From assembly GCA_963555755.3 (NCBI GenBank), contig OY820905.2, forward strand, positions 2,272,001-2,336,000: a stretch of 64,000 nt of DNA, written 5' to 3'. The translations under genes were made by a program, and so were the position numbers. Shown here piece by piece: positions 1 to 64,000 of the stretch. The stretch comes from Nitrospirales bacterium. GTDB taxonomy: Bacteria > Nitrospirota > Nitrospiria > Nitrospirales > UBA8639. The notes beneath the pieces were generated by a model, which saw only the letters and a program-made list of their open reading frames with translations, had not been told where the DNA came from and did no database searches. Every line of letters starts with the position of its first letter. The first letter of the stretch is position 1.

Positions 1-2719
1 CCGCCAGGCCCGATACCGGCTCGCCCAACATCCACTTGCTGCTGCCGCAGAACTCGTGCAATGCCACCGTAGAAGACAGCTGAAACATTTGGATGATTAT
101 TCGTTCCTGCTTAAGGTTGAACCGGCTTATGCCCTGCTCCGCATGCTTCTGCGCCTCTGTGAATTGTCCTTGATAGTGGTAAGAGTAGCCGATCGCATGA
201 TGCGCCCCTACCCACAGGAGGGAGTTATCGGTAGCCTTAGCCATCTGGAGCACCTCTTTCCCCTTTTTCAAGGAGTCGTTCATCTGTCCACGCAAGAAGT
301 AGTTGAAGCATAAAAACCATGTTGCCGCATATAGACTTTGCCCGTGACTCGTAACGTCTTCTGACTTTTGGGCTCGTACCGCTTGGTCCAGTAACTTTTG
401 GGCAAGGGGGATGGCGCGTTGGCAGGCTTTTGTTACTTCCTCAGATCCCCATCCTTTAGTGATGCTGTAGGCCTGGCCAAGGCCGAGCTGCATCGCCAAT
501 TCCATTTTGTCGCGCTCGGGGCTTTCAGGTAGCCCTTCGAGAAGGTCCAGACCCTGGGTCAGGTGGCCAATAGCTTCAGAGTTTGCGGACCGTATCAGCG
601 CCCGATCACCCGCCTCCTTCCATTTCGGAATAGCCCATTTAGGGAGCCCCGCGTGGGTGTAGTGATATGCTAAGAGCTCCGGTTCGGACTCGGCCGTGGA
701 TGAAAACTGATCTTTCAGCACCTCGGCGATCTGCTGATGGAACTCGCGCCTCGAGTCTTTTAATAAAGACTCGTACGCTGCCTTCTCGATCAATGCGTGC
801 TTGAAAATGTACGTCGCCTGAGGTGACAGACCTTGCTTAAACAATAGTCCTGCATCTTCTAGTCGTGTCAGTTCATTCCGCAAAGTCGTCCCCTTGACCG
901 TAGACACCGCTTCAAGGAGCTCGAAGCTAAACTCTCGGCCCAGTGTCGCTCCCAGCTGGGCTACCTGTTTCGCTGTAGATAGTCTGTCTAAACGGGCCAT
1001 TAATAAGTCTTGAAGTGTGGAAGGAATCTCCTCTGAAAGTGTTCCTGATAGCTCATATCCTTTTTCCAGTGGTTGGAGCACCCCAGATTCCATTAATGAT
1101 TTGGTGAGTTCTTCTACGAACAACGGCACTCCGTCTGTATTATTGATGAGATGTTTATTAACTTCTGTAGGTAACGTTTTGCCTTCTACTACCCCCTGTG
1201 CCATGGCTATCACCTGCTTATTGGTCAGGCCTTGCAGCGGGATGGCATCCAAGTTCGGTCGGGCCTCCCACGGCGGATTAAAGGCGTATTCCTTCCTATT
1301 CCTATCAGGTTCTTTAGTCCGGAATGTGAGTACGACCAGAACTCTTGCCTTTGGGGATTGGTTAACCACCATGGTCAGCCAAGCTAGCGTCGTCGGGTCG
1401 ATCCAGTGCAGGTCTTCGACGATCAGTAGCAAGGGGCGGCTAGGCGATGTCTCCAATAGCAAAGCTACCAGTACTTTGAGCGTCTCCTGCATCTGAGTCT
1501 CGGGAGTAAACTTAAGAGGTGTGTCGATAGGCACCGACAGGAGTTTGGCCAGTAGAGCCACTGCTTCCTCATTGAAACCGTATTTTTTGAGGGCGTCCTT
1601 CAGTCTGCGTAGTTTGGCATCATCGGTATCTTCCTCTCCAAGGTGCAGCTTCTGCTCTAATAGATTGACGATGGGGTAGAGCGCAGTGTTTTGGTAAAAT
1701 GGGGAGCAGCGGTACTCCTGAAGGGAATGTTTTTCGCGTTTGAGCCTTTGTTTCAATTCATCGACCAGACGCGATTTTCCGATTCCGGGGTCTCCACTTA
1801 TCATGACTACTTGGCCCATGCCATCCTTGACTCGCGCCCACCTGTTGAGAAGCAATTCTATCTCGCCGTCCCGGCCCACCAGAGGCGTTAGCCTGCTGCC
1901 TAGGGCTTCTAGACGACTTTTAACCCCACTCTTCCCAATCACGCGTCGGAGATTTATGGACCGGGAAATACCTTTTAGTTCATGTGGCTCTGGTTCTGAG
2001 GTTTCGAAATAGCCATTGACCAAGCTATGCGTCTCTTCGCTAATCACAACGGTATTGGGTTCCGTCCGGTCCTGTATTCGAGCGGCCACGTTTGGGGTTT
2101 CCCCGATGGCGAGGATTTTTTGGCTATCGCCGGTCCCAACCTTTCCCACAACCACTTTCCCGGTGTCGATCCCAATTCGCAATCTAAGGTCATCAACGCC
2201 AAACTGCTTCAAGGAATTGTTCAAATTCGGCAGCTCTTCCAGTATCTTGAGAGCGGCGTAGACCCCCCTTAAGGCATTGTCCTCGTGAGCTACAGGATGA
2301 CCAAAGTACGCCATTACCCCGTCCCCCAAATTTTGCGCGATCATTCCTCCAAAGCGACTGACAGCTTGGGCACAGTGGTTATGGTATTCATCCACTACTT
2401 TCTTCTGATCTTCAGTATCTAGGGTTTGAGATAGACGAGTGAAATTCACCACATCACAGAACATCACGGTTAGTTGGCGCTTTGAACTCAGTATTTCCCC
2501 ATGCTCTTTGAATAGAACAGGTGTCGTCTCAGAGCTGCCAGTCCAGACCAGCACGCCGCCCTCCTCACGGGCGAAGCGTTGACCTTGGATGATTTCTGTC
2601 TTCAGGTCCTCGAGGTACCCGTCGTCTAGATCGAATTCTCTCTTGAGTGCCCCATACGTTAGTCGCTTTCGGCGCTCAAGCAATTTCTTTGTAGCGTCCA
2701 AAATCTCAATGAAGGTCAT
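1..2719 (-). CDS. Class III adenylate/guanylate cyclase fused to a STAND/AAA ATPase and a probable TPR region (runs off the window start)
   Basis: Not in the ORF track because it is open at the window edge. Manual translation from ATG 2719: MTFIEILDATKKLLERRKRLTYGALKREFDLDD...; cyclase motifs RQLTVMFCDVVNFT, LGDGVMAYFG, RIGIDTG, GETPNVAARIQ; ATPase entry PLVGRDGE and Walker A GDPGIGKS. The same frame reads WMLGEPVSGLA at the edge; I did not translate every intervening codon. Confidence 0.88.
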   Translation of the reverse strand, partial: MTFIEILDATKKLLERRKRLTYGALKREFDLDDGYLEDLKTEIIQGQRFAREEGGVLVWTGSSETTPVLFKEHGEILSSKRQLTVMFCDVVNFTRLSQTLDTEDQKKVVDEYHNHCAQAVSRFGGMIAQNLGDGVMAYFGHPVAHEDNALRGVYAALKILEELPNLNNSLKQFGVDDLRLRIGIDTGKVVVGKVGTGDSQKILAIGETPNVAARIQDRTEPNTVVISEETHSLVNGYFETSEPEPHELKGISRSINLRRVIGKSGVKSRLEALGSRLTPLVGRDGEIELLLNRWARVKDGMGQVVMISGDPGIGKSRLVDELKQRLKREKHSLQEYRCSPFYQNTALYPIVNLLEQKLHLGEEDTDDAKLRRLKDALKKYGFNEEAVALLAKLLSVPIDTPLKFTPETQMQETLKVLVALLLETSPSRPLLLIVEDLHWIDPTTLAWLTMVVNQSPKARVLVVLTFRTKEPDRNRKEYAFNPPWEARPNLDAIPLQGLTNKQVIAMAQGVVEGKTLPTEVNKHLINNTDGVPLFVEELTKSLMESGVLQPLEKGYELSGTLSEEIPSTLQDLLMARLDRLSTAKQVAQLGATLGREFSFELLEAVSTVKGTTLRNELTRLEDAGLLFKQGLSPQATYIFKHALIEKAAYESLLKDSRREFHQQIAEVLKDQFSSTAESEPELLAYHYTHAGLPKWAIPKWKEAGDRALIRSANSEAIGHLTQGLDLLEGLPESPERDKMELAMQLGLGQAYSITKGWGSEEVTKACQRAIPLAQKLLDQAVRAQKSEDVTSHGQSLYAATWFLCFNYFLRGQMNDSLKKGKEVLQMAKATDNSLLWVGAHHAIGYSYHYQGQFTEAQKHAEQGISRFNLKQERIIIQMFQLSSTVALHEFCGSSKWMLGEPVSGLA

Positions 2720-3308
2720 GCCCGCCCCCTCTGAACAGAATGCTAAAAAAGACCGCCAGCTGCGTTCTCGGTCGCTCAGCCTCCGCAGGTCACAATAAAT
2801 ACCCTCCGAGGGCATTGCTTCTTCGCGCCTTGAGGATTTTCAATACCACAGTTTTTACAGTTCAGTTCCATTCTCAGTTTTATCTTAGCTTCGAGCTATG
2901 CATCTTTCTTTGCTCATTGAACCGACCAGATGTCGTTTCAGAGCCGCCAGTCCACACCAGCCGTTCACCGCTCTCATCAACGGCGAAGCGTGGATCTTTG
3001 ATGATTTCTGTCTTCAAGTCCTCGAGGTACCCGTCGTCTAGATCGAATTGTCTCTTGAGTGCCCCATACGTTAGTCGCTTTCGGTGCTCAAGCAATTTCT
3101 TTGTAGCATCCAAGATCTCATCGTACGTCATGACCAACCCCTCTCATCAGGATGCTGAAAAAGACCATCAGCAGCGTTCTTGGTCGCTCAGCCTCCGCAC
3201 GCACCAACATGTACCCTCCGATGGCTTTGCTTCATCACGCTTTGAGGATTTTCAATACCACGATTTTTACAGTTCAGTTCCATTCTTGTGTTTATCCTAG
3301 CTCTAAGC
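2522..3308. repeat. Imperfect tandem duplication (~410 bp period) of cyclase 5' end plus upstream region
   Basis: 2522-2896 aligns with 2931-3308, including a degenerate ATGCT(A/G)AAAAAGACC... repeat element in each unit. Confidence 0.85.
2880..3131 (-). CDS. Stand-alone copy of the cyclase N-terminal domain (83 aa)
   Basis: MTYDEILDATKKLLEHRKRLTYGALKRQFDLDDGYLEDLKTEII... nearly matches the first ~65 aa of the downstream cyclase; GAGGGG RBS upstream. Confidence 0.7.
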   Translation of the reverse strand: MTYDEILDATKKLLEHRKRLTYGALKRQFDLDDGYLEDLKTEIIKDPRFAVDESGERLVWTGGSETTSGRFNEQRKMHSSKLR

Positions 3309-3322
3309 CCTGTCCCTGTTTA

Positions 3323-4102
3323 TCAGAGTCCTCGTTCATCACAATCCGTTCCAGAGCCCTGGTCCTTCACAGAAAGCTGGACCATCGCTTGTAATTGGTT
3401 AATGTCTTCTGTCTGCAACAAACCGCCATAACTGCCTTGTGGCGTCCCGGTGGGGACTCGAATCTCAATGTACCCGTCTACCTTGTCCCCAGGCTTGATC
3501 ATTCCCGAATTCGGGTGCACCGTTATTTGTGCCTCTGGAATTCTGTGCCCCGACATGCCAACGAGGTCCATGCTATACAGAGTAAAGTCGGCCGTTTCTT
3601 TCGGGTCGTCATTTATTAGAGTGAAGGGAATGCGACCGGTTTTGCCTGGGCTCACCGGGAAAGGAAATTTGAGAGAGGAAAGATTTGGAAAATGTTCATC
3701 TTCTATTGGGAGCTCTTCAATGCTGGCTAATTGGGATGCAATTTGGGCTGGTTGCTCCATCCGATTCTCAAGCGCATCGACCAAGGTAATACCCAATTTG
3801 GTGACCTGTTGGTGGCATTCCTCTATGGTGGTCTCAGGACCAGGCGGTACCCCTTGGAGGGTCTTTCCCATCTCCTCCGCGTTTCGACCTGTTTGGCTAT
3901 TGAGCTCGTCGTTAAGGACGGCGTTGGCTTTCTGAACAATAGATGGTGTGGCTTTCCCGGAATCAAAAGAGGGGCGTTCGGGGATGCTGTTCTGGTTTGT
4001 TTTTGTCCCTGCTCGGGTAATGACATTCTCTAGGGTTGAAGGCTCAGCCCCTAAAGTTAAGACCGGTATGCTCTCTCGGTGTACCATAAAAAAGAACTCC
4101 AA
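3323..4102 (-). CDS. Hypothetical protein with a C-terminal beta-rich (possibly Ig-like) domain
   Basis: 259-aa ORF co-oriented between idi and the cyclase genes; C-terminal GYIEIRVPTGTPQGSYGGLL pattern; start uncertain. Confidence 0.65.
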   Translation of the reverse strand: MEFFFMVHRESIPVLTLGAEPSTLENVITRAGTKTNQNSIPERPSFDSGKATPSIVQKANAVLNDELNSQTGRNAEEMGKTLQGVPPGPETTIEECHQQVTKLGITLVDALENRMEQPAQIASQLASIEELPIEDEHFPNLSSLKFPFPVSPGKTGRIPFTLINDDPKETADFTLYSMDLVGMSGHRIPEAQITVHPNSGMIKPGDKVDGYIEIRVPTGTPQGSYGGLLQTEDINQLQAMVQLSVKDQGSGTDCDERGL

Positions 4103-4138
4103 ACGGAACTTAGAAAAGTGCGGTTTTAACCATGGAAA

Positions 4139-4756
4139 CTACTCAAGGGAAGGCCCCAGATTTAATGCCGCTGCCCTTTTGTAATTGCTAATGCTAATAG
4201 GATTGCTATCTCTATTCGCTCCCTTTTTACTCGTTTCGGTGCAATCGACAAAACTTTCGAAACATTCTTTGAACCAAGGAGTGTAAATGTGTTCGTTGGC
4301 TTTCATATCATTTAATAATTCGGACAGATCTACGAAAGCTAAATCGGCAACTTCCTTTGGATGAGGATAAACTGAACCGGTGTGGTGACCCAGGAAGACA
4401 TGGTCAATTTCATACTCACCCCATTTTCGAGAATATTGATATGGGGTCGGGTATTTGAATTTAAAGAGGAATTTCACATCACAGGTAAAGCCCAACTCTT
4501 CCTCAAGCCGTCTTTGCGCGGCCAAGGTTATTGGCTCTTCAGGCCTGGGATGCGAGCAGCATGAATTTGACCAGAATCCTGGCCATGTTATCTTCAAATG
4601 ATTCCTCTTCTGTATAAGGAGCTGTCCTTTTTCATTGAGGATGAATATTGAAAATGCTCGATGGAGTTTTCCCGGAAAAATATGCGCGGCATATTTCTCC
4701 TCAACACCGACTTCATTATCATCCTCGTCAACGAGCACTACATATTCTTCTTCCAT
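4139..4756 (-). CDS. idi: Isopentenyl-diphosphate delta-isomerase, type 1 (Nudix fold)
   Basis: VVLVDEDD, GKLHRAFSIF, WPGFWSNSCCSHP, AAQRRLEEELG, EYEIDHVF, YTPWF. Confidence 0.93.
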   Translation of the reverse strand: MEEEYVVLVDEDDNEVGVEEKYAAHIFPGKLHRAFSIFILNEKGQLLIQKRNHLKITWPGFWSNSCCSHPRPEEPITLAAQRRLEEELGFTCDVKFLFKFKYPTPYQYSRKWGEYEIDHVFLGHHTGSVYPHPKEVADLAFVDLSELLNDMKANEHIYTPWFKECFESFVDCTETSKKGANRDSNPISISNYKRAAALNLGPSLE

Positions 4757-4975
4757 TCAGCAATTTCCTTTCGTACATCAAATCAGATATGAGTCATTGT
4801 TATGCCAGTAGGTGCAGGATGTGATCCCTGACATTGAAAGAACCAGCTAAGCCTGATTTCTAACTCAAATCTCTTTGCCCAAGATGTCATGCGGGCAAAT
4901 CTTCTTGCCAAACCCTCCCCGATCCCATGCCCTTGGCTTTGAACATGGTGGAGCTGGAAATTGGTTTTTTCACTA

Positions 4976-5656
4976 TTACAATTTTTTCCATAAGGCTTTT
5001 CTCATGCCCGTTTCGCGTAATCGATAATGACTAAGGTTTCTTATAGGCTTGAAAGTTGAGAATTTATTTCCCTTCCCAAAATGCCTTGCGCGGGAATTTG
5101 GCCTCGAGATTCCTTTGTGATCGCAAAGAGGGCAAGTATGGGAAAGATTTTTGGAGATTAATTGGGTGAAGGCAGGGAACTTCGAAAAGACTCTTGAAAG
5201 GGCAGAGTCAAGAAGGTCCTTGCCTTGATGGGAACGAATATTTAATGGGGAGAGCTTTAATAACTTTTTTGGGGAAGTATGACCCTCAAGACTATATGAT
5301 TCCTTGAAACCTTCCAGATATTGGAGATGAGGAATTTGGCTGTTGCACCGGGTTGCCCAGGTGTGTAACCCAAGGAAATTGGACCAATTAAATTCATAAG
5401 AGCGGAAGTAACCGAGCACCCCGTATTTCCAAACAGGGGAATGATACTCGGAAACATTGTGGGGTACCCAGTGTTCCATAGGTTGTGGCATCCAAATCGT
5501 AACAACACCGACACCACTTCCTGTGGAAGAGACCTTACATCGTGTAATGTCTGGGATCTCAGACCGTTTAAGAATGGAGGTCTTGATGGGAGAAGGAGCT
5601 AGCTTCTCTTCGGTCTTCAATCCCTTTTGAGAAAATTTTTTGGTTACGGGATTCAT
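4976..5656 (-). CDS. Hypothetical protein
   Basis: 226-aa ORF with AGGAG RBS and an upstream sigma54-like promoter; no recognisable motif. Confidence 0.45.
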   Translation of the reverse strand: MNPVTKKFSQKGLKTEEKLAPSPIKTSILKRSEIPDITRCKVSSTGSGVGVVTIWMPQPMEHWVPHNVSEYHSPVWKYGVLGYFRSYEFNWSNFLGLHTWATRCNSQIPHLQYLEGFKESYSLEGHTSPKKLLKLSPLNIRSHQGKDLLDSALSRVFSKFPAFTQLISKNLSHTCPLCDHKGISRPNSRARHFGKGNKFSTFKPIRNLSHYRLRETGMRKALWKKL

Positions 5657-5707
5657 ACTGCTCCTTTTGGATTCTCCATTTCAACTCTTTTTCTATTTTG
5701 TGAATAA

Positions 5708-5722
5708 GCAAAAGGTGTGCCG
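5708..5722 (-). promoter_or_regulatory. Sigma54 -24/-12 promoter
   Basis: Minus strand CGGCAC-ACCTT-TTGC, ~50 bp upstream of ATG 5656. Confidence 0.7.
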
Positions 5723-7213
5723 TGATTGAAAATTCTTAAAACAGATAGGTCGTATCACGCACTCATTGCGGTTTTCCACATCGTGGTTCCGCGGAAAAAT
5801 CAGGAAGACTATTCAGAAAAATGGGAAGGAAAAATTGAGGATGGATTACGTTTCTTTAGTCTGGGGTTTTCAAATTAAGGATAGTTGTCCTTAATGAACT
5901 TTAGACTTTTCATTTCAGGCCACTATGGACCTGTAGTATATTTATATCTGTTATAACGTAGACCCCATTTTTCAACATTGTCTGGTGAAGTGTAGGTTCG
6001 GTAGATGTGGTTGTGACCCGTGCCCATCGTCCCGTCGCACGAAAAGCCAGATGGGTTCCCGCTAAAATCTGCAGGAATGATGTTTCTCCACGAGGATAGG
6101 CTAAAAACTACGAGGTAGTTTTTCCATGACAGTGACTGGCTACTTCACATTTCACTCGGCAATGCCTGGAAGATGAAATGCAAGGTTTTACTGTGAGCTT
6201 CACTTCAATAATTTCCTTCATTTGCCTGTCATACATCCATCTGAACTCAAAATTTTCACCAATTATGGATTGTTCTCACTACATCAAATTCTCGAATCAC
6301 CCAGGAAGATTTTGCAATTGGCCTCCGTCAATTCGACTCTACCTTGTGTAGATAAAAATGCCCTTACTCATCATGATGGTCAATTCTTCAGATCGTGTTC
6401 CTTGCATAATTCCTTTATGGGATTTTTTTTGATCACGCGCCAACGTCTGATCGTGTTTTCCTTCAGCATGCTTGGCCAACATTCCAACTATTTCTTTCTT
6501 AATCATTGAAAAAAAGGCGTCGCGCCCCCGACTCCCGTGTGGAACGCCGTGTACTGAAAGTGTGTACGTCGTTGACACTATTTTTCGTGAAAAAGAGCCG
6601 TCGACGCAAAAGGTATCGGAAAATGCCTTATTGGGTTCAATCAAAGATTGGCATAGGAATTGAATTCTCAATGATAAGAATGCGGATGGCCGAAGTTGTT
6701 TCGGCCTCGTGGGTTCAGGTCTCATCCTTCCAGGGAAGGTGCAGCACCCACCTTACTTTGCCGTGCAATTTCTCCTCCTCCTTAAATTGGCATGGCAAAA
6801 GAGGCCTGAGCTCACGGAAGGGGGACGCTGCCTCCTCCTTCACTCCACCCCCTGCAGGAACGCCAATCTCCCCTGCAGGGGATGGACCCAAAAATTTCTC
6901 CATCGACAGGGCGAATGTTATTAAGGAATACATCGGTCAGAACGCGTTGGCATCACCTCAGCCGCCGCCACCCGCAGCCATTCAAAACAAAGAGAAGAAA
7001 AAAGTCCTGGATGCCCGTTAACTCCTGCGGGCATGAAGGATTGGGGTTCGGACAGGCAAAAGGCTCTGGTCCTCTAGGTTTGACTCACCATCGCCCCCTC
7101 TGTCATTCCCGCAGTTGTTAGCGGGAATCTATCTTGCTTTTCCTGCGCTTGCCCTTACGAAAACCTGCCCTCGTGCAGATGGGGGCGAGGACGGGGATCC
7201 AGGGTACGTAATG

Positions 7214-7425
7214 GGAATGTTGAAAAAAGCCGCCAGCGGCGTTCTCGCCCTTTTGCCGTGCTCACGTACTGAGAGTACGCTCCGCGCGTCAAAAGGGCTG
7301 CGGCCTTGCTGGATAGACCCTTCGGAAAGACTCAGGGCATGCTTTTTTGAACATTCCCTCCCACTGATGCGAGCCGTCTTTCCTGGAGCATCTATGGGTC
7401 ATGGACCTGAAATATTCAACAGGCC
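7214..7425. mobile_element. MITE family A (TIR GG(A)ATGTTGAA...TTCAACAGGCC) with 7-bp TSD
   Basis: CGTAATG duplicated at 7207-7213 and 7426-7432; related copies at 13990-14102, 14976-15216, 16318-16676, 31458-31579 and a partial one at 62765-62790. Confidence 0.8.
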
Positions 7426-7427
7426 CG

Positions 7428-7620
7428 TAATGTCGCCCCACAAATCACGCCAACCTGGCGTTGTCGCGCTCAATGAGAGAAAGTTTCCAGGCACGGTTCC
7501 ATTTCTTGAGCTGCTTTTCCCGAGTAATGGCGTCGGACATGGTGTGATGCAAACCGATGCACTCCTTAGTTTTTTTGTGAACCCAGCGACTAACCCCTTT
7601 TTATGTTGCCAGCGTTTCAA
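7428..7620 (-). pseudogene. GIY-YIG nuclease C-terminal remnant
   Basis: Frameshifted fragments QHKKGLVAGFTKK / HHTMSDAITREKQLKKWNRAWKLSLIERDN / WRDL, typical of small GIY-YIG proteins. Confidence 0.7.
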
Positions 7621-7974
7621 TCGGGGATTCCCCCTACCGGGTATTTGTCGCCCCACGACCTTACTCATCTGTTTCTCCGTCTCACAGTATTCCTTCCATT
7701 CTCCGCATACAGCCTTCACCCCTATACCGACTGGAGTAACACCATCCGGGCCAGGAGTGACAGGCGACATTACAAACTTTTTCTCTTTTCCTCTGGATTA
7801 ATTGAGTTGTTAACAATGTAGACAATTAAAATTAATGTGTAAACTATGTCCCAAATATCAGCTTTTCAATCTTTGTTTTCTTCCTCGCGGATATTTAGCC
7901 CCAAACCAAAGATTTCCAACAAAAACAAGGACATGAAATCAATATCATTGGCCTCCATCTTGAGCCACCTTACT

Positions 7975-7989
7975 TGGCACAATGGTTGC
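7975..7989 (+). promoter_or_regulatory. Sigma54 -24/-12 promoter
   Basis: TGGCAC-AATGG-TTGC upstream of the receiver/kinase cluster. Confidence 0.75.
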
Positions 7990-8221
7990 AACATTCATGA
8001 ATTAAGGAAGGCGTAGATCCAAACTTTCACGGGGCAAAGGATAATGAATATGTCTTGGGCGATTTTGACAGCGGGAATCATCACAACCCTCTTCGTCCTA
8101 TTCGCTCTCCTGAGGATTTGGTCGGGGAAAGGTTCCAGGAAAAGTACCGGGACATGGTCTTCCGATATCGAACGCTAGTTTTTTCACTTCCCACTTGTTT
8201 GGGAGAAAGGAAGGTGTCGTG

Positions 8222-8653
8222 ATGGGAGAACGTACAGCAGGCATGTTTAGTGGAAAACCGTGTAGTGGACGTGTTCTGATTATGGATGACGAGCCCGATG
8301 TGAGAAAGGTGGTCCGCCTCCATTTGGAGAAAGCCGGCTATGAAGTCATGGAAGCCGAAGATGGGGAAAAAGCCATTAAAGAAATTCAGCGTGGAGAAAA
8401 TCCCATACTCATGGACACGATCATTTGTGACATTCGAATGCCCAAAATTAATGGGGCTGAGGCCATTCAGTATTTCCAAACGCAATATCCAAGGGTCCCT
8501 CTCATCGTGATGACCGGGCATCCTGATGTGCAAATGGCGACGTCGTTCCTTAATGGGGGCGTGGTGGACTATTTAGTGAAACCTGTTGAGTCGGAAAAAT
8601 TATGCGCCACCGTTGCCAAGGCTGTCGATTCGAAGGATAACAGTTTCATGTAG
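8222..8653 (+). CDS. Single-domain response regulator (receiver)
   Basis: VLIMDDE, ICDIRMPKING, VMTG, DYLVKP; GGAAGG RBS before ATG 8222. Confidence 0.92.
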   Translation: MGERTAGMFSGKPCSGRVLIMDDEPDVRKVVRLHLEKAGYEVMEAEDGEKAIKEIQRGENPILMDTIICDIRMPKINGAEAIQYFQTQYPRVPLIVMTGHPDVQMATSFLNGGVVDYLVKPVESEKLCATVAKAVDSKDNSFM

Positions 8654-8689
8654 GAGGGAAACCTTAACTTTCTCAACACGATTATCTTT

Positions 8690-8832
8690 AGGGCACCTCT
8701 AAAAACCGTCCTTTTCCGTGATGGCGGCGTCAGCCGCGTGCTCAAATCCTCATGTATTCGCCCATACACTCCGGTTTTCCGCGCGCGGCTTCCTTGCCCT
8801 CACAAAAAATGCCTGGTTTTTAGAGGTGCCCT
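8690..8832. mobile_element. MITE family F (AGGGCACCTCTAAAAA...TTTTTAGAGGTGCCCT)
   Basis: Perfect terminal inverted repeats; a partial second copy at 51614-51679. Confidence 0.8.
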
Positions 8833-8920
8833 TTAGTCAGGGTTTCCGGCACTAACTGGTCGGGGAAGGTTCTTTCCAGAAGGGCTTCCCCAGCCTACCT
8901 TATTATCGAATTCAATTGAG

Positions 8921-9976
8921 TTGAGGAAAGGGCTGGATGTGGATACTCAATCTCGTATTCGCGTCATTATTCTTGGCGGAGGAAAAGGCGGGACGGCATT
9001 ATTAGATCTGCTCTTTCACCTTCCTCACATTCATATTGTTGGTATTGCCGATACCAATCCTTTCGCTCCGGGTTTACAAAAAGCGAAACAATTCAGCATC
9101 CCCGTGTCAAACAATTGCGCACGGTTGATTTCCCAAAAGGATATTGATCTTATCATTGACGTCACGGGTCATCCGGAGGTGTCCCAACTTCTTCATCAAC
9201 GACCGAACGCTGGAACGGAAATCCTTGATGGGGCCACGGTGAAACTCCTCTGGGACATCATTGGGCATGAGAAGCAAATGGAGGCAAATTTAATACAATC
9301 GGAAAAGCTGGCCTCCATTGGCACATTCGTGTCCAGCATTACCCATGATGTGAGTAATCCCCTCTATGCGATTTTAGGGTATGCGGAACACCTTGTCGAA
9401 GACTCCGACGACCCATCGACAAAGGAGTTGGCCCAAAGCATTGTGGAGGCGACCAAACGCATTGCAAAAATCTGCCGAGGGTTGACCCTGTATTCCCGTA
9501 AGCCCGATCTCGATACGATTGAAGCGGTCGATGTGAATACACAACTCGATGAGGCATGGAACATTGCGTGCTTCGCGACCCACCATCAGGGGGTGGTGGT
9601 TGAAAAGCGATATGCTAGTCATCCTGTTATTCAGGCCAATCAGGATGAAATTCTTCAAGTCTTGGTGAATGTAGTGATTAACGCTATTCATGCGATGAAA
9701 GAGGGAGGGGACTTGACCTTATGCTCTGAATGCCAAAATGGAACGGTGACGCTTCGAATAATCGATACAGGCTCTGGGATCCCCGTGCATCATTTGGCCA
9801 ATCTGTTCGTCCCGTTTTTCACGACGAAGCCATCGGGTGTGGGGACGGGGTTAGGCCTGTTTTCCGCCAAGTCCATCACGGAAAAGCATGGTGGACAGAT
9901 TTGTGTACAGAGTGAAGTCAACAAGGGGACCACGTTTTCCCTTCATTTCCCGGCATTCCCGCAACCCCTGACATAA
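8921..9976 (+). CDS. Cytoplasmic histidine kinase with an N-terminal Rossmann-like (Gfo/Idh/MocA-type) domain
   Basis: IRVIILGGGKGG; H-box THDVSNPL; DTGSGI, FFTTK, GTGLGL. True start may be GTG 8939. Confidence 0.88.
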   Translation: MRKGLDVDTQSRIRVIILGGGKGGTALLDLLFHLPHIHIVGIADTNPFAPGLQKAKQFSIPVSNNCARLISQKDIDLIIDVTGHPEVSQLLHQRPNAGTEILDGATVKLLWDIIGHEKQMEANLIQSEKLASIGTFVSSITHDVSNPLYAILGYAEHLVEDSDDPSTKELAQSIVEATKRIAKICRGLTLYSRKPDLDTIEAVDVNTQLDEAWNIACFATHHQGVVVEKRYASHPVIQANQDEILQVLVNVVINAIHAMKEGGDLTLCSECQNGTVTLRIIDTGSGIPVHHLANLFVPFFTTKPSGVGTGLGLFSAKSITEKHGGQICVQSEVNKGTTFSLHFPAFPQPLT

Positions 9977-10015
9977 CAGACGGTCGCATGGTTCCTGATA
10001 GGGAGAGGATGAGAG

Positions 10016-12460
10016 ATGGCAAAGATGTCCAGACGGGGCGGATTCACCAAGAAGTTAATTCTTTCGATGCTCTTGGTGGGTCTTCTGCCGTTAATTATTG
10101 GCCTGGCTTTCGCGTTTTTTATGGGGACGCAAGAAATTCGTGAGGTCAATGGTGTCAATTTTCAGGCTCTTGCGGTTGAGACGGCCAGAAGAGTGGATTT
10201 GGTGTTAGCGGACCAACAATCGAATAATCAAGGAATCGCCAAATTTCCGGAAATTATCCAAGAGCTGGAGAAAATTCGAGATCACATACAGGGTGAAAGC
10301 CCTGCCCGCCTTCACGCCCGTCTTGCGAAAGAAGAAGCGGCCTGGCTAGCCCCAGATTCGGAATTTCCAACCACAATGAGAGAGAACCGGCTCAGCGATA
10401 TTCTGACCCGCAGTGTGCTTGGGGGCCATAGAGGCTTTACCTCAACCACAGCTATGGTGGCACGCTCCGCGACGCGCGCCCTCTTTGTCACGGATGTCCT
10501 TGGTCGTGTCGTCGGGACCACGAATGCCAAGGTCTCCTATCTTCATCAAGAAACAGACTGGTGGAAAGGCGCGTTTCACCAAGGAGTTGGGAAACCCTAT
10601 ATCGGCAATTTAGTGTTTGATGAACGTCTCCAAGCCTACATGTTTTCCATTTCGGTGCCGGTGATGGATAGTCTTCAATACCAAGCCATTGGCGTTTTGC
10701 ATCGCGTCTATGATGCCAAAGAGTTTTTTGCTCCCGCTATCGATCTGATTCACTTTGGGAAAACCGGCCACGTGATGCTGATTGATAGTGAGGGACACGT
10801 AGTGAGCTGTCCGATTTTACCCACGGGCGAACACATAGCGGACCGTCAATTAATCCCCCTAGTCACACCTCTGGAGCCCGGGTGGGTCTTAGGCCCAAGC
10901 GATGGACATGGCGGAACCAGTCACTCGATCATTGGATTTTCAGCCTTGCCCACGATGACTCGAGTCATGATGGACTCCACAAACACGGCGTGGCACCTGT
11001 TTGTCTGGCAGTCTTCAGAGGAATTGTTTGCGCCCGTCTATCACTTACGGAATTGGATCATCACCTTTGGCGCTATTTCCTTCGGGCTGTTACTGATCCT
11101 TGGTATTATTGTTTCAAAACGAGTGGTTCGTCCCCTTCGTCGTTTGCAGGATGCCGCCAAACGTATTGCCAACCGTGAGCTCATGGAACCGATTGTGATT
11201 AAAACGGGGGATGAAATTGAAGATTTGGCCGAAGAACTGAATCAGATGAATGCGCAACTCCAGGCTTCCATTTCCGGATTAGTCACCGAAGTCGAGACGA
11301 AGACCCAGGAAGTCGAATTTCTCCGTGAATCCACGACACAGATTCTCGATGGAATCCCTGATCCGGTTATTATGGTAGATGAGCATCTCGAGGTGCAGTA
11401 TATGAACCTGGCTTTTAAGCATGCGGTTGGTCTGACCAATGACCGAAGTGACACACAAAATTTGGTACAATTGATTTCTCCTAACTCGCAAGAACACCAA
11501 CAGCTCAGCCACCAAGTCCGGAGCTTGCTGGATCATTCGCCCACGGGCATATCAGGAAATGGGGGAGGAGCGTCCATCCCTTCTGGCCAATTGAATGATC
11601 CCCTACTCCAACACGACACGGATTTCCCCTCGGCCAATGACCAACTTCTCACGATCGACAATCGGATTTTCCGCTATAACGGGTTTCCCATCCCCTCTCG
11701 CCCAGGAAAAAACCCAACATGCGGACTCGTGTTACGAGATGCCACCGACGAAAAACGGCTCCAGGACGCACTCATCAATAGTGAGAAGTCGACGAGTTTG
11801 GGAGTCTTGTGTTCAGGTATTGGGCATGAACTCAATAATCCATTGGTCGGCGTCATTGGATTAGCCGAAGCGATTCAAGTGGAAGAAGATGGGAATACGA
11901 CCAAGGATTATGCGAAAGCGATCGTGCAGCAGGGCCAACGCATGGCCCAAGTCATACGAGATCTGACCGGGCAAGTCCGTGGCCAGGCCAAAGCGGCCCC
12001 GATAGCTCTGGATCTGAATGAACAGTTAGATCTGATTGTGGAATATATGCATGTACAAGAGGAGTATCCTCATGTCACCATTCAGAAAGAGTACCACGAC
12101 CTTCCCACGTTTTACGGGCTAGCCGAAGAAGTGCGCCTGGTGTTGTATCATGTGATCAAAAATGCGATTCAGGGGATGCATGAAAAAGGCCGGCTGACCT
12201 TAGGAACCCAGACCATTCATGCCGGGGCTATTGAACTACACATTGACGATACAGGAACAGGGATTCCACCTAATTTTCTGCCCAAAGTATTTGACCCATT
12301 TTTTACCACAAAATCTATGGGAGAGGGCAGTGGGCTGGGGTTAACCATTGTTCAGCGGATTGTCAAAAAATATAGGGGCCGGGTGGAAATTGACAGTCAA
12401 GAAGGGGAAGGTACTCAATGCCGCATCATCTTCCCAAGTAAAGACCTTTCTCATGTTTAG
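10016..12460 (+). CDS. Membrane sensor histidine kinase (Cache, HAMP, PAS-like, HisKA, HATPase)
   Basis: Two TM segments, HAMP TGDEIEDLA, GHELNNPL, DTGTGI, GSGLGL. Confidence 0.93.
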   Translation: MAKMSRRGGFTKKLILSMLLVGLLPLIIGLAFAFFMGTQEIREVNGVNFQALAVETARRVDLVLADQQSNNQGIAKFPEIIQELEKIRDHIQGESPARLHARLAKEEAAWLAPDSEFPTTMRENRLSDILTRSVLGGHRGFTSTTAMVARSATRALFVTDVLGRVVGTTNAKVSYLHQETDWWKGAFHQGVGKPYIGNLVFDERLQAYMFSISVPVMDSLQYQAIGVLHRVYDAKEFFAPAIDLIHFGKTGHVMLIDSEGHVVSCPILPTGEHIADRQLIPLVTPLEPGWVLGPSDGHGGTSHSIIGFSALPTMTRVMMDSTNTAWHLFVWQSSEELFAPVYHLRNWIITFGAISFGLLLILGIIVSKRVVRPLRRLQDAAKRIANRELMEPIVIKTGDEIEDLAEELNQMNAQLQASISGLVTEVETKTQEVEFLRESTTQILDGIPDPVIMVDEHLEVQYMNLAFKHAVGLTNDRSDTQNLVQLISPNSQEHQQLSHQVRSLLDHSPTGISGNGGGASIPSGQLNDPLLQHDTDFPSANDQLLTIDNRIFRYNGFPIPSRPGKNPTCGLVLRDATDEKRLQDALINSEKSTSLGVLCSGIGHELNNPLVGVIGLAEAIQVEEDGNTTKDYAKAIVQQGQRMAQVIRDLTGQVRGQAKAAPIALDLNEQLDLIVEYMHVQEEYPHVTIQKEYHDLPTFYGLAEEVRLVLYHVIKNAIQGMHEKGRLTLGTQTIHAGAIELHIDDTGTGIPPNFLPKVFDPFFTTKSMGEGSGLGLTIVQRIVKKYRGRVEIDSQEGEGTQCRIIFPSKDLSHV

Positions 12461-12617
12461 GGCTCGCGCAAGAATACATTCCCATGTTTGGGTGCTGAGA
12501 CGCCTGTCTGGCAAGGCGCGAGGACTGCGCATACTCCTCGTATGGAAAGGACGAGCAACGCCGCCAGACGGGATGGATCGACGCCCAAACATGGGAAGGT
12601 ATTCTTGCGCGAGCCCT
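12459..12617. mobile_element. MITE family B (AGGG(C/T)TCGCGCAAGAATA...TATTCTTGCGCGA(G/A)CCCT), ~159 bp
   Basis: ~35-bp TIRs; copies at 13360-13517, 14890-15296, 18744-18902 and half copies at 60330-60380 and 61498-61549. Confidence 0.85.
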
Positions 12618-12631
12618 TAGGAGGTAGTGAT

Positions 12632-13231
12632 ATGAAATTCCTCATGAAAAATCGATGGCTCAGCCTGTTCGCAGTGATGGTCCTGTTGCCTTGTTGGGTC
12701 AACACCGTCACGGTTGATGCAAACGATCGAAAACACCTTCCCGGTATTCCCCCTGATGTCGTTGCGTCGTACCTTCATTCAATCATCAAAGCCGATCGAA
12801 CGATTTATTCGACCTTTATTGTCAATCGTCTTCATGAAAAAGGAATATTGAGCGCAGACGAGGCGTGGGAACAAAAGAATGCGCTTCCCCTTCCTGCTCA
12901 ATTCCTTCAACAGTCTGGACGGTTAGTGGCCGAAAATGGGACAGGAATTCGGTTCCGGTTAATCAGCTTGTGGCCCATCTATGAACGAAATGGGCCTGTG
13001 ACCGACTTTGAGCGGACAGGATTACAAACCGTGGCCAAACACCCGGATCAACCGTATGAAGGGGTGGTGCAAAGTGGCAAGTTATCCTATTTTCAAGCTA
13101 TTTATGCTGACAAAGCTGTCACGAAGGCCTGCGTCGACTGTCATAATACCCACCCGCTTAGCCCAAAACGAAATTTCAAACTCAACGATGTCATGGGAGC
13201 TATCGTTATTACGATACCCCTAGGCGATTGA
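12632..13231 (+). CDS. DUF3365/Tll0287-like periplasmic c-type heme protein
   Basis: Signal peptide, LPLPAQF, RLISLWPI, CVDCH heme motif, GAIVITIP; GGAGG RBS before ATG 12632. The longer ORF is MITE read-through. Confidence 0.85.
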   Translation: MKFLMKNRWLSLFAVMVLLPCWVNTVTVDANDRKHLPGIPPDVVASYLHSIIKADRTIYSTFIVNRLHEKGILSADEAWEQKNALPLPAQFLQQSGRLVAENGTGIRFRLISLWPIYERNGPVTDFERTGLQTVAKHPDQPYEGVVQSGKLSYFQAIYADKAVTKACVDCHNTHPLSPKRNFKLNDVMGAIVITIPLGD

Positions 13232-13359
13232 CACTGGCAGAGAAGTTTTTTGGCTCCATATGTGAGGAAAACCATGATGGGGGGACTACAAAAAGATGCG
13301 GGTGATCCTGACTTACAGTATTAATTCTTGCCTTGGCGTTATGCCAAAGAGATACCTTT

Positions 13360-13517
13360 AGGGTTCGCGCAAGAATAACTTCCCCAGTTTGGGTGCTGAG
13401 ACACCTGTCTGGCAAGGCGCGAGGACTGCGCATACTCCTGTATGGAAAGGACGATCAACGCCGTCAGACAGGATGGATCGACGCCCAAACTGGGGAAGTT
13501 ATTCTTGCGCGAACCCT
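13360..13517. mobile_element. MITE family B copy
   Basis: Same TIRs and internal sequence as 12459-12617. Confidence 0.85.
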
Positions 13518-13728
13518 AAGTATGGGACTTCGCATAGTCAATTACTACCCCAACGGTCTGAATATTTGTCGCGGCATCTTCTTGGATATCCATGTCAAAT
13601 TCTTCTTCCAATACCATCACCAGTTCGACTGTGTCTAACGAATCTGCGCCCAGGTTCTCAACAAATCTGGGACCCTCAGTGAGCTCCTCGACAGAGGTCC
13701 CAACTTGATCAGCGATGATCTTTTTTAG
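13516..13728 (-). pseudogene. acpP: Acyl carrier protein remnant lacking a start codon
   Basis: LKKIIADQVGTSVEELTEGPRFVENLGADSLDTVELVMVLEEEFDMDIQEDAATNIQTVGVVIDYAKSHT*; no in-frame ATG/GTG/TTG upstream before a stop. Confidence 0.8.
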
Positions 13729-13754
13729 TGGATAAAAGGGGAGGAAGTGAACGG

Positions 13755-13828
13755 TGGCTGGGGGACCAGGAATCGAACCTGGGTTCTTAGAACCAAAATC
13801 TAATGTCTTGCCCCTAGACGATCCCCCA
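13755..13828 (-). tRNA. tRNA-Gln(UUG)
   Basis: TGGGGGA...TCCCCCA-G-CCA acceptor, TTAGA-TTTTGGT-TCTAA anticodon arm, GGTTCGATTCC T-arm, encoded CCA. Confidence 0.92.
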
Positions 13829-13887
13829 ACCAGGGCGATACTTTATCGAGCTGTCCCCTATTCAGTCAAGAGTCAGTCTCCAAGAAT

Positions 13888-13975
13888 CGTGATGGGTAAT
13901 GCGTGATGCGTGATGTGTAAAGAGTGAAGAAGTTTTTCCGCGTTCCGCTTCACGCTTCACGCATGACGCGTCACG
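13888..13975. repeat. Inverted arrays of heptamer repeats (CGTGATG...TCACGC)
   Basis: Similar arrays at 29094-29182 and 53448-53521. Confidence 0.7.
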
Positions 13976-14108
13976 TCCGAAAGCAAAGGGGGTGTTGAAA
14001 AAGGCCTCCAGCAAGGCGGCAGGACCTTTGGTGCGCGGAGCGTACATGGAGTACGTGAGCACAACAAAGGTCCGAGAACGCCGCTGGTGGACTTTTTCAA
14101 CGCGCGCC

Positions 14109-14768
14109 CTAATAGATGCGTCCGGTCACCACCCAATGCCGATCATCGGGCACATCGATCAGTAACCGGCTGAGATTGAGTTCCGCGAGATGTGACGCCA
14201 CTTCATCTTCGGTAAACGCAGCCAGCAACGAATTGTAAAAATCTCGACGAAGCTGTTCCGGTTCATTTGCCGCGTACTGATCAACTACAGCTTGAGCCTC
14301 ATCAAGAGTCTCCGGTCGCAGTAAATCCATGATCAGAACCGGCGACCCTGGTTTGGCCAATTGCTTCAGGGCATACCAAAACTGTAAGGGGTTAGGCACA
14401 TGATGGACTAAACTATTCGAAATGATGGCATCGGCTGGTTCCTGTAGCTGAACATCCTGAAATCTTTGACAGACGACAGTAACACGATCGCCGACCTTGG
14501 CTTCATCAACGGCGACCTGAGCCAGGTTGATCATCGGGCTGGAGGCATCGACAGCCATGAGGCTGAGTGACGGGCATGCCCGGACTAATCGAATAGGAAT
14601 ATCCGCGGGGCCACAGCCAAGGTCGAGAACCAGCCCCTCCCTGAAATCCGGAAACACTTCTAAAAAATAATCGACGAACCATTGATTTTCTTTTGAAAAA
14701 TCGGCCTGTGCATAGGCTCGGGCTTGCTCTTCCCCATCCATGATTTCTCGCTCTAGCAGTCGTTCCAT
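14109..14768 (-). CDS. Class I SAM-dependent methyltransferase
   Basis: VLDLGCGPADI, DAIISNSLVHH, DLLRP; likely start MERLLEREIMD at 14768. Confidence 0.88.
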   Translation of the reverse strand: MERLLEREIMDGEEQARAYAQADFSKENQWFVDYFLEVFPDFREGLVLDLGCGPADIPIRLVRACPSLSLMAVDASSPMINLAQVAVDEAKVGDRVTVVCQRFQDVQLQEPADAIISNSLVHHVPNPLQFWYALKQLAKPGSPVLIMDLLRPETLDEAQAVVDQYAANEPEQLRRDFYNSLLAAFTEDEVASHLAELNLSRLLIDVPDDRHWVVTGRIY

Positions 14769-14889
14769 ATCTTCTGATTCCTCGCTTGTGAAACATTTGC
14801 CAATCACCAATTGAACTATCGATCCTATCTTCCGCCCCAATGCCGGTCAAGAACCACGTATGAAATTCGAAGCCTGTTGTAAGCCAATA

Positions 14890-15296
14890 AGGGTTCGCGC
14901 CAGAATAACTTCCCCTATTTGGGTGCTGAGACACCTGTCTGGCAAGGTCCGAGGACTGCGCATACTCCTCGTATGGGAAGATTGAAAAAGCATGCCCCCC
15001 GCGGAGGCGGGGGGCCGCCAGCGGCGTTCGCGCTCACGTACTCCATGTACGTTCGGCGCGTCAAAATGGCTGCGGCCTTTCCTTCGACTTTGGTCAGGAC
15101 AGGACGGACCCTTCGGAAAGACTCAGGGCATGCTTTTTTGAACATTCCCTCCAGCTAATGATGGCTGTCTCCTCTTGGGCATGTACTGGCCATGGGAGTA
15201 AAATATTCAACCGTCCTCGTATGGAAAGGACGAGCAACGCGGCTAGACGGGATGGATCGACGCCCAAACAGGGGAAGTTATTTTTGCGCAAACCCT
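14890..15296. mobile_element. MITE B with a nested MITE A (14976-15216)
   Basis: 7-bp TSD TCGTATG at 14969-14975 and 15217-15223 inside the B element. Confidence 0.8.
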
Positions 15297-15318
15297 AAGG
15301 TTCAGGCTATGGTCAATG

Positions 15319-15486
15319 TAGGAGCCTGTCCAAGATTAGACTATTCTACTGCGGGTGCGTTGGATTTGGCCAGATCTTCCGATCCTTTTCGTTAAATAGT
15401 CCAAACTATTCGCCTCAAACGATCGAAACTTCTGACTCAAACCAGCACCCCCCTCGCGACGATCGCTAATCTCAGACAGGCTCCTA
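15319..15486. mobile_element. MITE family C (TAGGAGCCTGTC...GACAGGCTCCTA)
   Basis: TIRs; copies at 30462-30627 and 31385-31678 (the latter with a nested A element). Confidence 0.8.
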
Positions 15487-15517
15487 GGAATTATTTCCAA
15501 AGGAGACGAATATAGCA

Positions 15518-16327
15518 ATGGCCACTTACGTCATTGGCGATATCCAAGGGTGCCTGACCTCCTTCCAGAAACTTCTGGACCACATTGCATTCAATCCCCA
15601 CGCTGATCGCCTCTGGTTGGTGGGCGATCTGGTGAACCGCGGGCCCGATTCTCTTGGAGTCTTACGGTTCGTGAAAAACTTGGGGCTGTCCTGTGTGACG
15701 GTGCTTGGCAACCACGATCTGCACCTCCTTGCCGTTCACGCTGGCATTGCCCCTCTTCATACCAAAGATACGCTCCAACCGATTCTCGATGCACCCGATT
15801 GCGAAGAACTCATTGGGTGGTTGAGGTACCAACCAATGCTCTTGTGGGAGTCTCCTTTTGTGTTGGTCCACGCAGGTATTTTGCCGAACTGGTCTTTCAA
15901 GAAAGCATTGGAGTTGGCTCATGAAGTAGAATGCGCCCTCCGATCAGATCAATATCAAGATCCTTTAGCGACTCTGTATCAAAGTACGGCATGCGAATGG
16001 AGAGAAGATCTTTCGACCGACGAACGTTTAGGCTTCACCACCAATGTCCTAACCAGGATGCGCGTATGCTCCCACGAAGGACACATCAACTTATCGTTTA
16101 AAGGTCAAACCAAACACACTCCTCCTGGGTATTCACCCTGGTTTCACCTTCCCCCAACGACTCCAGAACCTGACACCATTATCTTTGGACACTGGGCCGC
16201 CCTTGGCCCATTCATCACCGAGAAACACATTGGCATCGATGGTGGTTGTGTTTGGGGACATGAATTGATCGCTTTGTGTCTTGACGACAAAACGGTCCAT
16301 CGGATTTCTTGTACAGAGGGCTGTTGA
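15518..16327 (+). CDS. apaH: Symmetrical bis(5'-nucleosyl)-tetraphosphatase
   Basis: GDIQG, GDLVNRGP, LGNHD, VHAG, LTRMR, FGHWAALG, DGGCVWG. Confidence 0.95.
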   Translation: MATYVIGDIQGCLTSFQKLLDHIAFNPHADRLWLVGDLVNRGPDSLGVLRFVKNLGLSCVTVLGNHDLHLLAVHAGIAPLHTKDTLQPILDAPDCEELIGWLRYQPMLLWESPFVLVHAGILPNWSFKKALELAHEVECALRSDQYQDPLATLYQSTACEWREDLSTDERLGFTTNVLTRMRVCSHEGHINLSFKGQTKHTPPGYSPWFHLPPTTPEPDTIIFGHWAALGPFITEKHIGIDGGCVWGHELIALCLDDKTVHRISCTEGC

Positions 16328-16676
16328 AAAAGCATGCCCTGAGTCTGGCCGAAGGGGCTGCCAGCGGCGTTCTCGACGCTTTGTCGTGCTCACGTACAAT
16401 GAGTACGCTCCGCGCGCCAAAGCGCCTGCGGCTTTGCCTGTGGAAGGGCGCGTCTTGGCGGGCCTGGGTTGGGCGGGTCAGACAACAGGCCTTTTTGAAC
16501 AGCCCTCTGGCTATTGAGTCGTCATTCAATAAATTAAATTAACCCTATTCCCCGTAGCTTGCTACGGGGTTTCCGAACAAAGGGAAGAGTTTGAGAAACC
16601 GTGGTGTTTCAAAAAGAATAGTACTTCCCCTGAATACCCCGCTGCTTGCGGCGGGGATCTTTTATTCAACAGTCCC
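16318..16676. mobile_element. MITE A inserted at the apaH stop, enclosing IS200/IS605-type hairpins
   Basis: GGGCTGTTGAA...TTCAACAGTCCC with near-TSD GTACAGA/GTACATA; inner hairpins CCCCGTAGCTTGCTACGGGG and CCCCGCTGCTTGCGGCGGGG. Confidence 0.65.
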
Positions 16677-16761
16677 GTACATAGATTGATAATGAGGAGT
16701 AACCAGTGAGGGAGTCAGGAGTAAAAAACAAGGAATCCTAATCTTCACTCTTCCCTCCTAC

Positions 16762-16800
16762 TGTATACTGGTGGATACGCCTCTGTATCTAAAAGATACA
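16762..16800. promoter_or_regulatory. Tandem palindromic activator-like sites (TGTATC-N5/6-GATACA)
   Basis: TGTATACTGGTGGATACG and TGTATCTAAAAGATACA, the second ~139 bp upstream of the sigma54 GG. Confidence 0.6.
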
Positions 16801-16921
16801 GGTCAATGTGTCTTTTTTGGGAGAACCCACATTCTCTCTCTAAATGTCCCACCCTACTCATTTTCGCAACAAAACAACATGTTATGGTGTTTGCGTATTA
16901 ATTTGTTCTCTCATAGGTCAT

Positions 16922-16936
16922 TGGCATGAGCTTTGC
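16922..16936 (+). promoter_or_regulatory. Sigma54 -24/-12 promoter
   Basis: TGGCAT-GAGCT-TTGC. Confidence 0.72.
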
Positions 16937-17105
16937 TTCTATAAATTAATAGGGATGACTCAATTTTCTTGGTGGAGAAAATGCCAATGTTCCTGACACG
17001 GAAGCACATGTCCTTACGTCTGAAAAATGTTGTGGTCTACCGAAGACACAAACATTACCGACGTATTACAGGCAAGGAAATTAAAGTCTTGACATTAGTG
17101 TGTAC

Positions 17106-18191
17106 CTTGCTTATCCTGTTTGCACACCAACGTACTACCTATAGTAGATTGGCCGTAGATACATGAGCGCAATGATCCCAATCCCCGTTGTAATGGCCTC
17201 GATACGTGGGGCCGGGCACCTTCAGGCCGATACCCAATAGGGAAGCGAAAGCCGGCATCGGGTAAAAGCGACGGTTGAACCGGAATACGAATTCATTCAG
17301 AGAGGCCGACAGGTGTTGCGTGCTGACGCTATGGTGAGTTTCCATCAGCCCAGTCGTCAGATTCGAGAAGGCGATGTGGATCATAGGGAGGTGGATATCG
17401 GGTTTCTCGCGATCGCCATTGCGCATCATGGGCTCGTGCGCGTACCCCAATTGTGTCAGATTGTCGTAGCCGCCCCATCCGTCGGTGCGCACCCTGGCGC
17501 CCGTGACTACGCTCTCCTGCACGAACCCCGTGAGCGGTTTGGCCCCGCGGTTTGGCACGAGACACAAGCGCAACCTTCCTGCGTAAACGGCTCGGTGGGG
17601 CTGTTTGCCATCAACGCCGAGCGGCCGAGGGCGAACTTCGATGGCACCAGCAACCATCGATTGATGGTGGACGCCACGTCCTTTGCCCTTGGTGCGCCCA
17701 CCCCCCAGCGTTTCAGCCACCTCGACTGGCCAATCTGCGCCAATCCGGTCTCGGTTGGGGCGAACCATGCCAGCGCGGAGCTTGTGGAGCATCTGGAATG
17801 CGGTCTCGTAGCGAGTCAGTCCAAGCTGGCGCTGAAGCTGCACCACAGACACGCCGGGCGTTTGCATCGTCACCAGATACGCGCCCAAAAACCACGCCTG
17901 CAAGGGCGTCCTTGTCGCAGGCATGACGGTGCCAGCGGTCAGCGCCACATCACTGTGGCAATGTCGGCATCGAATCATCCGTGGTCTCGTGACGATGCGC
18001 TGCGCCTTGCTGCTCACGCCGCACGTTGGGCACGCAAATCCGTCCGGCCACCGGATGGCCGCAAGAGAGGCCGCACACGCCATTTCGCTGGGACACATCT
18101 GTTGCAACTCAAGCAACGACTGGGGGTGGCGAATGTCCATGACGATCATACCCTCCCTATAGCGTGAGGGTGTGTCAACCGGATAAGCAAG
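17106..18191 (-). mobile_element. IS1595-family element, mutated copy 1 (transposase ~18149-17139)
   Basis: IRs CTTGCTTATCC...GGATAAGCAAG; 8-bp TSD GTGTGTAC; RWPDGF Zn-ribbon, TDG, LNEFVFRFNRR; first catalytic D reads as A (VEVAET). Confidence 0.92.
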
Positions 18192-18369
18192 GTGTGTACT
18201 TCTTAGAATTATACCCCTACGTACATAAACAAATTCATCTTTACTGGTGACACACGTCACAGATTTTTCCGACACGTTGGTAGTAAGTAGACATACATGC
18301 ATCTCATACGGCATGAGGCATTGACCCCAATTCACTCCGCACGCTTTAAGACAAGCAGAAGGAGGTTCC

Positions 18370-18744
18370 ATGAGCGTGAATGCTTCGCTAAGGAAGGCAA
18401 GGCTGGAATCCACACGGTCCGTGAGGAAGACCACTACCCCTCGGATACGCATACGGCCAGTTGTGGCATTAGCCCCTAATGGCTCTGTAGACCATTGCTT
18501 GAAATGTCAAGGCTGGATGATTGTCCAAGAAATCGATTTTTCTAAAAAAATCGAAATGCGTTGCCTGAATTGCGGATGGCAACCTCAGTATGGCGAGCGA
18601 GTGATTCAAGAAACGGAGGAAGCACGCTCGATTAGGAGATTTACCTCGGAGCTATTTGGAGGGGTAGCCGGGGATCTTCCAACTACTCCCCTAGAGGCTT
18701 CGTTTCAACAAATTGATTTTTCGAAACGCGCGAAGCGCCGGTAA
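18370..18744 (+). CDS. Small Zn-ribbon protein (CLKC...CLNC)
   Basis: AGGAGG RBS; two CxxC motifs. Confidence 0.75.
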   Translation: MSVNASLRKARLESTRSVRKTTTPRIRIRPVVALAPNGSVDHCLKCQGWMIVQEIDFSKKIEMRCLNCGWQPQYGERVIQETEEARSIRRFTSELFGGVAGDLPTTPLEASFQQIDFSKRAKRR

Positions 18745-18902
18745 GGGCTCGCGCAAGAATAACTTCCCTTGTTTGGGTGTTGAGGCACCTGTCTGGCAAG
18801 GCGCGAGGACTGCGCATACTCCTCGTATGGAAAGGACGAGCAACGCCGCCAGACGGGATGGATCGACGCCCAAACATGGGAAGTTATTCTTGCGCGAGCC
18901 CT
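18744..18902. mobile_element. MITE family B copy at a stop codon
   Basis: TIRs as above; begins within the TAA of the upstream gene. Confidence 0.85.
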
Positions 18903-19016
18903 AAGCACGAGGGAGAACCGTCCGCCTCGTTCTCTTAACGGCACTGGTCTACCCCAGTGGCGTTCTTCTTGTGTCTCAAAATTTTGGGGACAAAGGTCCT
19001 TTCCCATTTTTGTCTC

Positions 19017-19076
19017 AGGGGCTGGGGACACAACATGCCATCGCGAAGCCGGAGGCATGTTGTGTCCCCAGCCCCT
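19017..19076. terminator. Perfect 23-bp inverted repeat (hairpin, possibly a terminator)
   Basis: AGGGGCTGGGGACACAACATGCC...GGCATGTTGTGTCCCCAGCCCCT. Confidence 0.5.
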
Positions 19077-19208
19077 TTCCTCTTGATACTTGAGTGTGTT
19101 GGCTAGTTTTCGCCAATTTGATATTTTTATTCAACAGATCCTTACTGTCATAGCCGATCACGAAGAAGGAATTCGAATTATTTTTACCTCCTTCACTCGG
19201 AGTGACTC

Positions 19209-20177
19209 TTGCTCTATTTTTATCGAATAGGCCTCTCTCCTCCTTCCGCATTCCTTTTCACCCTCAAGCTTGCTGTAATTTTCACACTGACCGCCTATCT
19301 AGGCATGGGCACGCAAGCATCAGCTTGGGGCCAAGACATCGTCATTCTCAAATCCGCCGACGTGGGTCCCTATAACGCGGCGGCTTCCTCCTTCAAAGAG
19401 ACACTCTCTCCCGAGGTCAAGATTTTGGAGTATGACCTCCAGGGAGGCCTTGCCCAAGGACGAAAGCTTGGCCGGAAAATCCGGGCCTCCCCAGCCAAAC
19501 TCGTGGTAGCCATTGGTCTCAAAGCGGCCCTGGCCGCCAAACTGGAAATCCTCGATATCCCCATTATCTCTTGTATGGTGTTGGCTCCTACCAAGTACAA
19601 TCTCACCCGGGACAACATGACAGGCGTCAGCCTTAGAATTCCTATCAAAAACCAGTTTACGTTGCTCCAAAGCCTCGTTCCCGGCTTGAAGCGGATCGGG
19701 GTCCTATTTGATCCCACAAAAACGAAGCACACCGTTCAACAGGCCAAAGCTTTGGCCTCAAAGCAAGGGTTACAGTTGCTTGCCCGGCCCGTGTCCTCTC
19801 CCCAGGATGTTCCAGCCATGTTGCGAGCGCTGCTGCCCAACATTGACGTGTTGTGGCTCATTCCCGACAGCACGGTGCTAACTGAAGATTCTCTGGACTT
19901 TCTGTTGAGTACGACATTAGAAGCACGAATCCCGATATTGGGATTTTCTTCTGGCCTGGTCCGAAGCGGGGTTCTCGCCGGGTTGTATATCAACTATACC
20001 AAGGTTGGTGAGCAGGTCGCTGGACTCGCAGAGAAACTTCTGAAGGGGGAATCTATTCCTCAAGGCACCCTTCTTCCTCCTGAACACGTGAGCTTAGCGA
20101 TTAATCGTCAAATCGCACAGTACTTCGGCATTACCGTTCCCCCACAACTGTTAGCCGATGCTGAAGAGGTGTATTAA
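19209..20177 (+). CDS. ABC-type substrate-binding family protein (orphan, kinase-associated)
   Basis: Signal peptide, KRIGVLFDP, LWLIPDSTV, SLAIN; start uncertain. Confidence 0.85.
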   Translation: MLYFYRIGLSPPSAFLFTLKLAVIFTLTAYLGMGTQASAWGQDIVILKSADVGPYNAAASSFKETLSPEVKILEYDLQGGLAQGRKLGRKIRASPAKLVVAIGLKAALAAKLEILDIPIISCMVLAPTKYNLTRDNMTGVSLRIPIKNQFTLLQSLVPGLKRIGVLFDPTKTKHTVQQAKALASKQGLQLLARPVSSPQDVPAMLRALLPNIDVLWLIPDSTVLTEDSLDFLLSTTLEARIPILGFSSGLVRSGVLAGLYINYTKVGEQVAGLAEKLLKGESIPQGTLLPPEHVSLAINRQIAQYFGITVPPQLLADAEEVY

Positions 20178-20199
20178 CCATGAGACGGTTGCATCAGCC

Positions 20200-22476
20200 A
20201 TGACGAGTGACACTCAACAACCCGAACCTATTCGAATGGTGAGTTTACGAACCAAGTTTATTGTATTCATTAGTGTCATCATTGTTGCGGTGTGTTCTGG
20301 CCTCAGTTGGTATGTTGTCAATCAGCAATCCCAAATCATGGTCCAAGCCTTAAGGAAAATCGGCCTGGTGATCGTGAAAAATTTGGCCTATAACAGTCGC
20401 TTTCCGCTGATTGCCAAAGACACTATGTCTTTGGAACGGTTATTGGATGGGGCCTTGAAGATCGACGAAGTGGTGTATGTGATCATGACTGACCCCCAAG
20501 GGGTCCCCCTGGTGGCCAAGAGCAAGGGGGCTCTCCGGGCCGGAAGGCGAACACGGATCGCGGAAAGCCCCGTGTATCCGGATAGCCACATCGTTCAATC
20601 ATTGCTGGCCATTTCACACTCCGATCCCGTCATTATTTCGTTCAAAAGCGATACCCAGCCAGGCACAGGTCCTGACACCTCATCTTCACCATGGTGGAAT
20701 CTGCAATTCACCGATCAGACTGAACTGCTGTACGATTTCGCCATCCCTGTACGCCGACGCATATCCTCCGACCCATTATTGGGCCCTCTTGTGTTGGAAC
20801 AACAGGAAAATATTGTGGGATCGGAGTTCTCGGGTCCGCCCGGAAGCCCGATCCATGGAATCGTGCAGGTTGGAATCAGCAACGAAAAAATGATTCAACA
20901 GCTCAACGACCTGGTGCGGAATATTGTCCTCATCACGGTCTTAATTATCATGCTAGGAATTATGGCTACCGCGGTATTAGCCAACCGTATCATCAATCCA
21001 CTCCGGAGTTTAGCTGAGGTTGCCAAAAAGGTCTCAACTGGAGACTTTTCCGTCTCTCTGGAGCCCACCACACAGGATGAGGTGGGTGAATTAACGACCG
21101 TGTTCAACACGATGACACAAGCCATTCGCGATCGGGAGCAGGCGATCTCGGCCCAAGTCGCCACGATCACCAAACATGCAAATAAATTAACCACGCTCAA
21201 CCAAACGGGTTCTGCCATCGCCTCACATTTGGATCTGAACACCCTCCTCAGTACGGTGTTGCACCTCCTCGTTGAAAAAGTCGGGTTTACACACATGTTG
21301 CTCATGCTCTACGACCGTGATCGAGGAATTGCGCATAAAGGACAAACCGCAGGCATTTCAGAAGACCTCGATGCCCATGTTCGGTCCCTCGAAATCTCGA
21401 TTCGCGAGGATGGCACCATTCATGCCGATCTCTTGCTTCACGGAGAGGCCTTTTTCGTTCCGAAGATTGATGTGGTGAGTGCTCGCATGGATCCGAAGAT
21501 TCGCGCGGTTCTTCAGGAACTCGGCACGACATCTTTTGTGTGTGCGCCACTGAATAGCCAGCAACACATCATGGGGTTTATTACCGCAGATAGTACCCCA
21601 CAAACTTGTACGCAGGAAGATCTGGAATTGTTAATTACCATCGCGAACACTGTGGGCGTGGCTATTGATAATGCCCGGGCCTATCAGGAATTGGAACAAT
21701 TAAATATTACGCTGGAACAACGAGTCGAGGAACGCACGCATGAACTCACCGAAGCGAATGTGAAGTTACAGGAGCTGGATCAGCTCAAATCGGTGTTTGT
21801 CACCATCGTCTCCCACGAGCTTCGGACGCCCATGACCTCGGTCAAAGGGCTTGTGGAAAACATGCTTGATGGCTTAACCGGCGAGTTAACCGAGCGGCAA
21901 ACGTTTTATTTAAGTCGAGTCCGAGCCAATGTGGAACGGCTGACTCGAATGATCAACGACCTACTGGATTTATCTCGAATCGAAGCCGGGCGGATGGATC
22001 TCATTCCTGTTACCCTTTCCATGCCCGAATTAATCACCGAGGTTACCGAGAACTTGCAAGATATGGCCACCGAACATGGCCTCACGTTGACGATCGCCCA
22101 AGCTCATGCAATTTCGCCGGTTCGAGGCGACCTGGATAAAATGAGTCAAGTGCTCACGAATTTGGTCCATAACGCCATTAAATTTACTCCCCCCAATGGG
22201 AGCGTCCAAATAAGCGTGGTCAATAAGGACGATCAGTGGGTTCAAGTCTGTGTTGCGGACACGGGATGTGGCATTCCTCAGGAGGAACTGGAAACCATCT
22301 TTGAACGGTTCTATCGCAGTCCATCCAGCCCGCATCAATCCAAGGGTGCCGGCCTGGGCCTGGCCATTACCAAAAGCCTTGTGGAGCTACATGGCGGAAA
22401 GATCTGGGTCGAAAGCATCCAAGGAAAATGGACAAAATTTTTCATTACGGTTCCCGTCCATGGTTCTGCCAAATGA
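20200..22476 (+). CDS. Membrane histidine kinase (HAMP, GAF, HisKA, HATPase)
   Basis: QDEVGEL, AIDNARAY, SHELRTPM, DTGCGI, GAGLGL. Confidence 0.93.
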   Translation: MTSDTQQPEPIRMVSLRTKFIVFISVIIVAVCSGLSWYVVNQQSQIMVQALRKIGLVIVKNLAYNSRFPLIAKDTMSLERLLDGALKIDEVVYVIMTDPQGVPLVAKSKGALRAGRRTRIAESPVYPDSHIVQSLLAISHSDPVIISFKSDTQPGTGPDTSSSPWWNLQFTDQTELLYDFAIPVRRRISSDPLLGPLVLEQQENIVGSEFSGPPGSPIHGIVQVGISNEKMIQQLNDLVRNIVLITVLIIMLGIMATAVLANRIINPLRSLAEVAKKVSTGDFSVSLEPTTQDEVGELTTVFNTMTQAIRDREQAISAQVATITKHANKLTTLNQTGSAIASHLDLNTLLSTVLHLLVEKVGFTHMLLMLYDRDRGIAHKGQTAGISEDLDAHVRSLEISIREDGTIHADLLLHGEAFFVPKIDVVSARMDPKIRAVLQELGTTSFVCAPLNSQQHIMGFITADSTPQTCTQEDLELLITIANTVGVAIDNARAYQELEQLNITLEQRVEERTHELTEANVKLQELDQLKSVFVTIVSHELRTPMTSVKGLVENMLDGLTGELTERQTFYLSRVRANVERLTRMINDLLDLSRIEAGRMDLIPVTLSMPELITEVTENLQDMATEHGLTLTIAQAHAISPVRGDLDKMSQVLTNLVHNAIKFTPPNGSVQISVVNKDDQWVQVCVADTGCGIPQEELETIFERFYRSPSSPHQSKGAGLGLAITKSLVELHGGKIWVESIQGKWTKFFITVPVHGSAK

Positions 22477-22726
22477 AGTACATGGCTCAGGAGAAAACAG
22501 AAACGACCAAAAGCTTCCAATGGGTACCATCAATACCCAATAGACAGAGCCAGATGCCTAGGCATTAGGGCCTATTGAAACTGGTAAAAGTCGCTGGGTA
22601 GAATGGGGGCTCTCGCCGGACCAACCGCTTTTCAGGAACAAGCCCGATGCTGCACCTGCATCTCATGAATGAGACAAGGTGTGATAGGCAAAGGGACAAC
22701 GATGGCGAGATTCTGGAAAACCCCAC

Positions 22727-24925
22727 ATGCAGCATTCCTTCGAACAAAAAAACATCCAGGGATGGAACCTAGAAACAGCAGTTGGATCACAAAAGTCCGC
22801 GCAAGCTCTTGGCCCGCCTGGCAAAATAAAAAAATGCCTCATCACCACCGAGGTGACCACGACTTTTTGTATTTCACCATGCACGCCAATATCTTACACG
22901 TCTGTTTTGCGCCCAACCGCCGTTTCTAGGTTGAAAGCGGTAACTACCGGTTTTCTGAAGTATTTGGGATTGTGGGTGTGGTGTTCAACCCTTTTCCTGC
23001 TCCCACCAGCTGTTGGTGCCAACCCAGCACCCCAAGCTGCCCCCCCTCAAAGCTCCTCAGATCAGGCCTTGGATGATCTACGATTCCTTCAGGAAGAAAC
23101 CGTGAGCATTGCCGTCTTACACGAGCAACCCATCTCTGAAGCACCCTCGAGTGTCTATGTTATTACCGATGAAGACATCCGGCACTCCGGTGCCACAGAC
23201 CTTCCCACGGTTCTTCGTCGGGTACCCGGCATGGAAGTCATTCAAATGACCAGCGCAGACTTTAATGTCAGTGTTCGTGGGGACAATCAACTGCGAGCCA
23301 ATAAGCTGCTCGTGTTAATCGACGGACGTTCCATCTACGAAGATATTCAGGGCGAGGTCTTCTGGAAAATGATTCCCGTGACATTACCTGAAATTAAAAA
23401 GATTGAAATACTCAAGGGTCCCGCATCTGCCGTGTATGGGTTTAATGCTTTCGACGGTGTGATCAACATCATCACCAAGTCTCCGGAGGAAATGAAAGGG
23501 GTGCACGTGCAATTTGGTGGAGGGGAATTGGGCACCATTTCCAGTGCCGCGATCTATGCCGGAAAATACGATAAGCTGGGATACCGCATTTCAATCGGGC
23601 GAAATCAAACCAATCAATGGGAATCCAGAAGTAGCTTAGGGTTCCGAGTGCACAAGTTTAATGTGCAAACTGAGTACGACCTTTCCAATTTTGCCAACTT
23701 ATCAGTCTCTGGTGGGCTTGCGGATGCGAATCGGTACGATGGTCCGGTAACATCTTTGCTGACAATCCAAGGAGAACCGTCACAAGCCTATACGAAGGTC
23801 GAATATAAGCGACCGAACCTTTTTCTGAGAGCCTATTGGAACCGATCCAGCGTCCCCAATATGCTTCAAACCAATCCCCTCCTTCCAAGTTTTTTTACTA
23901 TCACCGACACAAACGGCAGCTCTATGCAATCTCGGAAATGGAATAGTTACAATTTTTCTGGACAGCATGCCCTGGAATTTGGATCCACCAACCGGCTGAC
24001 CTATGGCATGGACTATCGCCATAATTCAGTCTCAAGCAATTTCCTTGATGGATTCAGCCGCGAAAATCGATTCGGCGTCTATATACAGGATGAGTGGAAG
24101 ACCACTGAAAGTCTGACTGCAACTGGAGGCATTCGCGTAGATCTCCACACTGAAATCAATCCCACCTACAGCCCACGTTTCGCCCTAATTTACAGATTGC
24201 TCCCAAATCACACACTCCGAGGAACGATTGCCTTAGCATTTCGTCCGCCAACGATTTTCGAAACCCACACTGACACAAGAGCCGCGGCTTTCGGATTTGT
24301 TACTGGAACTCTTTCCGGGTCAAAACTCTTAAAGCCAGAAAAAATGATTTCTTACGAAATCGGCTATCAGGGTTGGTTTTTCAGGCACCGTTTGCGAGCC
24401 AGGATAGATCTCTTTTTCAACCATATATCAGACTTGATCAATTCGACGGGTGGTACGGGTGGTGCGGCTCTTGTATTCACCAATGCTGGGGAAGCAGATA
24501 TCTATGGCGGTGAAGCCGGGATTGAATTTTGGCCTCTCCCTTGGCTAAGCGGTTTTGCCAACTATTCGTTTCAAAACATTGACCAGACCTTCTCTGGAAC
24601 TTCCCGGCGCGCTGGGCCAGACTTTAAGGTCAATGCTGGACTCCGAGGAGAATGGGAAAATGGTTTCACTACAGAAGTTGTTCTTCATCACGTGGCTGGA
24701 GCCACATATCCCATCAGTAGTACTTTTGGTGTATTTGGAGCGACCCTCAACCCCAGAGTTGATAGTTATACCTTAATCAACTTTCGTGGAGGATATCGAT
24801 TTTGGAAGGACCAACTCGAACTGGCGATTTCAATTTTTAACGCATTGAATGATAAACACCAAGAGCATCCACTTGGAGAAATTATTGACTCGCGCGTAAT
24901 GGGTTGGATAACCCTTAGGTATTAA
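22727..24925 (+). CDS. TonB-dependent receptor
   Basis: Plug domain (EAPSSVYVITDEDIRHSGA, LVLIDGR, IEILKGPASAVYG, GVINIITK), beta-barrel, terminal aromatic residue. The ORF start runs through MITE D; the true start is probably near 22967. Confidence 0.92.
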   Translation: MQHSFEQKNIQGWNLETAVGSQKSAQALGPPGKIKKCLITTEVTTTFCISPCTPISYTSVLRPTAVSRLKAVTTGFLKYLGLWVWCSTLFLLPPAVGANPAPQAAPPQSSSDQALDDLRFLQEETVSIAVLHEQPISEAPSSVYVITDEDIRHSGATDLPTVLRRVPGMEVIQMTSADFNVSVRGDNQLRANKLLVLIDGRSIYEDIQGEVFWKMIPVTLPEIKKIEILKGPASAVYGFNAFDGVINIITKSPEEMKGVHVQFGGGELGTISSAAIYAGKYDKLGYRISIGRNQTNQWESRSSLGFRVHKFNVQTEYDLSNFANLSVSGGLADANRYDGPVTSLLTIQGEPSQAYTKVEYKRPNLFLRAYWNRSSVPNMLQTNPLLPSFFTITDTNGSSMQSRKWNSYNFSGQHALEFGSTNRLTYGMDYRHNSVSSNFLDGFSRENRFGVYIQDEWKTTESLTATGGIRVDLHTEINPTYSPRFALIYRLLPNHTLRGTIALAFRPPTIFETHTDTRAAAFGFVTGTLSGSKLLKPEKMISYEIGYQGWFFRHRLRARIDLFFNHISDLINSTGGTGGAALVFTNAGEADIYGGEAGIEFWPLPWLSGFANYSFQNIDQTFSGTSRRAGPDFKVNAGLRGEWENGFTTEVVLHHVAGATYPISSTFGVFGATLNPRVDSYTLINFRGGYRFWKDQLELAISIFNALNDKHQEHPLGEIIDSRVMGWITLRY
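22766..22932. mobile_element. MITE family D (AACCTAGAAAC...GTTTCTAGGTT)
   Basis: Copies at 30124-30290, a minimal 44-bp form at 34386-34429, and partial copies at 58194-58238 and 62040-62081. Confidence 0.8.
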
Positions 24926-24978
24926 CCGTGCTTTTAACCGTTTTCCGTTCTCCCCTTTCTTATTTCACAACACAATTG

Positions 24979-25017
24979 TGTATCTAAAAAGATAAACTCT
25001 GTATCTAATTGGATACA
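24979..25017. promoter_or_regulatory. Tandem palindromic activator-like sites (TGTATC-N6-GATA(A/C)A)
   Basis: TGTATCTAAAAAGATAAA and TGTATCTAATTGGATACA, the second 138 bp upstream of the sigma54 GG. Confidence 0.6.
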
Positions 25018-25136
25018 AATTCTCCTCATAATTTTAACATATGATTTTGTAGTACAAAAATACCTATTCTCCCTCTAACTGTTTAAAACTTCAAAGAAAT
25101 TTTTCGTCTCACGCCTATGAATGGGATAAAAAAACT

Positions 25137-25151
25137 CGGCACGAATTTTGC
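25137..25151 (+). promoter_or_regulatory. Sigma54 -24/-12 promoter of the RiPP cluster
   Basis: CGGCAC-GAATT-TTGC. Confidence 0.72.
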
Positions 25152-25317
25152 GTATGCGTAATAAGAATATTGAAAGGTCTCTCATTCCCAATAGAATTTA
25201 AAGGGTGAAAATCCATCCCCATTTCGAGAAACTCGATTGAGAGTACGAACGAGAAGACCTGGAAAGTAGGCTGGTGTTTCATTTATTATTCACTTTTTCA
25301 TTTTTGGGAGGTTCATC

Positions 25318-25512
25318 ATGCAAACCGTATCATCTCCTCAGCTCTCTATCGAGCTTGAAGATATAAATTCGGTGGAGACGGCTTTTCAGCCAGCACTGAA
25401 TGACTTAGGACTGCGCAACTGGAAAACGGGTCATGGGTTACCTGCAATGTGTACCTGCCAGTGTTGTTGCTCGTGTTGTGCGGCATCAGGTGAAGAACTC
25501 CTTTCAGAGTAG
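25318..25512 (+). CDS. RiPP precursor peptide (Cys-rich core CTCQCCCSCC)
   Basis: GGGAGG RBS; acidic leader ending in GHGLPAM; 7 Cys in 10 residues; directly upstream of ThiF-like/YcaO/SagB genes. Confidence 0.85.
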   Translation: MQTVSSPQLSIELEDINSVETAFQPALNDLGLRNWKTGHGLPAMCTCQCCCSCCAASGEELLSE

Positions 25513-25778
25513 TGGGGCTCACCGTTTCCAACTGGCCTTGTTTCTGCTTTGTACAAACTTTACGGTTCACGGTGCACCAGTAAAGATCGTGTTAAAGCCA
25601 AAAGCAGGGTAGGTTTTTTTAGGAATTTTTGGATCTTGGTGAGAAGTGGAAGATACTCCCCACTTCTCCGGGTCCTGACACAAAGGGCTCCAATGATACC
25701 TTTTTTTTTATTTCATAAAAATTAGGTTTTCACACACGAGGCTGTGGCTATTCAGTTTAAAGAAATAGGACTCAAACC

Positions 25779-26873
25779 ATGACACCTGTCAATAGTGATC
25801 AAACGCTTTCCTCGTTGCCCGTTAAAATAATCCCCACCAAAAAAGGTGTCATCCTCAAGCGCGGATGCACCGAAGTACAAATTCGAGGGGAAAACATCGG
25901 TGCAATTATTGAGCAGATTTTCTCGATTTCAACAAAAAATAGGGTGACCAAAGACTTACTAGTAGAATACTTTTCCCCAGAAGTTCAGCCCGCTGTTGCC
26001 AAATTGGTCGATCAGTTCATTGAGCGCCGGTTTTTGGTTCCACATGCTTTTGACGATTCTCAAATGGAGTCTCATGAAGACAACACGGACATTTTTTATT
26101 GGCACTTCGATCAAACGAAAGCGGAAATCAGCCAACGATTGGATGCTCAGAAAATCACGATAGTTGGGGTCAATTACATTTCACGGCAACTTGCCATTTC
26201 CCTTAGTGAATCTGGGTTTACTCAGGTTGAAGTGGTCGACGAGCCTGGGTTACGAAATCTTCGGTTTTTCGACCCTCCCAGAGAATTACAGCTGCACCAT
26301 TGGCCGACTCCTTTGCGAACACCCGTAGCAATGAAACAGTGGGAAGCCGAGGCAGATCTCAACTCATTGGATTGCATTATTGCCACTTCAGATTTTGGTT
26401 CAGCTCCTATCCTGCGTGAATGGAACACGTATTGCATTCACCATAATCTTCGATTCTTTCCCATTGTATTGTCCAATATGATTGGCTACATCGGGCCACT
26501 CGTGATTCCACAAGAAACGGCCTGTTTCGAATGCCTCTTGGCTCGACAGAATTCGCATCTCAGTGACCCCAGCAGGAAACAGACAGTGGATCAGGTCGCC
26601 TTTGATAGCCAGAACATTGTAGGGTTCCATCCATCCATGGCGTCCATCTTAGGAGACATTGCTGCCATGGAGATGACCAAGTTCTATAGTCAATCCATGC
26701 CGTTGTGGAATGTGGGAAAACTCATCGAAGTGAACCTTTTGTCCTCTCGGATGACTCCCAGGAAAGTCCTGAAAATTCCTCGTTGTCCGGTTTGTAGTCC
26801 CTTACGCACACGTTCCGCTGTCACCCCTGACAAACCCTATTCACATTTTAGTTTTTCCCAGGCGCAATCATGA
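25779..26873 (+). CDS. TOMM leader-binding ocin-ThiF/E1-like cyclodehydratase partner
   Basis: wHTH-like N-terminus, YIGPLVIPQETACFECL, KVLKIPRCPVC. Confidence 0.88.
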   Translation: MTPVNSDQTLSSLPVKIIPTKKGVILKRGCTEVQIRGENIGAIIEQIFSISTKNRVTKDLLVEYFSPEVQPAVAKLVDQFIERRFLVPHAFDDSQMESHEDNTDIFYWHFDQTKAEISQRLDAQKITIVGVNYISRQLAISLSESGFTQVEVVDEPGLRNLRFFDPPRELQLHHWPTPLRTPVAMKQWEAEADLNSLDCIIATSDFGSAPILREWNTYCIHHNLRFFPIVLSNMIGYIGPLVIPQETACFECLLARQNSHLSDPSRKQTVDQVAFDSQNIVGFHPSMASILGDIAAMEMTKFYSQSMPLWNVGKLIEVNLLSSRMTPRKVLKIPRCPVCSPLRTRSAVTPDKPYSHFSFSQAQS

Positions 26874-28204
26874 TGATCACCCGGAACTCTTCATTTCACC
26901 GTCTTGCCAACATCGTGGATGACCTAGTCGATGAACACGTTGGCATAGTGAAATACGTCAAAGAATTCCGTCGGGAATCCGGAATGCCCGACTTCTTCTG
27001 CTATTACGCCAAGGCCTGTAACACCCTGGCCTTTGGCCCATTCAAAAATTTTTCGAATACCGGGGGGGCTTCTGCCTTTAGAGAACTTGCGATGGCCAAA
27101 GCCATTGGAGAGGCAGTGGAGCGTTATTGCTCTGCTATTTATGATAAAGAATCCTTGCCCTTGATTTCATTTCGTGATGCGTCATTCCCCTGCATCGTTC
27201 CAGAAGAATTTGCGTTGTATGACGATGAACAATATTGTCAACCGGATTTCCCGTATATTCCGTTTACCCACGCTACTCCTGCCCGATGGACCCCAACTAT
27301 TGATCTCACAACGGATGAGACCTGGTATGTGCCGGCGGCAACGGTGTTTATGCCCTTTTGGTATGACGAAAAAAATGGAGAGCCCCCCATTGTCCAACCG
27401 ATTTCTACAGGTTTGGCCTGCCACTGTAGTTATGAAGAAGCCGCAATTTCCGCGATTTGTGAGGTCATTGAACGGGATGCCTTCATGATGACTTGGCAAG
27501 CGTGTCTTTCCAGGCCTCAAATTCTTATCGATTCCTTGAGTCTCAACAACCAAGACCTGGTTTCTCGATTCGAGCGAACGGGAAATTCAATTTTTCTCTT
27601 CCATTTGGCTATGGATCATGATGTTCCCATAGTGTTGGCTGTAGCTCGGTGCTCTGCAGAAGACGGGCCTGCCTTGTGTTTCGCGGCTTCAGCAGATTTA
27701 GATCCGGAAGATGCCGTTCGAAAAAGTCTCGAAGAATTGGCTCATACCCGTCGGTTGGCCCAAGGATTAAAATCAAATTTGCCCAGTATTGTGGCCGAGG
27801 CCGATTTTGAGGCCGTCAGTCATCAGGATGCACACCTACGATTTTACGGGGACCATGTGAACAGTCACTTCGCCGACTTTCTTTTTTCCTCGGAGGACCG
27901 AGTGGCTTTTCAAGAAATCAAACGTCCATTTGAAGGTGACACTCAAAATAATCTCCGAGACCTGATTGACCAGGTTCGCTCTGTGAACCATCGAGTTCTG
28001 CTGGCTGATCTTACAACCTCCGACGTCGGTGATCTGGGGCTTTCGGTGGTTCGGGCGGTGATTCCGGGATTCCATCCGTTGTTTATGGGACATGCGATCC
28101 GCTCACTTGGTGGAACCCGATTATGGGAGGTTCCCCAACGCATAGGACACCCTGGTGTGACTCGGGAAGGAGGAGACAACCCGGCTCCTCACCCTTATCC
28201 GTAA
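26870..28204 (+). CDS. YcaO cyclodehydratase (azoline-forming type)
   Basis: KAIGEAVERY, STGLAC, EVIERDA, ELAH, VVRAVIPG, Pro-rich C-terminus PAPHPYP. Confidence 0.93.
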   Translation: MMITRNSSFHRLANIVDDLVDEHVGIVKYVKEFRRESGMPDFFCYYAKACNTLAFGPFKNFSNTGGASAFRELAMAKAIGEAVERYCSAIYDKESLPLISFRDASFPCIVPEEFALYDDEQYCQPDFPYIPFTHATPARWTPTIDLTTDETWYVPAATVFMPFWYDEKNGEPPIVQPISTGLACHCSYEEAAISAICEVIERDAFMMTWQACLSRPQILIDSLSLNNQDLVSRFERTGNSIFLFHLAMDHDVPIVLAVARCSAEDGPALCFAASADLDPEDAVRKSLEELAHTRRLAQGLKSNLPSIVAEADFEAVSHQDAHLRFYGDHVNSHFADFLFSSEDRVAFQEIKRPFEGDTQNNLRDLIDQVRSVNHRVLLADLTTSDVGDLGLSVVRAVIPGFHPLFMGHAIRSLGGTRLWEVPQRIGHPGVTREGGDNPAPHPYP

Positions 28205-28272
28205 ACCGTATCTCGTATTTCGTTCTTTCACGAGATGAGGACGACGTTTTTCTTAAAAAATGAGGTGATTTT

Positions 28273-29091
28273 ATGAATATGGATATATGGAATGAGTTGG
28301 TGCTCCCTTCCGCTACAGAGGACGTAGCTTGGGAGTTGTTTCACGAAAATTCAAAGCTTGGTCGGTATTTCGCAGCCTTGTCAGAAGAACAGGTGGTGCA
28401 AAAAACCAAAGAACTCCACGAGTCATTGCCCTATGAAGGGTATCCTAAGGTGGAATTACCAGCACTACTGGCAACTCCAACATCTTCGCTATACGAGGCA
28501 ATTCTGAATAGAATGTCTGTCAGAAATTTTGCTCCTCGCTCATTTTCATTAGAAGAAATTGCGACCTTGTTGCACTATGCCTATGGCACGACCCGGGATA
28601 ATGAGGGCACTAACCTTCCCAGGCCATTTCGAGCAGTTCCCTCTGGAGGAGCGCTCTACCCCTTGGAAATTTATTTTCATTGCGTGGACGTCAAAGGACT
28701 TGTCCCGGGGCTGTATCACTACAATGCGGCTGGTCATCATATTCGCTGCCTTAGCGAAGGCGACCAGCGAAAAACTATTGCCGAGTCCATCATTCAACCG
28801 GATGTGGCCTTGGAAAGTTCACTCATGATCTTTATTACCGCCATGTTTGAACGGACGGTTTTTAAATATGGAGACCGGGGGTACCGATTCACATTCCTGG
28901 AAGCGGGTCATGTGGCCCAAAATATGAATTTGATGGCCACGGCGCTCGAACTCGGATGCGTCAATATCGGAGGATTCTATGACCGGGATGTGGATGCGTA
29001 TTTGGGACTGGACGGCATCATGCATTCTACGATTTACCTCATGGCAATCGGAGAACCAACCTGTTCTGAGTCTATCGATGAAAAGACCTAA
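28273..29091 (+). CDS. SagB/ThcOx FMN-dependent azoline dehydrogenase
   Basis: RMSVRNF, RAVPSGGALYPLEIY, KYGDRGYRF, EAGHVAQN, IGGFYD. Confidence 0.93.
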   Translation: MNMDIWNELVLPSATEDVAWELFHENSKLGRYFAALSEEQVVQKTKELHESLPYEGYPKVELPALLATPTSSLYEAILNRMSVRNFAPRSFSLEEIATLLHYAYGTTRDNEGTNLPRPFRAVPSGGALYPLEIYFHCVDVKGLVPGLYHYNAAGHHIRCLSEGDQRKTIAESIIQPDVALESSLMIFITAMFERTVFKYGDRGYRFTFLEAGHVAQNMNLMATALELGCVNIGGFYDRDVDAYLGLDGIMHSTIYLMAIGEPTCSESIDEKT

Positions 29092-29320
29092 TTCGTAATG
29101 GGTGACGCGTAATCCTTGATGCGTAAGGAGGACGAAGGTAAAAGTCAAAACGACTCTTCCGCTTCACGAACCACGCTTCACGTCCCTCATAGAACGCAAA
29201 GGGCAGCTTTTTTGGGACCAGTTGCAATTTTGGTGGAATTGGGACCTATTCCATGGCCCGCCGCAGGTCATGGGGACCGTGTTGAGGGGTGAACAGCCTG
29301 CTCAGGCGTGGCAGGAATGG

Positions 29321-29499
29321 CGAGATTTCTCCCAAGGGTCGAAATGACAAGAGGCGGAAGTGGTAAGGAGCAAGTCTGGTTGGATGAACAACGAGAAGGC
29401 TTCTTTCTGTCATTTCGAGTGCAAGGAGAAATCGCTTGGCCCGAAAGAACGTGACCCGGGCGGGAATGGGGGAGAGTTCTCCCAAGGGTCGAAATGACA
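29321..29499. repeat. REP-like cluster (TTCTCCCAAGGGTCGAAATGACA twice, plus an inverted TGTCATTTCGA unit)
   Basis: Direct and inverted short palindromic units read from the sequence. Confidence 0.65.
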
Positions 29500-29654
29500 A
29501 TGGACGAGGGGTGATACGGGCGGAGTGTCATAGGGTTTCGCCTTACTCCACCAAAATTGGGATTGATCCCTTTTTTGACAGGGATTGAGGTGTGGAGCAG
29601 CACGGTAACCGTAAACCAATACCCAACTTATTATGAGATAGCGCTGAGGTTACC

Positions 29655-30077
29655 ATGACATTTTCCGTGAGCATCCCAATCCATCCCAAAATTCTCACTG
29701 TTGATGACGACCCGGATATCGGGATTGCCCTGACGGATTTTTTGAAGCAAGAAGGGTATGCGGTCACTATGGTTGAGACTGGCCACGCCGCTATCGAAGT
29801 CTGTGAACACCATCAATTTCAGGCGGTGATTTTAGATTTAGGTCTTCCAGATTGTGACGGGTTGGAGGTGTTAACCCATATGCTGAACCGTGACCCTGGG
29901 CTTCCGGTCATTATCCTGACCGCCTATTCATCTCTCGAGCGATACACCCCTAAAGCAGAGCAGACCCGGGCATTTGCTTATTTGTTGAAACCATTCAATC
30001 GCAAGGAACTCAAAAAAACCATTCGTCGAGCCATTCAAACTCGCCCTCTGCCACACACGGATACGAAGCCTGCTTAA
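29655..30077 (+). CDS. Single-domain response regulator (receiver)
   Basis: ILTVDDD, ILDLGLPDCDG, IILTA, AYLLKPF. Confidence 0.9.
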   Translation: MTFSVSIPIHPKILTVDDDPDIGIALTDFLKQEGYAVTMVETGHAAIEVCEHHQFQAVILDLGLPDCDGLEVLTHMLNRDPGLPVIILTAYSSLERYTPKAEQTRAFAYLLKPFNRKELKKTIRRAIQTRPLPHTDTKPA

Positions 30078-30123
30078 CATGGGCCATCCATCTTGAATCC
30101 GATTTCGCTGGTGGTTTCACTTA

Positions 30124-30627
30124 AACCTAAAAACAGCAGTTGGATCACAAAAGTCCGCGCAAGCTCTTGGCGCACCTCGCAAAAGAGAAAAATGTCTCAT
30201 CACCACAAAGGTGACCACGACTTTTTCTCTTTCACGATGCACAGCAATATCTTACACGTCTTTTTTGCGCCCAACTGCTGTTTCTAGGTTAAACACGGCA
30301 GTTGAAAATCCCTTTTCCTTTCGATTGCCACCGTTCCCACGGCGCTCAGGGGAACGGACCTTCAAACAATGGGTGACGGTCACGCCACTCCGTTCGTGCC
30401 GAGTCCTGAGTTTGTCGAAGGGTCGAAGCATGAACCTGATTGCAAATCTTGGACAGGCTTCTAGGAGGCTGTCCGACATTAGGGATCATCGCGAGATTGC
30501 GCTGGTTTGAGGCAGCTTTTTCGATCGTTTGAGGCGAATAGTGGTGACTATTTAACGAAAACGATCGGAAAAGCTGGCCAAATTCAGCGCAATCGCAGTA
30601 GATCCGCTAATCTTGGACAGGCTTCTA
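30124..30627. mobile_element. Cluster of MITE D, a REP-like unit and MITE C
   Basis: D at 30124-30290; CTGAGTTTGTCGAAGGG unit; C at 30462-30627. Confidence 0.7.
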
Positions 30628-31384
30628 GGTTCGAGGTATGGAAGGTGCCACTTCAATAGGAAAAGGCACTGCACAAAACTACGCAATCGTTTTTCGGCAG
30701 GATTTGCTACCAAGTTCTATTACTGACCCTCATTCAATCCCCGGGGTCTTCTAGCGTCGTGCAGTGAGGGCAATTCCGGAAGCATCGGCAATGCTGTTAC
30801 TCGGCACCAGCCTCGCAGAGATGGTGGTCTGGCGAAGGAAGCAAGAGGCGTAGTCGGAATCGCTTTTCAATACATCTTCCAGTGTAGTGATATCCGAGCC
30901 CTACACCATTGGGTGCTGGGCTTATTTTTTTTGAAAGATCCATCGATTGCCCATGTTGTGCGCGGCAAACCACTTGGCCCTTGAGAAAAAACTGTCATTC
31001 CCAACATCAGTTATCGGGAATCTAGGATGTGATTTTCATTTGGTTTGAAGTATTTTCCCTGCCCCCTCTCCAAAAAAAAATCAACGACTGGGGTCCTGCT
31101 TATAACCGCGGGTATACGTTGATGCATCCAAAAGGGAGTGTATTTCTAGCGGTTGAAAGATGAAAGACTCGCATCGTCTGTTGCATTGAGCGCGGTGGAA
31201 GGAATTTCGTTGCGCAGGGGCGAACCCCCGAATAAAACTTTTCTGCTACCGAGGAGCCGCTACTACCTAAAAGAGAGAAAATCTTTCTTCAGTTCCCTCT
31301 CTGCCAGACATCCTTGATTACAGGCCTGTCTGTACAGTAACGTGATCGTTCTTCGTAAGAAAAGCGAGTCACGAAACCTTGTTT

Positions 31385-31678
31385 TAGGAGCCTGTCCCAG
31401 ATTAGACAGATCTACTGCGGATGTGTTGGGTGTGGCCAGATCTTCCGATCCTTTTCGGGAAATGTTGAAAAAGGCCGCCAGCTGCGTTCTCGGGCTTTTG
31501 GCGTGCTCACGTACTCCGTGTACGCTCCGCGCGCCAAAAGCCCTGCGGCCTTGCTGGATGGCATTTTTGAACATTCCCCGTTTTCGTTGAATAGTCCCAC
31601 TATTCGCCTTAAACGATCGAAATATCTGACTCAAACCAACACATCCTCGTGACGATCGCTCATCTCGGACAGGCTCCG
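31385..31678. mobile_element. MITE C with a nested MITE A (31458-31579)
   Basis: Comparison with the empty C copy at 15319; near-TSD CTTTTCG/GTTTTCG. Confidence 0.75.
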
Positions 31679-31708
31679 AGACCAATATTTGAAAAGGAGC
31701 ACAGCGGA

Positions 31709-32884
31709 ATGAGTAGTTTTCCCATTACGTACGCCGAACGTATTAAAACCTTACCTCCATATTTGTTTGCGGCCATTGATGAAATGAAACAGCAAGCGGT
31801 GGCTCGTGGTGTGGACATCATTAATTTAGGAATCGGGGATCCTGATCTTCCCACGCCGGATCCGATTATTAAGAGGATGCAAGAGGCCGTGACGAATCCC
31901 CAGCATCATCAATACCCTTCTTCTAGCGGGATGTTGTCGTTTCGCACCGCAGTCGCCGACTGGTACACACGACGATTTAAGGTGACCGCCAACCCCAAAT
32001 CCGAAGTCGTCACCTTAATTGGTTCGAAAGAAGGCATTGGCCATGTGCCTATGGGCTTTATTGATCCGGGCGATGTGGTGCTCGTGCCTAGCCCCGGGTA
32101 TCCGGTGTATCCCGTGGCGGCCAGTTTCGCTGGCGGTACTGCGTTTGAGATGCCGCTTGTCAAACAAAACGGGTTTCTCCCGGATCTGGATGCCATCCCT
32201 AAAGATATCCTCCAAAAAGCGAAACTGATGTTTTTGAATTCCCCGAATAATCCCACATCGGTCATTGCGGACACGGCGTTTTTCAAACGCGTGATTGACT
32301 TTGCCAGAGAGCATCACATCATTGTGTGTCACGATGCGGCATACTCGGAAATTTTCTACGATGGGAAACGCCCGTCGAGTTTCTTGGAAGCGGAAGGCGC
32401 CATGGATGTCGGCATTGAATTTCATTCCTTATCCAAGACCTTTAATATGACGGGATGGCGGATTGGGTTTGCGGTCGGCCGTGGGGAAGTGATTGCGGGC
32501 TTGAGCCAAGTCAAAAGCAATTTGGATTCCGGTCAATTTCAAGCGATTCAAGAAGCCGGGATTGTGGCATTAGAATCTGACGATCAACTGACCAATGGAC
32601 TGCGGGCTATTTATCAGGAACGGCGTGATGTATTGGTGGCGGGATTAAGAAATCTTGGGCTGCAATTTGATACGCCCTCCGCGGCTTTCTATGTGTGGAT
32701 TGAGGTGCCCAAAGGATACACCTCTGCTTCCTTTACGGCACATTTATTAGAAAAGGCCGGAATCGTGACCACGCCAGGCAATGGCTTTGGCGCATCAGGT
32801 GAAGGCTACATTCGTATGACCATCACGACACCCAAAGATAGGCTGGCCGAAGCGGTCGATCGGATGAAAAAAATTGGATGGTAG
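31709..32884 (+). CDS. dapL: LL-diaminopimelate aminotransferase (class I PLP enzyme)
   Basis: LPPYLFA, LGIGDPD, GSKEG, PNNPT, HDAAYSE, SLSKTFNMTGWRIG; AGGAG RBS. Confidence 0.85.
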   Translation: MSSFPITYAERIKTLPPYLFAAIDEMKQQAVARGVDIINLGIGDPDLPTPDPIIKRMQEAVTNPQHHQYPSSSGMLSFRTAVADWYTRRFKVTANPKSEVVTLIGSKEGIGHVPMGFIDPGDVVLVPSPGYPVYPVAASFAGGTAFEMPLVKQNGFLPDLDAIPKDILQKAKLMFLNSPNNPTSVIADTAFFKRVIDFAREHHIIVCHDAAYSEIFYDGKRPSSFLEAEGAMDVGIEFHSLSKTFNMTGWRIGFAVGRGEVIAGLSQVKSNLDSGQFQAIQEAGIVALESDDQLTNGLRAIYQERRDVLVAGLRNLGLQFDTPSAAFYVWIEVPKGYTSASFTAHLLEKAGIVTTPGNGFGASGEGYIRMTITTPKDRLAEAVDRMKKIGW

Positions 32885-32957
32885 GAAAGAGAAAGGCCAA
32901 ATCCCCCAAACCCCCTTTGTCAAAGGGGGAACTTCTAAGAAAAATCTCAAAGAAATC

Positions 32958-33515
32958 ATGAGCACTGAAACCGTCTTTATTGCCTTTGGGTCGAACCAAG
33001 GAAACCGGCAAGACTTTTGTGATCGGGCCATTGCGCTCATGAAGCTTCTTCCTCAATCCCAGCTCACCGGTCTCTCTTCGTATTATGAGACAGAGCCCGT
33101 GGACATGGAAGGCGATCAGGACGACATGTGGTTTTATAATGGTGTCGTGCGAATTGACACTCAACTCCAACCCGAACACTTGTTGGCCATTTGCAAAGAA
33201 ACGGAACGCAGCCTTGGTCGTGATCCTCATGATCGAAATTGCCCTCGCACCATGGATTTAGACCTCTTATTTTATGGACAACGGGTCATCGATACCTCAC
33301 AGCTCACCATTCCACATCCCCACCTGCATCAACGTCGATTTGTCTTAATGCCGATGGCCGAACTTGACCCGGATTGGGTCCATCCTCAACTACACCAAAC
33401 TATTCAATCCTTGCTGGACAATCTCACGGATGTCCATCAGGTTCGAAAGTTGGACCTCGCTCCGGGGTCTCATTTCAACCCCCGACCATCGTGTTCTCCA
33501 CATCTTCCCACGTAA
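32958..33515 (+). CDS. folK: 6-hydroxymethyl-7,8-dihydropterin pyrophosphokinase
   Basis: FGSNQG, SSYYETEP, PRTMDLDLL, PHPHLHQRRFVL. Confidence 0.93.
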   Translation: MSTETVFIAFGSNQGNRQDFCDRAIALMKLLPQSQLTGLSSYYETEPVDMEGDQDDMWFYNGVVRIDTQLQPEHLLAICKETERSLGRDPHDRNCPRTMDLDLLFYGQRVIDTSQLTIPHPHLHQRRFVLMPMAELDPDWVHPQLHQTIQSLLDNLTDVHQVRKLDLAPGSHFNPRPSCSPHLPT

Positions 33516-34367
33516 ATGCGCACGATCCGAACAATTCAAGCCTTTCGAACCTGGCGACGCCGATACGATGTGCGCCAGACGTCAATCGGGTTTGTTCCGA
33601 CCATGGGAGCTATGCATGCTGGCCATCGGTCACTGATCCAACGTGCTCGTCGAACGTGTAACATAGTGGTGGTGAGCATCTTTGTGAATCCGCTCCAATT
33701 CGGCCCAACCGAGGATTACCGACGATACCCTCGAGACCTTTCCCGAGATCTCGCACTCTGTCGTGATAAAAATGTCGATGTCGTCCTCCTTCCCCAAGTA
33801 GAAGATCTGTTTCCTTCAGACTTTCAAACAACCGTCACCGTGAATGAACTTTCCCGACGATGGGAGGGGGAACATCGGCCCACTCATTTTCAAGGCGTGA
33901 CCACCATTGTGACCAAACTCTTGAACCTTGTTTGTCCGGCACGAACATTCCTTGGCCAAAAAGACTACCAACAATTTTTAGTAATCCAGCAATTGGTCAA
34001 AGACCTCGAATTGGACACACGCATAACCCTGTGCGCGACCGTTCGCGAATCCAATGGGTTAGCACTCAGTTCACGCAATCAGTACTTGACCGAAACGGAA
34101 CGCCAACAGGCTCTTCTCGTATATCAAGCTCTGTCGGCTGGTAAACACGCCATCGCCCAAGGTGTACGCCACTCACATGTGGTGGAAAAGAACATGGCCA
34201 AGATCATCAACAAAGAGCCACATAGCCTAATCGATTACTTGGCATGTTGTGATGCTCGAACCCTTGAACCGCTCACGCGTCTTCGGGATAAAGTGGTCTT
34301 ATTGGGAGCGGTTCGGATTGGGTCAATTCGATTAATCGATAATCTGATCGTTCAGATTCGAGAATAA
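33516..34367 (+). CDS. panC: Pantoate-beta-alanine ligase
   Basis: FVPTMGAMHAGH, SIFVNPLQF, HFQGV, GQKDYQQ, GLALSSRN, RLIDN. Confidence 0.95.
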   Translation: MRTIRTIQAFRTWRRRYDVRQTSIGFVPTMGAMHAGHRSLIQRARRTCNIVVVSIFVNPLQFGPTEDYRRYPRDLSRDLALCRDKNVDVVLLPQVEDLFPSDFQTTVTVNELSRRWEGEHRPTHFQGVTTIVTKLLNLVCPARTFLGQKDYQQFLVIQQLVKDLELDTRITLCATVRESNGLALSSRNQYLTETERQQALLVYQALSAGKHAIAQGVRHSHVVEKNMAKIINKEPHSLIDYLACCDARTLEPLTRLRDKVVLLGAVRIGSIRLIDNLIVQIRE

Positions 34368-34435
34368 CCACCACGGGATGTTGTGAACCTAGAAATGGCA
34401 GTTGGGCGCCCAACGGCCGTTTCTAGGTTGAAAGA

Positions 34436-35356
34436 TCAATCAGACTTGGCAGATTGGGCAGACTTGGCAGACTTAGCAGACTGGTCAGATTTGGCACAAC
34501 GAAATCCCACGTTAGGTGAACGCGTAGACGGTAGGGCGCCATTGCGTGTGGCGGTCCGAAGAAGTTGAGGGCGGCTTCGCCACGACCCGCCGCGCACACT
34601 TTTATACCGCCCCACCTCGGAACCTGGAGGGTTCCGTTCAGGCATCCGAGGATAATAATCTTGTCCGAACCAATCATTCACCCACTCCCGCACATTGCCA
34701 GCCATATGACTGAGTCCGTAGGGACTTCGCCCTTCTTCAAAACTGTCAACCGCCGCAACAAGTGGGATTTGATGAACATGGTAGAGGCCCGAGACCGCGA
34801 GATCCGGATCTGGAGCTTTGCTACCCCAGGGAAATAAACTTCCATCCGTTCCGCGTGCCGCTTTTTCCCATTCCGCTTCCGTTGGAAGCCTTTTTTTATG
34901 GACACGGCAAAACCTAACGGCCTCCTCCCAATCCATAAACATGGCCGGCCATCGCGCCATGACATAATCCGGAAGAACATGCACATCGATCAGATGCCAA
35001 ATAAGGTGACGGAGTTTGTGCGGAACAGGGAGCTCTTGTTGGTGTAGAAAGGCCAAATACTCTGCCATGCTCACTTCATCGCGATCGATAGAAAATGTAT
35101 CCAGCCAGATTCGTCGTTGCGGAAACTCCGTGTCGTCGTACTGCGTTTCCAATCCAAACGGATCATCATCTTTCCGGATCGTCCCCATCAGAAACCAGCC
35201 TTCGGGAATGTCGATTATCGGAGAAGGCTGAGCAAGCTTGGCAATTTCTTGAAGATGGCCTTTTAACTCTGGAGGCGGATCAGCTTCAACCTTGAGCGCA
35301 AAAGAAATAAAAGGATTCGCCAGAAATAGCACCCACACGATAACTTGAATTCCCAT
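34436..35356 (-). CDS. Formylglycine-generating enzyme family (SUMF1/FGE-sulfatase domain) protein, 5' end overlapped by IS30
   Basis: RLPTEAEWEKAARG, MAGNVREWV, RGGSW, GFRCA; the available ATG lies inside the IS30 left IR. Confidence 0.85.
   Translation of the reverse strand: MGIQVIVWVLFLANPFISFALKVEADPPPELKGHLQEIAKLAQPSPIIDIPEGWFLMGTIRKDDDPFGLETQYDDTEFPQRRIWLDTFSIDRDEVSMAEYLAFLHQQELPVPHKLRHLIWHLIDVHVLPDYVMARWPAMFMDWEEAVRFCRVHKKRLPTEAEWEKAARGTDGSLFPWGSKAPDPDLAVSGLYHVHQIPLVAAVDSFEEGRSPYGLSHMAGNVREWVNDWFGQDYYPRMPERNPPGSEVGRYKSVRGGSWRSRPQLLRTATRNGALPSTRSPNVGFRCAKSDQSAKSAKSAQSAKSD
34440..34497. repeat. Nonamer tandem repeat (CAGACTTGG-like, ~6 units)
   Basis: Encodes the C-terminal tail KSDQSAKSAKSAQSAKSD. 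Confidence 0.8.
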
Positions 35357-36432
35357 AATAAGTGCACCACCTTCACGGTTGGCTAGCTGGTATATTCTCT
35401 GGCCGACCAAAGGAGGCGGTCCCAAGATGACACAACGTTATACTCAGCTGACCGAACCTGAGCGCTACCACTTGTACACGATGCGAAAGCCAACCACACC
35501 CTTTCGAGAGATTGCGAAGGGAATGGGGCGATCCCACACCACCCTGAGTCGGGAGGAAACGCGGAATACCGGCCAGCGGGGCTATCGCGACCAACAAGCC
35601 CAGCAGAAGGCGGGCCAGCGACACACGGACAAGCCCAAAGCCGTGAAGCTGACGGAGTCGGTGCTGGCGTATAGTCACGAGAAACTTCACGCCTGGTGGA
35701 GTCCAGAGCAAATATGTGGACGCGTGGGGCTCGAGCAGGGCGTCTCGTTACGCCCAGAAACGATCTATCGCGTGGGGCTGAAAGACCCGCAGCAAGGCGG
35801 GCAACTCTATCGGCACGTGCGCCACCACGCCACGCCGTACCGCAAGCGCTATGGCCGCAAGGAATATCGGGGACGCATCCCGGGCCGAGTCGATATTGCC
35901 GAGCGTCCGACCGTCGGGGACACCCAAGCACGGGTCGGCGATTGGGAAGCCGATTTAGTGATCGGCCGCGGGCATAACGGGGCCATCGTGACGCTGGCCG
36001 AGCGACGGTCTCGGCTCTATCTGGCGCTGCCGAGCGTGCGCAAAACCGCGGACTGGACCACACGGGCGATCCCCTCACTGTTCGCGGCGTTTAAGGACTG
36101 GACCCCCACCATCACCTCTGACAATGGCCGAGAGTTCAACGGCCACGCCACCATTGCCAAGGCCTTGGACTGCCAGGGCTTCGTTGCTCGCCCGTACCAC
36201 AGGTGGGAGCGAGGCTTACACGAGAATAGCAACGGGCGGCTCCGACAGTATTTTCCCAAGGAGATGCCACTCGACACGGTGTCCACGGAAGCGGTCACTG
36301 CCGCCGTGGAGGCCATGAATCATCGACCCCGGAAATGCTTGGGGTTTTAAACGCCTTGGGACGTGTTCTCGCGACTCACTCAATCAAATATTCAATTGAA
36401 AACCTGTGGTGCACTTATGGGTTGAATTCGCC
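35344..36432 (+). mobile_element. IS30-family element, mutated (transposase 35427-36350, premature stop)
   Basis: IRs GAATTC...ATAAGTGCACCAC / GTGGTGCACTTAT...GAATTC; WSPEQI, GDWEADLV, DNGREF, WERG, RQYFPK, NHRPRKCLGF. Confidence 0.9.
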
Positions 36433-36531
36433 GATTTAAACAATCGACACTATTTGGTTTTTTAATTTAAGGAACTTTTGGTCTCATAATTATTAGTTTT
36501 CGGCCGCCGGTTCGATTTCTACCGGGCCCGA

Positions 36532-36929
36532 TTACTGGAATTGTCTTTTGCGGTTGGCCTTCTGGAGCAATTGTTTCATTTCCTTGATTTGAAGAGGCGT
36601 CTCATTAATCTGGATAATTCCTTCCGGTTGGAACTGAAAGGTGTATCCATAAAGGTGCGCATCGCCTTTCGGCAATACAATGTCCTGTCCCAGGCCTTCC
36701 AGAAGGAGGAGGAAGGGAATGCCTGGTATCAATTTCGGTTGGGTGTGGCGGGCATCGAGCAGGGTCAGCAAAAGCGGACCAATTCCATGAATCTCGCTTG
36801 TCACCTGTCCATGGATGGGGATTTGAGCTTCGGGGTCCGAGAGCTGTAATTGGCCACGAATCTTGATGTGGCTGTTCGGGTTTGAGGCGGTTAGGGTATC
36901 CAACTCCAAACGTGGTGCGGCGCGATAAA
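36532..36929 (-). pseudogene. C-terminal part of the gene interrupted by IS1595 (continues 38817-40358)
   Basis: Removing the IS, the 884-bp duplication and one TSD copy restores ...KEI-IYRAAPRLELDTLTASNP... in frame. Confidence 0.8.
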
Positions 36930-36937
36930 TAATTTCT

Positions 36938-37949
36938 TATGCCTTCCCATTTAACTAAGGTTGCTTCAGTTTATTGAATCCCAAGGGTTTTGAGCTGCTG
37001 GTCAGGATTTTCAACAAACTCTGGAAGGTACTCATTGGAGTCTCACGGCGGTTATAGCGAAAGACAAACTCATCAAGATAGTGTTGCAGGTATTTTGAAT
37101 CCACTCCATGGTGAATCCCGTTCAGCCAGGTCTGCAGATTGCCGAACGCTCTATGGATGTGTGGAGCGTGCTTCCCAGCACTTGCTGGGTCACCCTGGGT
37201 CCGTCTCAGGTGTTCGTATCCTGCCAAGGCTTTTGCCGAGTATCCCTTCCAACCATCGGACTTGATCTTACTGCCCTCAGCGACATGGCTATTGAGGAAT
37301 GCTTTGATCTCGTTCTCTCCAGCGTCTTGAAGAATCGCTAATCGTAAACGCCCTGCTTTCTCTCGAAAGTGATCCCCTTGTGTGTACGTGACAATTTCTA
37401 CGGCTCCGGCTATTAACGTCTTGGTTTTCGCTTTCGCGACGCCACGGCCCGTTTTGCCTTTTACCGGTCCACCGATATGGGTTTCATCGGCTTCAACTGT
37501 TCCTGCGAGCCGTTCACGGTTCTGTCGTACCATTCCTCGTCGCAATCTGTGGAGCAAATACCAGGCGCTATCCACCTTCTTGATACTGAGTTGACGCTGC
37601 AATTGCACAGCACTGATGCCAGGTGTGTGCGTGGAGACGAAATAGGCAGCCCAAAACCAAAGCCGTAGCGGCAAGTGCGATCTATGCATCACTGTGCCGC
37701 TTAGCGGTGATGTCTGTCTATGACACGACGAACACTCAAACCGGAAATATTTTTTGAGCCACCAACCACCGCGATGACCGCAAGCTGGACACATAAACCC
37801 GTCTGGCCACCGAATCGCCCGCAAGTACTCGAAGCACGCTTCTTCGGTGTGGAACCTAACAGAAAAATCCAAGATATCAGCAGCATACCCTGTGTCCATA
37901 GTCCAGCAGACTAGTCTAGGGACTAACCTTAGTCAAATGGGAAGGCATA
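36938..37949 (-). mobile_element. IS1595-family element, apparently intact (transposase 37899-36955)
   Basis: 23-bp IRs TATGCCTTCCCATTT(A/G)ACTAAGG; 8-bp TSD TAATTTCT; VEADET, SDG, LDEFVFRYNRR. Confidence 0.93.
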
Positions 37950-38004
37950 TAATTTCTTTTGTACGGCTATCCACTGGTTCGACCGGACCGGAGGAAACCC
38001 CTTC

Positions 38005-38889
38005 TTCAGCCAGGTCTGCAGATTGCCGAACGCTCTATGGATGTGTGGAGCGTGCTTCCCAGCACTTGCTGGGTCACCCTGGGTCCGTCTCAGGTGTTCG
38101 TATCCTGCCAAGGCTTTTGCCGAGTATCCCTTCCAACCATCGGACTTGATCTTACTGCCCTCAGCGACATGGCTATTGAGGAATGCTTTGATCTCGTTCT
38201 CTCCAGCGTCTTGAAGAATCGCTAATCGTAAACGCCCTGCTTTCTCTCGAAAGTGATCCCCTTGTGTGTACGTGACAATTTCTACGGCTCCGGCTATTAA
38301 CGTCTTGGTTTTCGCTTTCGCGACGCCACGGCCCGTTTTGCCTTTTACCGGTCCACCGATATGGGTTTCATCGGCTTCAACTGTTCCTGCGAGCCGTTCA
38401 CGGTTCTGTCGTACCATTCCTCGTCGCAATCTGTGGAGCAAATACCAGGCGCTATCCACCTTCTTGATACTGAGTTGACGCTGCAATTGCACAGCACTGA
38501 TGCCAGGTGTGTGCGTGGAGACGAAATAGGCAGCCCAAAACCAAAGCCGTAGCGGCAAGTGCGATCTATGCATCACTGTGCCGCTTAGCGGTGATGTCTG
38601 TCTATGACACGACGAACACTCAAACCGGAAATATTTTTTGAGCCACCAACCACCGCGATGACCGCAAGCTGGACACATAAACCCGTCTGGCCACCGAATC
38701 GCCCGCAAGTACTCGAAGCACGCTTCTTCGGTGTGGAACCTAACAGAAAAATCCAAGATATCAGCAGCATACCCTGTGTCCATAGTCCAGCAGACTAGTC
38801 TAGGGACTAACCTTAGTCAAATGGGAAGGCATATAATTTCTTTTGTACGGCTATCCACTGGTTCGACCGGACCGGAGGAAACCCCTTCT
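38005..38889. repeat. Second unit of an apparently exact 884-bp tandem duplication (partial IS1595 plus 56 bp of flank)
   Basis: 37121-38005 matches 38005-38889; the ORFs repeat with an offset of 884. Confidence 0.9.
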
Positions 38890-40358
38890 GGAGAGGCTGC
38901 CAACACAGTATTCAGTAATTCGATGATTGGGAGGGAGGACACCGTGAGGTCCAGCTCTGCTTCGGTTGGTAATAAGTCGGGTGGTACGCCTTGGTGAATG
39001 ACCCTCAGTCCTGCCACTTTGAACCCTAACTGGATAAACCCCATAGCAGCGAGGGCATCTAGCTCAGTGCGTATGGTTAAAGTATCGTAAGACCAGATTT
39101 GCTTTTCTCCCCGGGGCAGGGAGAACTCTGTCATCATAGTCCAATCCTGATCGTTGGAGGATGTCTTCTCGTCGAAGCGAGGTGCTGGCATGGGACGAGA
39201 TTCGGCATGATCAATGTCTAGTAGGTCATTCTGACGAGCAGACTGTGGAACCTCCACATTGGTCATTCGGCTGCTCTCGTCTTGGAGTGGCGCTTCATCT
39301 ACGAACTTCCTCTCGTCATTTTTTGTGGCACTGCTCTTCTCAAGCCGCGGTACAAGCATGGCCGCGGGGGCTGCTGACTTCCTATCAGACATAGTTCTTG
39401 GATCAGTGGATGTCCATTGGTCTGACTGGATGACTTTCACGTACCGCATGTCCTCAGTGGCAATATCCAGAACGGCATGTCCCCATGGTCCGATATGATT
39501 CTTTTTATTGGCGGTGGTCGAGTCGTGACCAACAAAGAACTGGGTCCACGTGGAAACACTCACGTCACGAGTCTGTACGCCTATGGCGAGAGAGCCGATT
39601 TCTACATAGACAGATTCGGCACCTTTGACTCCAACCACTAGGTTGCTGAGGCTGAGAGAACTACTCCCTGTCCATACATGTGTTTCATCAGGAGTGTCCG
39701 ATACCTCGAAGGTGATCGTGGCCTGATCAAATTCCATTCCTTCGCCATCCCGTTCACGTAGTTTAAAAGAAAGTCCTTCACCGTGGCCGAAGATGTGAGT
39801 CAACCTCTCCAAGTTTGTTTGCCATCGTCCTCCCAGTTGAAGAGTGTGAATATTGACCTCGGTTTTCATTTCGAGTGTTTCACTGGTCAGGCGAGCTCCA
39901 TTGAGTATACGGATCTGGATATCAAAGTTCTTAGGGGCACTAGGTGTTACCGCCACCTCGACGTTTCCAAGCATTGCCATGGTGCCGTTTTTCCATGCAA
40001 CCTGTGCATTGGGAAATGTCACGATAACCGTCGTGTCTTGCTGTATTGCCGTGATGGGTGAGGCCACGCTGATGAATGGTTGGTCAGGCATCTCACGGGT
40101 ATGGGTCTGGATAAACTGAATGATGTGCTTGGTTACCTGAGCCTCTTGGGAGCCAGCGGGGAGTGGGGCTACGGGCAGGTGATGATTGCTCGAGGATTGG
40201 TTGGCGGTCACCGCCCACGGACTGACCCACAGGATGGCAACTGTTGAAACTATGAACAGATTAACAATGAGGCCCCTTGCTCGCGCAGGCCGGGGATCGA
40301 GGATCAGAGATTCACGATGGGCCAAACGGGAGGGAGGTGTGACATGGTTCAGGCTCAT
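38817..40358 (-). pseudogene. Secreted or membrane-anchored hypothetical protein (possibly DUF2125/YdgA-like), IS-disrupted; ~640 aa when restored
   Basis: N-terminal hydrophobic segment, beta-rich body; reading frame broken at the IS1595 target site. Confidence 0.7.
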
Positions 40359-40367
40359 GGCATCATC

Positions 40368-43280
40368 CTACGGGCTATGGGCTTCTCCGTACTGTTCCTC
40401 GGTTTGTCTGAGGGCGGATTGTTGTATGGCCAAATGGATCATGGATTGGCGCAGTTCCTGACAGGTGTCTGGCCCTTCCCGAACGCAGGTACGTGCTAAT
40501 CCCCGCAGCATCGCGAGTTTGAAAATGTTCTCTGCCGTCGCATACGGCATTCCCCGCGTGGCAGTCTCGACGGCTCCAGCATAGTCTTTCTCTCCTACCA
40601 GTGCATGGGTTTTCATGAGATATAATGGGCCAGAATCTGGTTTGAGCTCCAGGGCACGATCAAGGTCTTCGAGGCCTTGCGGAACACGGTGAGCGGCCAG
40701 ATGGAGGCCAGCACGCATGGCATAGGCTGCGGCTTCTTCAGGTTTGAGCCGGATGGCGATATCGATATCGCTCAGGCTTTGATCCGGATTCTGTCCACCG
40801 GTGAGTCTACGGACTACAGCTGAAAGAAACAGCTCTGAAAGTGATTGACGATCTGGTGCTGTAAGTGAGTCGAACTCCTGGATGTGCCCCTCAAGAATGT
40901 GTACTCGAGTCAATGCAAGACGGACCGATTCGCTGGTTTGGGTTAGGGCGCTGACAGCATGTAAATCCCGAGCGGTCAGTTGATACAGTTCGAGTTCCAG
41001 TGCGGCCTCTGCGCGAAGCGACAGAGCATCTGCTCGGAACGGATTTTCTTGGAGGAGGCGAGTGGCAATGAAATAGGCATGGGCGTTGTGGCCTGCTGCC
41101 AGTTTTTGCGAGGCCTTCAGAAGGGGATTCTTCTCGGTTGAAGATGACTGAGGCGAGGCGGAGATGGCTTGGAGCCCTGTTCCAGCGACATGTCCAGACA
41201 ACATCTGGGCTTTCATTTCGGGCCGCTTAATGAAGCTCGTGAAGTGTGGTGATGCGACCGGCACCACCCATCCCATCGTCACACCCTGGGCCAAGTTTAC
41301 CCCGCCTGCTACGGTGACAGAGATGTTGCCCTGAACTTGTTTGTGGTGAAGGCCCTTGTAGGTTTGTGCAACTTTGGTTGGAGTCACCGGTAAATCAGCC
41401 AATGCGTCGAGAACTGGCAGATTGAGACCGGTCAATCGCCACAATGATGCCATGAGTGTGATATCCATCATGCCGTGCAATTCTCGAATGATTGGAAAAT
41501 TGGTTTCGAAGGCTGCGATGTTGGATGTGAAGGTGTCAGCCACGGTGCTTGCGAGGTTGTCGTGGGTACCGCGGCCAACCATCATCCCTCCGCGAACTAA
41601 CATGCCTTCCGTTTGTAGGATCACGCGGCTATCAAAGAGAAACAGATGCCCGTCTGGGGACGTGATGATGTCTCCCGCCTGCGGAGGGGCTGGTGTGAAC
41701 CAAAACCTGTTTAAGTTACTGCCCTGCTCTCCCCTTGATATCATCAAGTCAACCAGTGGGCGAAAACCCGGTACGGACACCCCGCGTCCCACCAGGGTGA
41801 CATACTTCATCTCATAGTCGGCATCGAGCAGGACCTTGGCAAACTGACTATCAAAGGGGATTCCTTGGACAATGGCTCGGTGTGGGCCAACCATGTCGTT
41901 TGGATCAGGTTCGAGGGAGACCATGGGTTCTGCACCACGACGCCAAACCGCATCTGTTCCGATAATGAGCTCGTCAATGGAGAGAGGTGTGCCCTCACCC
42001 TCGGAGCTACCCAGGAGTCGGACGTCCTGCTCGGTTTCATCGACCACATAGCCAAAGATGCGTCGTAAGGAACCCGGATACTTGAGCCGCTTTGGCAAGG
42101 TCGCCCAATCCGCGCGGTATTTCCCTGCCTCTGTTGTTAATTCCCGCAACGAGACGACCACAAGGTCGTCGAGGTCGCGCACTTTTCGTCCGCGCATCAA
42201 TAGGCGTGCAGCTTCTTCAGATGACCAATCAATGGTGGCGAATAAGGCTTCTTCATTGGTGGCCTGCAACATCTGGTTTTCGATCAGCAGGGGGGAGAGT
42301 CCTTTGCCCACTGCTGCCATGAGTGCATCCTGGTTGAAAGAAATCAGCACGCCCTTCGGCTTGATCTTGGGTTTATCTGAAACCGTTGGTGGAGGGGGGG
42401 CTCTTTTTTCAATGCGTCGGCTTGTCCGATATGTCCCTTGTCCTTCATTGTAGTAGCGGGTGGCGTCAAAGATACTTTCTTGACGTTTAAATGTCCCTGA
42501 CATGACTGGGGACTTTCGTGGAGATGGCGTGGCACCTGTCTGTTGCGTGCGCCCTGTTTCATAGGCCGCCCGGCCTACCTCATACGCAAGGCTGGCAAAT
42601 GGGTCATCAGTGTCTTCTGGGACAGACCCGGCCTTGAGCAACGGCGTCATATCCTGGTTAATCTTCATGAGATATCCACAGACTGTGTTTTGGCTACAAT
42701 CCGGGACTATGTTGGATTGGTTCGACAGTGTGTGTGGAGTGGTAGAGGCTTGGGTGCCGGTTGGTTGTTGTGCAACCTCTTGAATGTGTTCAATGACCCG
42801 ATTCCCAGCGGCCACATAGATTGCACGTTCTTCAGCAGTGCTCGCCTTCAATGCTTGCCTGGCGATCCATTCCCCCATGTCGTTGAGTTTGGCAATGTTT
42901 TTCTCTCTGGCAATGTGCGAGGTGACTTCTATGGGTAGTGGTTCAGTTGCGATGACCGGCGGTTGAGCTGGTGCCATTTCGCGGGGAGGTGTTTGAGGCT
43001 CAGTCAGGGTTGGTGCGGTGGTTGTGGGTTCCGTTGCCTGAGACGTATCCTCGATTGGCTGAGGCGGTTCATCCTGTTGTGACTTCGGATACAGAAAAAT
43101 GGGACGGCTCTTTCCCGTTTGTGGTAACTGAGTGTTAGGGTTTCCAGGAGGAGGGGTTGGCTCGTTCTCTGCCATCGCGAACCCACCGCACAGAGAAAAC
43201 ATGAGCAGGAGCATAGAGAACAATGTCGTCATAGTGTGATGTCGAATCCCGTTCATGGTTAGGCTATTTCTGGTGAGCAA
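40368..43280 (-). CDS. Large secreted protein with a DUF1598-like domain and C-terminal TPRs
   Basis: Signal peptide, Pro/Thr/Glu-rich linker, PMVSLEP, FAKVLLDADYEMK, RFWFTP, TPR-like helices; start may be ~43255 or 43230. The DUF1598 call is from memory of the motif. Confidence 0.75.
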   Translation of the reverse strand: MLTRNSLTMNGIRHHTMTTLFSMLLLMFSLCGGFAMAENEPTPPPGNPNTQLPQTGKSRPIFLYPKSQQDEPPQPIEDTSQATEPTTTAPTLTEPQTPPREMAPAQPPVIATEPLPIEVTSHIAREKNIAKLNDMGEWIARQALKASTAEERAIYVAAGNRVIEHIQEVAQQPTGTQASTTPHTLSNQSNIVPDCSQNTVCGYLMKINQDMTPLLKAGSVPEDTDDPFASLAYEVGRAAYETGRTQQTGATPSPRKSPVMSGTFKRQESIFDATRYYNEGQGTYRTSRRIEKRAPPPPTVSDKPKIKPKGVLISFNQDALMAAVGKGLSPLLIENQMLQATNEEALFATIDWSSEEAARLLMRGRKVRDLDDLVVVSLRELTTEAGKYRADWATLPKRLKYPGSLRRIFGYVVDETEQDVRLLGSSEGEGTPLSIDELIIGTDAVWRRGAEPMVSLEPDPNDMVGPHRAIVQGIPFDSQFAKVLLDADYEMKYVTLVGRGVSVPGFRPLVDLMISRGEQGSNLNRFWFTPAPPQAGDIITSPDGHLFLFDSRVILQTEGMLVRGGMMVGRGTHDNLASTVADTFTSNIAAFETNFPIIRELHGMMDITLMASLWRLTGLNLPVLDALADLPVTPTKVAQTYKGLHHKQVQGNISVTVAGGVNLAQGVTMGWVVPVASPHFTSFIKRPEMKAQMLSGHVAGTGLQAISASPQSSSTEKNPLLKASQKLAAGHNAHAYFIATRLLQENPFRADALSLRAEAALELELYQLTARDLHAVSALTQTSESVRLALTRVHILEGHIQEFDSLTAPDRQSLSELFLSAVVRRLTGGQNPDQSLSDIDIAIRLKPEEAAAYAMRAGLHLAAHRVPQGLEDLDRALELKPDSGPLYLMKTHALVGEKDYAGAVETATRGMPYATAENIFKLAMLRGLARTCVREGPDTCQELRQSMIHLAIQQSALRQTEEQYGEAHSP

Positions 43281-44190
43281 GGAAATGTGATGTCCGGGCC
43301 GATCAGCGCCAGCCGCGTTTTCACCAATGCCTGATGTTCATCCACATGTTTTTTGTGGACATCAGCGAGGGCCTGTGCTTCGGCATGCAATGTGGTATCC
43401 CTGAGTTGATTGATGCGTGCCCAACTTGTGGCGTAGGCCGTGGCAGCGTAGGCATAGTTGATGGTGTAATCAGCCAGGCCCACGACTTGTAGCCCCTTCC
43501 CCACATTTTCTAATTGATCAGCGTATTGAGGGAGTGAGGCCACCACGTCAAGGCTCTTGAGGGCGCCTTTGATCATTTTTTCCACCATGTCCGCATCTGA
43601 TTTGGTGAGTGTGCCCAGTTGCACACTATTTTGTATGGCGCTGGCCACCTGGTACAGGTCGCGAACCGTCTCAAACTTTCCTGCCTTGACAAGTTCCTTC
43701 GCAGCCTCAGCACCCATCGCTTTTTTCAGGGAGTCGTAGATCGGTGACTTAGGAAACCAGATTTTTTTTAGATTGTCGGATTGAGAGCGGGAAAATTTGG
43801 CTGCTGTTTGAGCTTGATCGGCACCGAGAGCCAGTAACCCTCCGAGCAAGAGATCCAGACTCTCATCCATGGCTTTCTGGACCGCCTTATCAGATTGGTT
43901 GCGCCATTCCTCTAGGGCCTGAAAAAACCCGGGAAGGCGCGCGCGAAACTTTTCGATTTGCTGACGGTCCTGATCGATTTGAGCTTCAAGTTTGCAGATA
44001 TGTTCGTGCAACTCGAAAAGCTCTAGCGTTGGAGAACAATGGAAATTTTTTCATCCTCGCCGACTTTCTCAAAGCCTGGAGGACATTGTCCATATGCTGG
44101 TTCAACCGGTGTGATGGTGAGCATGGTAGTGAAGAGGGCAGTCGTAGCGAGATGGAGAACAGACCAATTGACATACGGACGTGTATTCAT
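43259..44190 (-). pseudogene. Secreted helical/coiled-coil protein split by a frameshift in an A6 tract
   Basis: ATG 44190 overlaps the upstream TGA (ATGA); signal peptide then QCPPGFEKVGEDEK; adding one A at 44046-44051 joins it to the 250-aa ORF (~310 aa total). Confidence 0.7.
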
Positions 44191-46298
44191 TGAATCGGCC
44201 TCCTTCCCCGCACCAAGATTGTGTGGAGCATGGTCTGAATGGTATGGCGCAGACTCTCGTATGTTGGGGCTTGGGTCCCGTAGATGGCCATGAGCCGTGT
44301 GCGGTTGAGACTGTTTAAGAAGAGATAATAACGCGTCATGCCTGGTTCACCCTGTTGCATCAACGTCAGCCCAATAGTGAGGTGGAGGGGGGCATCAGCC
44401 GCACGTCGTGCAATCAGATGATATTTTGGCCAAAGAAGGTTTGGCTTTGGGGAAACACCTTGTGTCTCGAAGGCTGAAATCTGCAGAGGTCCGACCGCGA
44501 ATTGCTCCATTTCGTGGAACTTGGTCTGACCCAAGCCCTCCAGGATGGCCCGGATGGTCAACGTATCGGGCGTGTGGCCTGCTTGGTCTAGAGCAAACAT
44601 GGCCTCGGGATAGGCTCGCATCGTCATGAATAGCGTGGCACGAAGTTGCGCAAGAAACCTTTGACCCTCATGAGTCAGGGGCGAAGTACGAGCCTGATAA
44701 TCTTCTAATCGCTCAGATGTCAGGAGAAAGATGTTCGAACCAAGATCGGTGCCGCGTTCAAATCCCAGCAGGGCGACAGAGGCTTCGAGAAGTTCTTTGA
44801 GGGTGCGCAATTCGTCGGGGCTATGGTCGAGCTGTGTCTCCAAGGTCCCTACCTGACGGAGCAATGTGTCATGTTGCCGCGCTTGTGCGACGAAGATTTC
44901 AGCGAGCTGCGCATCTCGTTTGTCACGCACGTGATTGAACCCTGCCCGGGCCGCTGTTTCGAGTTCTTTGTAGGGTTCGACATCATCATATATTTCTTGT
45001 GGAACCTGATCTGCCAGTTGTTCAATGAGTGTGAGTGCCTGCTGATAGGTTGCTTCGGACTTCTCATAGTCATCCATCACAACCAAGAGGTTCGCAAATC
45101 CGATCAGGGCCTTGGCCAGCTGCGCGTCTGCCACAGTGTTTTCTAACAGGGCAATGGTCTTTTGATAGAGTTGTGCGGCTTCGACCTGACGACCTTGGCG
45201 TCCGTATGTTCGAGCTAGATCCATCATGGTGGTAGTCATTGTAGGATCATTGGGTCCGTAATGTTTCTTCTCGAGGGCCAAGAGACGTTCATACACTTTG
45301 GCAGTTAAGTCCAGGACCTTATTTTGGGTCAGCCCTTCCCCCAGATTCTTCAGCAAAAAAATCCAGTAGTCGGAATTATCTTTATGTGGCAAGGCCTCGG
45401 TGATGAAGAGTCGCTCGATATTGCGCAAGACGTGTTTGGCTTCCGGATGCTCTTCTCCGAGGTTCCGACGCAGGAGGTCATAAGCCCGAAGGAAATTCCG
45501 TTGCGCCGACTCCATGCGGTCAATCATGACTTCAATGGAGGCAAGGTTGAGAAGAGCAGGAACGAGATCTACAGCAAGACTTCCAAAGAGATCTTCTCTG
45601 ACAAACAATGCCTGTTCGTAGAGATAGAACAACTCATCTAGGGTTACTTCTTGTCCATCCAAGATAGTTTCATGGGCCGACTGGTGCGGCGTGTCTGGGT
45701 GGTGCCGAATGATGTCCACCCCGCGGGAGTATAAGGAGTCAGCTTTCTTCACACGTTGTTGAAGGTCGTAGATGGCAGCCAGCTTTGTCAGGCTCAAGGT
45801 GACACGAAGGTCATTGGGACCGTAGGCAGACTCATGTAAGGAAAGGCTTTGGCCTTGTATCTTGATTGCCTCATCCAAACGGTTTTGCTGGACAAGGCTT
45901 TCTGCTAGAAGCTCGAAGACCGAGGCTCGTTGTGGATCCTCTACTCCAAATTCTTGGCTATAGACCTCAAGCACAAGTTGAGTGAGTTCCTCAGCCCGGT
46001 GTGGTCTAGCCCGCACGGTAATATATTTTTTCGCCAGATGGAGTGCGACTTCAGCATGCTCAAGGCTGTGAGCGCCGAACGTGTGTTCTGCACGTTCGAG
46101 AGCCCGTTCGCCCTCTTGAAGATCTTGATCCTCTCGTGGATCCACCATTTTGTGTGGGGTGTCATGGTGGCGCTCAGGAAACAACTCTGATTGTGCGTTC
46201 GGAATCAGGGTCCAGAAAGACAGGCACGTGAACATCACAAAGCCCCATAGCACCGGATGCTGTTGGGTCCTTACCACGACGATGGCTCCTTGCTCCAT
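44187..46298 (-). CDS. Secreted TPR protein (kinesin-light-chain-like repeats)
   Basis: Signal peptide; repeats such as YGPNDLRVTLSLTKLAAIY, LGEEHPE, YGPNDPTMTTTMMDLARTY. Confidence 0.85.
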   Translation of the reverse strand: MEQGAIVVVRTQQHPVLWGFVMFTCLSFWTLIPNAQSELFPERHHDTPHKMVDPREDQDLQEGERALERAEHTFGAHSLEHAEVALHLAKKYITVRARPHRAEELTQLVLEVYSQEFGVEDPQRASVFELLAESLVQQNRLDEAIKIQGQSLSLHESAYGPNDLRVTLSLTKLAAIYDLQQRVKKADSLYSRGVDIIRHHPDTPHQSAHETILDGQEVTLDELFYLYEQALFVREDLFGSLAVDLVPALLNLASIEVMIDRMESAQRNFLRAYDLLRRNLGEEHPEAKHVLRNIERLFITEALPHKDNSDYWIFLLKNLGEGLTQNKVLDLTAKVYERLLALEKKHYGPNDPTMTTTMMDLARTYGRQGRQVEAAQLYQKTIALLENTVADAQLAKALIGFANLLVVMDDYEKSEATYQQALTLIEQLADQVPQEIYDDVEPYKELETAARAGFNHVRDKRDAQLAEIFVAQARQHDTLLRQVGTLETQLDHSPDELRTLKELLEASVALLGFERGTDLGSNIFLLTSERLEDYQARTSPLTHEGQRFLAQLRATLFMTMRAYPEAMFALDQAGHTPDTLTIRAILEGLGQTKFHEMEQFAVGPLQISAFETQGVSPKPNLLWPKYHLIARRAADAPLHLTIGLTLMQQGEPGMTRYYLFLNSLNRTRLMAIYGTQAPTYESLRHTIQTMLHTILVRGRRPIQ

Positions 46299-46573
46299 AG
46301 AGTGAGACTCATGGTGTCACTGGTCATGGTATGAGCAGTAGTGAAAAGGCTGAGAGGCGAAATAGCCAAGCTGCAGTGAGTGTGATGCATCCAGGATCTC
46401 CTCAGGTACAGCAATGACCTGCGCGGTGGTTCTCAAGCGCGTCCACGGTCGACGATGGCGAGCCGCTCAAAATTTTGTGTTCTCGGCAATGATGCTGATA
46501 AGTCTAATGAGCCTCGACCTGTAGGTACTAAACTATAGCACAATTAGTCATCGACAGGGGATACTCAGGGTTC

Positions 46574-46937
46574 GGTATTGTCAATTTAACGTGCTGCAAC
46601 CAAAATGGGACGTACCCGCCGAGCGATGGCATCGCCTCTTACGCGCATACCGCTTCCTGCCATACTTGGAACGCCTGAGTACGTATCAGACGATAGTTGA
46701 CCGCCTGCATGAGATGGCGGCCGAGACGAAAGAGATTCTGGGTGAGTCCGTGGAGCGTGAGAAACCGTTGAGCCTGAGTCGAGGAGGAAAACCCACGCAT
46801 GTGACGTTCCCGTTGGCGAGTCAGTTCGTGCGAGACTTCGGCTCGGTTGTTCGCATAAACCTGGTTGATGTGACTCACCGTCGGCATGATCGTCCGATGA
46901 GCGGCGTCATAGCTTCGGAATTTATCGGTGACCAACC
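46574..46937 (-). mobile_element. IS6-family 3' fragment
   Basis: VTDKFRSY, NNRAEVSH, RQRERHMRGF, AQRFL; terminal GGTATTGTCAA. Confidence 0.85.
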
Positions 46938-47606
46938 CCATTCTCCATAAGCTCCGCGCCGGCATGGTGCGCCCAGATCAGGATCGGATAGGCGGCAATG
47001 CCGGCGAGCACGTCGAAGCCGACGAAAGCGATGTCGGAGGGCGAACACACGGAAAAGGCCGGGGCGTCCACGATAAAGTCCTTGTCGCCACTGCCGTTGA
47101 GGTCCGCCAGCGAAAGCCTGGGACCAAGCGCGACAAGCGCAAGGGCGGGCGATACGCCGGTCGTGTCCGGCTCGCCGTTGTCCCTGACCGTAGCGCGAAG
47201 TCGCTTTGCAGCTTCGTGGAGGGATCGGTTACACCCGGCACAAAAATCGTCACTGATGACTGGGGTGGTTATGCCGGCCTCACCAAGCGTGGCTACGATC
47301 ACTTCACCATCGCCGAACGCGGCGATCCCCAGATTGCCGAAGAGTAGCTGCCGATCATTCATCTCGTCTTCGCTAATCTGAAGACATGGCTTACGGGAAC
47401 CCACCATGACGTCAGTCATCAACATCTACAGTCCTACCTCAATGAATTCACGTTTTGATTCAACCGCCGCTTCTACCCGTTCAACGCGTTCCGATCTCTG
47501 CTTGGGATCGCAGGAGATGTAGCGGCGCCAACTTATGCCGGACTTTATTCTGGCGAATGGACACACCCTAGTTGTTGCGTGTGAGGGTAACAACCGGATA
47601 GGCATG
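46938..47606 (+). mobile_element. IS1595-family 3' fragment, pseudogenised
   Basis: LHKLRAGMV, VEADES, TDDWGGY; stops near 47345 and 47456; terminal CAACCGGATAGGCATG. Confidence 0.85.
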
Positions 47607-47614
47607 GATTGAAC

Positions 47615-48700
47615 CTTGCTTATCCTGTTTGCCCACCAACGTACTACCTATCGTAGGGTGGCCGTAGATACATGAGCGCAATGATCCCAAGCCCCGTTGT
47701 AAAGGCCTCGATACGTGGGGCCGGGCACCTTCAGGCCGATACCCAATAGGGAAGCGAAAGCCGGCAGCGGGTAAAAGCGACGGTTGAACCGGAATACGAA
47801 TTCATTCAGAGAGGCCGACAGGTGTTGCGTGCTGACGCTATGGTGAGTTCCCATCAGCCCAGTCGTCAGATTCGAGAAGGCGATGTGGATCATAGGGAGG
47901 TGGATATCGGGTTTCTCACGATCGCCATTGCGCACCATGGGCTCGTGCGCGTACCCCAATTGTGTCAGATTGTCGTAGCCGCCCCATCCGTCGGTGCGCA
48001 CCCTGGCGCCCGTGACTACGCTCTCCTGCACGAACCCCGTGAGCGGTTTGGCCCCGCGGTTTGGCACGAGACACAAGCGCAACCTTCCTGCGTAAACGGC
48101 TCGGTGGGGCTGTTTGCCATCAACGCCGAGCGGCCGAGGGCGAACTTCGATGGCACCAGCACCCATCGATTGATGGGGGACGCCCCGTCCTTTGCCCTTG
48201 GTGCGCCCCCCCACCAGCGTTTCAGCCACCGCGACTGGCCAATCTGCGCCAATCCGGTCGGGGTTGGGGCGAACCATGCCAGCGCGGAGCTTGTGGAGCA
48301 TCTGGAATGCGGTCTCGTAGCGAGTCAGCCCAAGCTGGCGCTGAAGCTGCACCGCAGACACGCCGGGCGTTTGCGTCGTCACCAGATACGCGCCCCAAAA
48401 CCACGCCTGCAAGGGCGTCCTTGTCGCAGGCATGACGGTGCCAGCGGTCAGCGCCACATCACTGTGGCAATGTCGGCATCGAATCATCCGTGGTCTCGTG
48501 ACGATGCGCTGCGCCTTGCTGCTCACGCCGCACGTTGGGCACGCAAATCCGTCCGGCCACCGGATGGCCTCAAGATAGGCCGCACACGCCATTTCGCTGG
48601 GACACATCTGTTGCAACGCAAGCAACGACTGGGGGTGGCGAATGTCCATGACGATCATACCCTCCCTATAGCGTGAGGGTGTGTCAACCGGATAAGCAAG
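47615..48700 (-). mobile_element. IS1595-family element, mutated copy 2 (same element as 17106-18191)
   Basis: Same IRs and length (1086 bp); about 25 substitutions relative to copy 1; no matching TSD. Confidence 0.92.
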
Positions 48701-48844
48701 GTTCCAACCATGGAACAGGGAAATTCTAAGTTGAAAATTCAAGAGGACGAAGAAGGCTTAAAAAACAACGCAGAGAGTGGAGGCAGAGTAATTTCCATTG
48801 AAAACGGTTGGCCATGCCAAGGCATATCCTCTGCACTCACCCCA

Positions 48845-50161
48845 GAGCTATTGTCAAATCTAGTGTCTGAAGCGTTGCTCACGCGGCGACTGGGTCCGTG
48901 GTTCTTTCTTCGATCCCATCAGTACAGTGAATGCCGGCGATGACTTTGGGCAACTCTCGGAATCCTCGCCATCGTCTCCACGTTTTCTCCGCACACTGTC
49001 CCAACTTAACCATCATGTGCAACATGCCATCTCGCGTGAGACATCCCGTTGTGCGGACCGTCCGATGCCGAATCGTTCCAACCGTCGATTCGATAGGATT
49101 GGTCGTCCGCAGACTCGGCCAATGGGCAGCCGGAAACGCAGAGCACAGCAGCAACTCCTCTCGATCTTTCTGCAAACAGGCCGGGGCCTTGGGATATTTG
49201 AGCTCATAGGTGTTGAGAAACAGGTCAACGGCTTGCTCCGCGAGTCCTTTGGTCTCAGACTGCCAGATGTCTTGTAAGGCTTGCTTGGCTTTCGAGTGCA
49301 CACTTTTCGGCAGCGCATTTAGGACATTCTGTGTCTTGTGGCACCCACAGCGGTGGGCGCGCGTACCGGGGAAGATTTCCTCCAACGCAGCCCAGAATCC
49401 TAGCGCCCCATCGCCAATGGCCACGGCCGGCGCGTTCAGGCCGCGGGCTTTCAGAGGCAACAGGACTTCCCGCCAACTTTGGGTGGACTCACGAATCCCG
49501 TCTTCCATCGCTAAGAGATGTTTCTCTCCGGAGGCATTCAGGCCGATCACGACCAATGCACACAAGCGCTGTTGCTCCGCGCGTACGCCACGGTAGATGC
49601 CAGCGACCCAGATAGAAACCCACTGGGCGGCATCGAGTCGCCGTTGTCGCCAGAGGGTCTACTCCTCCCGCCAGCTCTGCTTGAGCCGCGCCACCGTACT
49701 CGCGGACAGCCCCTTGGCCTCTGGGCCCACGAGGGCTTCCAGGGCCGGCTGCCTCTCCCCGGTGGAGATCCCTGTCAAGTACAACCACGGGATCGCCGCT
49801 TCCAAGCTGGCTGTCTTGCGTACAGACGGGGGAACCAGCGCCGAGTGAAACGTCACTGGAATGCCCTGGCCGCTGAGGACAACCCTCGCATGTCCCTGCT
49901 CATCCTGCTGCTCTCCATCGGCCGCCAAGAGCTCGGCCACCTCCGCTTTCAGGGCTTGCGCGAGAAGCTGTTGGGCGCCACTCCGAATCACATCTGTCAG
50001 TGCATCAGTCTTTCCTCGATCTTCTTGCTCTGGTTTGCTACATTCCTGCATCGTGGCGTCTCTCCTATGTGGTTGAGTTGGGGATGTTTTGCAACACCCA
50101 GTTCAACCCGAGACGCCGCGTGTTTTCAACTGATCCTAGACACTACTTTCAAGTATAACTC
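48845..50161 (-). mobile_element. IS256-family element, degraded (frameshift, internal deletion, many missense changes)
   Basis: WLYLTGISTG, LSASTVARLK, IGDGALGFW, RTTNPIES; imperfect IRs GAG(C/T)TAT...TAGTGTC. Confidence 0.9.
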
Positions 50162-50238
50162 AAAAACTGAATAGGCAAAAAGGCTGTGCATTGAGCATGA
50201 AATGAGATCAATAAAGGAAGACAACTCGTAAAATCAGA

Positions 50239-50266
50239 TAAAGTTTCATTGACTTCCTGCCGATCT
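50239..50266 (+). promoter_or_regulatory. Sigma28 (FliA)-like promoter
   Basis: TAAAGTTT-N12-GCCGATCT upstream of the HD-GYP gene. Confidence 0.55.
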
Positions 50267-50308
50267 CTAGATGAGTGGGTAAATGGAGTTCATTGAATAA
50301 ATACCAAC

Positions 50309-51589
50309 ATGGCTTTTCACCCAGCAACACGGGAAGACTTACGAATTGGCTTGTATATCAAGTTAGTCGGGAATTGGTTTGCCCATCCCTTTTCTAAGAG
50401 TAGCTTCAAAATTAAAGAGGAGAAGGACCTGGCCACCCTCCGGGCCCTTCGCAACTACAAAATTCTGTATGATCCAGAACAGTCCGATCCTTTGCCATCT
50501 TCAGAAATGGAAGATGGCAGCTGCGAAGATGTAAACACTTCTCTTGACCCGTCATCAACTCCAATTGAAGAAAATCACCAAAAGGAAATTTCTCCGTACA
50601 TCAATAGCCCAGGAAAGCTCCAAGCCAATCAGGCAAGGCTAGAGAAACTCAAGGGGGCTGAAAAGGACTACCAAGAGGTTCTCCAGCAAAATAAAGATAG
50701 TATTCGAGAGGTAAAAGCAGGGTATGCCAAAGGGGTCATAAAGGTCGAAAACTTGGTTAATACCCTCGGGGAGATTCTGGATCAAAATGGGACCTTAGTG
50801 ACCCTCATGAATTTCACCGGCACCCAGGAAACTGGCGACGATTTTAACCACCATTCTCTGAATGTGTGTATGTTGTCTATGGTGCTTGGGCAAGGCTTGG
50901 ATTTACCTCAAGACGAGATCAAGACGTTAGGCATCGGGGCCCTTTTCCATGATATTGGCGAACTAGAGGGAGAAGGAATGTTCATCCAAAAAGAGTCTAA
51001 GATGAACAAACACGAACAACAGTTTTTACGGAACCACCCCAAAAATGGAAGAAAAATGGTTGAGGGATTTGGGTTTCCCAAACCCATTCTAGAAATTATC
51101 TCGCAACATCACGAACGGTTAAATGGAATTGGATACCCCGAAGGGCTCAAAGAAGATTCCATTCACTTACTGTCCAAAATTGTCATGGTGGCGGATGCGT
51201 ATGATGAACTGTGTACTAATCCACAATCTGAAAAAAGCCTGACTCCTTATGAAGCCATCAGCAGAATCTATGCCAAGCGCCAGGATGAATTTTGGGAGAA
51301 AGCGGTTTTAGCCCTTATTCAAAATCTAGGAGTGTATCCCCCCAGTTCAATAGTAGAAATGTCTGACGGTGTCTTCGGAATGGTCACCAGGATTAACCTC
51401 CTTGATCGTATGCGTCCCACCGTGATGCTCTATAATGCTGATATTCCCAGAGAGGAAGCCATCATTGTGGACCTTCAACAGGAACCCAGTGTGACCATTA
51501 AACTTAGCCTGCGCCCAAGGGATGTCCCAAGGGAAATCTGGAAATACCTCAATCCTCGGGGAATGATCAGCTACTTTGCCTATCACTGA
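50309..51589 (+). CDS. HD-GYP c-di-GMP phosphodiesterase with a DUF3391-like N-terminus
   Basis: LRIGLYI...WFAHPF, HSLNV, LFHDIG, HHERLNGIGYP, VADAYD, GVYPP. Confidence 0.92.
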   Translation: MAFHPATREDLRIGLYIKLVGNWFAHPFSKSSFKIKEEKDLATLRALRNYKILYDPEQSDPLPSSEMEDGSCEDVNTSLDPSSTPIEENHQKEISPYINSPGKLQANQARLEKLKGAEKDYQEVLQQNKDSIREVKAGYAKGVIKVENLVNTLGEILDQNGTLVTLMNFTGTQETGDDFNHHSLNVCMLSMVLGQGLDLPQDEIKTLGIGALFHDIGELEGEGMFIQKESKMNKHEQQFLRNHPKNGRKMVEGFGFPKPILEIISQHHERLNGIGYPEGLKEDSIHLLSKIVMVADAYDELCTNPQSEKSLTPYEAISRIYAKRQDEFWEKAVLALIQNLGVYPPSSIVEMSDGVFGMVTRINLLDRMRPTVMLYNADIPREEAIIVDLQQEPSVTIKLSLRPRDVPREIWKYLNPRGMISYFAYH

Positions 51590-51687
51590 GCCACCTCCAG
51601 CCCCTAAACCTCAAGGGCACCTCTAAAAACCGTCCTTTTCCGTGATGGCGGCGTCAGCCGCGTGCTCAAATCCTCATGTAACCCCTT

Positions 51688-53436
51688 TTAGGCACTCGGT
51701 GTCGGGATCAAACTTTTCTGGGGAGCGCTTTGTGCTTTCGAGGCTGGTTTTTCGGATGAAGGTTTACTCGGAGTGAGCAACGCTTGCCCACGGAGCTTGC
51801 GGTGGTAGGTGATGGCGAAGCGGTGGGCTTCATCACGAATGCGTTGAACGAGGTGGGATGCTGATGACGAAGGAGAAAGGATCAGTGGCTCACGAATGCC
51901 TGGTGAATAGATTCGCTCTTCTTTTTCGCCTTTGGCTTTGGCCAATCCGATTATCGGCACATGCTTGATCCCCAAATTCGTGAGTGCCTCAATCGCGGCT
52001 CCAAGCTGACCGATGCCGCCGTCGATCAGAATCAAGTCTGGAAGGGGCAAGCCCTTGTCGTTATTGGCACTCAGTGAGCCGCCATACCGACGGTTAACGA
52101 CTTCGTGCATGCTGGCAAAGTCATTGGCGCCTTCAACGGTTTTCACTTTGAAGCGCCGGTAGTCGGCTTTTTTCATTTGCCCGTCTTCCCACACCACCAT
52201 CGAGGCCACAGAATCCGTGCCCATAGTATTCGAAATATCAAATCCTTCGATGCGGCCTAATGCCTTGGGAAGGCGAAGGAGTTGTTGAAGCTCCTTGGCT
52301 TCTTTTTCTTCGACTACGCCTTTTCGCAAGTGCTCCGCGATGGCGGCGACGGCATTCTCTTGTGCGAGTTGCAACAGCTGATATTTGACTCCGCGCTCTG
52401 GGGTGAGTATGCGAACGGCTTGCCCCTTTTTGTCTGACAACCATCGTTGGATCAACTCCCGTTCCCCCAATTTCGAGGGGATCAACACTTCCTTTGGCGG
52501 CAACATGTCCTTGTTGTAGAACTGTTCAATCGTCGACCGAATGAGCTCTTCATCAGAGGCCTCTTTTGTATCTGCCCAGAAAAAGTCCTTTCGCCCAATG
52601 AGCTGCCCTCCTCGCACAAACAAGAGTTGCAAATCGGCTGCGGGACCCATGCGTGCCAAGCCCATCACGTCCTGATCCACCGGACCAATTTGGGCGACCC
52701 GTTGTTTTTCCAAGGTCTTGGAGACTTTCGCAATCCGATCCCGCAAACGAGCCGCCTCTTCAAACTCCTCCCGATCAGCGGCGGTTTCCATGTCCGCACG
52801 TAGCCCATCGAGTAATTCTCGGTCTCGGCCTTCTAAAAAGAACCGGACTTGTTTGACGATGCGATGATACTCTTCTTGGGATTGATTACCGGTACACGGC
52901 GCCATGCAGCGTTTGATTTCAAACTCGATGCATGCCCGGTCGGCTGTGCCATCGATATTGATTTTACAGGTGGCCAACGGGAAGACCTTCTTGATGACTT
53001 TTAACGTTTCACGCAACGCCCCGGCTGGTACGTACGGACCAAAATACAACGCACCGTCGCGTTTCACCCGCCGCACGATCGATAGCCGCGGGAAATGTTC
53101 TTTGATTGGAAGCCGAAGGTAAGGGTAATGCTTATCATCACGAAGTACGACATTGAACCGCGGACGATGGCGCTTGACCAAATTGCTTTCCAGCAAGAGC
53201 GCTTCGAGTTCCGATTTGGTCACAATGGTTTCGATGTCCTGCACGAGCCCAATTAATACTCGGTTTTTGGGACTCAGGTCGGTCCCTTTTAGAAAATAGG
53301 ATCGCACTCGATCGGTCAAGACCCGCGCCTTGCCGATGTACAGGATTTCTCCCTGCTTTCCTTTCATCAAGTACACGCCAGGCTGCTTGGGAAGATGATC
53401 GAGAGTGGCTTGGAAGTCGGAGGCGGGTTGTGTCAT
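51688..53436 (-). CDS. uvrC: Excinuclease ABC subunit C (no C-terminal HhH domain visible)
   Basis: PGVYLM, YIGKA, EALLLE, YFGPY, FEEAARLRD, IEGFDIS, LILIDGG, RDEAHRFAI. Confidence 0.95.
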   Translation of the reverse strand: MTQPASDFQATLDHLPKQPGVYLMKGKQGEILYIGKARVLTDRVRSYFLKGTDLSPKNRVLIGLVQDIETIVTKSELEALLLESNLVKRHRPRFNVVLRDDKHYPYLRLPIKEHFPRLSIVRRVKRDGALYFGPYVPAGALRETLKVIKKVFPLATCKINIDGTADRACIEFEIKRCMAPCTGNQSQEEYHRIVKQVRFFLEGRDRELLDGLRADMETAADREEFEEAARLRDRIAKVSKTLEKQRVAQIGPVDQDVMGLARMGPAADLQLLFVRGGQLIGRKDFFWADTKEASDEELIRSTIEQFYNKDMLPPKEVLIPSKLGERELIQRWLSDKKGQAVRILTPERGVKYQLLQLAQENAVAAIAEHLRKGVVEEKEAKELQQLLRLPKALGRIEGFDISNTMGTDSVASMVVWEDGQMKKADYRRFKVKTVEGANDFASMHEVVNRRYGGSLSANNDKGLPLPDLILIDGGIGQLGAAIEALTNLGIKHVPIIGLAKAKGEKEERIYSPGIREPLILSPSSSASHLVQRIRDEAHRFAITYHRKLRGQALLTPSKPSSEKPASKAQSAPQKSLIPTPSA

Positions 53437-53525
53437 TTGGTCAAGCCTCGTGATGCGTGATCCGTGATGGGTAATGCGTAAAAAAATTCGTTTCTCCACC
53501 CTTCACGCATCACGCTTTACGTCTT

Positions 53526-53924
53526 TTAGACAATGATGGTGCCCGGCGGCCTCTCAATCAACTCCACTTCATAGCCATCTGGCGCATCGATGAAAATAAA
53601 TCGGCTGCCAGATGAGCTTTGAGTCGGACCGTCGGTGATAGGCACATTCTTCGCATTCAGCTCCTCAATGGTCCGATCGAGATTGTCGACTTCAAACGCT
53701 AAATGCACGAGGTCTTCTTGCACGATCACGGGGCCACTAGCGGGGAAGCTACACAGTTCAATCAGTTCCTCACTATTGGGGACAGCTAAAAAGGCTAAAT
53801 GCGATCCACGCGGCGACACTTTGCGTTCGAGGACCTCAAGTCCCAACACGTCCTGATAAAACGCAATGGTTTGATCCATATCGCTGACCCGCATTCGGGT
53901 ATGTAGCAATTTTTTCACGTTCAT
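53526..53924 (-). CDS. Glyoxalase/lactoylglutathione lyase (VOC family)
   Basis: LLHTRMRVSD, IEL, HLAFEV, FIDAPDGYEVELIE. Confidence 0.88.
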   Translation of the reverse strand: MNVKKLLHTRMRVSDMDQTIAFYQDVLGLEVLERKVSPRGSHLAFLAVPNSEELIELCSFPASGPVIVQEDLVHLAFEVDNLDRTIEELNAKNVPITDGPTQSSSGSRFIFIDAPDGYEVELIERPPGTIIV

Positions 53925-54204
53925 GGTGACTCTACCCTCTTCAAAATCTTTTCTAATACCTTGATTGTGATCTATTGTACTCGAGCCCTTCCCTTCCAAC
54001 AAGAAACAGCATGCTGACAACACCTCGCCGGTTTTCAAGGCATTCCCCTGTATTGCCTAGGCTTTTGTGTTGGCATACACTAGGCCGTCTACTTAATGGA
54101 TTCATCATAGACAAGGAAATACGGCAAGCCTTTCCCAAGGCTCCCACCTAAAAGGTTCGTCGAAGTCACGAGTGATGATCGCGCCTCGAGGAATACACAC
54201 CAAC

Positions 54205-55599
54205 ATGCGTTTCTTTTTAGTTCAGGCCGGCGTCCTTCTACTTTTTCTTGTGGGAGTGAACACGTCCCTGCATGCTGAGGCGTTTCGTATTCTTGACCAA
54301 AGCGCTGCAGCTACAGGGCAAGGCACGGCTTTCGCGGCTCAAGCGGATGAACCATCGGCGGTGTATTTTAATCCCGCGGCGATGACCCAATTGCCGGGCA
54401 TTCAAGTATCCGCGGGAATACTCTTCGTCAACGGAGATATCAATTTCACCCCGACCACCAGGCCCATGGTGGAAGGGGATTTTGGATCGACCATCGCCAA
54501 TCCACCTCCCACTAGCCTCTACATCACCGCCAATCTGGGAGACTTGGGATTTTCCTCATTCAAAAAAGTCACGCTTGGGATGGGCATCAACTCCCCCTTT
54601 GGGAATCTGATGAACTATCCCACGAGCGGCTCTCTCTCTCCGGTCCTCACGTCTTCCGCTTTCCCACTTGTCGATTTTAAGCCAACCCTGGCCATCGAAT
54701 TCAACGAGTTTCTTTCCGTAGGATTCGGGTTAGATATTTATACATTTTTGGATGCCATCGGCGAGGGACATGTCGAATTTCAACAAGCCGGTGCTGACCT
54801 CGTCGGGACTGACTTAGCTTCTTTACCCACTGACCGCATTGAACTGAATGGAACGGATACCGCGTTGGGATTTAATGTCAGCTTTCTTTTAACACCCTTT
54901 CGAAATGACCAAGGGAAACCCATTGTCAACGTGGCATTTGTCTATCGAAGCCACACGGAATTAGAACTAGAGGGACAGTTTTTAAATCAAACAACAGGTC
55001 TAATCTTGGGCTCAAAAGCCTCCTTAAACTTGCCGCAAATCTTCACCACAGGCGTGGCAGTCTGGCCCATCCGCAATGCCCAACGCGAGTGGAAAATCGA
55101 ATTTGATTTTGATTACGCGGATTGGACATCTTTTAAAAATCTGGACGTGACTCTTTCGAATGGACTGGTGCTTCCGAAACCACGAAATTGGCTCCCGGCG
55201 TACATTCTTATGTTAGGGACCGAGTATAAACTCTTAAACCCGGTTCAGTTCCCCCATTGGGAATTGGCGTTTCGAGGCGGTTATGTCTTTTCAGATAGCC
55301 CCATACCGGAGGCCACCTTTAAACCCGATGTGCCTGGATCGAATTACCATGCGCTTTCGATCGGGTTTGGATTTCTTTGTACGAAACAAGGCATGTTTCT
55401 GGGATTCATTCGTTGCGGGAACGATGGCACAACTTTTATTGGCACCACCGCCATTGGTATTGATCTTGCCTATCAGGCCATTCTGTACAACGCCCGTGGA
55501 ATCAACAATAATGACGATCCCAGGGTGAATGGCATATGGGACACCACCATTCACGTCGGTGCGCTCAACCTCCGAACCAATTTTGAACTGACTCGATAA
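54205..55599 (+). CDS. OmpP1/FadL/TodX outer-membrane transporter
   Basis: Signal peptide, DQSAAATGQG, VYFNPAAM, SPFG. Confidence 0.88.
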   Translation: MRFFLVQAGVLLLFLVGVNTSLHAEAFRILDQSAAATGQGTAFAAQADEPSAVYFNPAAMTQLPGIQVSAGILFVNGDINFTPTTRPMVEGDFGSTIANPPPTSLYITANLGDLGFSSFKKVTLGMGINSPFGNLMNYPTSGSLSPVLTSSAFPLVDFKPTLAIEFNEFLSVGFGLDIYTFLDAIGEGHVEFQQAGADLVGTDLASLPTDRIELNGTDTALGFNVSFLLTPFRNDQGKPIVNVAFVYRSHTELELEGQFLNQTTGLILGSKASLNLPQIFTTGVAVWPIRNAQREWKIEFDFDYADWTSFKNLDVTLSNGLVLPKPRNWLPAYILMLGTEYKLLNPVQFPHWELAFRGGYVFSDSPIPEATFKPDVPGSNYHALSIGFGFLCTKQGMFLGFIRCGNDGTTFIGTTAIGIDLAYQAILYNARGINNNDDPRVNGIWDTTIHVGALNLRTNFELTR

Positions 55600-55701
55600 C
55601 CTCGCCACCCTCATATTCTTTCTCTTCACACCTTCTTTTCGCCACCGTGTTTCGTGTACCCTCGGCAGTTGAACTTCAGGGGACCTCCCGAAATCCTTAC
55701 C

Positions 55702-58020
55702 ATGAACGATTGGCTGCCCAAATCTCACCGCATCCTGGAAAAAGGCTCGATGGCCTTTCAACCGTTCGGCAAACATCCCGACGACCACAACATTCGAGAT
55801 GTCAGTGGAGTCACTGTTCGCGCCAACGTGGAATTTCTGGAAGACCTGGTCAGTCGAACCAAAGGATCACCAGCCGGAGCCCACGCGGTTGAAGACCTCA
55901 TCCGGCGTTTGAATGAACGGATTCCGGATTCCACCTACCACGTCACCCAAGAATTGATTCGAAACCCCTGGAACAGTTATTCTTACGAGTTTGTCATATT
56001 TCTAGCCGAGTTTTGCGTGATTCTGAGTGAGGATGAGAAATTTCACATTAACCTGGGCCGGGAAAAATTGCTATCACCCCTCGTGCAAATCTTGGGCCGA
56101 CCGTTTTCGATCGCCCAGATCTATTCCATGTTTCCCCACTTTGCGGAAAAATTCGGCAAGGACGCACTCAAACCCGAAGTGGTGTCTTCCAAAAACGGGC
56201 TCGCGATCTTGCGGTTGCGATTGAGTGAGGAAACCGCCCAACAATTTGGGCCATACCGCAATGGATGCGCGGAGCGTATCTGTCAATCCGGGAAACATGC
56301 GTTGGGGCAGATTCCATCACAAATGTTTCATCTTCACCCTGCTTCCATTATGGAACCTTCTTGCATGGCGGACGGAGCCGATTACTGCGAATGGCATATA
56401 TCGTGGACACCGCAACCTTCGAGTTTTTGGCTCTGGCCAATGGCGGGGATCCTCCTCAGCCTTGTCCTCTTCAGTTGGCTTTCTTTGAGTGCTGGAGACC
56501 TGTCATTTTTCACCATGGCAGGCCTCGCCTCGATTCCAACCATTCTTCTTTGGCTCGGGGGCCTGGTGTGGACAGATCGCCAAGCGGTTCAGAATCAACA
56601 ACAGGTGATCCAAGAGCAGTTGGATTCCGTGGAGTTTCAGCACGAAGCCCTTCGCGAAGCCTATCTCAAACAAGAACATACCAACGTGGATCTTCATCGC
56701 AAAATTCGTGAGCAGACGATGTTTCGTGATATTGCGGTACGCCTCAGTTCGACGCTGGACCAGGATGCCGTGATCCAGGTAGGGTTGGACGCCATCACCC
56801 GCGATTTACCCTATGACCGTGCGATGATTACACGATTTGACGCTACTCGTCAGATTGCCAGTCAGGCTCATGTGAAAGGGGTGTCAGATGAGTTAGCGGC
56901 CGTGGCCAATTCCTTCGAAATTCCCATTTCCGACCCAACCAGTTTTGAAGGCACGCTGCTGCTTCAAGGCCAACCCGCCCTGGTCAACGACGTCAAAACC
57001 ATTTGGTCATCGCTGCACCCCGTGAACCAGCAATTGGTCACAGCCATGAACACCCACGCGTTTATCGCCGTGCCGTTGAAATTCCAAGACACCATGCTGG
57101 GTGCACTGATGGTGGACCGGCGATCAACCATTCCGTTCACGCAAGATGATGTCTCTATTTTACTGACAGTCGGCCATCATATCGCACTGGCCCTTCACAA
57201 TGCCCGTGCCTATACCGATCTGCAAACATTGAATCAACAACTGGAAGCCAAGGTACAGGAACGGACGTTTGATCTTGAGCAAGCCAACCGCCACCTCGAA
57301 ACTACGAATGCGCAGCTTGCGGAATTAAACGAAACCAAGTCGCGGTTTCTTGCGCATTGTTCGCATGAACTTCGTACACCCCTGGCCTCGATCAAGGGCT
57401 TTTCGGAAAATTTACTGTCTGGGTTAGGCGGGGCATTAACCACCAAACAAAAAACCTCACTTCAACGCATTGAAATCAATGCCGACCGTTTGGCGCGTAT
57501 GATTGGCAATCTGCTCGACCTTTCCCAAATCGAGGCTGGGAAGATGCATTTGAATCTGAGTGCATGCGATCTTACGGTGCTGGCGCAGGAAGTGGTGGGA
57601 CATTACCACCCTTTAGCCCAAGCGAAAAACCAGCGCATTGAAGTTCAGGGACCAAATCAGGGCGTCAAACTTTATGCCGACCCTGATCGTGTCACACAGA
57701 TCTTGCTGAATCTCCTTCACAATGCCAGTAAGTTTACCCCGGAAGGAGAAACGATTCTGATCGTGACCGAATTGGTGCCACCCCGGGAAGCCCGTGTATC
57801 CGTCATCGACTCAGGACCAGGCATCCCGGAAGACGCCATCCCGAAATTGTTCGACCCCTTCTTTCAAGCCCACCGCGATCATGAAATGGGCACGAAAGGC
57901 TTGGGCCTAGGGCTCGCCATTGTTCAGCACTTGGTGAACCTTCACGATGGGACCATACACGTGGAAAACCACCAACCCCACGGAGCCACTTTTCGTGTTC
58001 AATTTCCATGTAGGACCTGA
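55702..58020 (+). CDS. Histidine kinase with a V4R-like N-terminal domain, 2 TM, GAF, HisKA and HATPase
   Basis: CMADGADYCEW, ALHNARAY, SHELRTPL, DSGPGI, GLGLGL. Confidence 0.9.
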   Translation: MNDWLPKSHRILEKGSMAFQPFGKHPDDHNIRDVSGVTVRANVEFLEDLVSRTKGSPAGAHAVEDLIRRLNERIPDSTYHVTQELIRNPWNSYSYEFVIFLAEFCVILSEDEKFHINLGREKLLSPLVQILGRPFSIAQIYSMFPHFAEKFGKDALKPEVVSSKNGLAILRLRLSEETAQQFGPYRNGCAERICQSGKHALGQIPSQMFHLHPASIMEPSCMADGADYCEWHISWTPQPSSFWLWPMAGILLSLVLFSWLSLSAGDLSFFTMAGLASIPTILLWLGGLVWTDRQAVQNQQQVIQEQLDSVEFQHEALREAYLKQEHTNVDLHRKIREQTMFRDIAVRLSSTLDQDAVIQVGLDAITRDLPYDRAMITRFDATRQIASQAHVKGVSDELAAVANSFEIPISDPTSFEGTLLLQGQPALVNDVKTIWSSLHPVNQQLVTAMNTHAFIAVPLKFQDTMLGALMVDRRSTIPFTQDDVSILLTVGHHIALALHNARAYTDLQTLNQQLEAKVQERTFDLEQANRHLETTNAQLAELNETKSRFLAHCSHELRTPLASIKGFSENLLSGLGGALTTKQKTSLQRIEINADRLARMIGNLLDLSQIEAGKMHLNLSACDLTVLAQEVVGHYHPLAQAKNQRIEVQGPNQGVKLYADPDRVTQILLNLLHNASKFTPEGETILIVTELVPPREARVSVIDSGPGIPEDAIPKLFDPFFQAHRDHEMGTKGLGLGLAIVQHLVNLHDGTIHVENHQPHGATFRVQFPCRT

Positions 58021-58193
58021 GAGAAAATAACTTGGGCAATATCGCGCCAAGATTTGGGTCGGATTTGGACGGAACGATTGAGAAAAACTCGAGGCATAGC
58101 ACAGCTATGGTGAGGGTTTTTCGATTGAGGCCCGTTCAAAGATGGCCCGAAGATTGGATGCGAGATTGATCAAGTTATTTTCTCGCAGGTCCT
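58012..58193. mobile_element. MITE family E (AGGACCTG(A/C)GAGAAAATAACTTG...CAAGTTATTTTCTCGCAGGTCCT)
   Basis: Copy at 61857-62038 and a partial one at 58241-58293; both full copies are followed by the same partial D element. Confidence 0.8.
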
Positions 58194-58435
58194 AAGAGCT
58201 TGCGCGGACTTTTGTGATCCAACTGCTGCTTCTAGGTTCCAAGATGGCCCGAAGATTGGATGCAAGATGTCCAAGTTATTTTCTCTCAGGTCCTAAGGCT
58301 CAATCCTAACTTGGCTTAAAATTCCATCCACTCGATAACACCTCAACATTTTCCTCGGCCTTGGCCTTGGCATCGACCTCTCGTCTTTGTGCCGTTCACT
58401 CCCCGTTCTCCAAGGAGAAATTTCTCACAGACTAT

Positions 58436-58462
58436 TAAGTGGATAGCCGTACTCGCCGATAA
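58436..58462 (+). promoter_or_regulatory. Sigma28 (FliA)-like promoter
   Basis: TAAG-N15-GCCGATAA. Confidence 0.7.
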
Positions 58463-58507
58463 ACCGGGAAAGTAGGACAATACTTAAACCCGAAGGGAGG
58501 TGATTCC

Positions 58508-58600
58508 ATGGCAGCAGCAAAGAAACCAGCGAAGAAAGCCACCGCGCGTGCGAAAAAAGCACCAGCTCGGAAACAAGCTAGCAGCGCGAAGCGCTGCTAA
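58508..58600 (+). CDS. 30-aa Lys/Ala-rich histone H1-like peptide
   Basis: GGGAGG RBS; MAAAKKPAKKATARAKKAPARKQASSAKRC*; below the ORF-track cutoff. Confidence 0.75.
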   Translation: MAAAKKPAKKATARAKKAPARKQASSAKRC

Positions 58601-58630
58601 TTCAATAAGGTAGACTTACCTTATGACCAA

Positions 58631-58668
58631 GGCCGGGGAATGACGGAAGTCTTCCCCGGCCATTTTCT
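58631..58668 (+). terminator. Intrinsic terminator
   Basis: GGCCGGGGAA...TTCCCCGGCC followed by ATTTTCTT. Confidence 0.65.
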
Positions 58669-58963
58669 TCTTCCCACTTCTCTTTCACGAACACCAACCC
58701 CTAGCCAACCATTTCCTGAACTTTCTTCCACTGGATTCGCATACGCTCCTCCATGGGGCGCGCCCCTCGATAGGTTGGCGAGAACCCTATGGCTTGCGAT
58801 ACCCATTGAGTTTCTGTGAACGGGTATGTGATAAATGCCTGTGCATTCTCACAGCCCGGTTCGAGAAGAACTGGGACCGCGTGTCGTACTTCACCTGTTT
58901 AGGTTCATCGAAGAAGTACACACATTATAGGAAGCGCTACACAAGAGAGGACTTTTCACCAGC

Positions 58964-59815
58964 ATGACCATCAATACTCAAACCCAACTGTGTGGAGTGC
59001 TTGGCAATCCCGTCGAACATTCCCTTTCTCCGGCCATTCACAATGCGGCATTTCAGCACCTCGGGCTGAATTATGTGTATCTCGCCTTTCGCGTTGAACA
59101 GGTGAAGGAAGCGATTCAGGGCATTCGAGCGTTAGGAAACCTTCGGGGATTCAGCGTGACGATTCCGCATAAAGTCTCGGCCATGACCTACTTGGATACA
59201 ATCGATGACACCGCCAGACATATTGGGGCGATCAACACAATCGTCAAAACCGATGGAACGTTAACCGGGTATAACACCGACGCATCAGGTGCGCTGCAGG
59301 CTCTTCGTCAGGCGAAAACGGCGCTCGATGACCAACGTGTCTTGATCTTGGGTTCTGGCGGTGCGGCTCGGGCGATTGCTTTTGGTCTGGCCCTTCATGA
59401 ACGGCTAGCTGGGTTGACCATTCTCGGGATTGTCAATGATGAACGTGCAAACCTTGTCACCGATCTTCGCAAGGGCACCACCGTGGCGATAGAAGAGGCT
59501 CACTTGAGTGAGAAGACCCTAGGGCCAGCCATCGAGCAGGCCCAGGTGCTCATTCATTGCACCCCGCTCGGAATGCATCCAAAGGTCGATCACACCTGCG
59601 TCCCTCAAGACCTTCTCAAAGCTCACCTGACGGTTATGGATATCGTCTATAATCCACGGGAAACTCGCTTGCTTCGGGAAGCCCGAGAAGTGGGATGCGC
59701 CACGATTCCCGGCCTCGAAATGTTTCTTCACCAAGCGGTTACCCAATTTGAGCTCTGGACCGGTCAATCCGCGCCCACTGACGTGATGCGCGAAATTTTA
59801 GAGGCACAGTTTTGA
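58964..59815 (+). CDS. aroE: Shikimate dehydrogenase
   Basis: HSLSPAIHN, SVTIPHK, GAINT, NTD, GSGGAARA, DIVYNP, GLEMFLHQA. Confidence 0.95.
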   Translation: MTINTQTQLCGVLGNPVEHSLSPAIHNAAFQHLGLNYVYLAFRVEQVKEAIQGIRALGNLRGFSVTIPHKVSAMTYLDTIDDTARHIGAINTIVKTDGTLTGYNTDASGALQALRQAKTALDDQRVLILGSGGAARAIAFGLALHERLAGLTILGIVNDERANLVTDLRKGTTVAIEEAHLSEKTLGPAIEQAQVLIHCTPLGMHPKVDHTCVPQDLLKAHLTVMDIVYNPRETRLLREAREVGCATIPGLEMFLHQAVTQFELWTGQSAPTDVMREILEAQF

Positions 59816-60330
59816 TGAATTTGATTCTCATTGGATATCGAGGGACGGGAAAGAGTACGGTGGGACGGTTGCTCGCCTCCCGCTTGGGATGGGAAACCGT
59901 ATCCACGGATGCGCTGATTATCCAACGAGCGAAGTTACCCATTCCAGAGATTGTGTCCCAATTTGGATGGGATCATTTCCGGGATTTGGAATCAGCCGTC
60001 TGCCAGGAATTGCGGGGAAAAGACCATTTGATCATCGACACTGGAGGCGGAATCATTCTCAGGGATGTGAATGTTGAGACGTTGAAACATTACGGGTTGT
60101 TGTGTTGGTTAACGGCAACCGTCGAGACAATTCGTCGTCGTATTGCCGGTGATTCTCAACGTCCGTCGTTAACGAGTGGCAAGACGTTTATTGAAGAAAT
60201 CGAAGAGGTGTTGCAGGAACGAACGCCAAAGTACCGAGCCGCCGCAGACCTTATCGTGGAGACGGATTCCGGTTCGGCAGACCAGATCGCGGATCAGGTG
60301 TTGGCGAAGTTTCGAGAGATGAAGGGCTAA
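59812..60330 (+). CDS. aroK: Shikimate kinase
   Basis: GYRGTGKST, FRDLE, DTGGG, RPSL, ERTPKY. Confidence 0.93.
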   Translation: MMNLILIGYRGTGKSTVGRLLASRLGWETVSTDALIIQRAKLPIPEIVSQFGWDHFRDLESAVCQELRGKDHLIIDTGGGIILRDVNVETLKHYGLLCWLTATVETIRRRIAGDSQRPSLTSGKTFIEEIEEVLQERTPKYRAAADLIVETDSGSADQIADQVLAKFREMKG

Positions 60331-60379
60331 GGGTTCGCGCAAAAATACCTCCCCCTGTTTGGGTGCTGAGACGCCTGTC

Positions 60380-61499
60380 TAGTGTTTAATTGCTAATTTA
60401 AACTATATTATGTAATCTTGGCCTTATGCCGAGAACTGCACCCCACATAGAGATCCCCCCAGAGGACAAGAGAACGTTACGAAACCGGACAAAGAGCCGA
60501 ACATTGCCCAAGCAAACGGTGGACCGAGCGAAAATGATTTTGGAGAGCGAAGCGGGAAAACCGGTCAAACAGATCGCGCAGGAACTCACCACGTACCCCA
60601 ACAAAGTCATTTATTGGCGGCAACGCTATGTCGAGAATGGGCTAGCCGGCCTTCAGGACCAGCCCCGCTCGGGTCGACCACCCAAGTATGGTAAAACGTT
60701 TCGCAATGATCTGCTCAAGGTGTTAAGCCAACCGCCGCCCCAAGGGTTGGCCCTGTGGGACGGGCCTGCCGTGGCCGAGGAGTTGGAGGCACCCGTTGAC
60801 GCGGTCTGGAAAGTGTTACGCAAAGAAGGCATCAATCTGCAACGGCACCGGTCATGGTGTATCAGCACCGATACAAACTTTGCCAGCAAGGCCGCGGATA
60901 TTGTGGGGCTCTATTTAGCCCCGCCGGTCAACGCCATCGTGCTCTGTGTGGATGAAAAACCCAGCATTCAGGCCCTGGAACGAAAAACCGGCTATATCAA
61001 AACAGAGAGTGGAAAAGTCATCCGCGCCTACCAAAGCACCTATACACGACATGGCACGCTCAATCTCTTTGCTGCGCTGGAAGTCTCAACAGGAAAAATT
61101 CAGGGCAAAGTGACGCCAGAGAAAAAGCGAACGGATTTTCAAGCCTTTCTGGATGAAATTGTGGAGGAATACTCTCCAGCCCAAGAGATTCACGTCGTGT
61201 TAGATAATGACGGCACCCACAAGAAGAACGACGAGTGGCTCGCACGCCATAACAATGTCCACTTTCATTTTCCCCCGACATCCGCAAGCTGGCTCAATCA
61301 GGTCGAAATCTGGTTTGGGATCTTTTCCCGGAAAGCTCTCCGGGGCGCTTCCTTTGCCAGTCCTCACCAACTGAGACAGCGTATCGAAGATTTTATCGAA
61401 CACGACAACCCAAACGCCAAACCATTTAAATGGCGGAAAAGGGAAGTCAAGGGATCGCAGCTTAAAGATAATATAGCTAACTTAACAAATTAAACACCA
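60380..61499 (+). mobile_element. IS630-family element (transposase 60426-61493)
   Basis: IR GTGTTTAATT/AATTAAACAC; PRSGRP, CVDEK, RHGT, LDN, SWLNQVEIWF. Confidence 0.92.
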
Positions 61500-61590
61500 G
61501 ACAGGTGTCTCAGCACCCAAACCGGGGAAGGTATTCTTGCGCGAACCCTCCGTGGTGATGAGATATTTTTGTATTTTGCCAGGTGCGCTC

Positions 61591-61855
61591 AGGGTCCGTC
61601 ACGAAATAACCGGGACAATTGGGAGGCCCAGATTTGTGATCGGGGCAAGGCGCGACGAGGGAGCAGAGCGGGGCTCTGTGACCGAGGAGCAACGCTGCCC
61701 CGGGCCAAAGATGGGCCTCCCCGGAGGGCCGGACGCTTTTGGGCTCCGCCGGCGTCGCTCATCGCTTCCATACTCCCGGTATGCGCGCTCTTCGCTCCTT
61801 GGCTCGCTCCAAAATCGTCTCGGCCAATTGTCCCGGTTATTTCGTGACGGACCCT
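61591..61855. mobile_element. MITE family G (AGGGTCCGTCACGAAATAACCGGGACAATT TIR)
   Basis: Perfect ~30-bp terminal inverted repeat; single copy in the window. Confidence 0.75.
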
Positions 61856-61856
61856 G

Positions 61857-62038
61857 AGGACCTGCGAGAAAATAACTTGATCAATATCGCGCCAAGATTT
61901 GGGTCGGATTTGGACGGAACGATTGAGAAACACTCGAGGCATAGCACAGCTATGGTGAGGGTGTTTCGATTGAGGCCCGTTCAAAGATGGCCCGAAGATT
62001 GGATGCGAGATTGATCAAGTTATTTTCTCGCAGGTCCT
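61857..62038. mobile_element. MITE family E copy
   Basis: Near-identical to 58012-58193. Confidence 0.8.
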
Positions 62039-62169
62039 AAGAGCTTGCGCGGACTTTTGTGATCCAACTGCCGATTCTAGGAGCATACATGATATCTATA
62101 TCCTCGGTTTACCAAATGAAGATCTTAAACCGTTTCTGTCCACAAATGTCCGTTCTATGAGATAAGGCT

Positions 62170-62664
62170 GTGAATTTTGACGCCGGACAAGAAGAACCCG
62201 CATGGCTCAATGATCAAGTCCTCTCCTGGATTGCCCTGGTCCTTGATAGTTATGTGCATTGGACTGGCGTGGAACTAATTAACCGAACTGGATCGCGTCG
62301 AGAACAAACCCAACGGCTGTTTTCTGCCCCATTCGTGGTGGCCTCTCATGGAATGGAGACCGACCCCATTCTGAATTACGGGAATGCTCAGGCGCTTCAA
62401 CTCTGGGAAATGGACTGGGAAGAATTTGTCACGACCCCTTCACGCTTAACCGCCGAACCCGTCAATCAAGAAGAACGCAGCCGGATGCTTCAACAAGCCT
62501 CCACGCAAGGACTGATACGGGATTATCGAGGAGTGCGCATTTCCCGAACTGGGAAACGGTTCCTGGTGGAACAGGCCACGGTATGGAATGTGATCGATCA
62601 CAACCAAAACAGGGTTGGGCAGGCCGTGACCTTTTCGACATGGACCCCTATATCGTCGCACTAG
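62170..62664 (+). CDS. MEKHLA domain protein
   Basis: LFSAPFVVASHG, DPILNYGN, PSRLTAE, YRGVRISRTGKRF, VWNV, GQA. Confidence 0.88.
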   Translation: MNFDAGQEEPAWLNDQVLSWIALVLDSYVHWTGVELINRTGSRREQTQRLFSAPFVVASHGMETDPILNYGNAQALQLWEMDWEEFVTTPSRLTAEPVNQEERSRMLQQASTQGLIRDYRGVRISRTGKRFLVEQATVWNVIDHNQNRVGQAVTFSTWTPISSH

Positions 62665-62790
62665 CAGGCTCTATTCGTCGTTGCAAACCTCTCTATCATT
62701 CTTTTAAGGTGACAACGAGGCTTGGGCACACGCACAAACCACCCAAACCACCAACATCAGCTGGGGGGAATGTTCAAAAAAGCATGCCCT

Positions 62791-64000
<1,210 letters not shown>

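Follow-up and report, generated by a model that had tools for sequence, protein, structure and literature searches.

Bacterial DNA that decays neutrally is generally assumed to gain mostly transitions and to drift towards A+T. Among the known systems of targeted mutation, repeat-induced point mutation (RIP) of fungi turns C:G into T:A within dinucleotide contexts and depends on a duplication, and diversity-generating retroelements let A become any base on one strand of a short target, by way of a template repeat. To our knowledge, there is no bacterial process that mutates mobile elements selectively. It is known that 8-oxo-dGTP gives rise to pure A:T>C:G changes, which fall on both strands and depend little on context (PMC3556519; 10.1101/2022.10.21.513255), and that oxidised dGTP can be incorporated by Pol IV (PMC3901139). 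Bypass of abasic sites left by UNG after dUTP incorporation (SBS17b) gives T>G in a sharp context and depends on the eukaryotic REV1 (10.64898/2026.08.21.746158), and the IS256, IS30 and IS3 families move by copy-out transposition, which requires host synthesis (PMC7780238). Here we describe decayed mobile-element copies of a Nitrospirales lineage that carry a strong A:T>C:G excess without a counterpart in the host DNA; no description of this pattern was found in the literature searched. It is likely to reflect a mutation process that has not been described before and that acts on mobile DNA alone.

The window, i.e. the whole stretch of 64,000 nucleotides that was analysed, contains the following elements and controls:

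17106..18191, minus strand: IS1595 copy 1, 1086 bp, bordered on either side by a perfect target duplication of 8 bp; VEVAET marks the loss of the catalytic Asp
26870..28204, plus strand: control, host gene of the YcaO family, which deviates at 2 of 140 conserved positions and in neither case by A:T>C:G
35344..36435, plus strand: IS30, one of 4 copies, with an early stop near the C-terminus
36938..38834, minus strand: young IS1595 of another subfamily, a full copy and a 5' partial copy in tandem; about 45 near-identical copies
47615..48700, minus strand: IS1595 copy 2, 1086 bp; the flanking 8-mers differ from each other
48843..50168, minus strand: IS256, ends approximate; nearest copy in the genome 87%, no near-identical partner
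50163..53438, no strand assigned: control, flank right of IS256 plus uvrC, which differs from close metagenome contigs in an ordinary, transition-rich way
60379..61500, plus strand: IS630, one of 3 copies
62748..64000, plus strand: IS110, a copy that extends past the window end

Re-alignment of 17106-18191 with 47615-48700 reproduced the count of the earlier note on this DNA: 25 substitutions (16 A<->C or T<->G, 7 transitions, 2 others) and 0 gaps. Because a third copy, at C1:2157947, is intact at VEVDET, NLKTWL and YLNEF, the polarity of the changes is fixed, and the residue losses that the note had proposed at VEVDET, LKTWL and YLNEF are borne out. Both window copies have 15 A:T>C:G changes in common, and the 47615 copy has 9 extra; compared with the intact copy, A:T>C:G makes up 24 of its 29 substitutions and affects 5.4% of 447 A/T sites. 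Majority-rule polarity with 3-4 copies mislabels the intact copy, so that C>A counts obtained in this way are partly reversed A>C. Eleven IS1595 copies of G016 are identical and hence yield no spectrum.

The IS256, IS30 and IS630 copies of the window were judged by codon comparison with relatives from the same genome. Among 20 single-step changes at conserved residues of IS256, 16 are A:T>C:G and 0 are transitions; of the lesions listed in the earlier note, QRCW>HRCG, ESTF>ESTV, RRL>RRW and FY>CS held, and AAHWP did not, being found in the 87% relatives as well. The IS30 changes proved correct, namely TAT>TCT (TYDNG>TSDNG, in 2/4 copies), AAT>CAC in the context NEN>HEN and CTC>CGG in the context GLLRQ>GRLRQ (the latter two in 4/4 copies), the lesions being shared between copies in a mosaic fashion. 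So did DNY>DND and TPT>PPT (FPPT) of IS630, which are common to 3/3 copies. The young IS1595 at 36938 is undamaged, as the note had said, its family showing 8 private changes over 40,660 sites, and serves as an internal control. For IS110, also called undamaged, this applies to the window copy (0 A:T>C:G against the family majority); the family is not wholly clean, with 18 nonsynonymous A/C-type changes versus 11 transitions.

A technical origin deserves consideration, as short reads often contain A>C and T>G errors, and contexts such as GGTGG>GGGGG occur among the changes. However, contigs from three short-read runs (two studies, high depth) carry the window letters, which rules out an assembly error, lesions are common to copies at different loci, and the same pattern recurs in independently assembled genomes. 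The chance that sequencing or polishing error in repeats produced the pattern is therefore negligible.

Was the bias, then, simply that of the whole genome? The earlier note had considered a MutT-type spectrum visible in unselected DNA, i.e. a general mutator. This is not supported: in comparisons with the sister genome and close strains, ordinary transition-rich spectra were found at four-fold sites, in long intergenic stretches, in aperiodic windows that diverge fast and in broken non-IS genes, the last set (about 38-39 genes) covering true non-mobile pseudogenes thinly, since many of its members are probably start-site or end artefacts. Host genes disrupted by IS provided no usable neutral control. 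On the genome's own branch, which is far longer than the age of the IS copies bearing 5% lesions, four-fold sites show 34 A>C on 1450 A/T sites (2.3%), 33 C>A and 166 transitions; the polarised A>C thus equals C>A, and an equilibrium cyclic flux masking a general bias is rejected. There is no A>C excess versus four close-strain runs either (26, 42, 42 and 51, against 35, 41, 34 and 49 in the reverse direction). A steady or episodic genome-wide A:T>C:G mutator, masked in host DNA by selection or recombination, could claim that the spectrum matches that of mutT loss and that four-fold sites have about four times as many A>C as A>T (34 vs 9). However, selection on G+C cannot shift A>C:A>G from 10:1 to 0.5:1, and a plain mutator is rejected because mutT, mutM, mutY and mutS, the first three of which the note had singled out for inspection, appear intact as judged by sequence. 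This explanation is accordingly very improbable. The mutT gene is an intact 135-aa ORF with the MutT box, located behind a short mutY in the same arrangement as in relatives, and was found in 16/17 relatives searched.

Beyond the window, the A:T>C:G bias is seen in decayed copies of most element classes of this genome: IS256, IS30, ISL3, IS630, IS110, IS6 and group II introns; the presumed cut-and-paste elements IS630, IS1634, IS5 and ISAs1 are also affected. When 385 kb of non-repeated DNA was scanned blind, one stretch stood out, the single-copy ISL3 of the study genome, which has 29 private lesions and no intact partner left in the genome; in blind scans against two relatives, this element was the strongest outlier. 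Copies of ISL3 in four genomes carry 22-37 private A:T>C:G changes each, with a total A>C:A>G of 117:12 as compared to 101:170 at polarised four-fold and intergenic sites (Fisher p 6e-26). Near-identical ISL3 copies are found across two genera, and two distant ISL3 proteins are also lesion-rich. The non-coding 310-bp element derived from ISL3 (a MITE; 17 copies) shows 18 A>C versus 6 transitions, with mosaic lesion sharing among copies, whereas six other short repeat families (140-380 bp repeats, equally shared) are near background; therefore element identity outweighs copy number or coding. Short repeats nested in IS copies were uninformative, as just 2 were found and their copies elsewhere are 99.4-100% identical. 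Young expanding families are almost clean (17 A:T>C:G among 65 private changes at 264,185 sites), which indicates that the ordinary jump is accurate.

Within elements, the A:T>C:G changes fall on both strands in a near-pure spectrum with scarce frameshifts, and lesions spread evenly up to the element ends, whereas the flanks (2,160 bases near 3 elements and one 1.5-kb flank) are ordinary. Replichore bias is absent (129 vs 136), as are same-strand runs (68/141 vs 69.6 expected). Close pairs of lesions number 37 vs 20 on a uniform null and 14 vs 9.3 (p 0.056) on a null restricted to A/T sites (8 copies). No sequence motif was found: trinucleotide rates differ at most about threefold, and the pattern is unlike between two data sets, CTT being mildly enriched (40/975 sites vs a 2.5% mean; 21/192 vs 8.4%). 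The catalytic residues of the affected transposases are destroyed, and the nonsynonymous:synonymous ratio (about 272:34, counted by hand) is neutral, the expectation being 6.5-11.6:1. Lesions are passed into new insertions, i.e. lesion-bearing copies still spread, and intact copies next to damaged ones stay unconverted. Thus, the pattern is confined to elements, affects both strands, accumulates neutrally, is inherited by new insertions, and recurs in other species.

What could drive such a process? We tentatively favor, at somewhat less than even confidence, the view that element DNA is repeatedly synthesised anew, outside normal replication and from an unsanitised nucleotide pool. The element's own transposase, recombinase or maturase, or that of an intact relative, would set off DNA synthesis between the ends of the element, by gap-filling or copy-out; the cells in which this happens would probably be starved or under oxidative stress. 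The most likely chemistry would be the incorporation of 8-oxo-dGTP opposite A; a second candidate, incorporation of dUTP followed by abasic-site bypass, is entertained because dUTPase was not found in this order. The outcome would be a ratchet by which transposases are lost without frameshifts and old copies become richer in G+C.

The gene content of the hosts bears on this scheme. The genome carries Pol IV (dinB) and a lexA-imuB-dnaE2 cassette. The trimeric dUTPase (PF00692) was found in 0/26 genomes searched and the dimeric one (PF08761) is absent here, MazG-type substitutes being possible; a candidate motif resembling family 4/5 UDG is present. As a discriminator of hosts, dUTPase gave a negative result, since it is also missing in lesion-poor hosts, and the presence of Pol IV shows a mixed relationship to lesion load, with no clean sorting. 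Indirect arguments for the proposed local synthesis are the confinement to elements, the ISL3 outlier of the blind scan, the presence of Pol IV and the lack of dUTPase; weighing against it are the near-clean state of young expanding families, the involvement of every transposition chemistry, the single-copy ISL3 that has no intact partner, the poor sorting of hosts by both genes, and the lack of same-strand runs or significant clustering that one-pass patches would give.

The main rival is a dedicated host defence that would recognise mobile DNA of any class and mutate its A or T, and would thus be functionally analogous to RIP in a bacterium. Lesions are found in all element classes whatever their transposition chemistry, single copies that have no intact partner go on gaining them, catalytic residues are destroyed, and the spectra of decayed IS256 depend on the host, being transition-rich in G034 (3 A>C vs 22 transitions) and G214 (1 vs 6) and rich in A>C in G386 (22 vs 0) and G264 (12 vs 3). 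However, the most numerous families are spared, copies with lesions still spread, the nonsynonymous:synonymous ratio is neutral, and no candidate enzyme or guide was found for the process; guidance by Argonaute or CRISPR is unsupported, as no Argonaute was detected in the genome and no spacer has a full-length match outside the array. Such a defence is possible, with perhaps one chance in a few; with the same reserve, it might be that bacteria of several phyla possess an unrecognised genome defence in which A:T>C:G mutagenesis acts as a ratchet that finally kills elements of any class, so that prokaryotes would have their own counterpart of RIP, with a different chemistry. The "mutagenic process aimed at mobile elements" of the earlier note is apt as a description, but for its RIP-like defence there is no such support: the chemistry is wrong, single copies (ISL3 and IS256, by present copy number) are heavily hit, the 45-copy young family is clean, with the 140-380 bp repeats near background, and no responsible host gene was found.

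The mosaic sharing of lesions among IS30 and ISL3-MITE copies indicates recombination between copies, and the ISL3 copies of the two genera show that elements travel. Hence lesions might have been gained in short-lived mutT-null lineages, or in another host or vector, and brought back when elements transposed or recombined into resident copies, linked donor core DNA being purged; confinement to the element ends would follow naturally. This import is unlikely, given the wide retention of mutT among relatives, the separate private lesions of neighboring copies on one chromosome, and the near-background state of equally shared short repeats; besides, mismatch-repair mutators should likewise bring transitions and frameshifts, which are both scarce. 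Searches of viral and plasmid collections returned merely distant relatives, and two test elements have no close relatives in viral contigs, a weak test. The same mosaic sharing, together with an intact mutY, could be brought up in favor of biased gene conversion: MutY acts on A:G mismatches and, in heteroduplexes between copies, would turn them to C:G, so that A:T>C:G alleles spread and resist reversion. However, conversion makes no new mutations, and a raised mutation rate is needed for the IS256 copies with 13 private A:T>C:G and 0 or 4 transitions and for the single-copy ISL3s; moreover, intact copies persist beside damaged ones. As the sole cause, gene conversion is largely refuted and quite improbable, although it may contribute to lesion sharing.

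Whether a by-product or a defence, the process provides a route for IS families to die without frameshifts. In mutT+ hosts of two families, the rate of this GC-raising transversion, relative to other changes, is at least ten times higher within elements than it is in the DNA of the host. Dating and annotation of IS copies are distorted, as ruined transposases look intact, and the signature is sharp enough for cross-genome screens for the responsible genes, with strong controls from the study genome: read support, close strains, an intact reference copy, the blind scan, and negative hosts.

Compared to the known systems, the process described here shares with diversity-generating retroelements adenine-targeted mutagenesis in bacteria, but only C arises, on both strands and over the full length of the elements. 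Pol IV mutagenesis induced by stress at DNA breaks is similar in its local, non-replisome synthesis, which can use oxidised dGTP (PMC3901139), and Pol IV is present here; the spread into flanks, clusters and frameshifts expected from it are not seen. The SBS17b route yields the same T>G change, and the apparent lack of dUTPase and the mild CTT enrichment are in line with it, whereas its REV1 dependence in eukaryotes and its sharp context are not, and targeting of mobile elements is not known for it. With a mutT mutator, the pattern has in common the near-pure A:T>C:G on both strands, the lack of frameshifts and the weak context; it differs in that mutT is apparently intact, the bias is limited to mobile elements rather than genome-wide, and the reported 3'-A preference is not consistent. 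From RIP, it differs in the A:T>C:G change, the absence of a motif, the hits on single copies, the sparing of high-copy young families, the gradual load and the bacterial host; what the two have in common is heavy point mutation confined to mobile DNA, on both strands, that ruins transposases and often leaves their frames open.

The two 1086-bp IS1595 copies in the window (copy 1, 17106-18191; copy 2, 47615-48700) differ, just as the earlier note had counted, by 16 A<->C or T<->G (A/C-type) changes, 7 transitions and 2 other substitutions, with no gaps. A third copy, at C1:2157947, retains the catalytic and conserved motifs. With this copy as the reference, A:T>C:G changes (hereafter lesions) make up 15 of the 19 changes common to copies 1 and 2 and 9 of the 10 private to copy 2; the 15 further changes in copy 1 include 3 lesions, 6 C>T and 4 apparent C>A, the last probably being lesions common to the other two copies. 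Since copy 1 is flanked by a perfect 8-bp target duplication but has lost the catalytic Asp, damaged copies were still inserted or converted. At 36938-38834, a young IS1595 from a 45-copy family and a partial copy stand in tandem; the genome has several further pairs of the family at close spacing, which suggests dimer or circle intermediates.

The motif changes described for the IS30, IS256 and IS630 elements also held at the codon level on comparison with relatives in the same genome. A sequencing or assembly artefact is rejected as the source of the changes, since contigs from three short-read runs (two studies, which may include the source sample) carry the window letters: one contig, at depth 280, spans 47779-48702 and departs from the window at a single letter, and no alternative letter appears at 35-155-fold depth at IS256 positions 48925, 48927 and 49456. 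Sediment runs contain close strains of the organism; in one sediment run these three positions read A, T and T. Outside any IS, the window has CC at 39003-39004 and three runs of the organism have GG, a probable assembly error.

The genome (4.62 Mb, 99% complete) consists of two contigs, and repeats of 300 bp or more occupy 17% of C1, on which the window takes up positions 2272001-2336000. The 14-kb C2 is a 99.98% duplicate of ordinary chromosomal genes at C1:4141231-4153174, probably assembly redundancy. Relatives, as well as the closest homologues of one gene in the window, are titled Nitrospirae or Nitrospinota, and we infer a nitrite-oxidiser lineage of Nitrospirales. In nearest-neighbour differences of 116 repeat references, the ratio of A/C-type changes to transitions goes from about 4:1 in many IS families down to 0.1-0.8:1 for host duplications and short repeats. 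Splitting by codon effect removed the dilution from older selected divergence.

Nonsynonymous A/C-type differences versus transitions (some family names are from Pfam or NCBIfam; the IS110, IS6, IS3, IS1182-like and second intron labels were read from the N-terminal sequences)
IS256, three families: 34:3, 14:2, 10:6
IS30: 25:3, 13:6
IS1595: 27:6, 13:2, 6:0
IS110: 21:4, 18:11
IS6: 30:20, 17:7
IS630: 6:1, 10:5
Group II introns: 25:8 in one family, 7:10 in another
IS1634: 22:19
IS3-like pair: 2:4
IS1182-like pair: 2:5
Host duplications: 4:9, 19:23, 7:10, 6:13, 1:10

Lesions fall on both coding orientations, with a mild excess on coding A in ISL3 (9.6% vs 6.6%); replichore bias and strand runs were looked for among them and not found, sequence context is weak and inconsistent, and their nonsynonymous share is compatible with neutrality. 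L034 and L037 encode ISAs1-type transposases that bear a DruA-like domain at the N-terminus; one of these families has 33 copies.

The general MutT-type mutator proposed in the earlier note was not borne out: four-fold, intergenic and broken-gene spectra are ordinary, and mutT reads as intact. The alignment with the sister genome G005 took in 78 of its roughly 390 contigs and 385,180 bases of non-repeated DNA; at four-fold sites it contains 670 A>C, 706 C>A and 3503 transitions, the corresponding intergenic counts being 255, 241 and 993. Polarisation with the relative G006, for which 40 contigs and 4 loci gave 36,997 shared sites, places 34 A>C on the branch of the genome under study (G000) at 1450 A/T four-fold sites, along with 33 C>A, 66 A>G and 100 C>T. 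Gene-free stretches >500 bp and aperiodic windows have the same ordinary spectrum, no C/G excess on the G000 side was found in a repeat-free 20-kb region compared with four sediment runs, and the 38 broken non-IS genes, with the ISL3 row subtracted, have 297 transitions as against 90 A>C and 110 C>A at nonsynonymous sites. The YcaO gene in the window is free of lesions over 140 conserved positions; a thiazole/oxazole peptide maturation cluster with SagC-, YcaO/SagD- and SagB-like genes spans 25779-29091. Six high-copy short repeat families, imperfect neutral controls because they are conserved across the genus, are near background (A>C 0.5-1.1% per A/T site, transitions 0.5-1.6% per site).

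Short hairpin-rich repeats in the window (six families, 42-166 copies)
7205-7438, short repeat
8677-8848, short repeat
12449-12627, short repeat
15319-15487, short repeat
22751-22944, short repeat
57998-58304, short repeat

Several of these repeats have matches of 90-98% in congeneric species, as compared with 79-88% for core genes. The host DNA of G000 is ordinary in spectrum, and a general mutator that escaped all these comparisons is very improbable.

A blind scan along the G005 alignment picked out 18 windows of 400 bases, and the five by far largest counts belong to one stretch, an ISL3 at C1:3186452-3187876 that is single-copy in G000; against G006, the scan picked out 9 of 1754 windows, and this element accounts for 5. 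Its carriers (G000, G005, G006, G190) represent two genera, and the flanks differ between G000 and G005. On 648 A/T sites these copies have 29, 37, 29 and 22 private lesions, respectively, beside 14, 4, 12 and 23 transitions, and the lesions are spread evenly over the element. A set of 107 distant homologues served to define conserved residues; of the deviations at these, 7 of 9 in the G000 copy can arise only by A:T>C:G, and 12 of 13 in the G005 copy are compatible with it. The distant homologues are transition-led, two proteins excepted; P0070 and P0102 show the same lesion pattern, with 9 and 7 compatible deviations. A heavily decayed ISL3 (L026, C1:2535340-2537120), with G+C of up to 69% vs 51% for the genome, holds a nested 310-bp ISL3-derived element; of the 17 copies of the latter, many are bounded by clear 8-bp target duplications. 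This 310-bp element carries lesions, and other 300-380 bp repeats are spared.

Two IS256 groups (27 and 29 copies) were scored at conserved residues across hosts.

A:T>C:G versus transitions in IS256 (only best-scoring copies sampled; kin not independent)
G000: 18:2, 21:4, 20:2, 16:0
G005: 15:6
Second IS256 family: G386 22:0, G264 12:3, G108 16:9
Intermediate hosts: G230 17:14, G244 6:4, G070 7:6
Ordinary decay: G034 3:22, G064 0:8, G214 1:6, G112 3:10, G042 4:6

Most remaining scored copies have too few changes to classify. Because the spectra differ by host, the process is host-dependent and no property of the element sequence. High-scoring Y-family matches, interpreted as Pol IV, are present in G264, G386 and G108 and absent from G034, G064 and G214; such a match is also present in G112, where decay is ordinary, and absent from G230. 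Elements could also have been damaged in mutator lineages and then imported, which we consider improbable; mutT is present in 16 of 17 relatives searched.

The repair genes singled out in the earlier note, mutT, mutM and mutY (here a short form), appear intact in G000, as does mutS, judging by their sequences. At C1:1134236-1135414, this mutY, which lacks the C-terminal domain, is directly followed by mutT, an arrangement shared by relatives. Gene conversion biased by MutY seems very improbable as the source of the lesions. Pol IV and a lexA-imuB-dnaE2 cassette are present; in the latter (L019, C1:2175889-2181632) a short repeat apparently separates lexA from imuB. The trimeric dUTPase/dCTP deaminase family was found in none of 26 genomes of the order (G000 and 25 relatives), nor was dimeric dUTPase found in G000; the search for uracil glycosylase yielded only a family 4/5 UDG-like motif.

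A dedicated host defence directed at mobile elements, which we rank second and regard as rather unlikely, can be considered alongside the guide systems: Argonaute was looked for and not found, and a CRISPR-like array of 46 repeats (C1:1338481-1341799) has 45 spacers without a full-length match elsewhere in the genome, only two 17-23 base matches lying outside the array.

Taken together, we are highly confident that the element-confined A:T>C:G phenomenon is real. The rate is raised inside elements; the changes are neutral, build up gradually and pass on to new insertions. Lesions are few in the youngest high-copy families (17 of 65 changes A:T>C:G) but not in low-copy families whose age by transitions is comparable (7 of 10 changes in one); therefore, copy number is not the trigger, and an ordinary jump is not either. 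The explanation ranked first, tentatively, is that element DNA would be re-synthesised locally with an unsanitised nucleotide pool.

Searches of the open-access literature turned up no description of bacterial A:T>C:G hypermutation that is confined to mobile elements. The phenomenon resembles the MutT type in its lesion, yet is no member of the mutT-mutator family; similarly, it resembles the repeat-induced point mutation (RIP) of fungi in its targeting, yet does not belong to the RIP family.

Follow-up and report, generated by a model that had tools for sequence, protein, structure and literature searches.

Closest described systems

LAP/TOMM systems with a B/C/D synthetase of the microcin B17 and streptolysin S type have a separate E1-like C protein, a YcaO D protein with a Pro-rich end, a SagB-type dehydrogenase and a Cys-rich precursor upstream, and all of these are shared by the operon described here from a 64,000-nucleotide stretch of Nitrospirales DNA (the window). 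The srp/mpr proteusins of sponge microbiomes (core LCCCW) resemble it in their short Cys runs, which in those systems are turned into thiazol(in)es and often end near Trp (available text of PMC10286304). The leader recognition motif LTEEQL/ITEEQL, as given in the available text of the srp preprint (bioRxiv 2023.06.09.544420), has the same spacing as the leader motif of our family; 'TonB' is not mentioned in the main text of that preprint. In the thiopeptides thiomuracin and GE2270 (precursors TbtA and PbtA), GHG stands shortly ahead of a CxC..CC core, as it does in the window's genus. The cyanobactin heterocyclases TruD, MusD and LynD are the nearest solved structures for our YcaO sequence (E 1e-12 to 1e-11), and in some members the core runs into a short follower that is first small and then acidic. 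As for signalling, LuxP-LuxQ-LuxO is a relay of binding protein, kinase and sigma54 activator, and agr is a peptide pherotype system.

What sets our family apart from LAP/TOMM systems is, first, its precursors, none of which (0 of 36) hits an NCBIfam model at E<=0.05. It further lacks exporter and immunity genes, has a TonB receptor clade of its own and a sigma54 enhancer circuit, and carries swappable genes for DyP, HExxGH, amine oxidase, methyltransferase and TfuA-YcaO proteins. It differs from the srp/mpr proteusins in having no nitrile-hydratase-like leader (NCBIfam searched with 36 precursors, Pfam with 14, the latter without a match above cut-off) and no halogenase in the loci scanned, and from the cyanobactins in that the C and D proteins are unfused and no PatA/PatG proteases occur in the Nitrospirales loci scanned.

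The host genome (G000) is a 99%-complete Nitrospirales genome related to marine nitrite-oxidising bacteria. Nitrite oxidation in the oceans, in soils and in wastewater is driven by Nitrospirales. No published description of the azole-peptide family was found in the literature searched, which was taken without supplements and subscription journals (genome-mining tables may list it), and the main texts of PMC10579370 and PMC12342949 do not mention RiPP, YcaO or antiSMASH. The linear azole-peptide family, its receptor clade and its enhancer circuit are thus apparently undescribed, while the chemistry itself is of a known kind. The operon product is likely a short linear thiazole-rich peptide. Its probable role is that of a signal or metal-binding messenger that varies between strains, and not that of a thiopeptide antibiotic. 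Our preferred reading, at a probability of roughly 45%, is an autoinducer-like circuit in which the dedicated TonB receptor next to the operon would capture the product, which would act as a strain-variable signal. For the ecology of Nitrospirales a peptide signal would be something new, and so would a ribosomal metallophore.

Precursor and azole-forming enzymes

The biosynthetic genes of the window are as follows.
25318-25512, forward strand: precursor gene, an open reading frame of 64 residues
25348-25374, forward strand: family leader motif (precursor residues 11-19)
25450-25479, forward strand: core, Cys45 to Cys54
25779-26873, forward strand: E1/ThiF-like partner (C protein), PF00899, two CxxC pairs
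26870-28204, forward strand: YcaO cyclodehydratase, PF02624, ExxERD motif, Pro-rich C-terminus PHPYP
28273-29091, forward strand: SagB-type FMN dehydrogenase, PF00881 (nitroreductase), Lys-Tyr pair

The precursor carries seven Cys (positions 45, 47, 49, 50, 51, 53 and 54), GHG at residues 38-40 and an acidic follower of 10 residues (55-64). The YcaO scores 289.9 bits with TIGR03604 (cut-off 219), as an azoline-forming YcaO should, and is the sole YcaO of the host genome. With 156 bits for TIGR03605 (cut-off 78) and the KY motif the SagB protein qualifies as an FMN dehydrogenase, and TIGR03882 (44 bits, cut-off 36.9) together with PF00899 and the CxxC pairs marks the E1-like partner. The preliminary description, made from the sequence alone, had proposed this gene set and the Cys-rich core with its acidic follower, and both agree with the coordinates, domain families, motifs and Cys positions. 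Its 'ocin-ThiF' label for the E1 was not the best one, as the SagC-type model TIGR03603 gives 103.7 bits versus 21.7 bits for the ocin-ThiF model TIGR03693, both below cut-off.

It had also called for the collection of homologous precursors. We picked 36 across 34 of 35 loci, all beside the enzyme genes, so that a Cys/Ser/Thr-rich precursor is conserved next to orthologous YcaOs as in LAP/TOMM loci. The family cores are short and hypervariable (1-8 Cys), and conservation was lower in the precursor than in the YcaO for 9 of 9 pairs compared. It is the motif at residues 11-19, and not GHG, that recurs in the leaders (34 of 36 precursors). The E1 likely binds this leader; the predicted precursor-E1 complex weakly supports it with a score of 0.53 (best control 0.01), on a scale where a value of 0.60 or less was obtained for only 5 of 78 solved complexes and for each of the 4 mismatches, out of 180, that passed. 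The runs had at least 44% of contacts in common, with a partner pLDDT of at least 43. By known YcaO/SagB chemistry, the E1 would bind residues 11-19, the YcaO would cyclise some or all of the seven Cys and perhaps Thr46 and Ser52, and SagB would oxidise the azolines (-20 Da each).

Thiopeptide machinery

A split or thiopeptide-derived cluster, with a dehydratase and a pyridine synthase acting from elsewhere, is suggested by PbtA (the GE2270 precursor) being the best PDB match of the single window precursor (E 0.006). The family precursor profile, on the other hand, does not retrieve PbtA at E<=10; GHG is present in 3 of 36 precursors and is missing even from one same-genus relative. The core-initial Ser of thiopeptides is absent, and so is Lx4F, the recognition motif of TbtA/PbtA leaders (available text of PMC12710340), which is lost through Ser18 at the required Leu position. 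Unlike the thiomuracin/GE2270 clusters, ours has no LanB pair or pyridine synthase, and its E1 is not of the ocin-ThiF type. Profile searches found neither PF04738 nor PF14028 in the host genome, with control matches in 2 other genomes; PF04738 is in 0 of 301 genomes of the order, and a LanB query matched nothing in the host genome at E<=1. PF14028 covers the Lant_dehydr_C fold of the [4+2] pyridine synthase, and a very divergent cyclase could escape the profile. The split cluster is therefore largely refuted, and we regard it as highly improbable. The preliminary description was right in noting no LanB dehydratase or pyridine synthase, and the linear azole peptide that it proposed is supported. 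It had named such enzymes elsewhere in the genome as grounds for rejecting its view, and our search of the host genome did not find them. Its 'thiopeptide-like leader' does not extend to the family, and from the sequences the likeness appears incidental.

Spread of the family and its tailoring genes

The YcaO of this operon family is found in 32 of 301 genomes of the order. The compact four-gene form of the window, the smallest in the family, is shared by 4 of 4 genus loci (YcaO identity 73-91%); it can be expressed unchanged and is directly testable. Other loci add a dedicated HExxGH peptidase-like gene (10 of 31) or a DyP-type peroxidase (12 of 31), and the family is thereby a source of unstudied candidates for peptide tailoring. 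The HExxGH protein, folded from 4 sequences, reached a pLDDT of 43.7, and its Atlas neighbours with an assigned family (M48 and U49 peptidases) scored below 0.8, which makes them a lead only.

The window's cluster is devoid of protease, exporter and immunity genes. As regards the protease, the earlier statement to this effect holds for this lineage only, given the HExxGH peptidase-like gene of other loci. Around the loci, about 529 neighbouring ORFs include no ABC permease or exporter, and just 2 of them reach 5 or more TM segments; the host genome yielded no exporter or C39 peptidase. The leader and follower would be removed by enzymes encoded elsewhere, such as TldD/E or a co-regulated C92 hydrolase, and the peptide would then have to leave the cell without an exporter from the locus. 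Many LAPs are antibacterial, and variable cores fit an arms race, so the product might be a narrow-spectrum antimicrobial LAP whose output the two-component system would control. We consider this improbable, since 31 loci are without an exporter or immunity gene, and a dedicated import receptor beside a toxin would be unexpected for its producer. One antibacterial LAP is mentioned in the available text of PMC7298704.

Sigma54 promoter, palindromes and spacer hairpin

The control elements of the operon are given below.
24979-24996 and 25000-25017, forward strand: tandem 18-bp palindromes with 6-bp arms, putative enhancer for a sigma54 activator
25137-25152, forward strand: sigma54 -24/-12 promoter of the precursor
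25641-25668, forward strand: conserved RNA hairpin, 9-bp stem, inside the 266-bp precursor-E1 spacer

The window has 7 sigma54 consensus matches where 2.45 would be expected, so a single match alone is weak. All 4 of 4 genus loci conserve the site at 25137-25152 and likewise the near-invariant palindromes, so that a tandem palindrome and a sigma54 site precede the precursor in each; the sigma54 control that had been proposed is borne out in this way. An earlier, stricter scan found a sigma54 site before 1 of 36 precursors, the sites of most relatives being farther upstream. In the host genome, 24979-25017 is the only pair with both sites at 2 mismatches or fewer and a spacing of 19-24 bp, on a background of about one single palindrome site per 39 kb. 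Of the 31 peptide loci, 19 have tandem pairs ahead of precursor, receptor, regulator or sensor genes (15 of 27 once the motif-source genus is set aside; counted by hand), and such pairs are also present in 14 of 40 peptide-free receptor loci. The palindrome is thus common to synthase, receptor and sensor genes as a sequence site, with regulator binding putative. A sigma54 activator gene with the GAFTG motif is present in 11 of 35 loci, all Nitrospirales, and the host genome has an 83% orthologue of NtrC type at C1:3321391-3322815.

The hairpin, anticipated as part of a structured spacer, recurs in all 4 of the 4 genus loci, and at 3 of its 7 pairs both sides have changed. The entire spacer folds slightly better than shuffled sequences do (z -2.14), 8 of 200 of these being equally good. 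The hairpin probably keeps precursor mRNA at a higher level than enzyme mRNA. Counts from sigma70 and terminator scans were at chance level. Two metatranscriptome runs, both from one study, gave exact-match contigs that partly cover the precursor, E1, YcaO and SagB genes, but a control stretch is covered as often (24 of 30 bins versus 19 of 30 in X17, at a stricter identity setting), so expression of the operon cannot be inferred from them. For the same reason a coverage gap over the receptor gene carries no meaning.

TonB receptor and sensor genes

The flanking genes and sites are the following.
16762-16800, forward strand: palindrome-like site pair, 18 bp and a degenerate 17 bp, starts 22 bp apart, found by eye
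16922-16937, forward strand: sigma54-type -24/-12 site of the sensor operon, 1 mismatch
17104-18193, reverse strand: IS1595-family element (NF033547, 149 bits), between sensor promoter and sensor operon
18370-18744, forward strand: small conserved gene, first of the sensor operon (cluster c11, 7 of 35 loci), no Pfam match
19209-20177, forward strand: periplasmic binding protein, PF04392, overlapping the kinase gene
20158-22476, forward strand: membrane histidine kinase with two TM helices, HAMP, GAF, HisKA and HATPase
22727-24925, forward strand: TonB-dependent receptor, PF07715 and PF00593, peptide-linked clade
29655-30077, forward strand: single-domain response regulator, PF00072

The receptor is directly upstream of the peptide operon in 30 of 31 loci; the exception has just 1.7 kb of upstream DNA, so the count is 30 of 30 among loci with enough DNA. 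The 27 full-length upstream receptors come from three families and all group in a single branch that contains no peptide-free receptor, separate from 57-61 paralogues (FastTree support 98; SH-aLRT 82 with four distant rows and 97 without them). DyP-type and HExxGH-type clusters are separated by receptor sub-branches with 1 change and by the YcaO tree with 3. Agreement between the two trees is incomplete: Mantel rho is 0.58, but of the 18 receptor splits with support, 11 are in conflict. With synteny, clade and conserved enhancer together, the link to the receptor and to sigma54 control is stronger than the sequence alone had indicated. The first part of the receptor ORF contains a genomic repeat of about 170 bp, and the true start is probably downstream of it.

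A dedicated receptor clade and contiguous N/S-rich azoles would also suit a metallophore of ribosomal origin, or a buffer for metals (Cu, Fe, Zn), that the receptor captures and the sigma54 system switches on, perhaps with feedback from the loaded complex; TfuA-YcaO thioamide genes (4 of 31 loci, 2 of them on one-Cys cores) would add sulfur donors. Siderophore systems also show positive feedback via a TonB receptor, so layout does not separate signal from metallophore. Against the latter, the loci are without an inner-membrane importer or FecIR-type genes (which may be elsewhere in the genome), no Fur box fits the E. coli consensus in the window (a consensus that may differ in the host lineage), and cores of 1-2 Cys with highly variable spacing argue against a single binding geometry. 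The other palindrome sites of the host genome lie by a C92 hydrolase, a PhoD-like gene and genes of unknown function, and a further, degenerate one is where another TonB receptor gene begins; this list comes from a consensus scan that may miss weaker enhancer sites and is possibly incomplete. We hold the metallophore to be a doubtful but serious alternative.

In the autoinducer-like reading, the receptor would read the peptide and pass it to the binding protein, the Cache kinase and the NtrC-type activator, which would act at the palindromes before the sensor, receptor and precursor genes in a positive loop. The periplasmic binding protein, PAS/Cache kinase and sigma54 activator are likened to LuxP-LuxQ-LuxO by layout, the kinase matches being generic; as with agr-type pherotypes, a variable peptide lies beside a receptor, except that here the variable partner is in the outer membrane. 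The periplasmic part of the kinase is predicted as a single Cache/PAS-like domain (pLDDT 74.8; best folds the WalK and CitA sensor domains), and sCache is matched in 11 of 33 kinase relatives, the window's copy being without a match. Of the synteny partners proposed earlier for testing, the TonB receptor tracks the peptide and the binding protein does not: the latter is in 17 of 31 peptide loci versus 32 of 40 peptide-free receptor loci, and with no ABC permease seen nearby. Binding proteins of peptide loci form no clade (6 changes, 17 versus 32 rows), hence the sensor is not demonstrably peptide-specific. The receptor family is more widespread (135 of 301 genomes) than the YcaO, and palindrome pairs also occur in peptide-free loci, which means that the circuit works without peptide genes and may sense something else.

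The quorum sensing described so far in Nitrospirales relies on AHLs and is scarce in marine lineage IV (available text of PMC12342949). A broader proposal, which we put forward as speculative, is ribosomal thiazole-peptide quorum sensing in these Gram-negative nitrifiers: swappable peptide and receptor modules would sit on a resident binding protein-kinase-sigma54 relay and give strain dialects, with receptor-only cassettes eavesdropping or reading other ligands. If true, it would provide a cell-cell signal for marine lineages where AHL synthases are rare. PF00765 (LuxI) had no match in the host genome, and its control matched nowhere either, so that search is uninformative.

The IS1595 element has 25-bp inverted ends (17104-17128 and 18169-18193). 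In the same-genus locus L032 a palindrome pair, 22 bp apart, is at the matching place, and the counterpart sigma54 site lies 352 bp ahead of the same small gene. Separation of the sensor operon from its promoter in this strain goes against the signal reading. The locus could be a decaying remnant, its tailoring genes lost, its sensor operon cut off and its activator moved away; besides the insertion, a homologue search found no DyP, HExxGH, amine oxidase or TfuA in the host genome, and a 99%-complete genome of the same genus (G055) is without the YcaO. Since all four reading frames and catalytic motifs are intact in the window, and the compact form, enhancer, promoter and hairpin persist across the genus, we find decay an unlikely explanation. 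The response regulator at 29655-30077 has 49% identity to the L046 receiver and is akin to the receiver-PAS proteins of related cassettes.

The operon and its leader

The precursor (25318-25512), E1-like (25779-26873), YcaO (26870-28204) and SagB (28273-29091) genes, preliminarily described as one cluster, were confirmed with open frames, and the enzymes match the E1/ThiF, YcaO and SagB family profiles. The YcaO retains ExxERD and ends in PHPYP, SagB retains its Lys-Tyr pair, the E1 has two CxxC pairs, and the 64-aa precursor carries seven Cys, all within residues 45-54. The 266-bp spacer between precursor and E1, which had been called structured, contains a 9-bp hairpin (25641-25668) kept in all four loci of the genus with compensatory changes; the spacer as a whole is only modestly structured (z -2.14). 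The host genome (4.62 Mb, 99.4% complete) has one YcaO gene. The nearest named YcaO proteins and loci are from Nitrospirales; for the precursor, the relative with a name belongs to Ca. Nitronereus thalassa (73% identity across 63% of the query). Marine sediment metagenomes contain near-identical DNA. Metatranscriptome contigs match parts of all four genes, a control stretch being hit with similar frequency, so that these RNA data are uninformative on expression.

The preliminary description had also seen a thiopeptide-like leader with no thiopeptide machinery. The second part is borne out: neither PF04738 nor PF14028 was found in the host genome although added positive controls were detected (PF04738 in 2 of 4 other genomes, PF14028 in 2 of 2), and a LanB query gave no match there, so that no LanB or pyridine synthase was found elsewhere in this genome. 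The separate controls were added because the built-in ones were silent in the search that returned PF04738 in none of the 301 genomes of the order. The likeness of the leader does not hold as a trait of the family. PbtA is the best PDB match of the single window precursor (E 0.006) and is not matched by a 12-member family profile; GHG occurs in only 3 of 36 precursors, every one from the window's genus, whose fourth member lacks it. Metagenome loci add further genus-type GHG copies and one GHG inside an unrelated long leader. The window precursor also differs from the thiopeptides TbtA and PbtA in lacking their recognition motif Lx4F (PMC12710340, partial text), and a thiopeptide identity was rejected on these grounds.

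A leader motif, hydrophobic-[TSKDE]-x-x-[DE]-hydrophobic-x-x-hydrophobic (residues 11-19 in the window), is shared by 34 of 36 precursors against 1.7 in shuffles, a partly circular count because the pattern was drawn from the same sequences and helped choose some Cys-poor precursors. The predicted precursor-E1 complex scores 0.53 (best control 0.01). Among solved complexes no more than 5 of 78 score in this range of at most 0.60, which also holds all 4 mismatches, out of 180, that passed; with agreement of at least 44% and partner pLDDT of at least 43, the modelling weakly supports such a complex.

The peptide family among relatives

YcaO relatives occur in 32 of 301 order genomes and 13 of 41 genera at E<=1e-40, and number 1136 among 7997 scored database proteins at E<=1e-50. 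We compared 35 loci, 31 taken as Nitrospirales (the window included; L071 was assigned from synteny and tree alone) and 4 others, after excluding 9 duplicates or near-duplicates (L036, L061-L067, L072). A precursor of 50-170 aa with 1-8 core Cys lies beside the YcaO in all but one of these, where none was detected; two loci have two. Family precursors gave no NCBIfam match, and the literature searched holds no account of the family in the main-text portions covered (including PMC7298704, PMC12342949, PMC10286304, PMC12710340, PMC10579370 and bioRxiv 2023.06.09.544420).

Genes found 3' of SagB vary. Methyltransferases (6 loci) and amine oxidases (5) occur besides the following.

Main accessory genes and their loci
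DyP-type peroxidase, 12 loci: L034, L035, L037, L038, L041, L044-L047, L049, L051, L052
HExxGH protein, 480-630 aa, 10 loci, never together with the peroxidase: L039, L040, L048, L053, L054, L056-L059, L071
Second YcaO with TfuA (thioamide type), 4 loci, two with single-Cys cores: L037, L038, L057, L058

The HExxGH gene is present in 9 of 301 genomes, always at a peptide locus. Its product has no Pfam or NCBIfam family, scores 0.97 against unnamed Atlas clusters and is, by its motif, a candidate dedicated peptidase; the peroxidase is a possible new peptide-tailoring oxidase. The DyP, HExxGH, amine oxidase and TfuA genes all lack homologues in the host genome, whose methyltransferases are distant, generic ones, and therefore the window operon is the minimal form of the family. 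TldD/E, which trim microcin B17, are encoded in this genome; no C39 transporter peptidase was found.

None of the four distant loci has a receptor; their cores are of the form CCC-x-P-CCC, and most of them carry a B12 radical SAM gene. The sister subfamily outside Nitrospirales (L068, L069, L070, L073, L135, L137, L152) shows CCC-x-P-CCC cores, repeated leader motifs, mostly B12 radical SAM and no TonB receptor; in some of its loci there is also a protein of 700-800 aa that fits no known family. In L050, from a 16-Mb assembly, receptor, E1 and YcaO appear frameshifted, which may be sequencing error or decay.

Sigma54 control and palindromes

The proposed sigma54 control is corroborated by a promoter site (25137-25152) and, some 120-160 bp before it, a pair of 18-bp palindromes (24979-24996, 25000-25017), all of which hardly vary across the four genus loci; a relaxed scan finds the site in all four, a stricter one only before the window's precursor. 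Palindrome pairs 20-22 bp apart, placed ahead of sensor, regulator, receptor or precursor genes, are present in 19 of 31 peptide loci and in 14 of the 40 that lack peptide genes; the 4 distant loci have none. At up to 2 mismatches the host genome has 118 single sites, and the one pair is the precursor's. The window's sensor operon is also preceded by a degenerate pair and a sigma54 site, severed by an insertion.

17104-18193: IS1595-family element, 25-bp inverted ends, apparent 8-bp target duplication, separating the sensor operon from its sigma54 promoter

The region 35379-38783 holds further copies of IS1595 and IS30.

An NtrC-type gene is found in 11 loci. Because its host orthologue lies 1 Mb away, one among about 14 full sigma54 activators, it is synteny that suggests this activator acts at the palindrome. 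The same palindrome, with a sigma54 motif 104 bp further on, precedes a C92 cysteine hydrolase gene (permuted NlpC/P60; L119:3281-3916, host contig C1:4277780-4278415), a candidate processing or signal-degrading enzyme; it is kept in 4 of 7 genus genomes, one copy being degenerate and one genome lacking YcaO. Around L114:2945 (C1:308744, 308775) a sigma54 motif follows two perfect palindromes that are spaced by 31 bp, ahead of genes with no Pfam match.

The TonB receptor and the proposed role of the peptide

A TonB receptor (22727-24925 in the window) lies upstream of the peptide genes in 30 of 31 loci, the exception having too little DNA. Since the receptor family is common (135 of 301 genomes), 40 YcaO-free receptor loci were fetched and trees built. 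Full-length receptors upstream of peptide genes number 27, come from three families and group in a single branch with no other copies inside (FastTree 98, in a tree where a distance cut-off had mislabelled L033; SH-aLRT 82 with all 88 rows, 97 with the four distant rows dropped). The receptor, whose adjacency had been noted, belongs to the peptide system. On its tree DyP and HExxGH clusters fall into different sub-branches at the cost of a single change. Of the 18 supported receptor splits, 11 disagree with the YcaO tree, which counts against strict co-evolution. In peptide-free relatives of the same family the arrangement binding protein-kinase-regulator-receptor-activator persists, its receptor being from another branch; from gene order, therefore, the peptide genes and their receptor look like a module filling a slot in a resident circuit.

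The observed layer of this circuit consists of genes, motifs, synteny, the receptor clade and conserved DNA elements. Cys runs become thiazol(in)es, for example in an LCCCW core (PMC10286304, partial text), and by this known chemistry those of the window precursor would do the same. The peptide would then be released and captured by the TonB receptor, and capture would be relayed to the activator, ending in self-induction. We give a probability of about 45% to the peptide being a signal. A metallophore is less likely: signalling is favoured because the cores are highly variable, because neither an inner-membrane importer in the loci nor an E. coli-type Fur box in the window was detected, and because of the link between the receptor family and sensor kinases. 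Against a signal, the circuit also exists in loci that lack the peptide genes; comparable loops are known from siderophore systems, which blurs the distinction.

A repeat of about 170 bp has 103 copies of at least 140 bp in the host genome, two of them in the window (about 22761-22935 and 30121-30293). One of these makes the receptor ORF appear too long at its 5' end; that at 30121 is missing from sediment contigs. In family f2 (L045, L047, L053 and many of L074-L113) the receptor cassette adjoins TPS-domain, DUF928 and FadL-type genes and may therefore be part of a larger island for signalling at the cell surface.

The sensor operon

The kinase (20158-22476) has a single predicted Cache/PAS domain, and the binding proteins of peptide loci form no peptide clade, a further point against strict co-evolution. 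Long near-perfect inverted repeats lie between a small gene and the binding-protein gene, at 18744-18902 (40-bp arms) and 19017-19076 (23-bp arms); given their deep coverage in sediment DNA, they are probably repeat elements.
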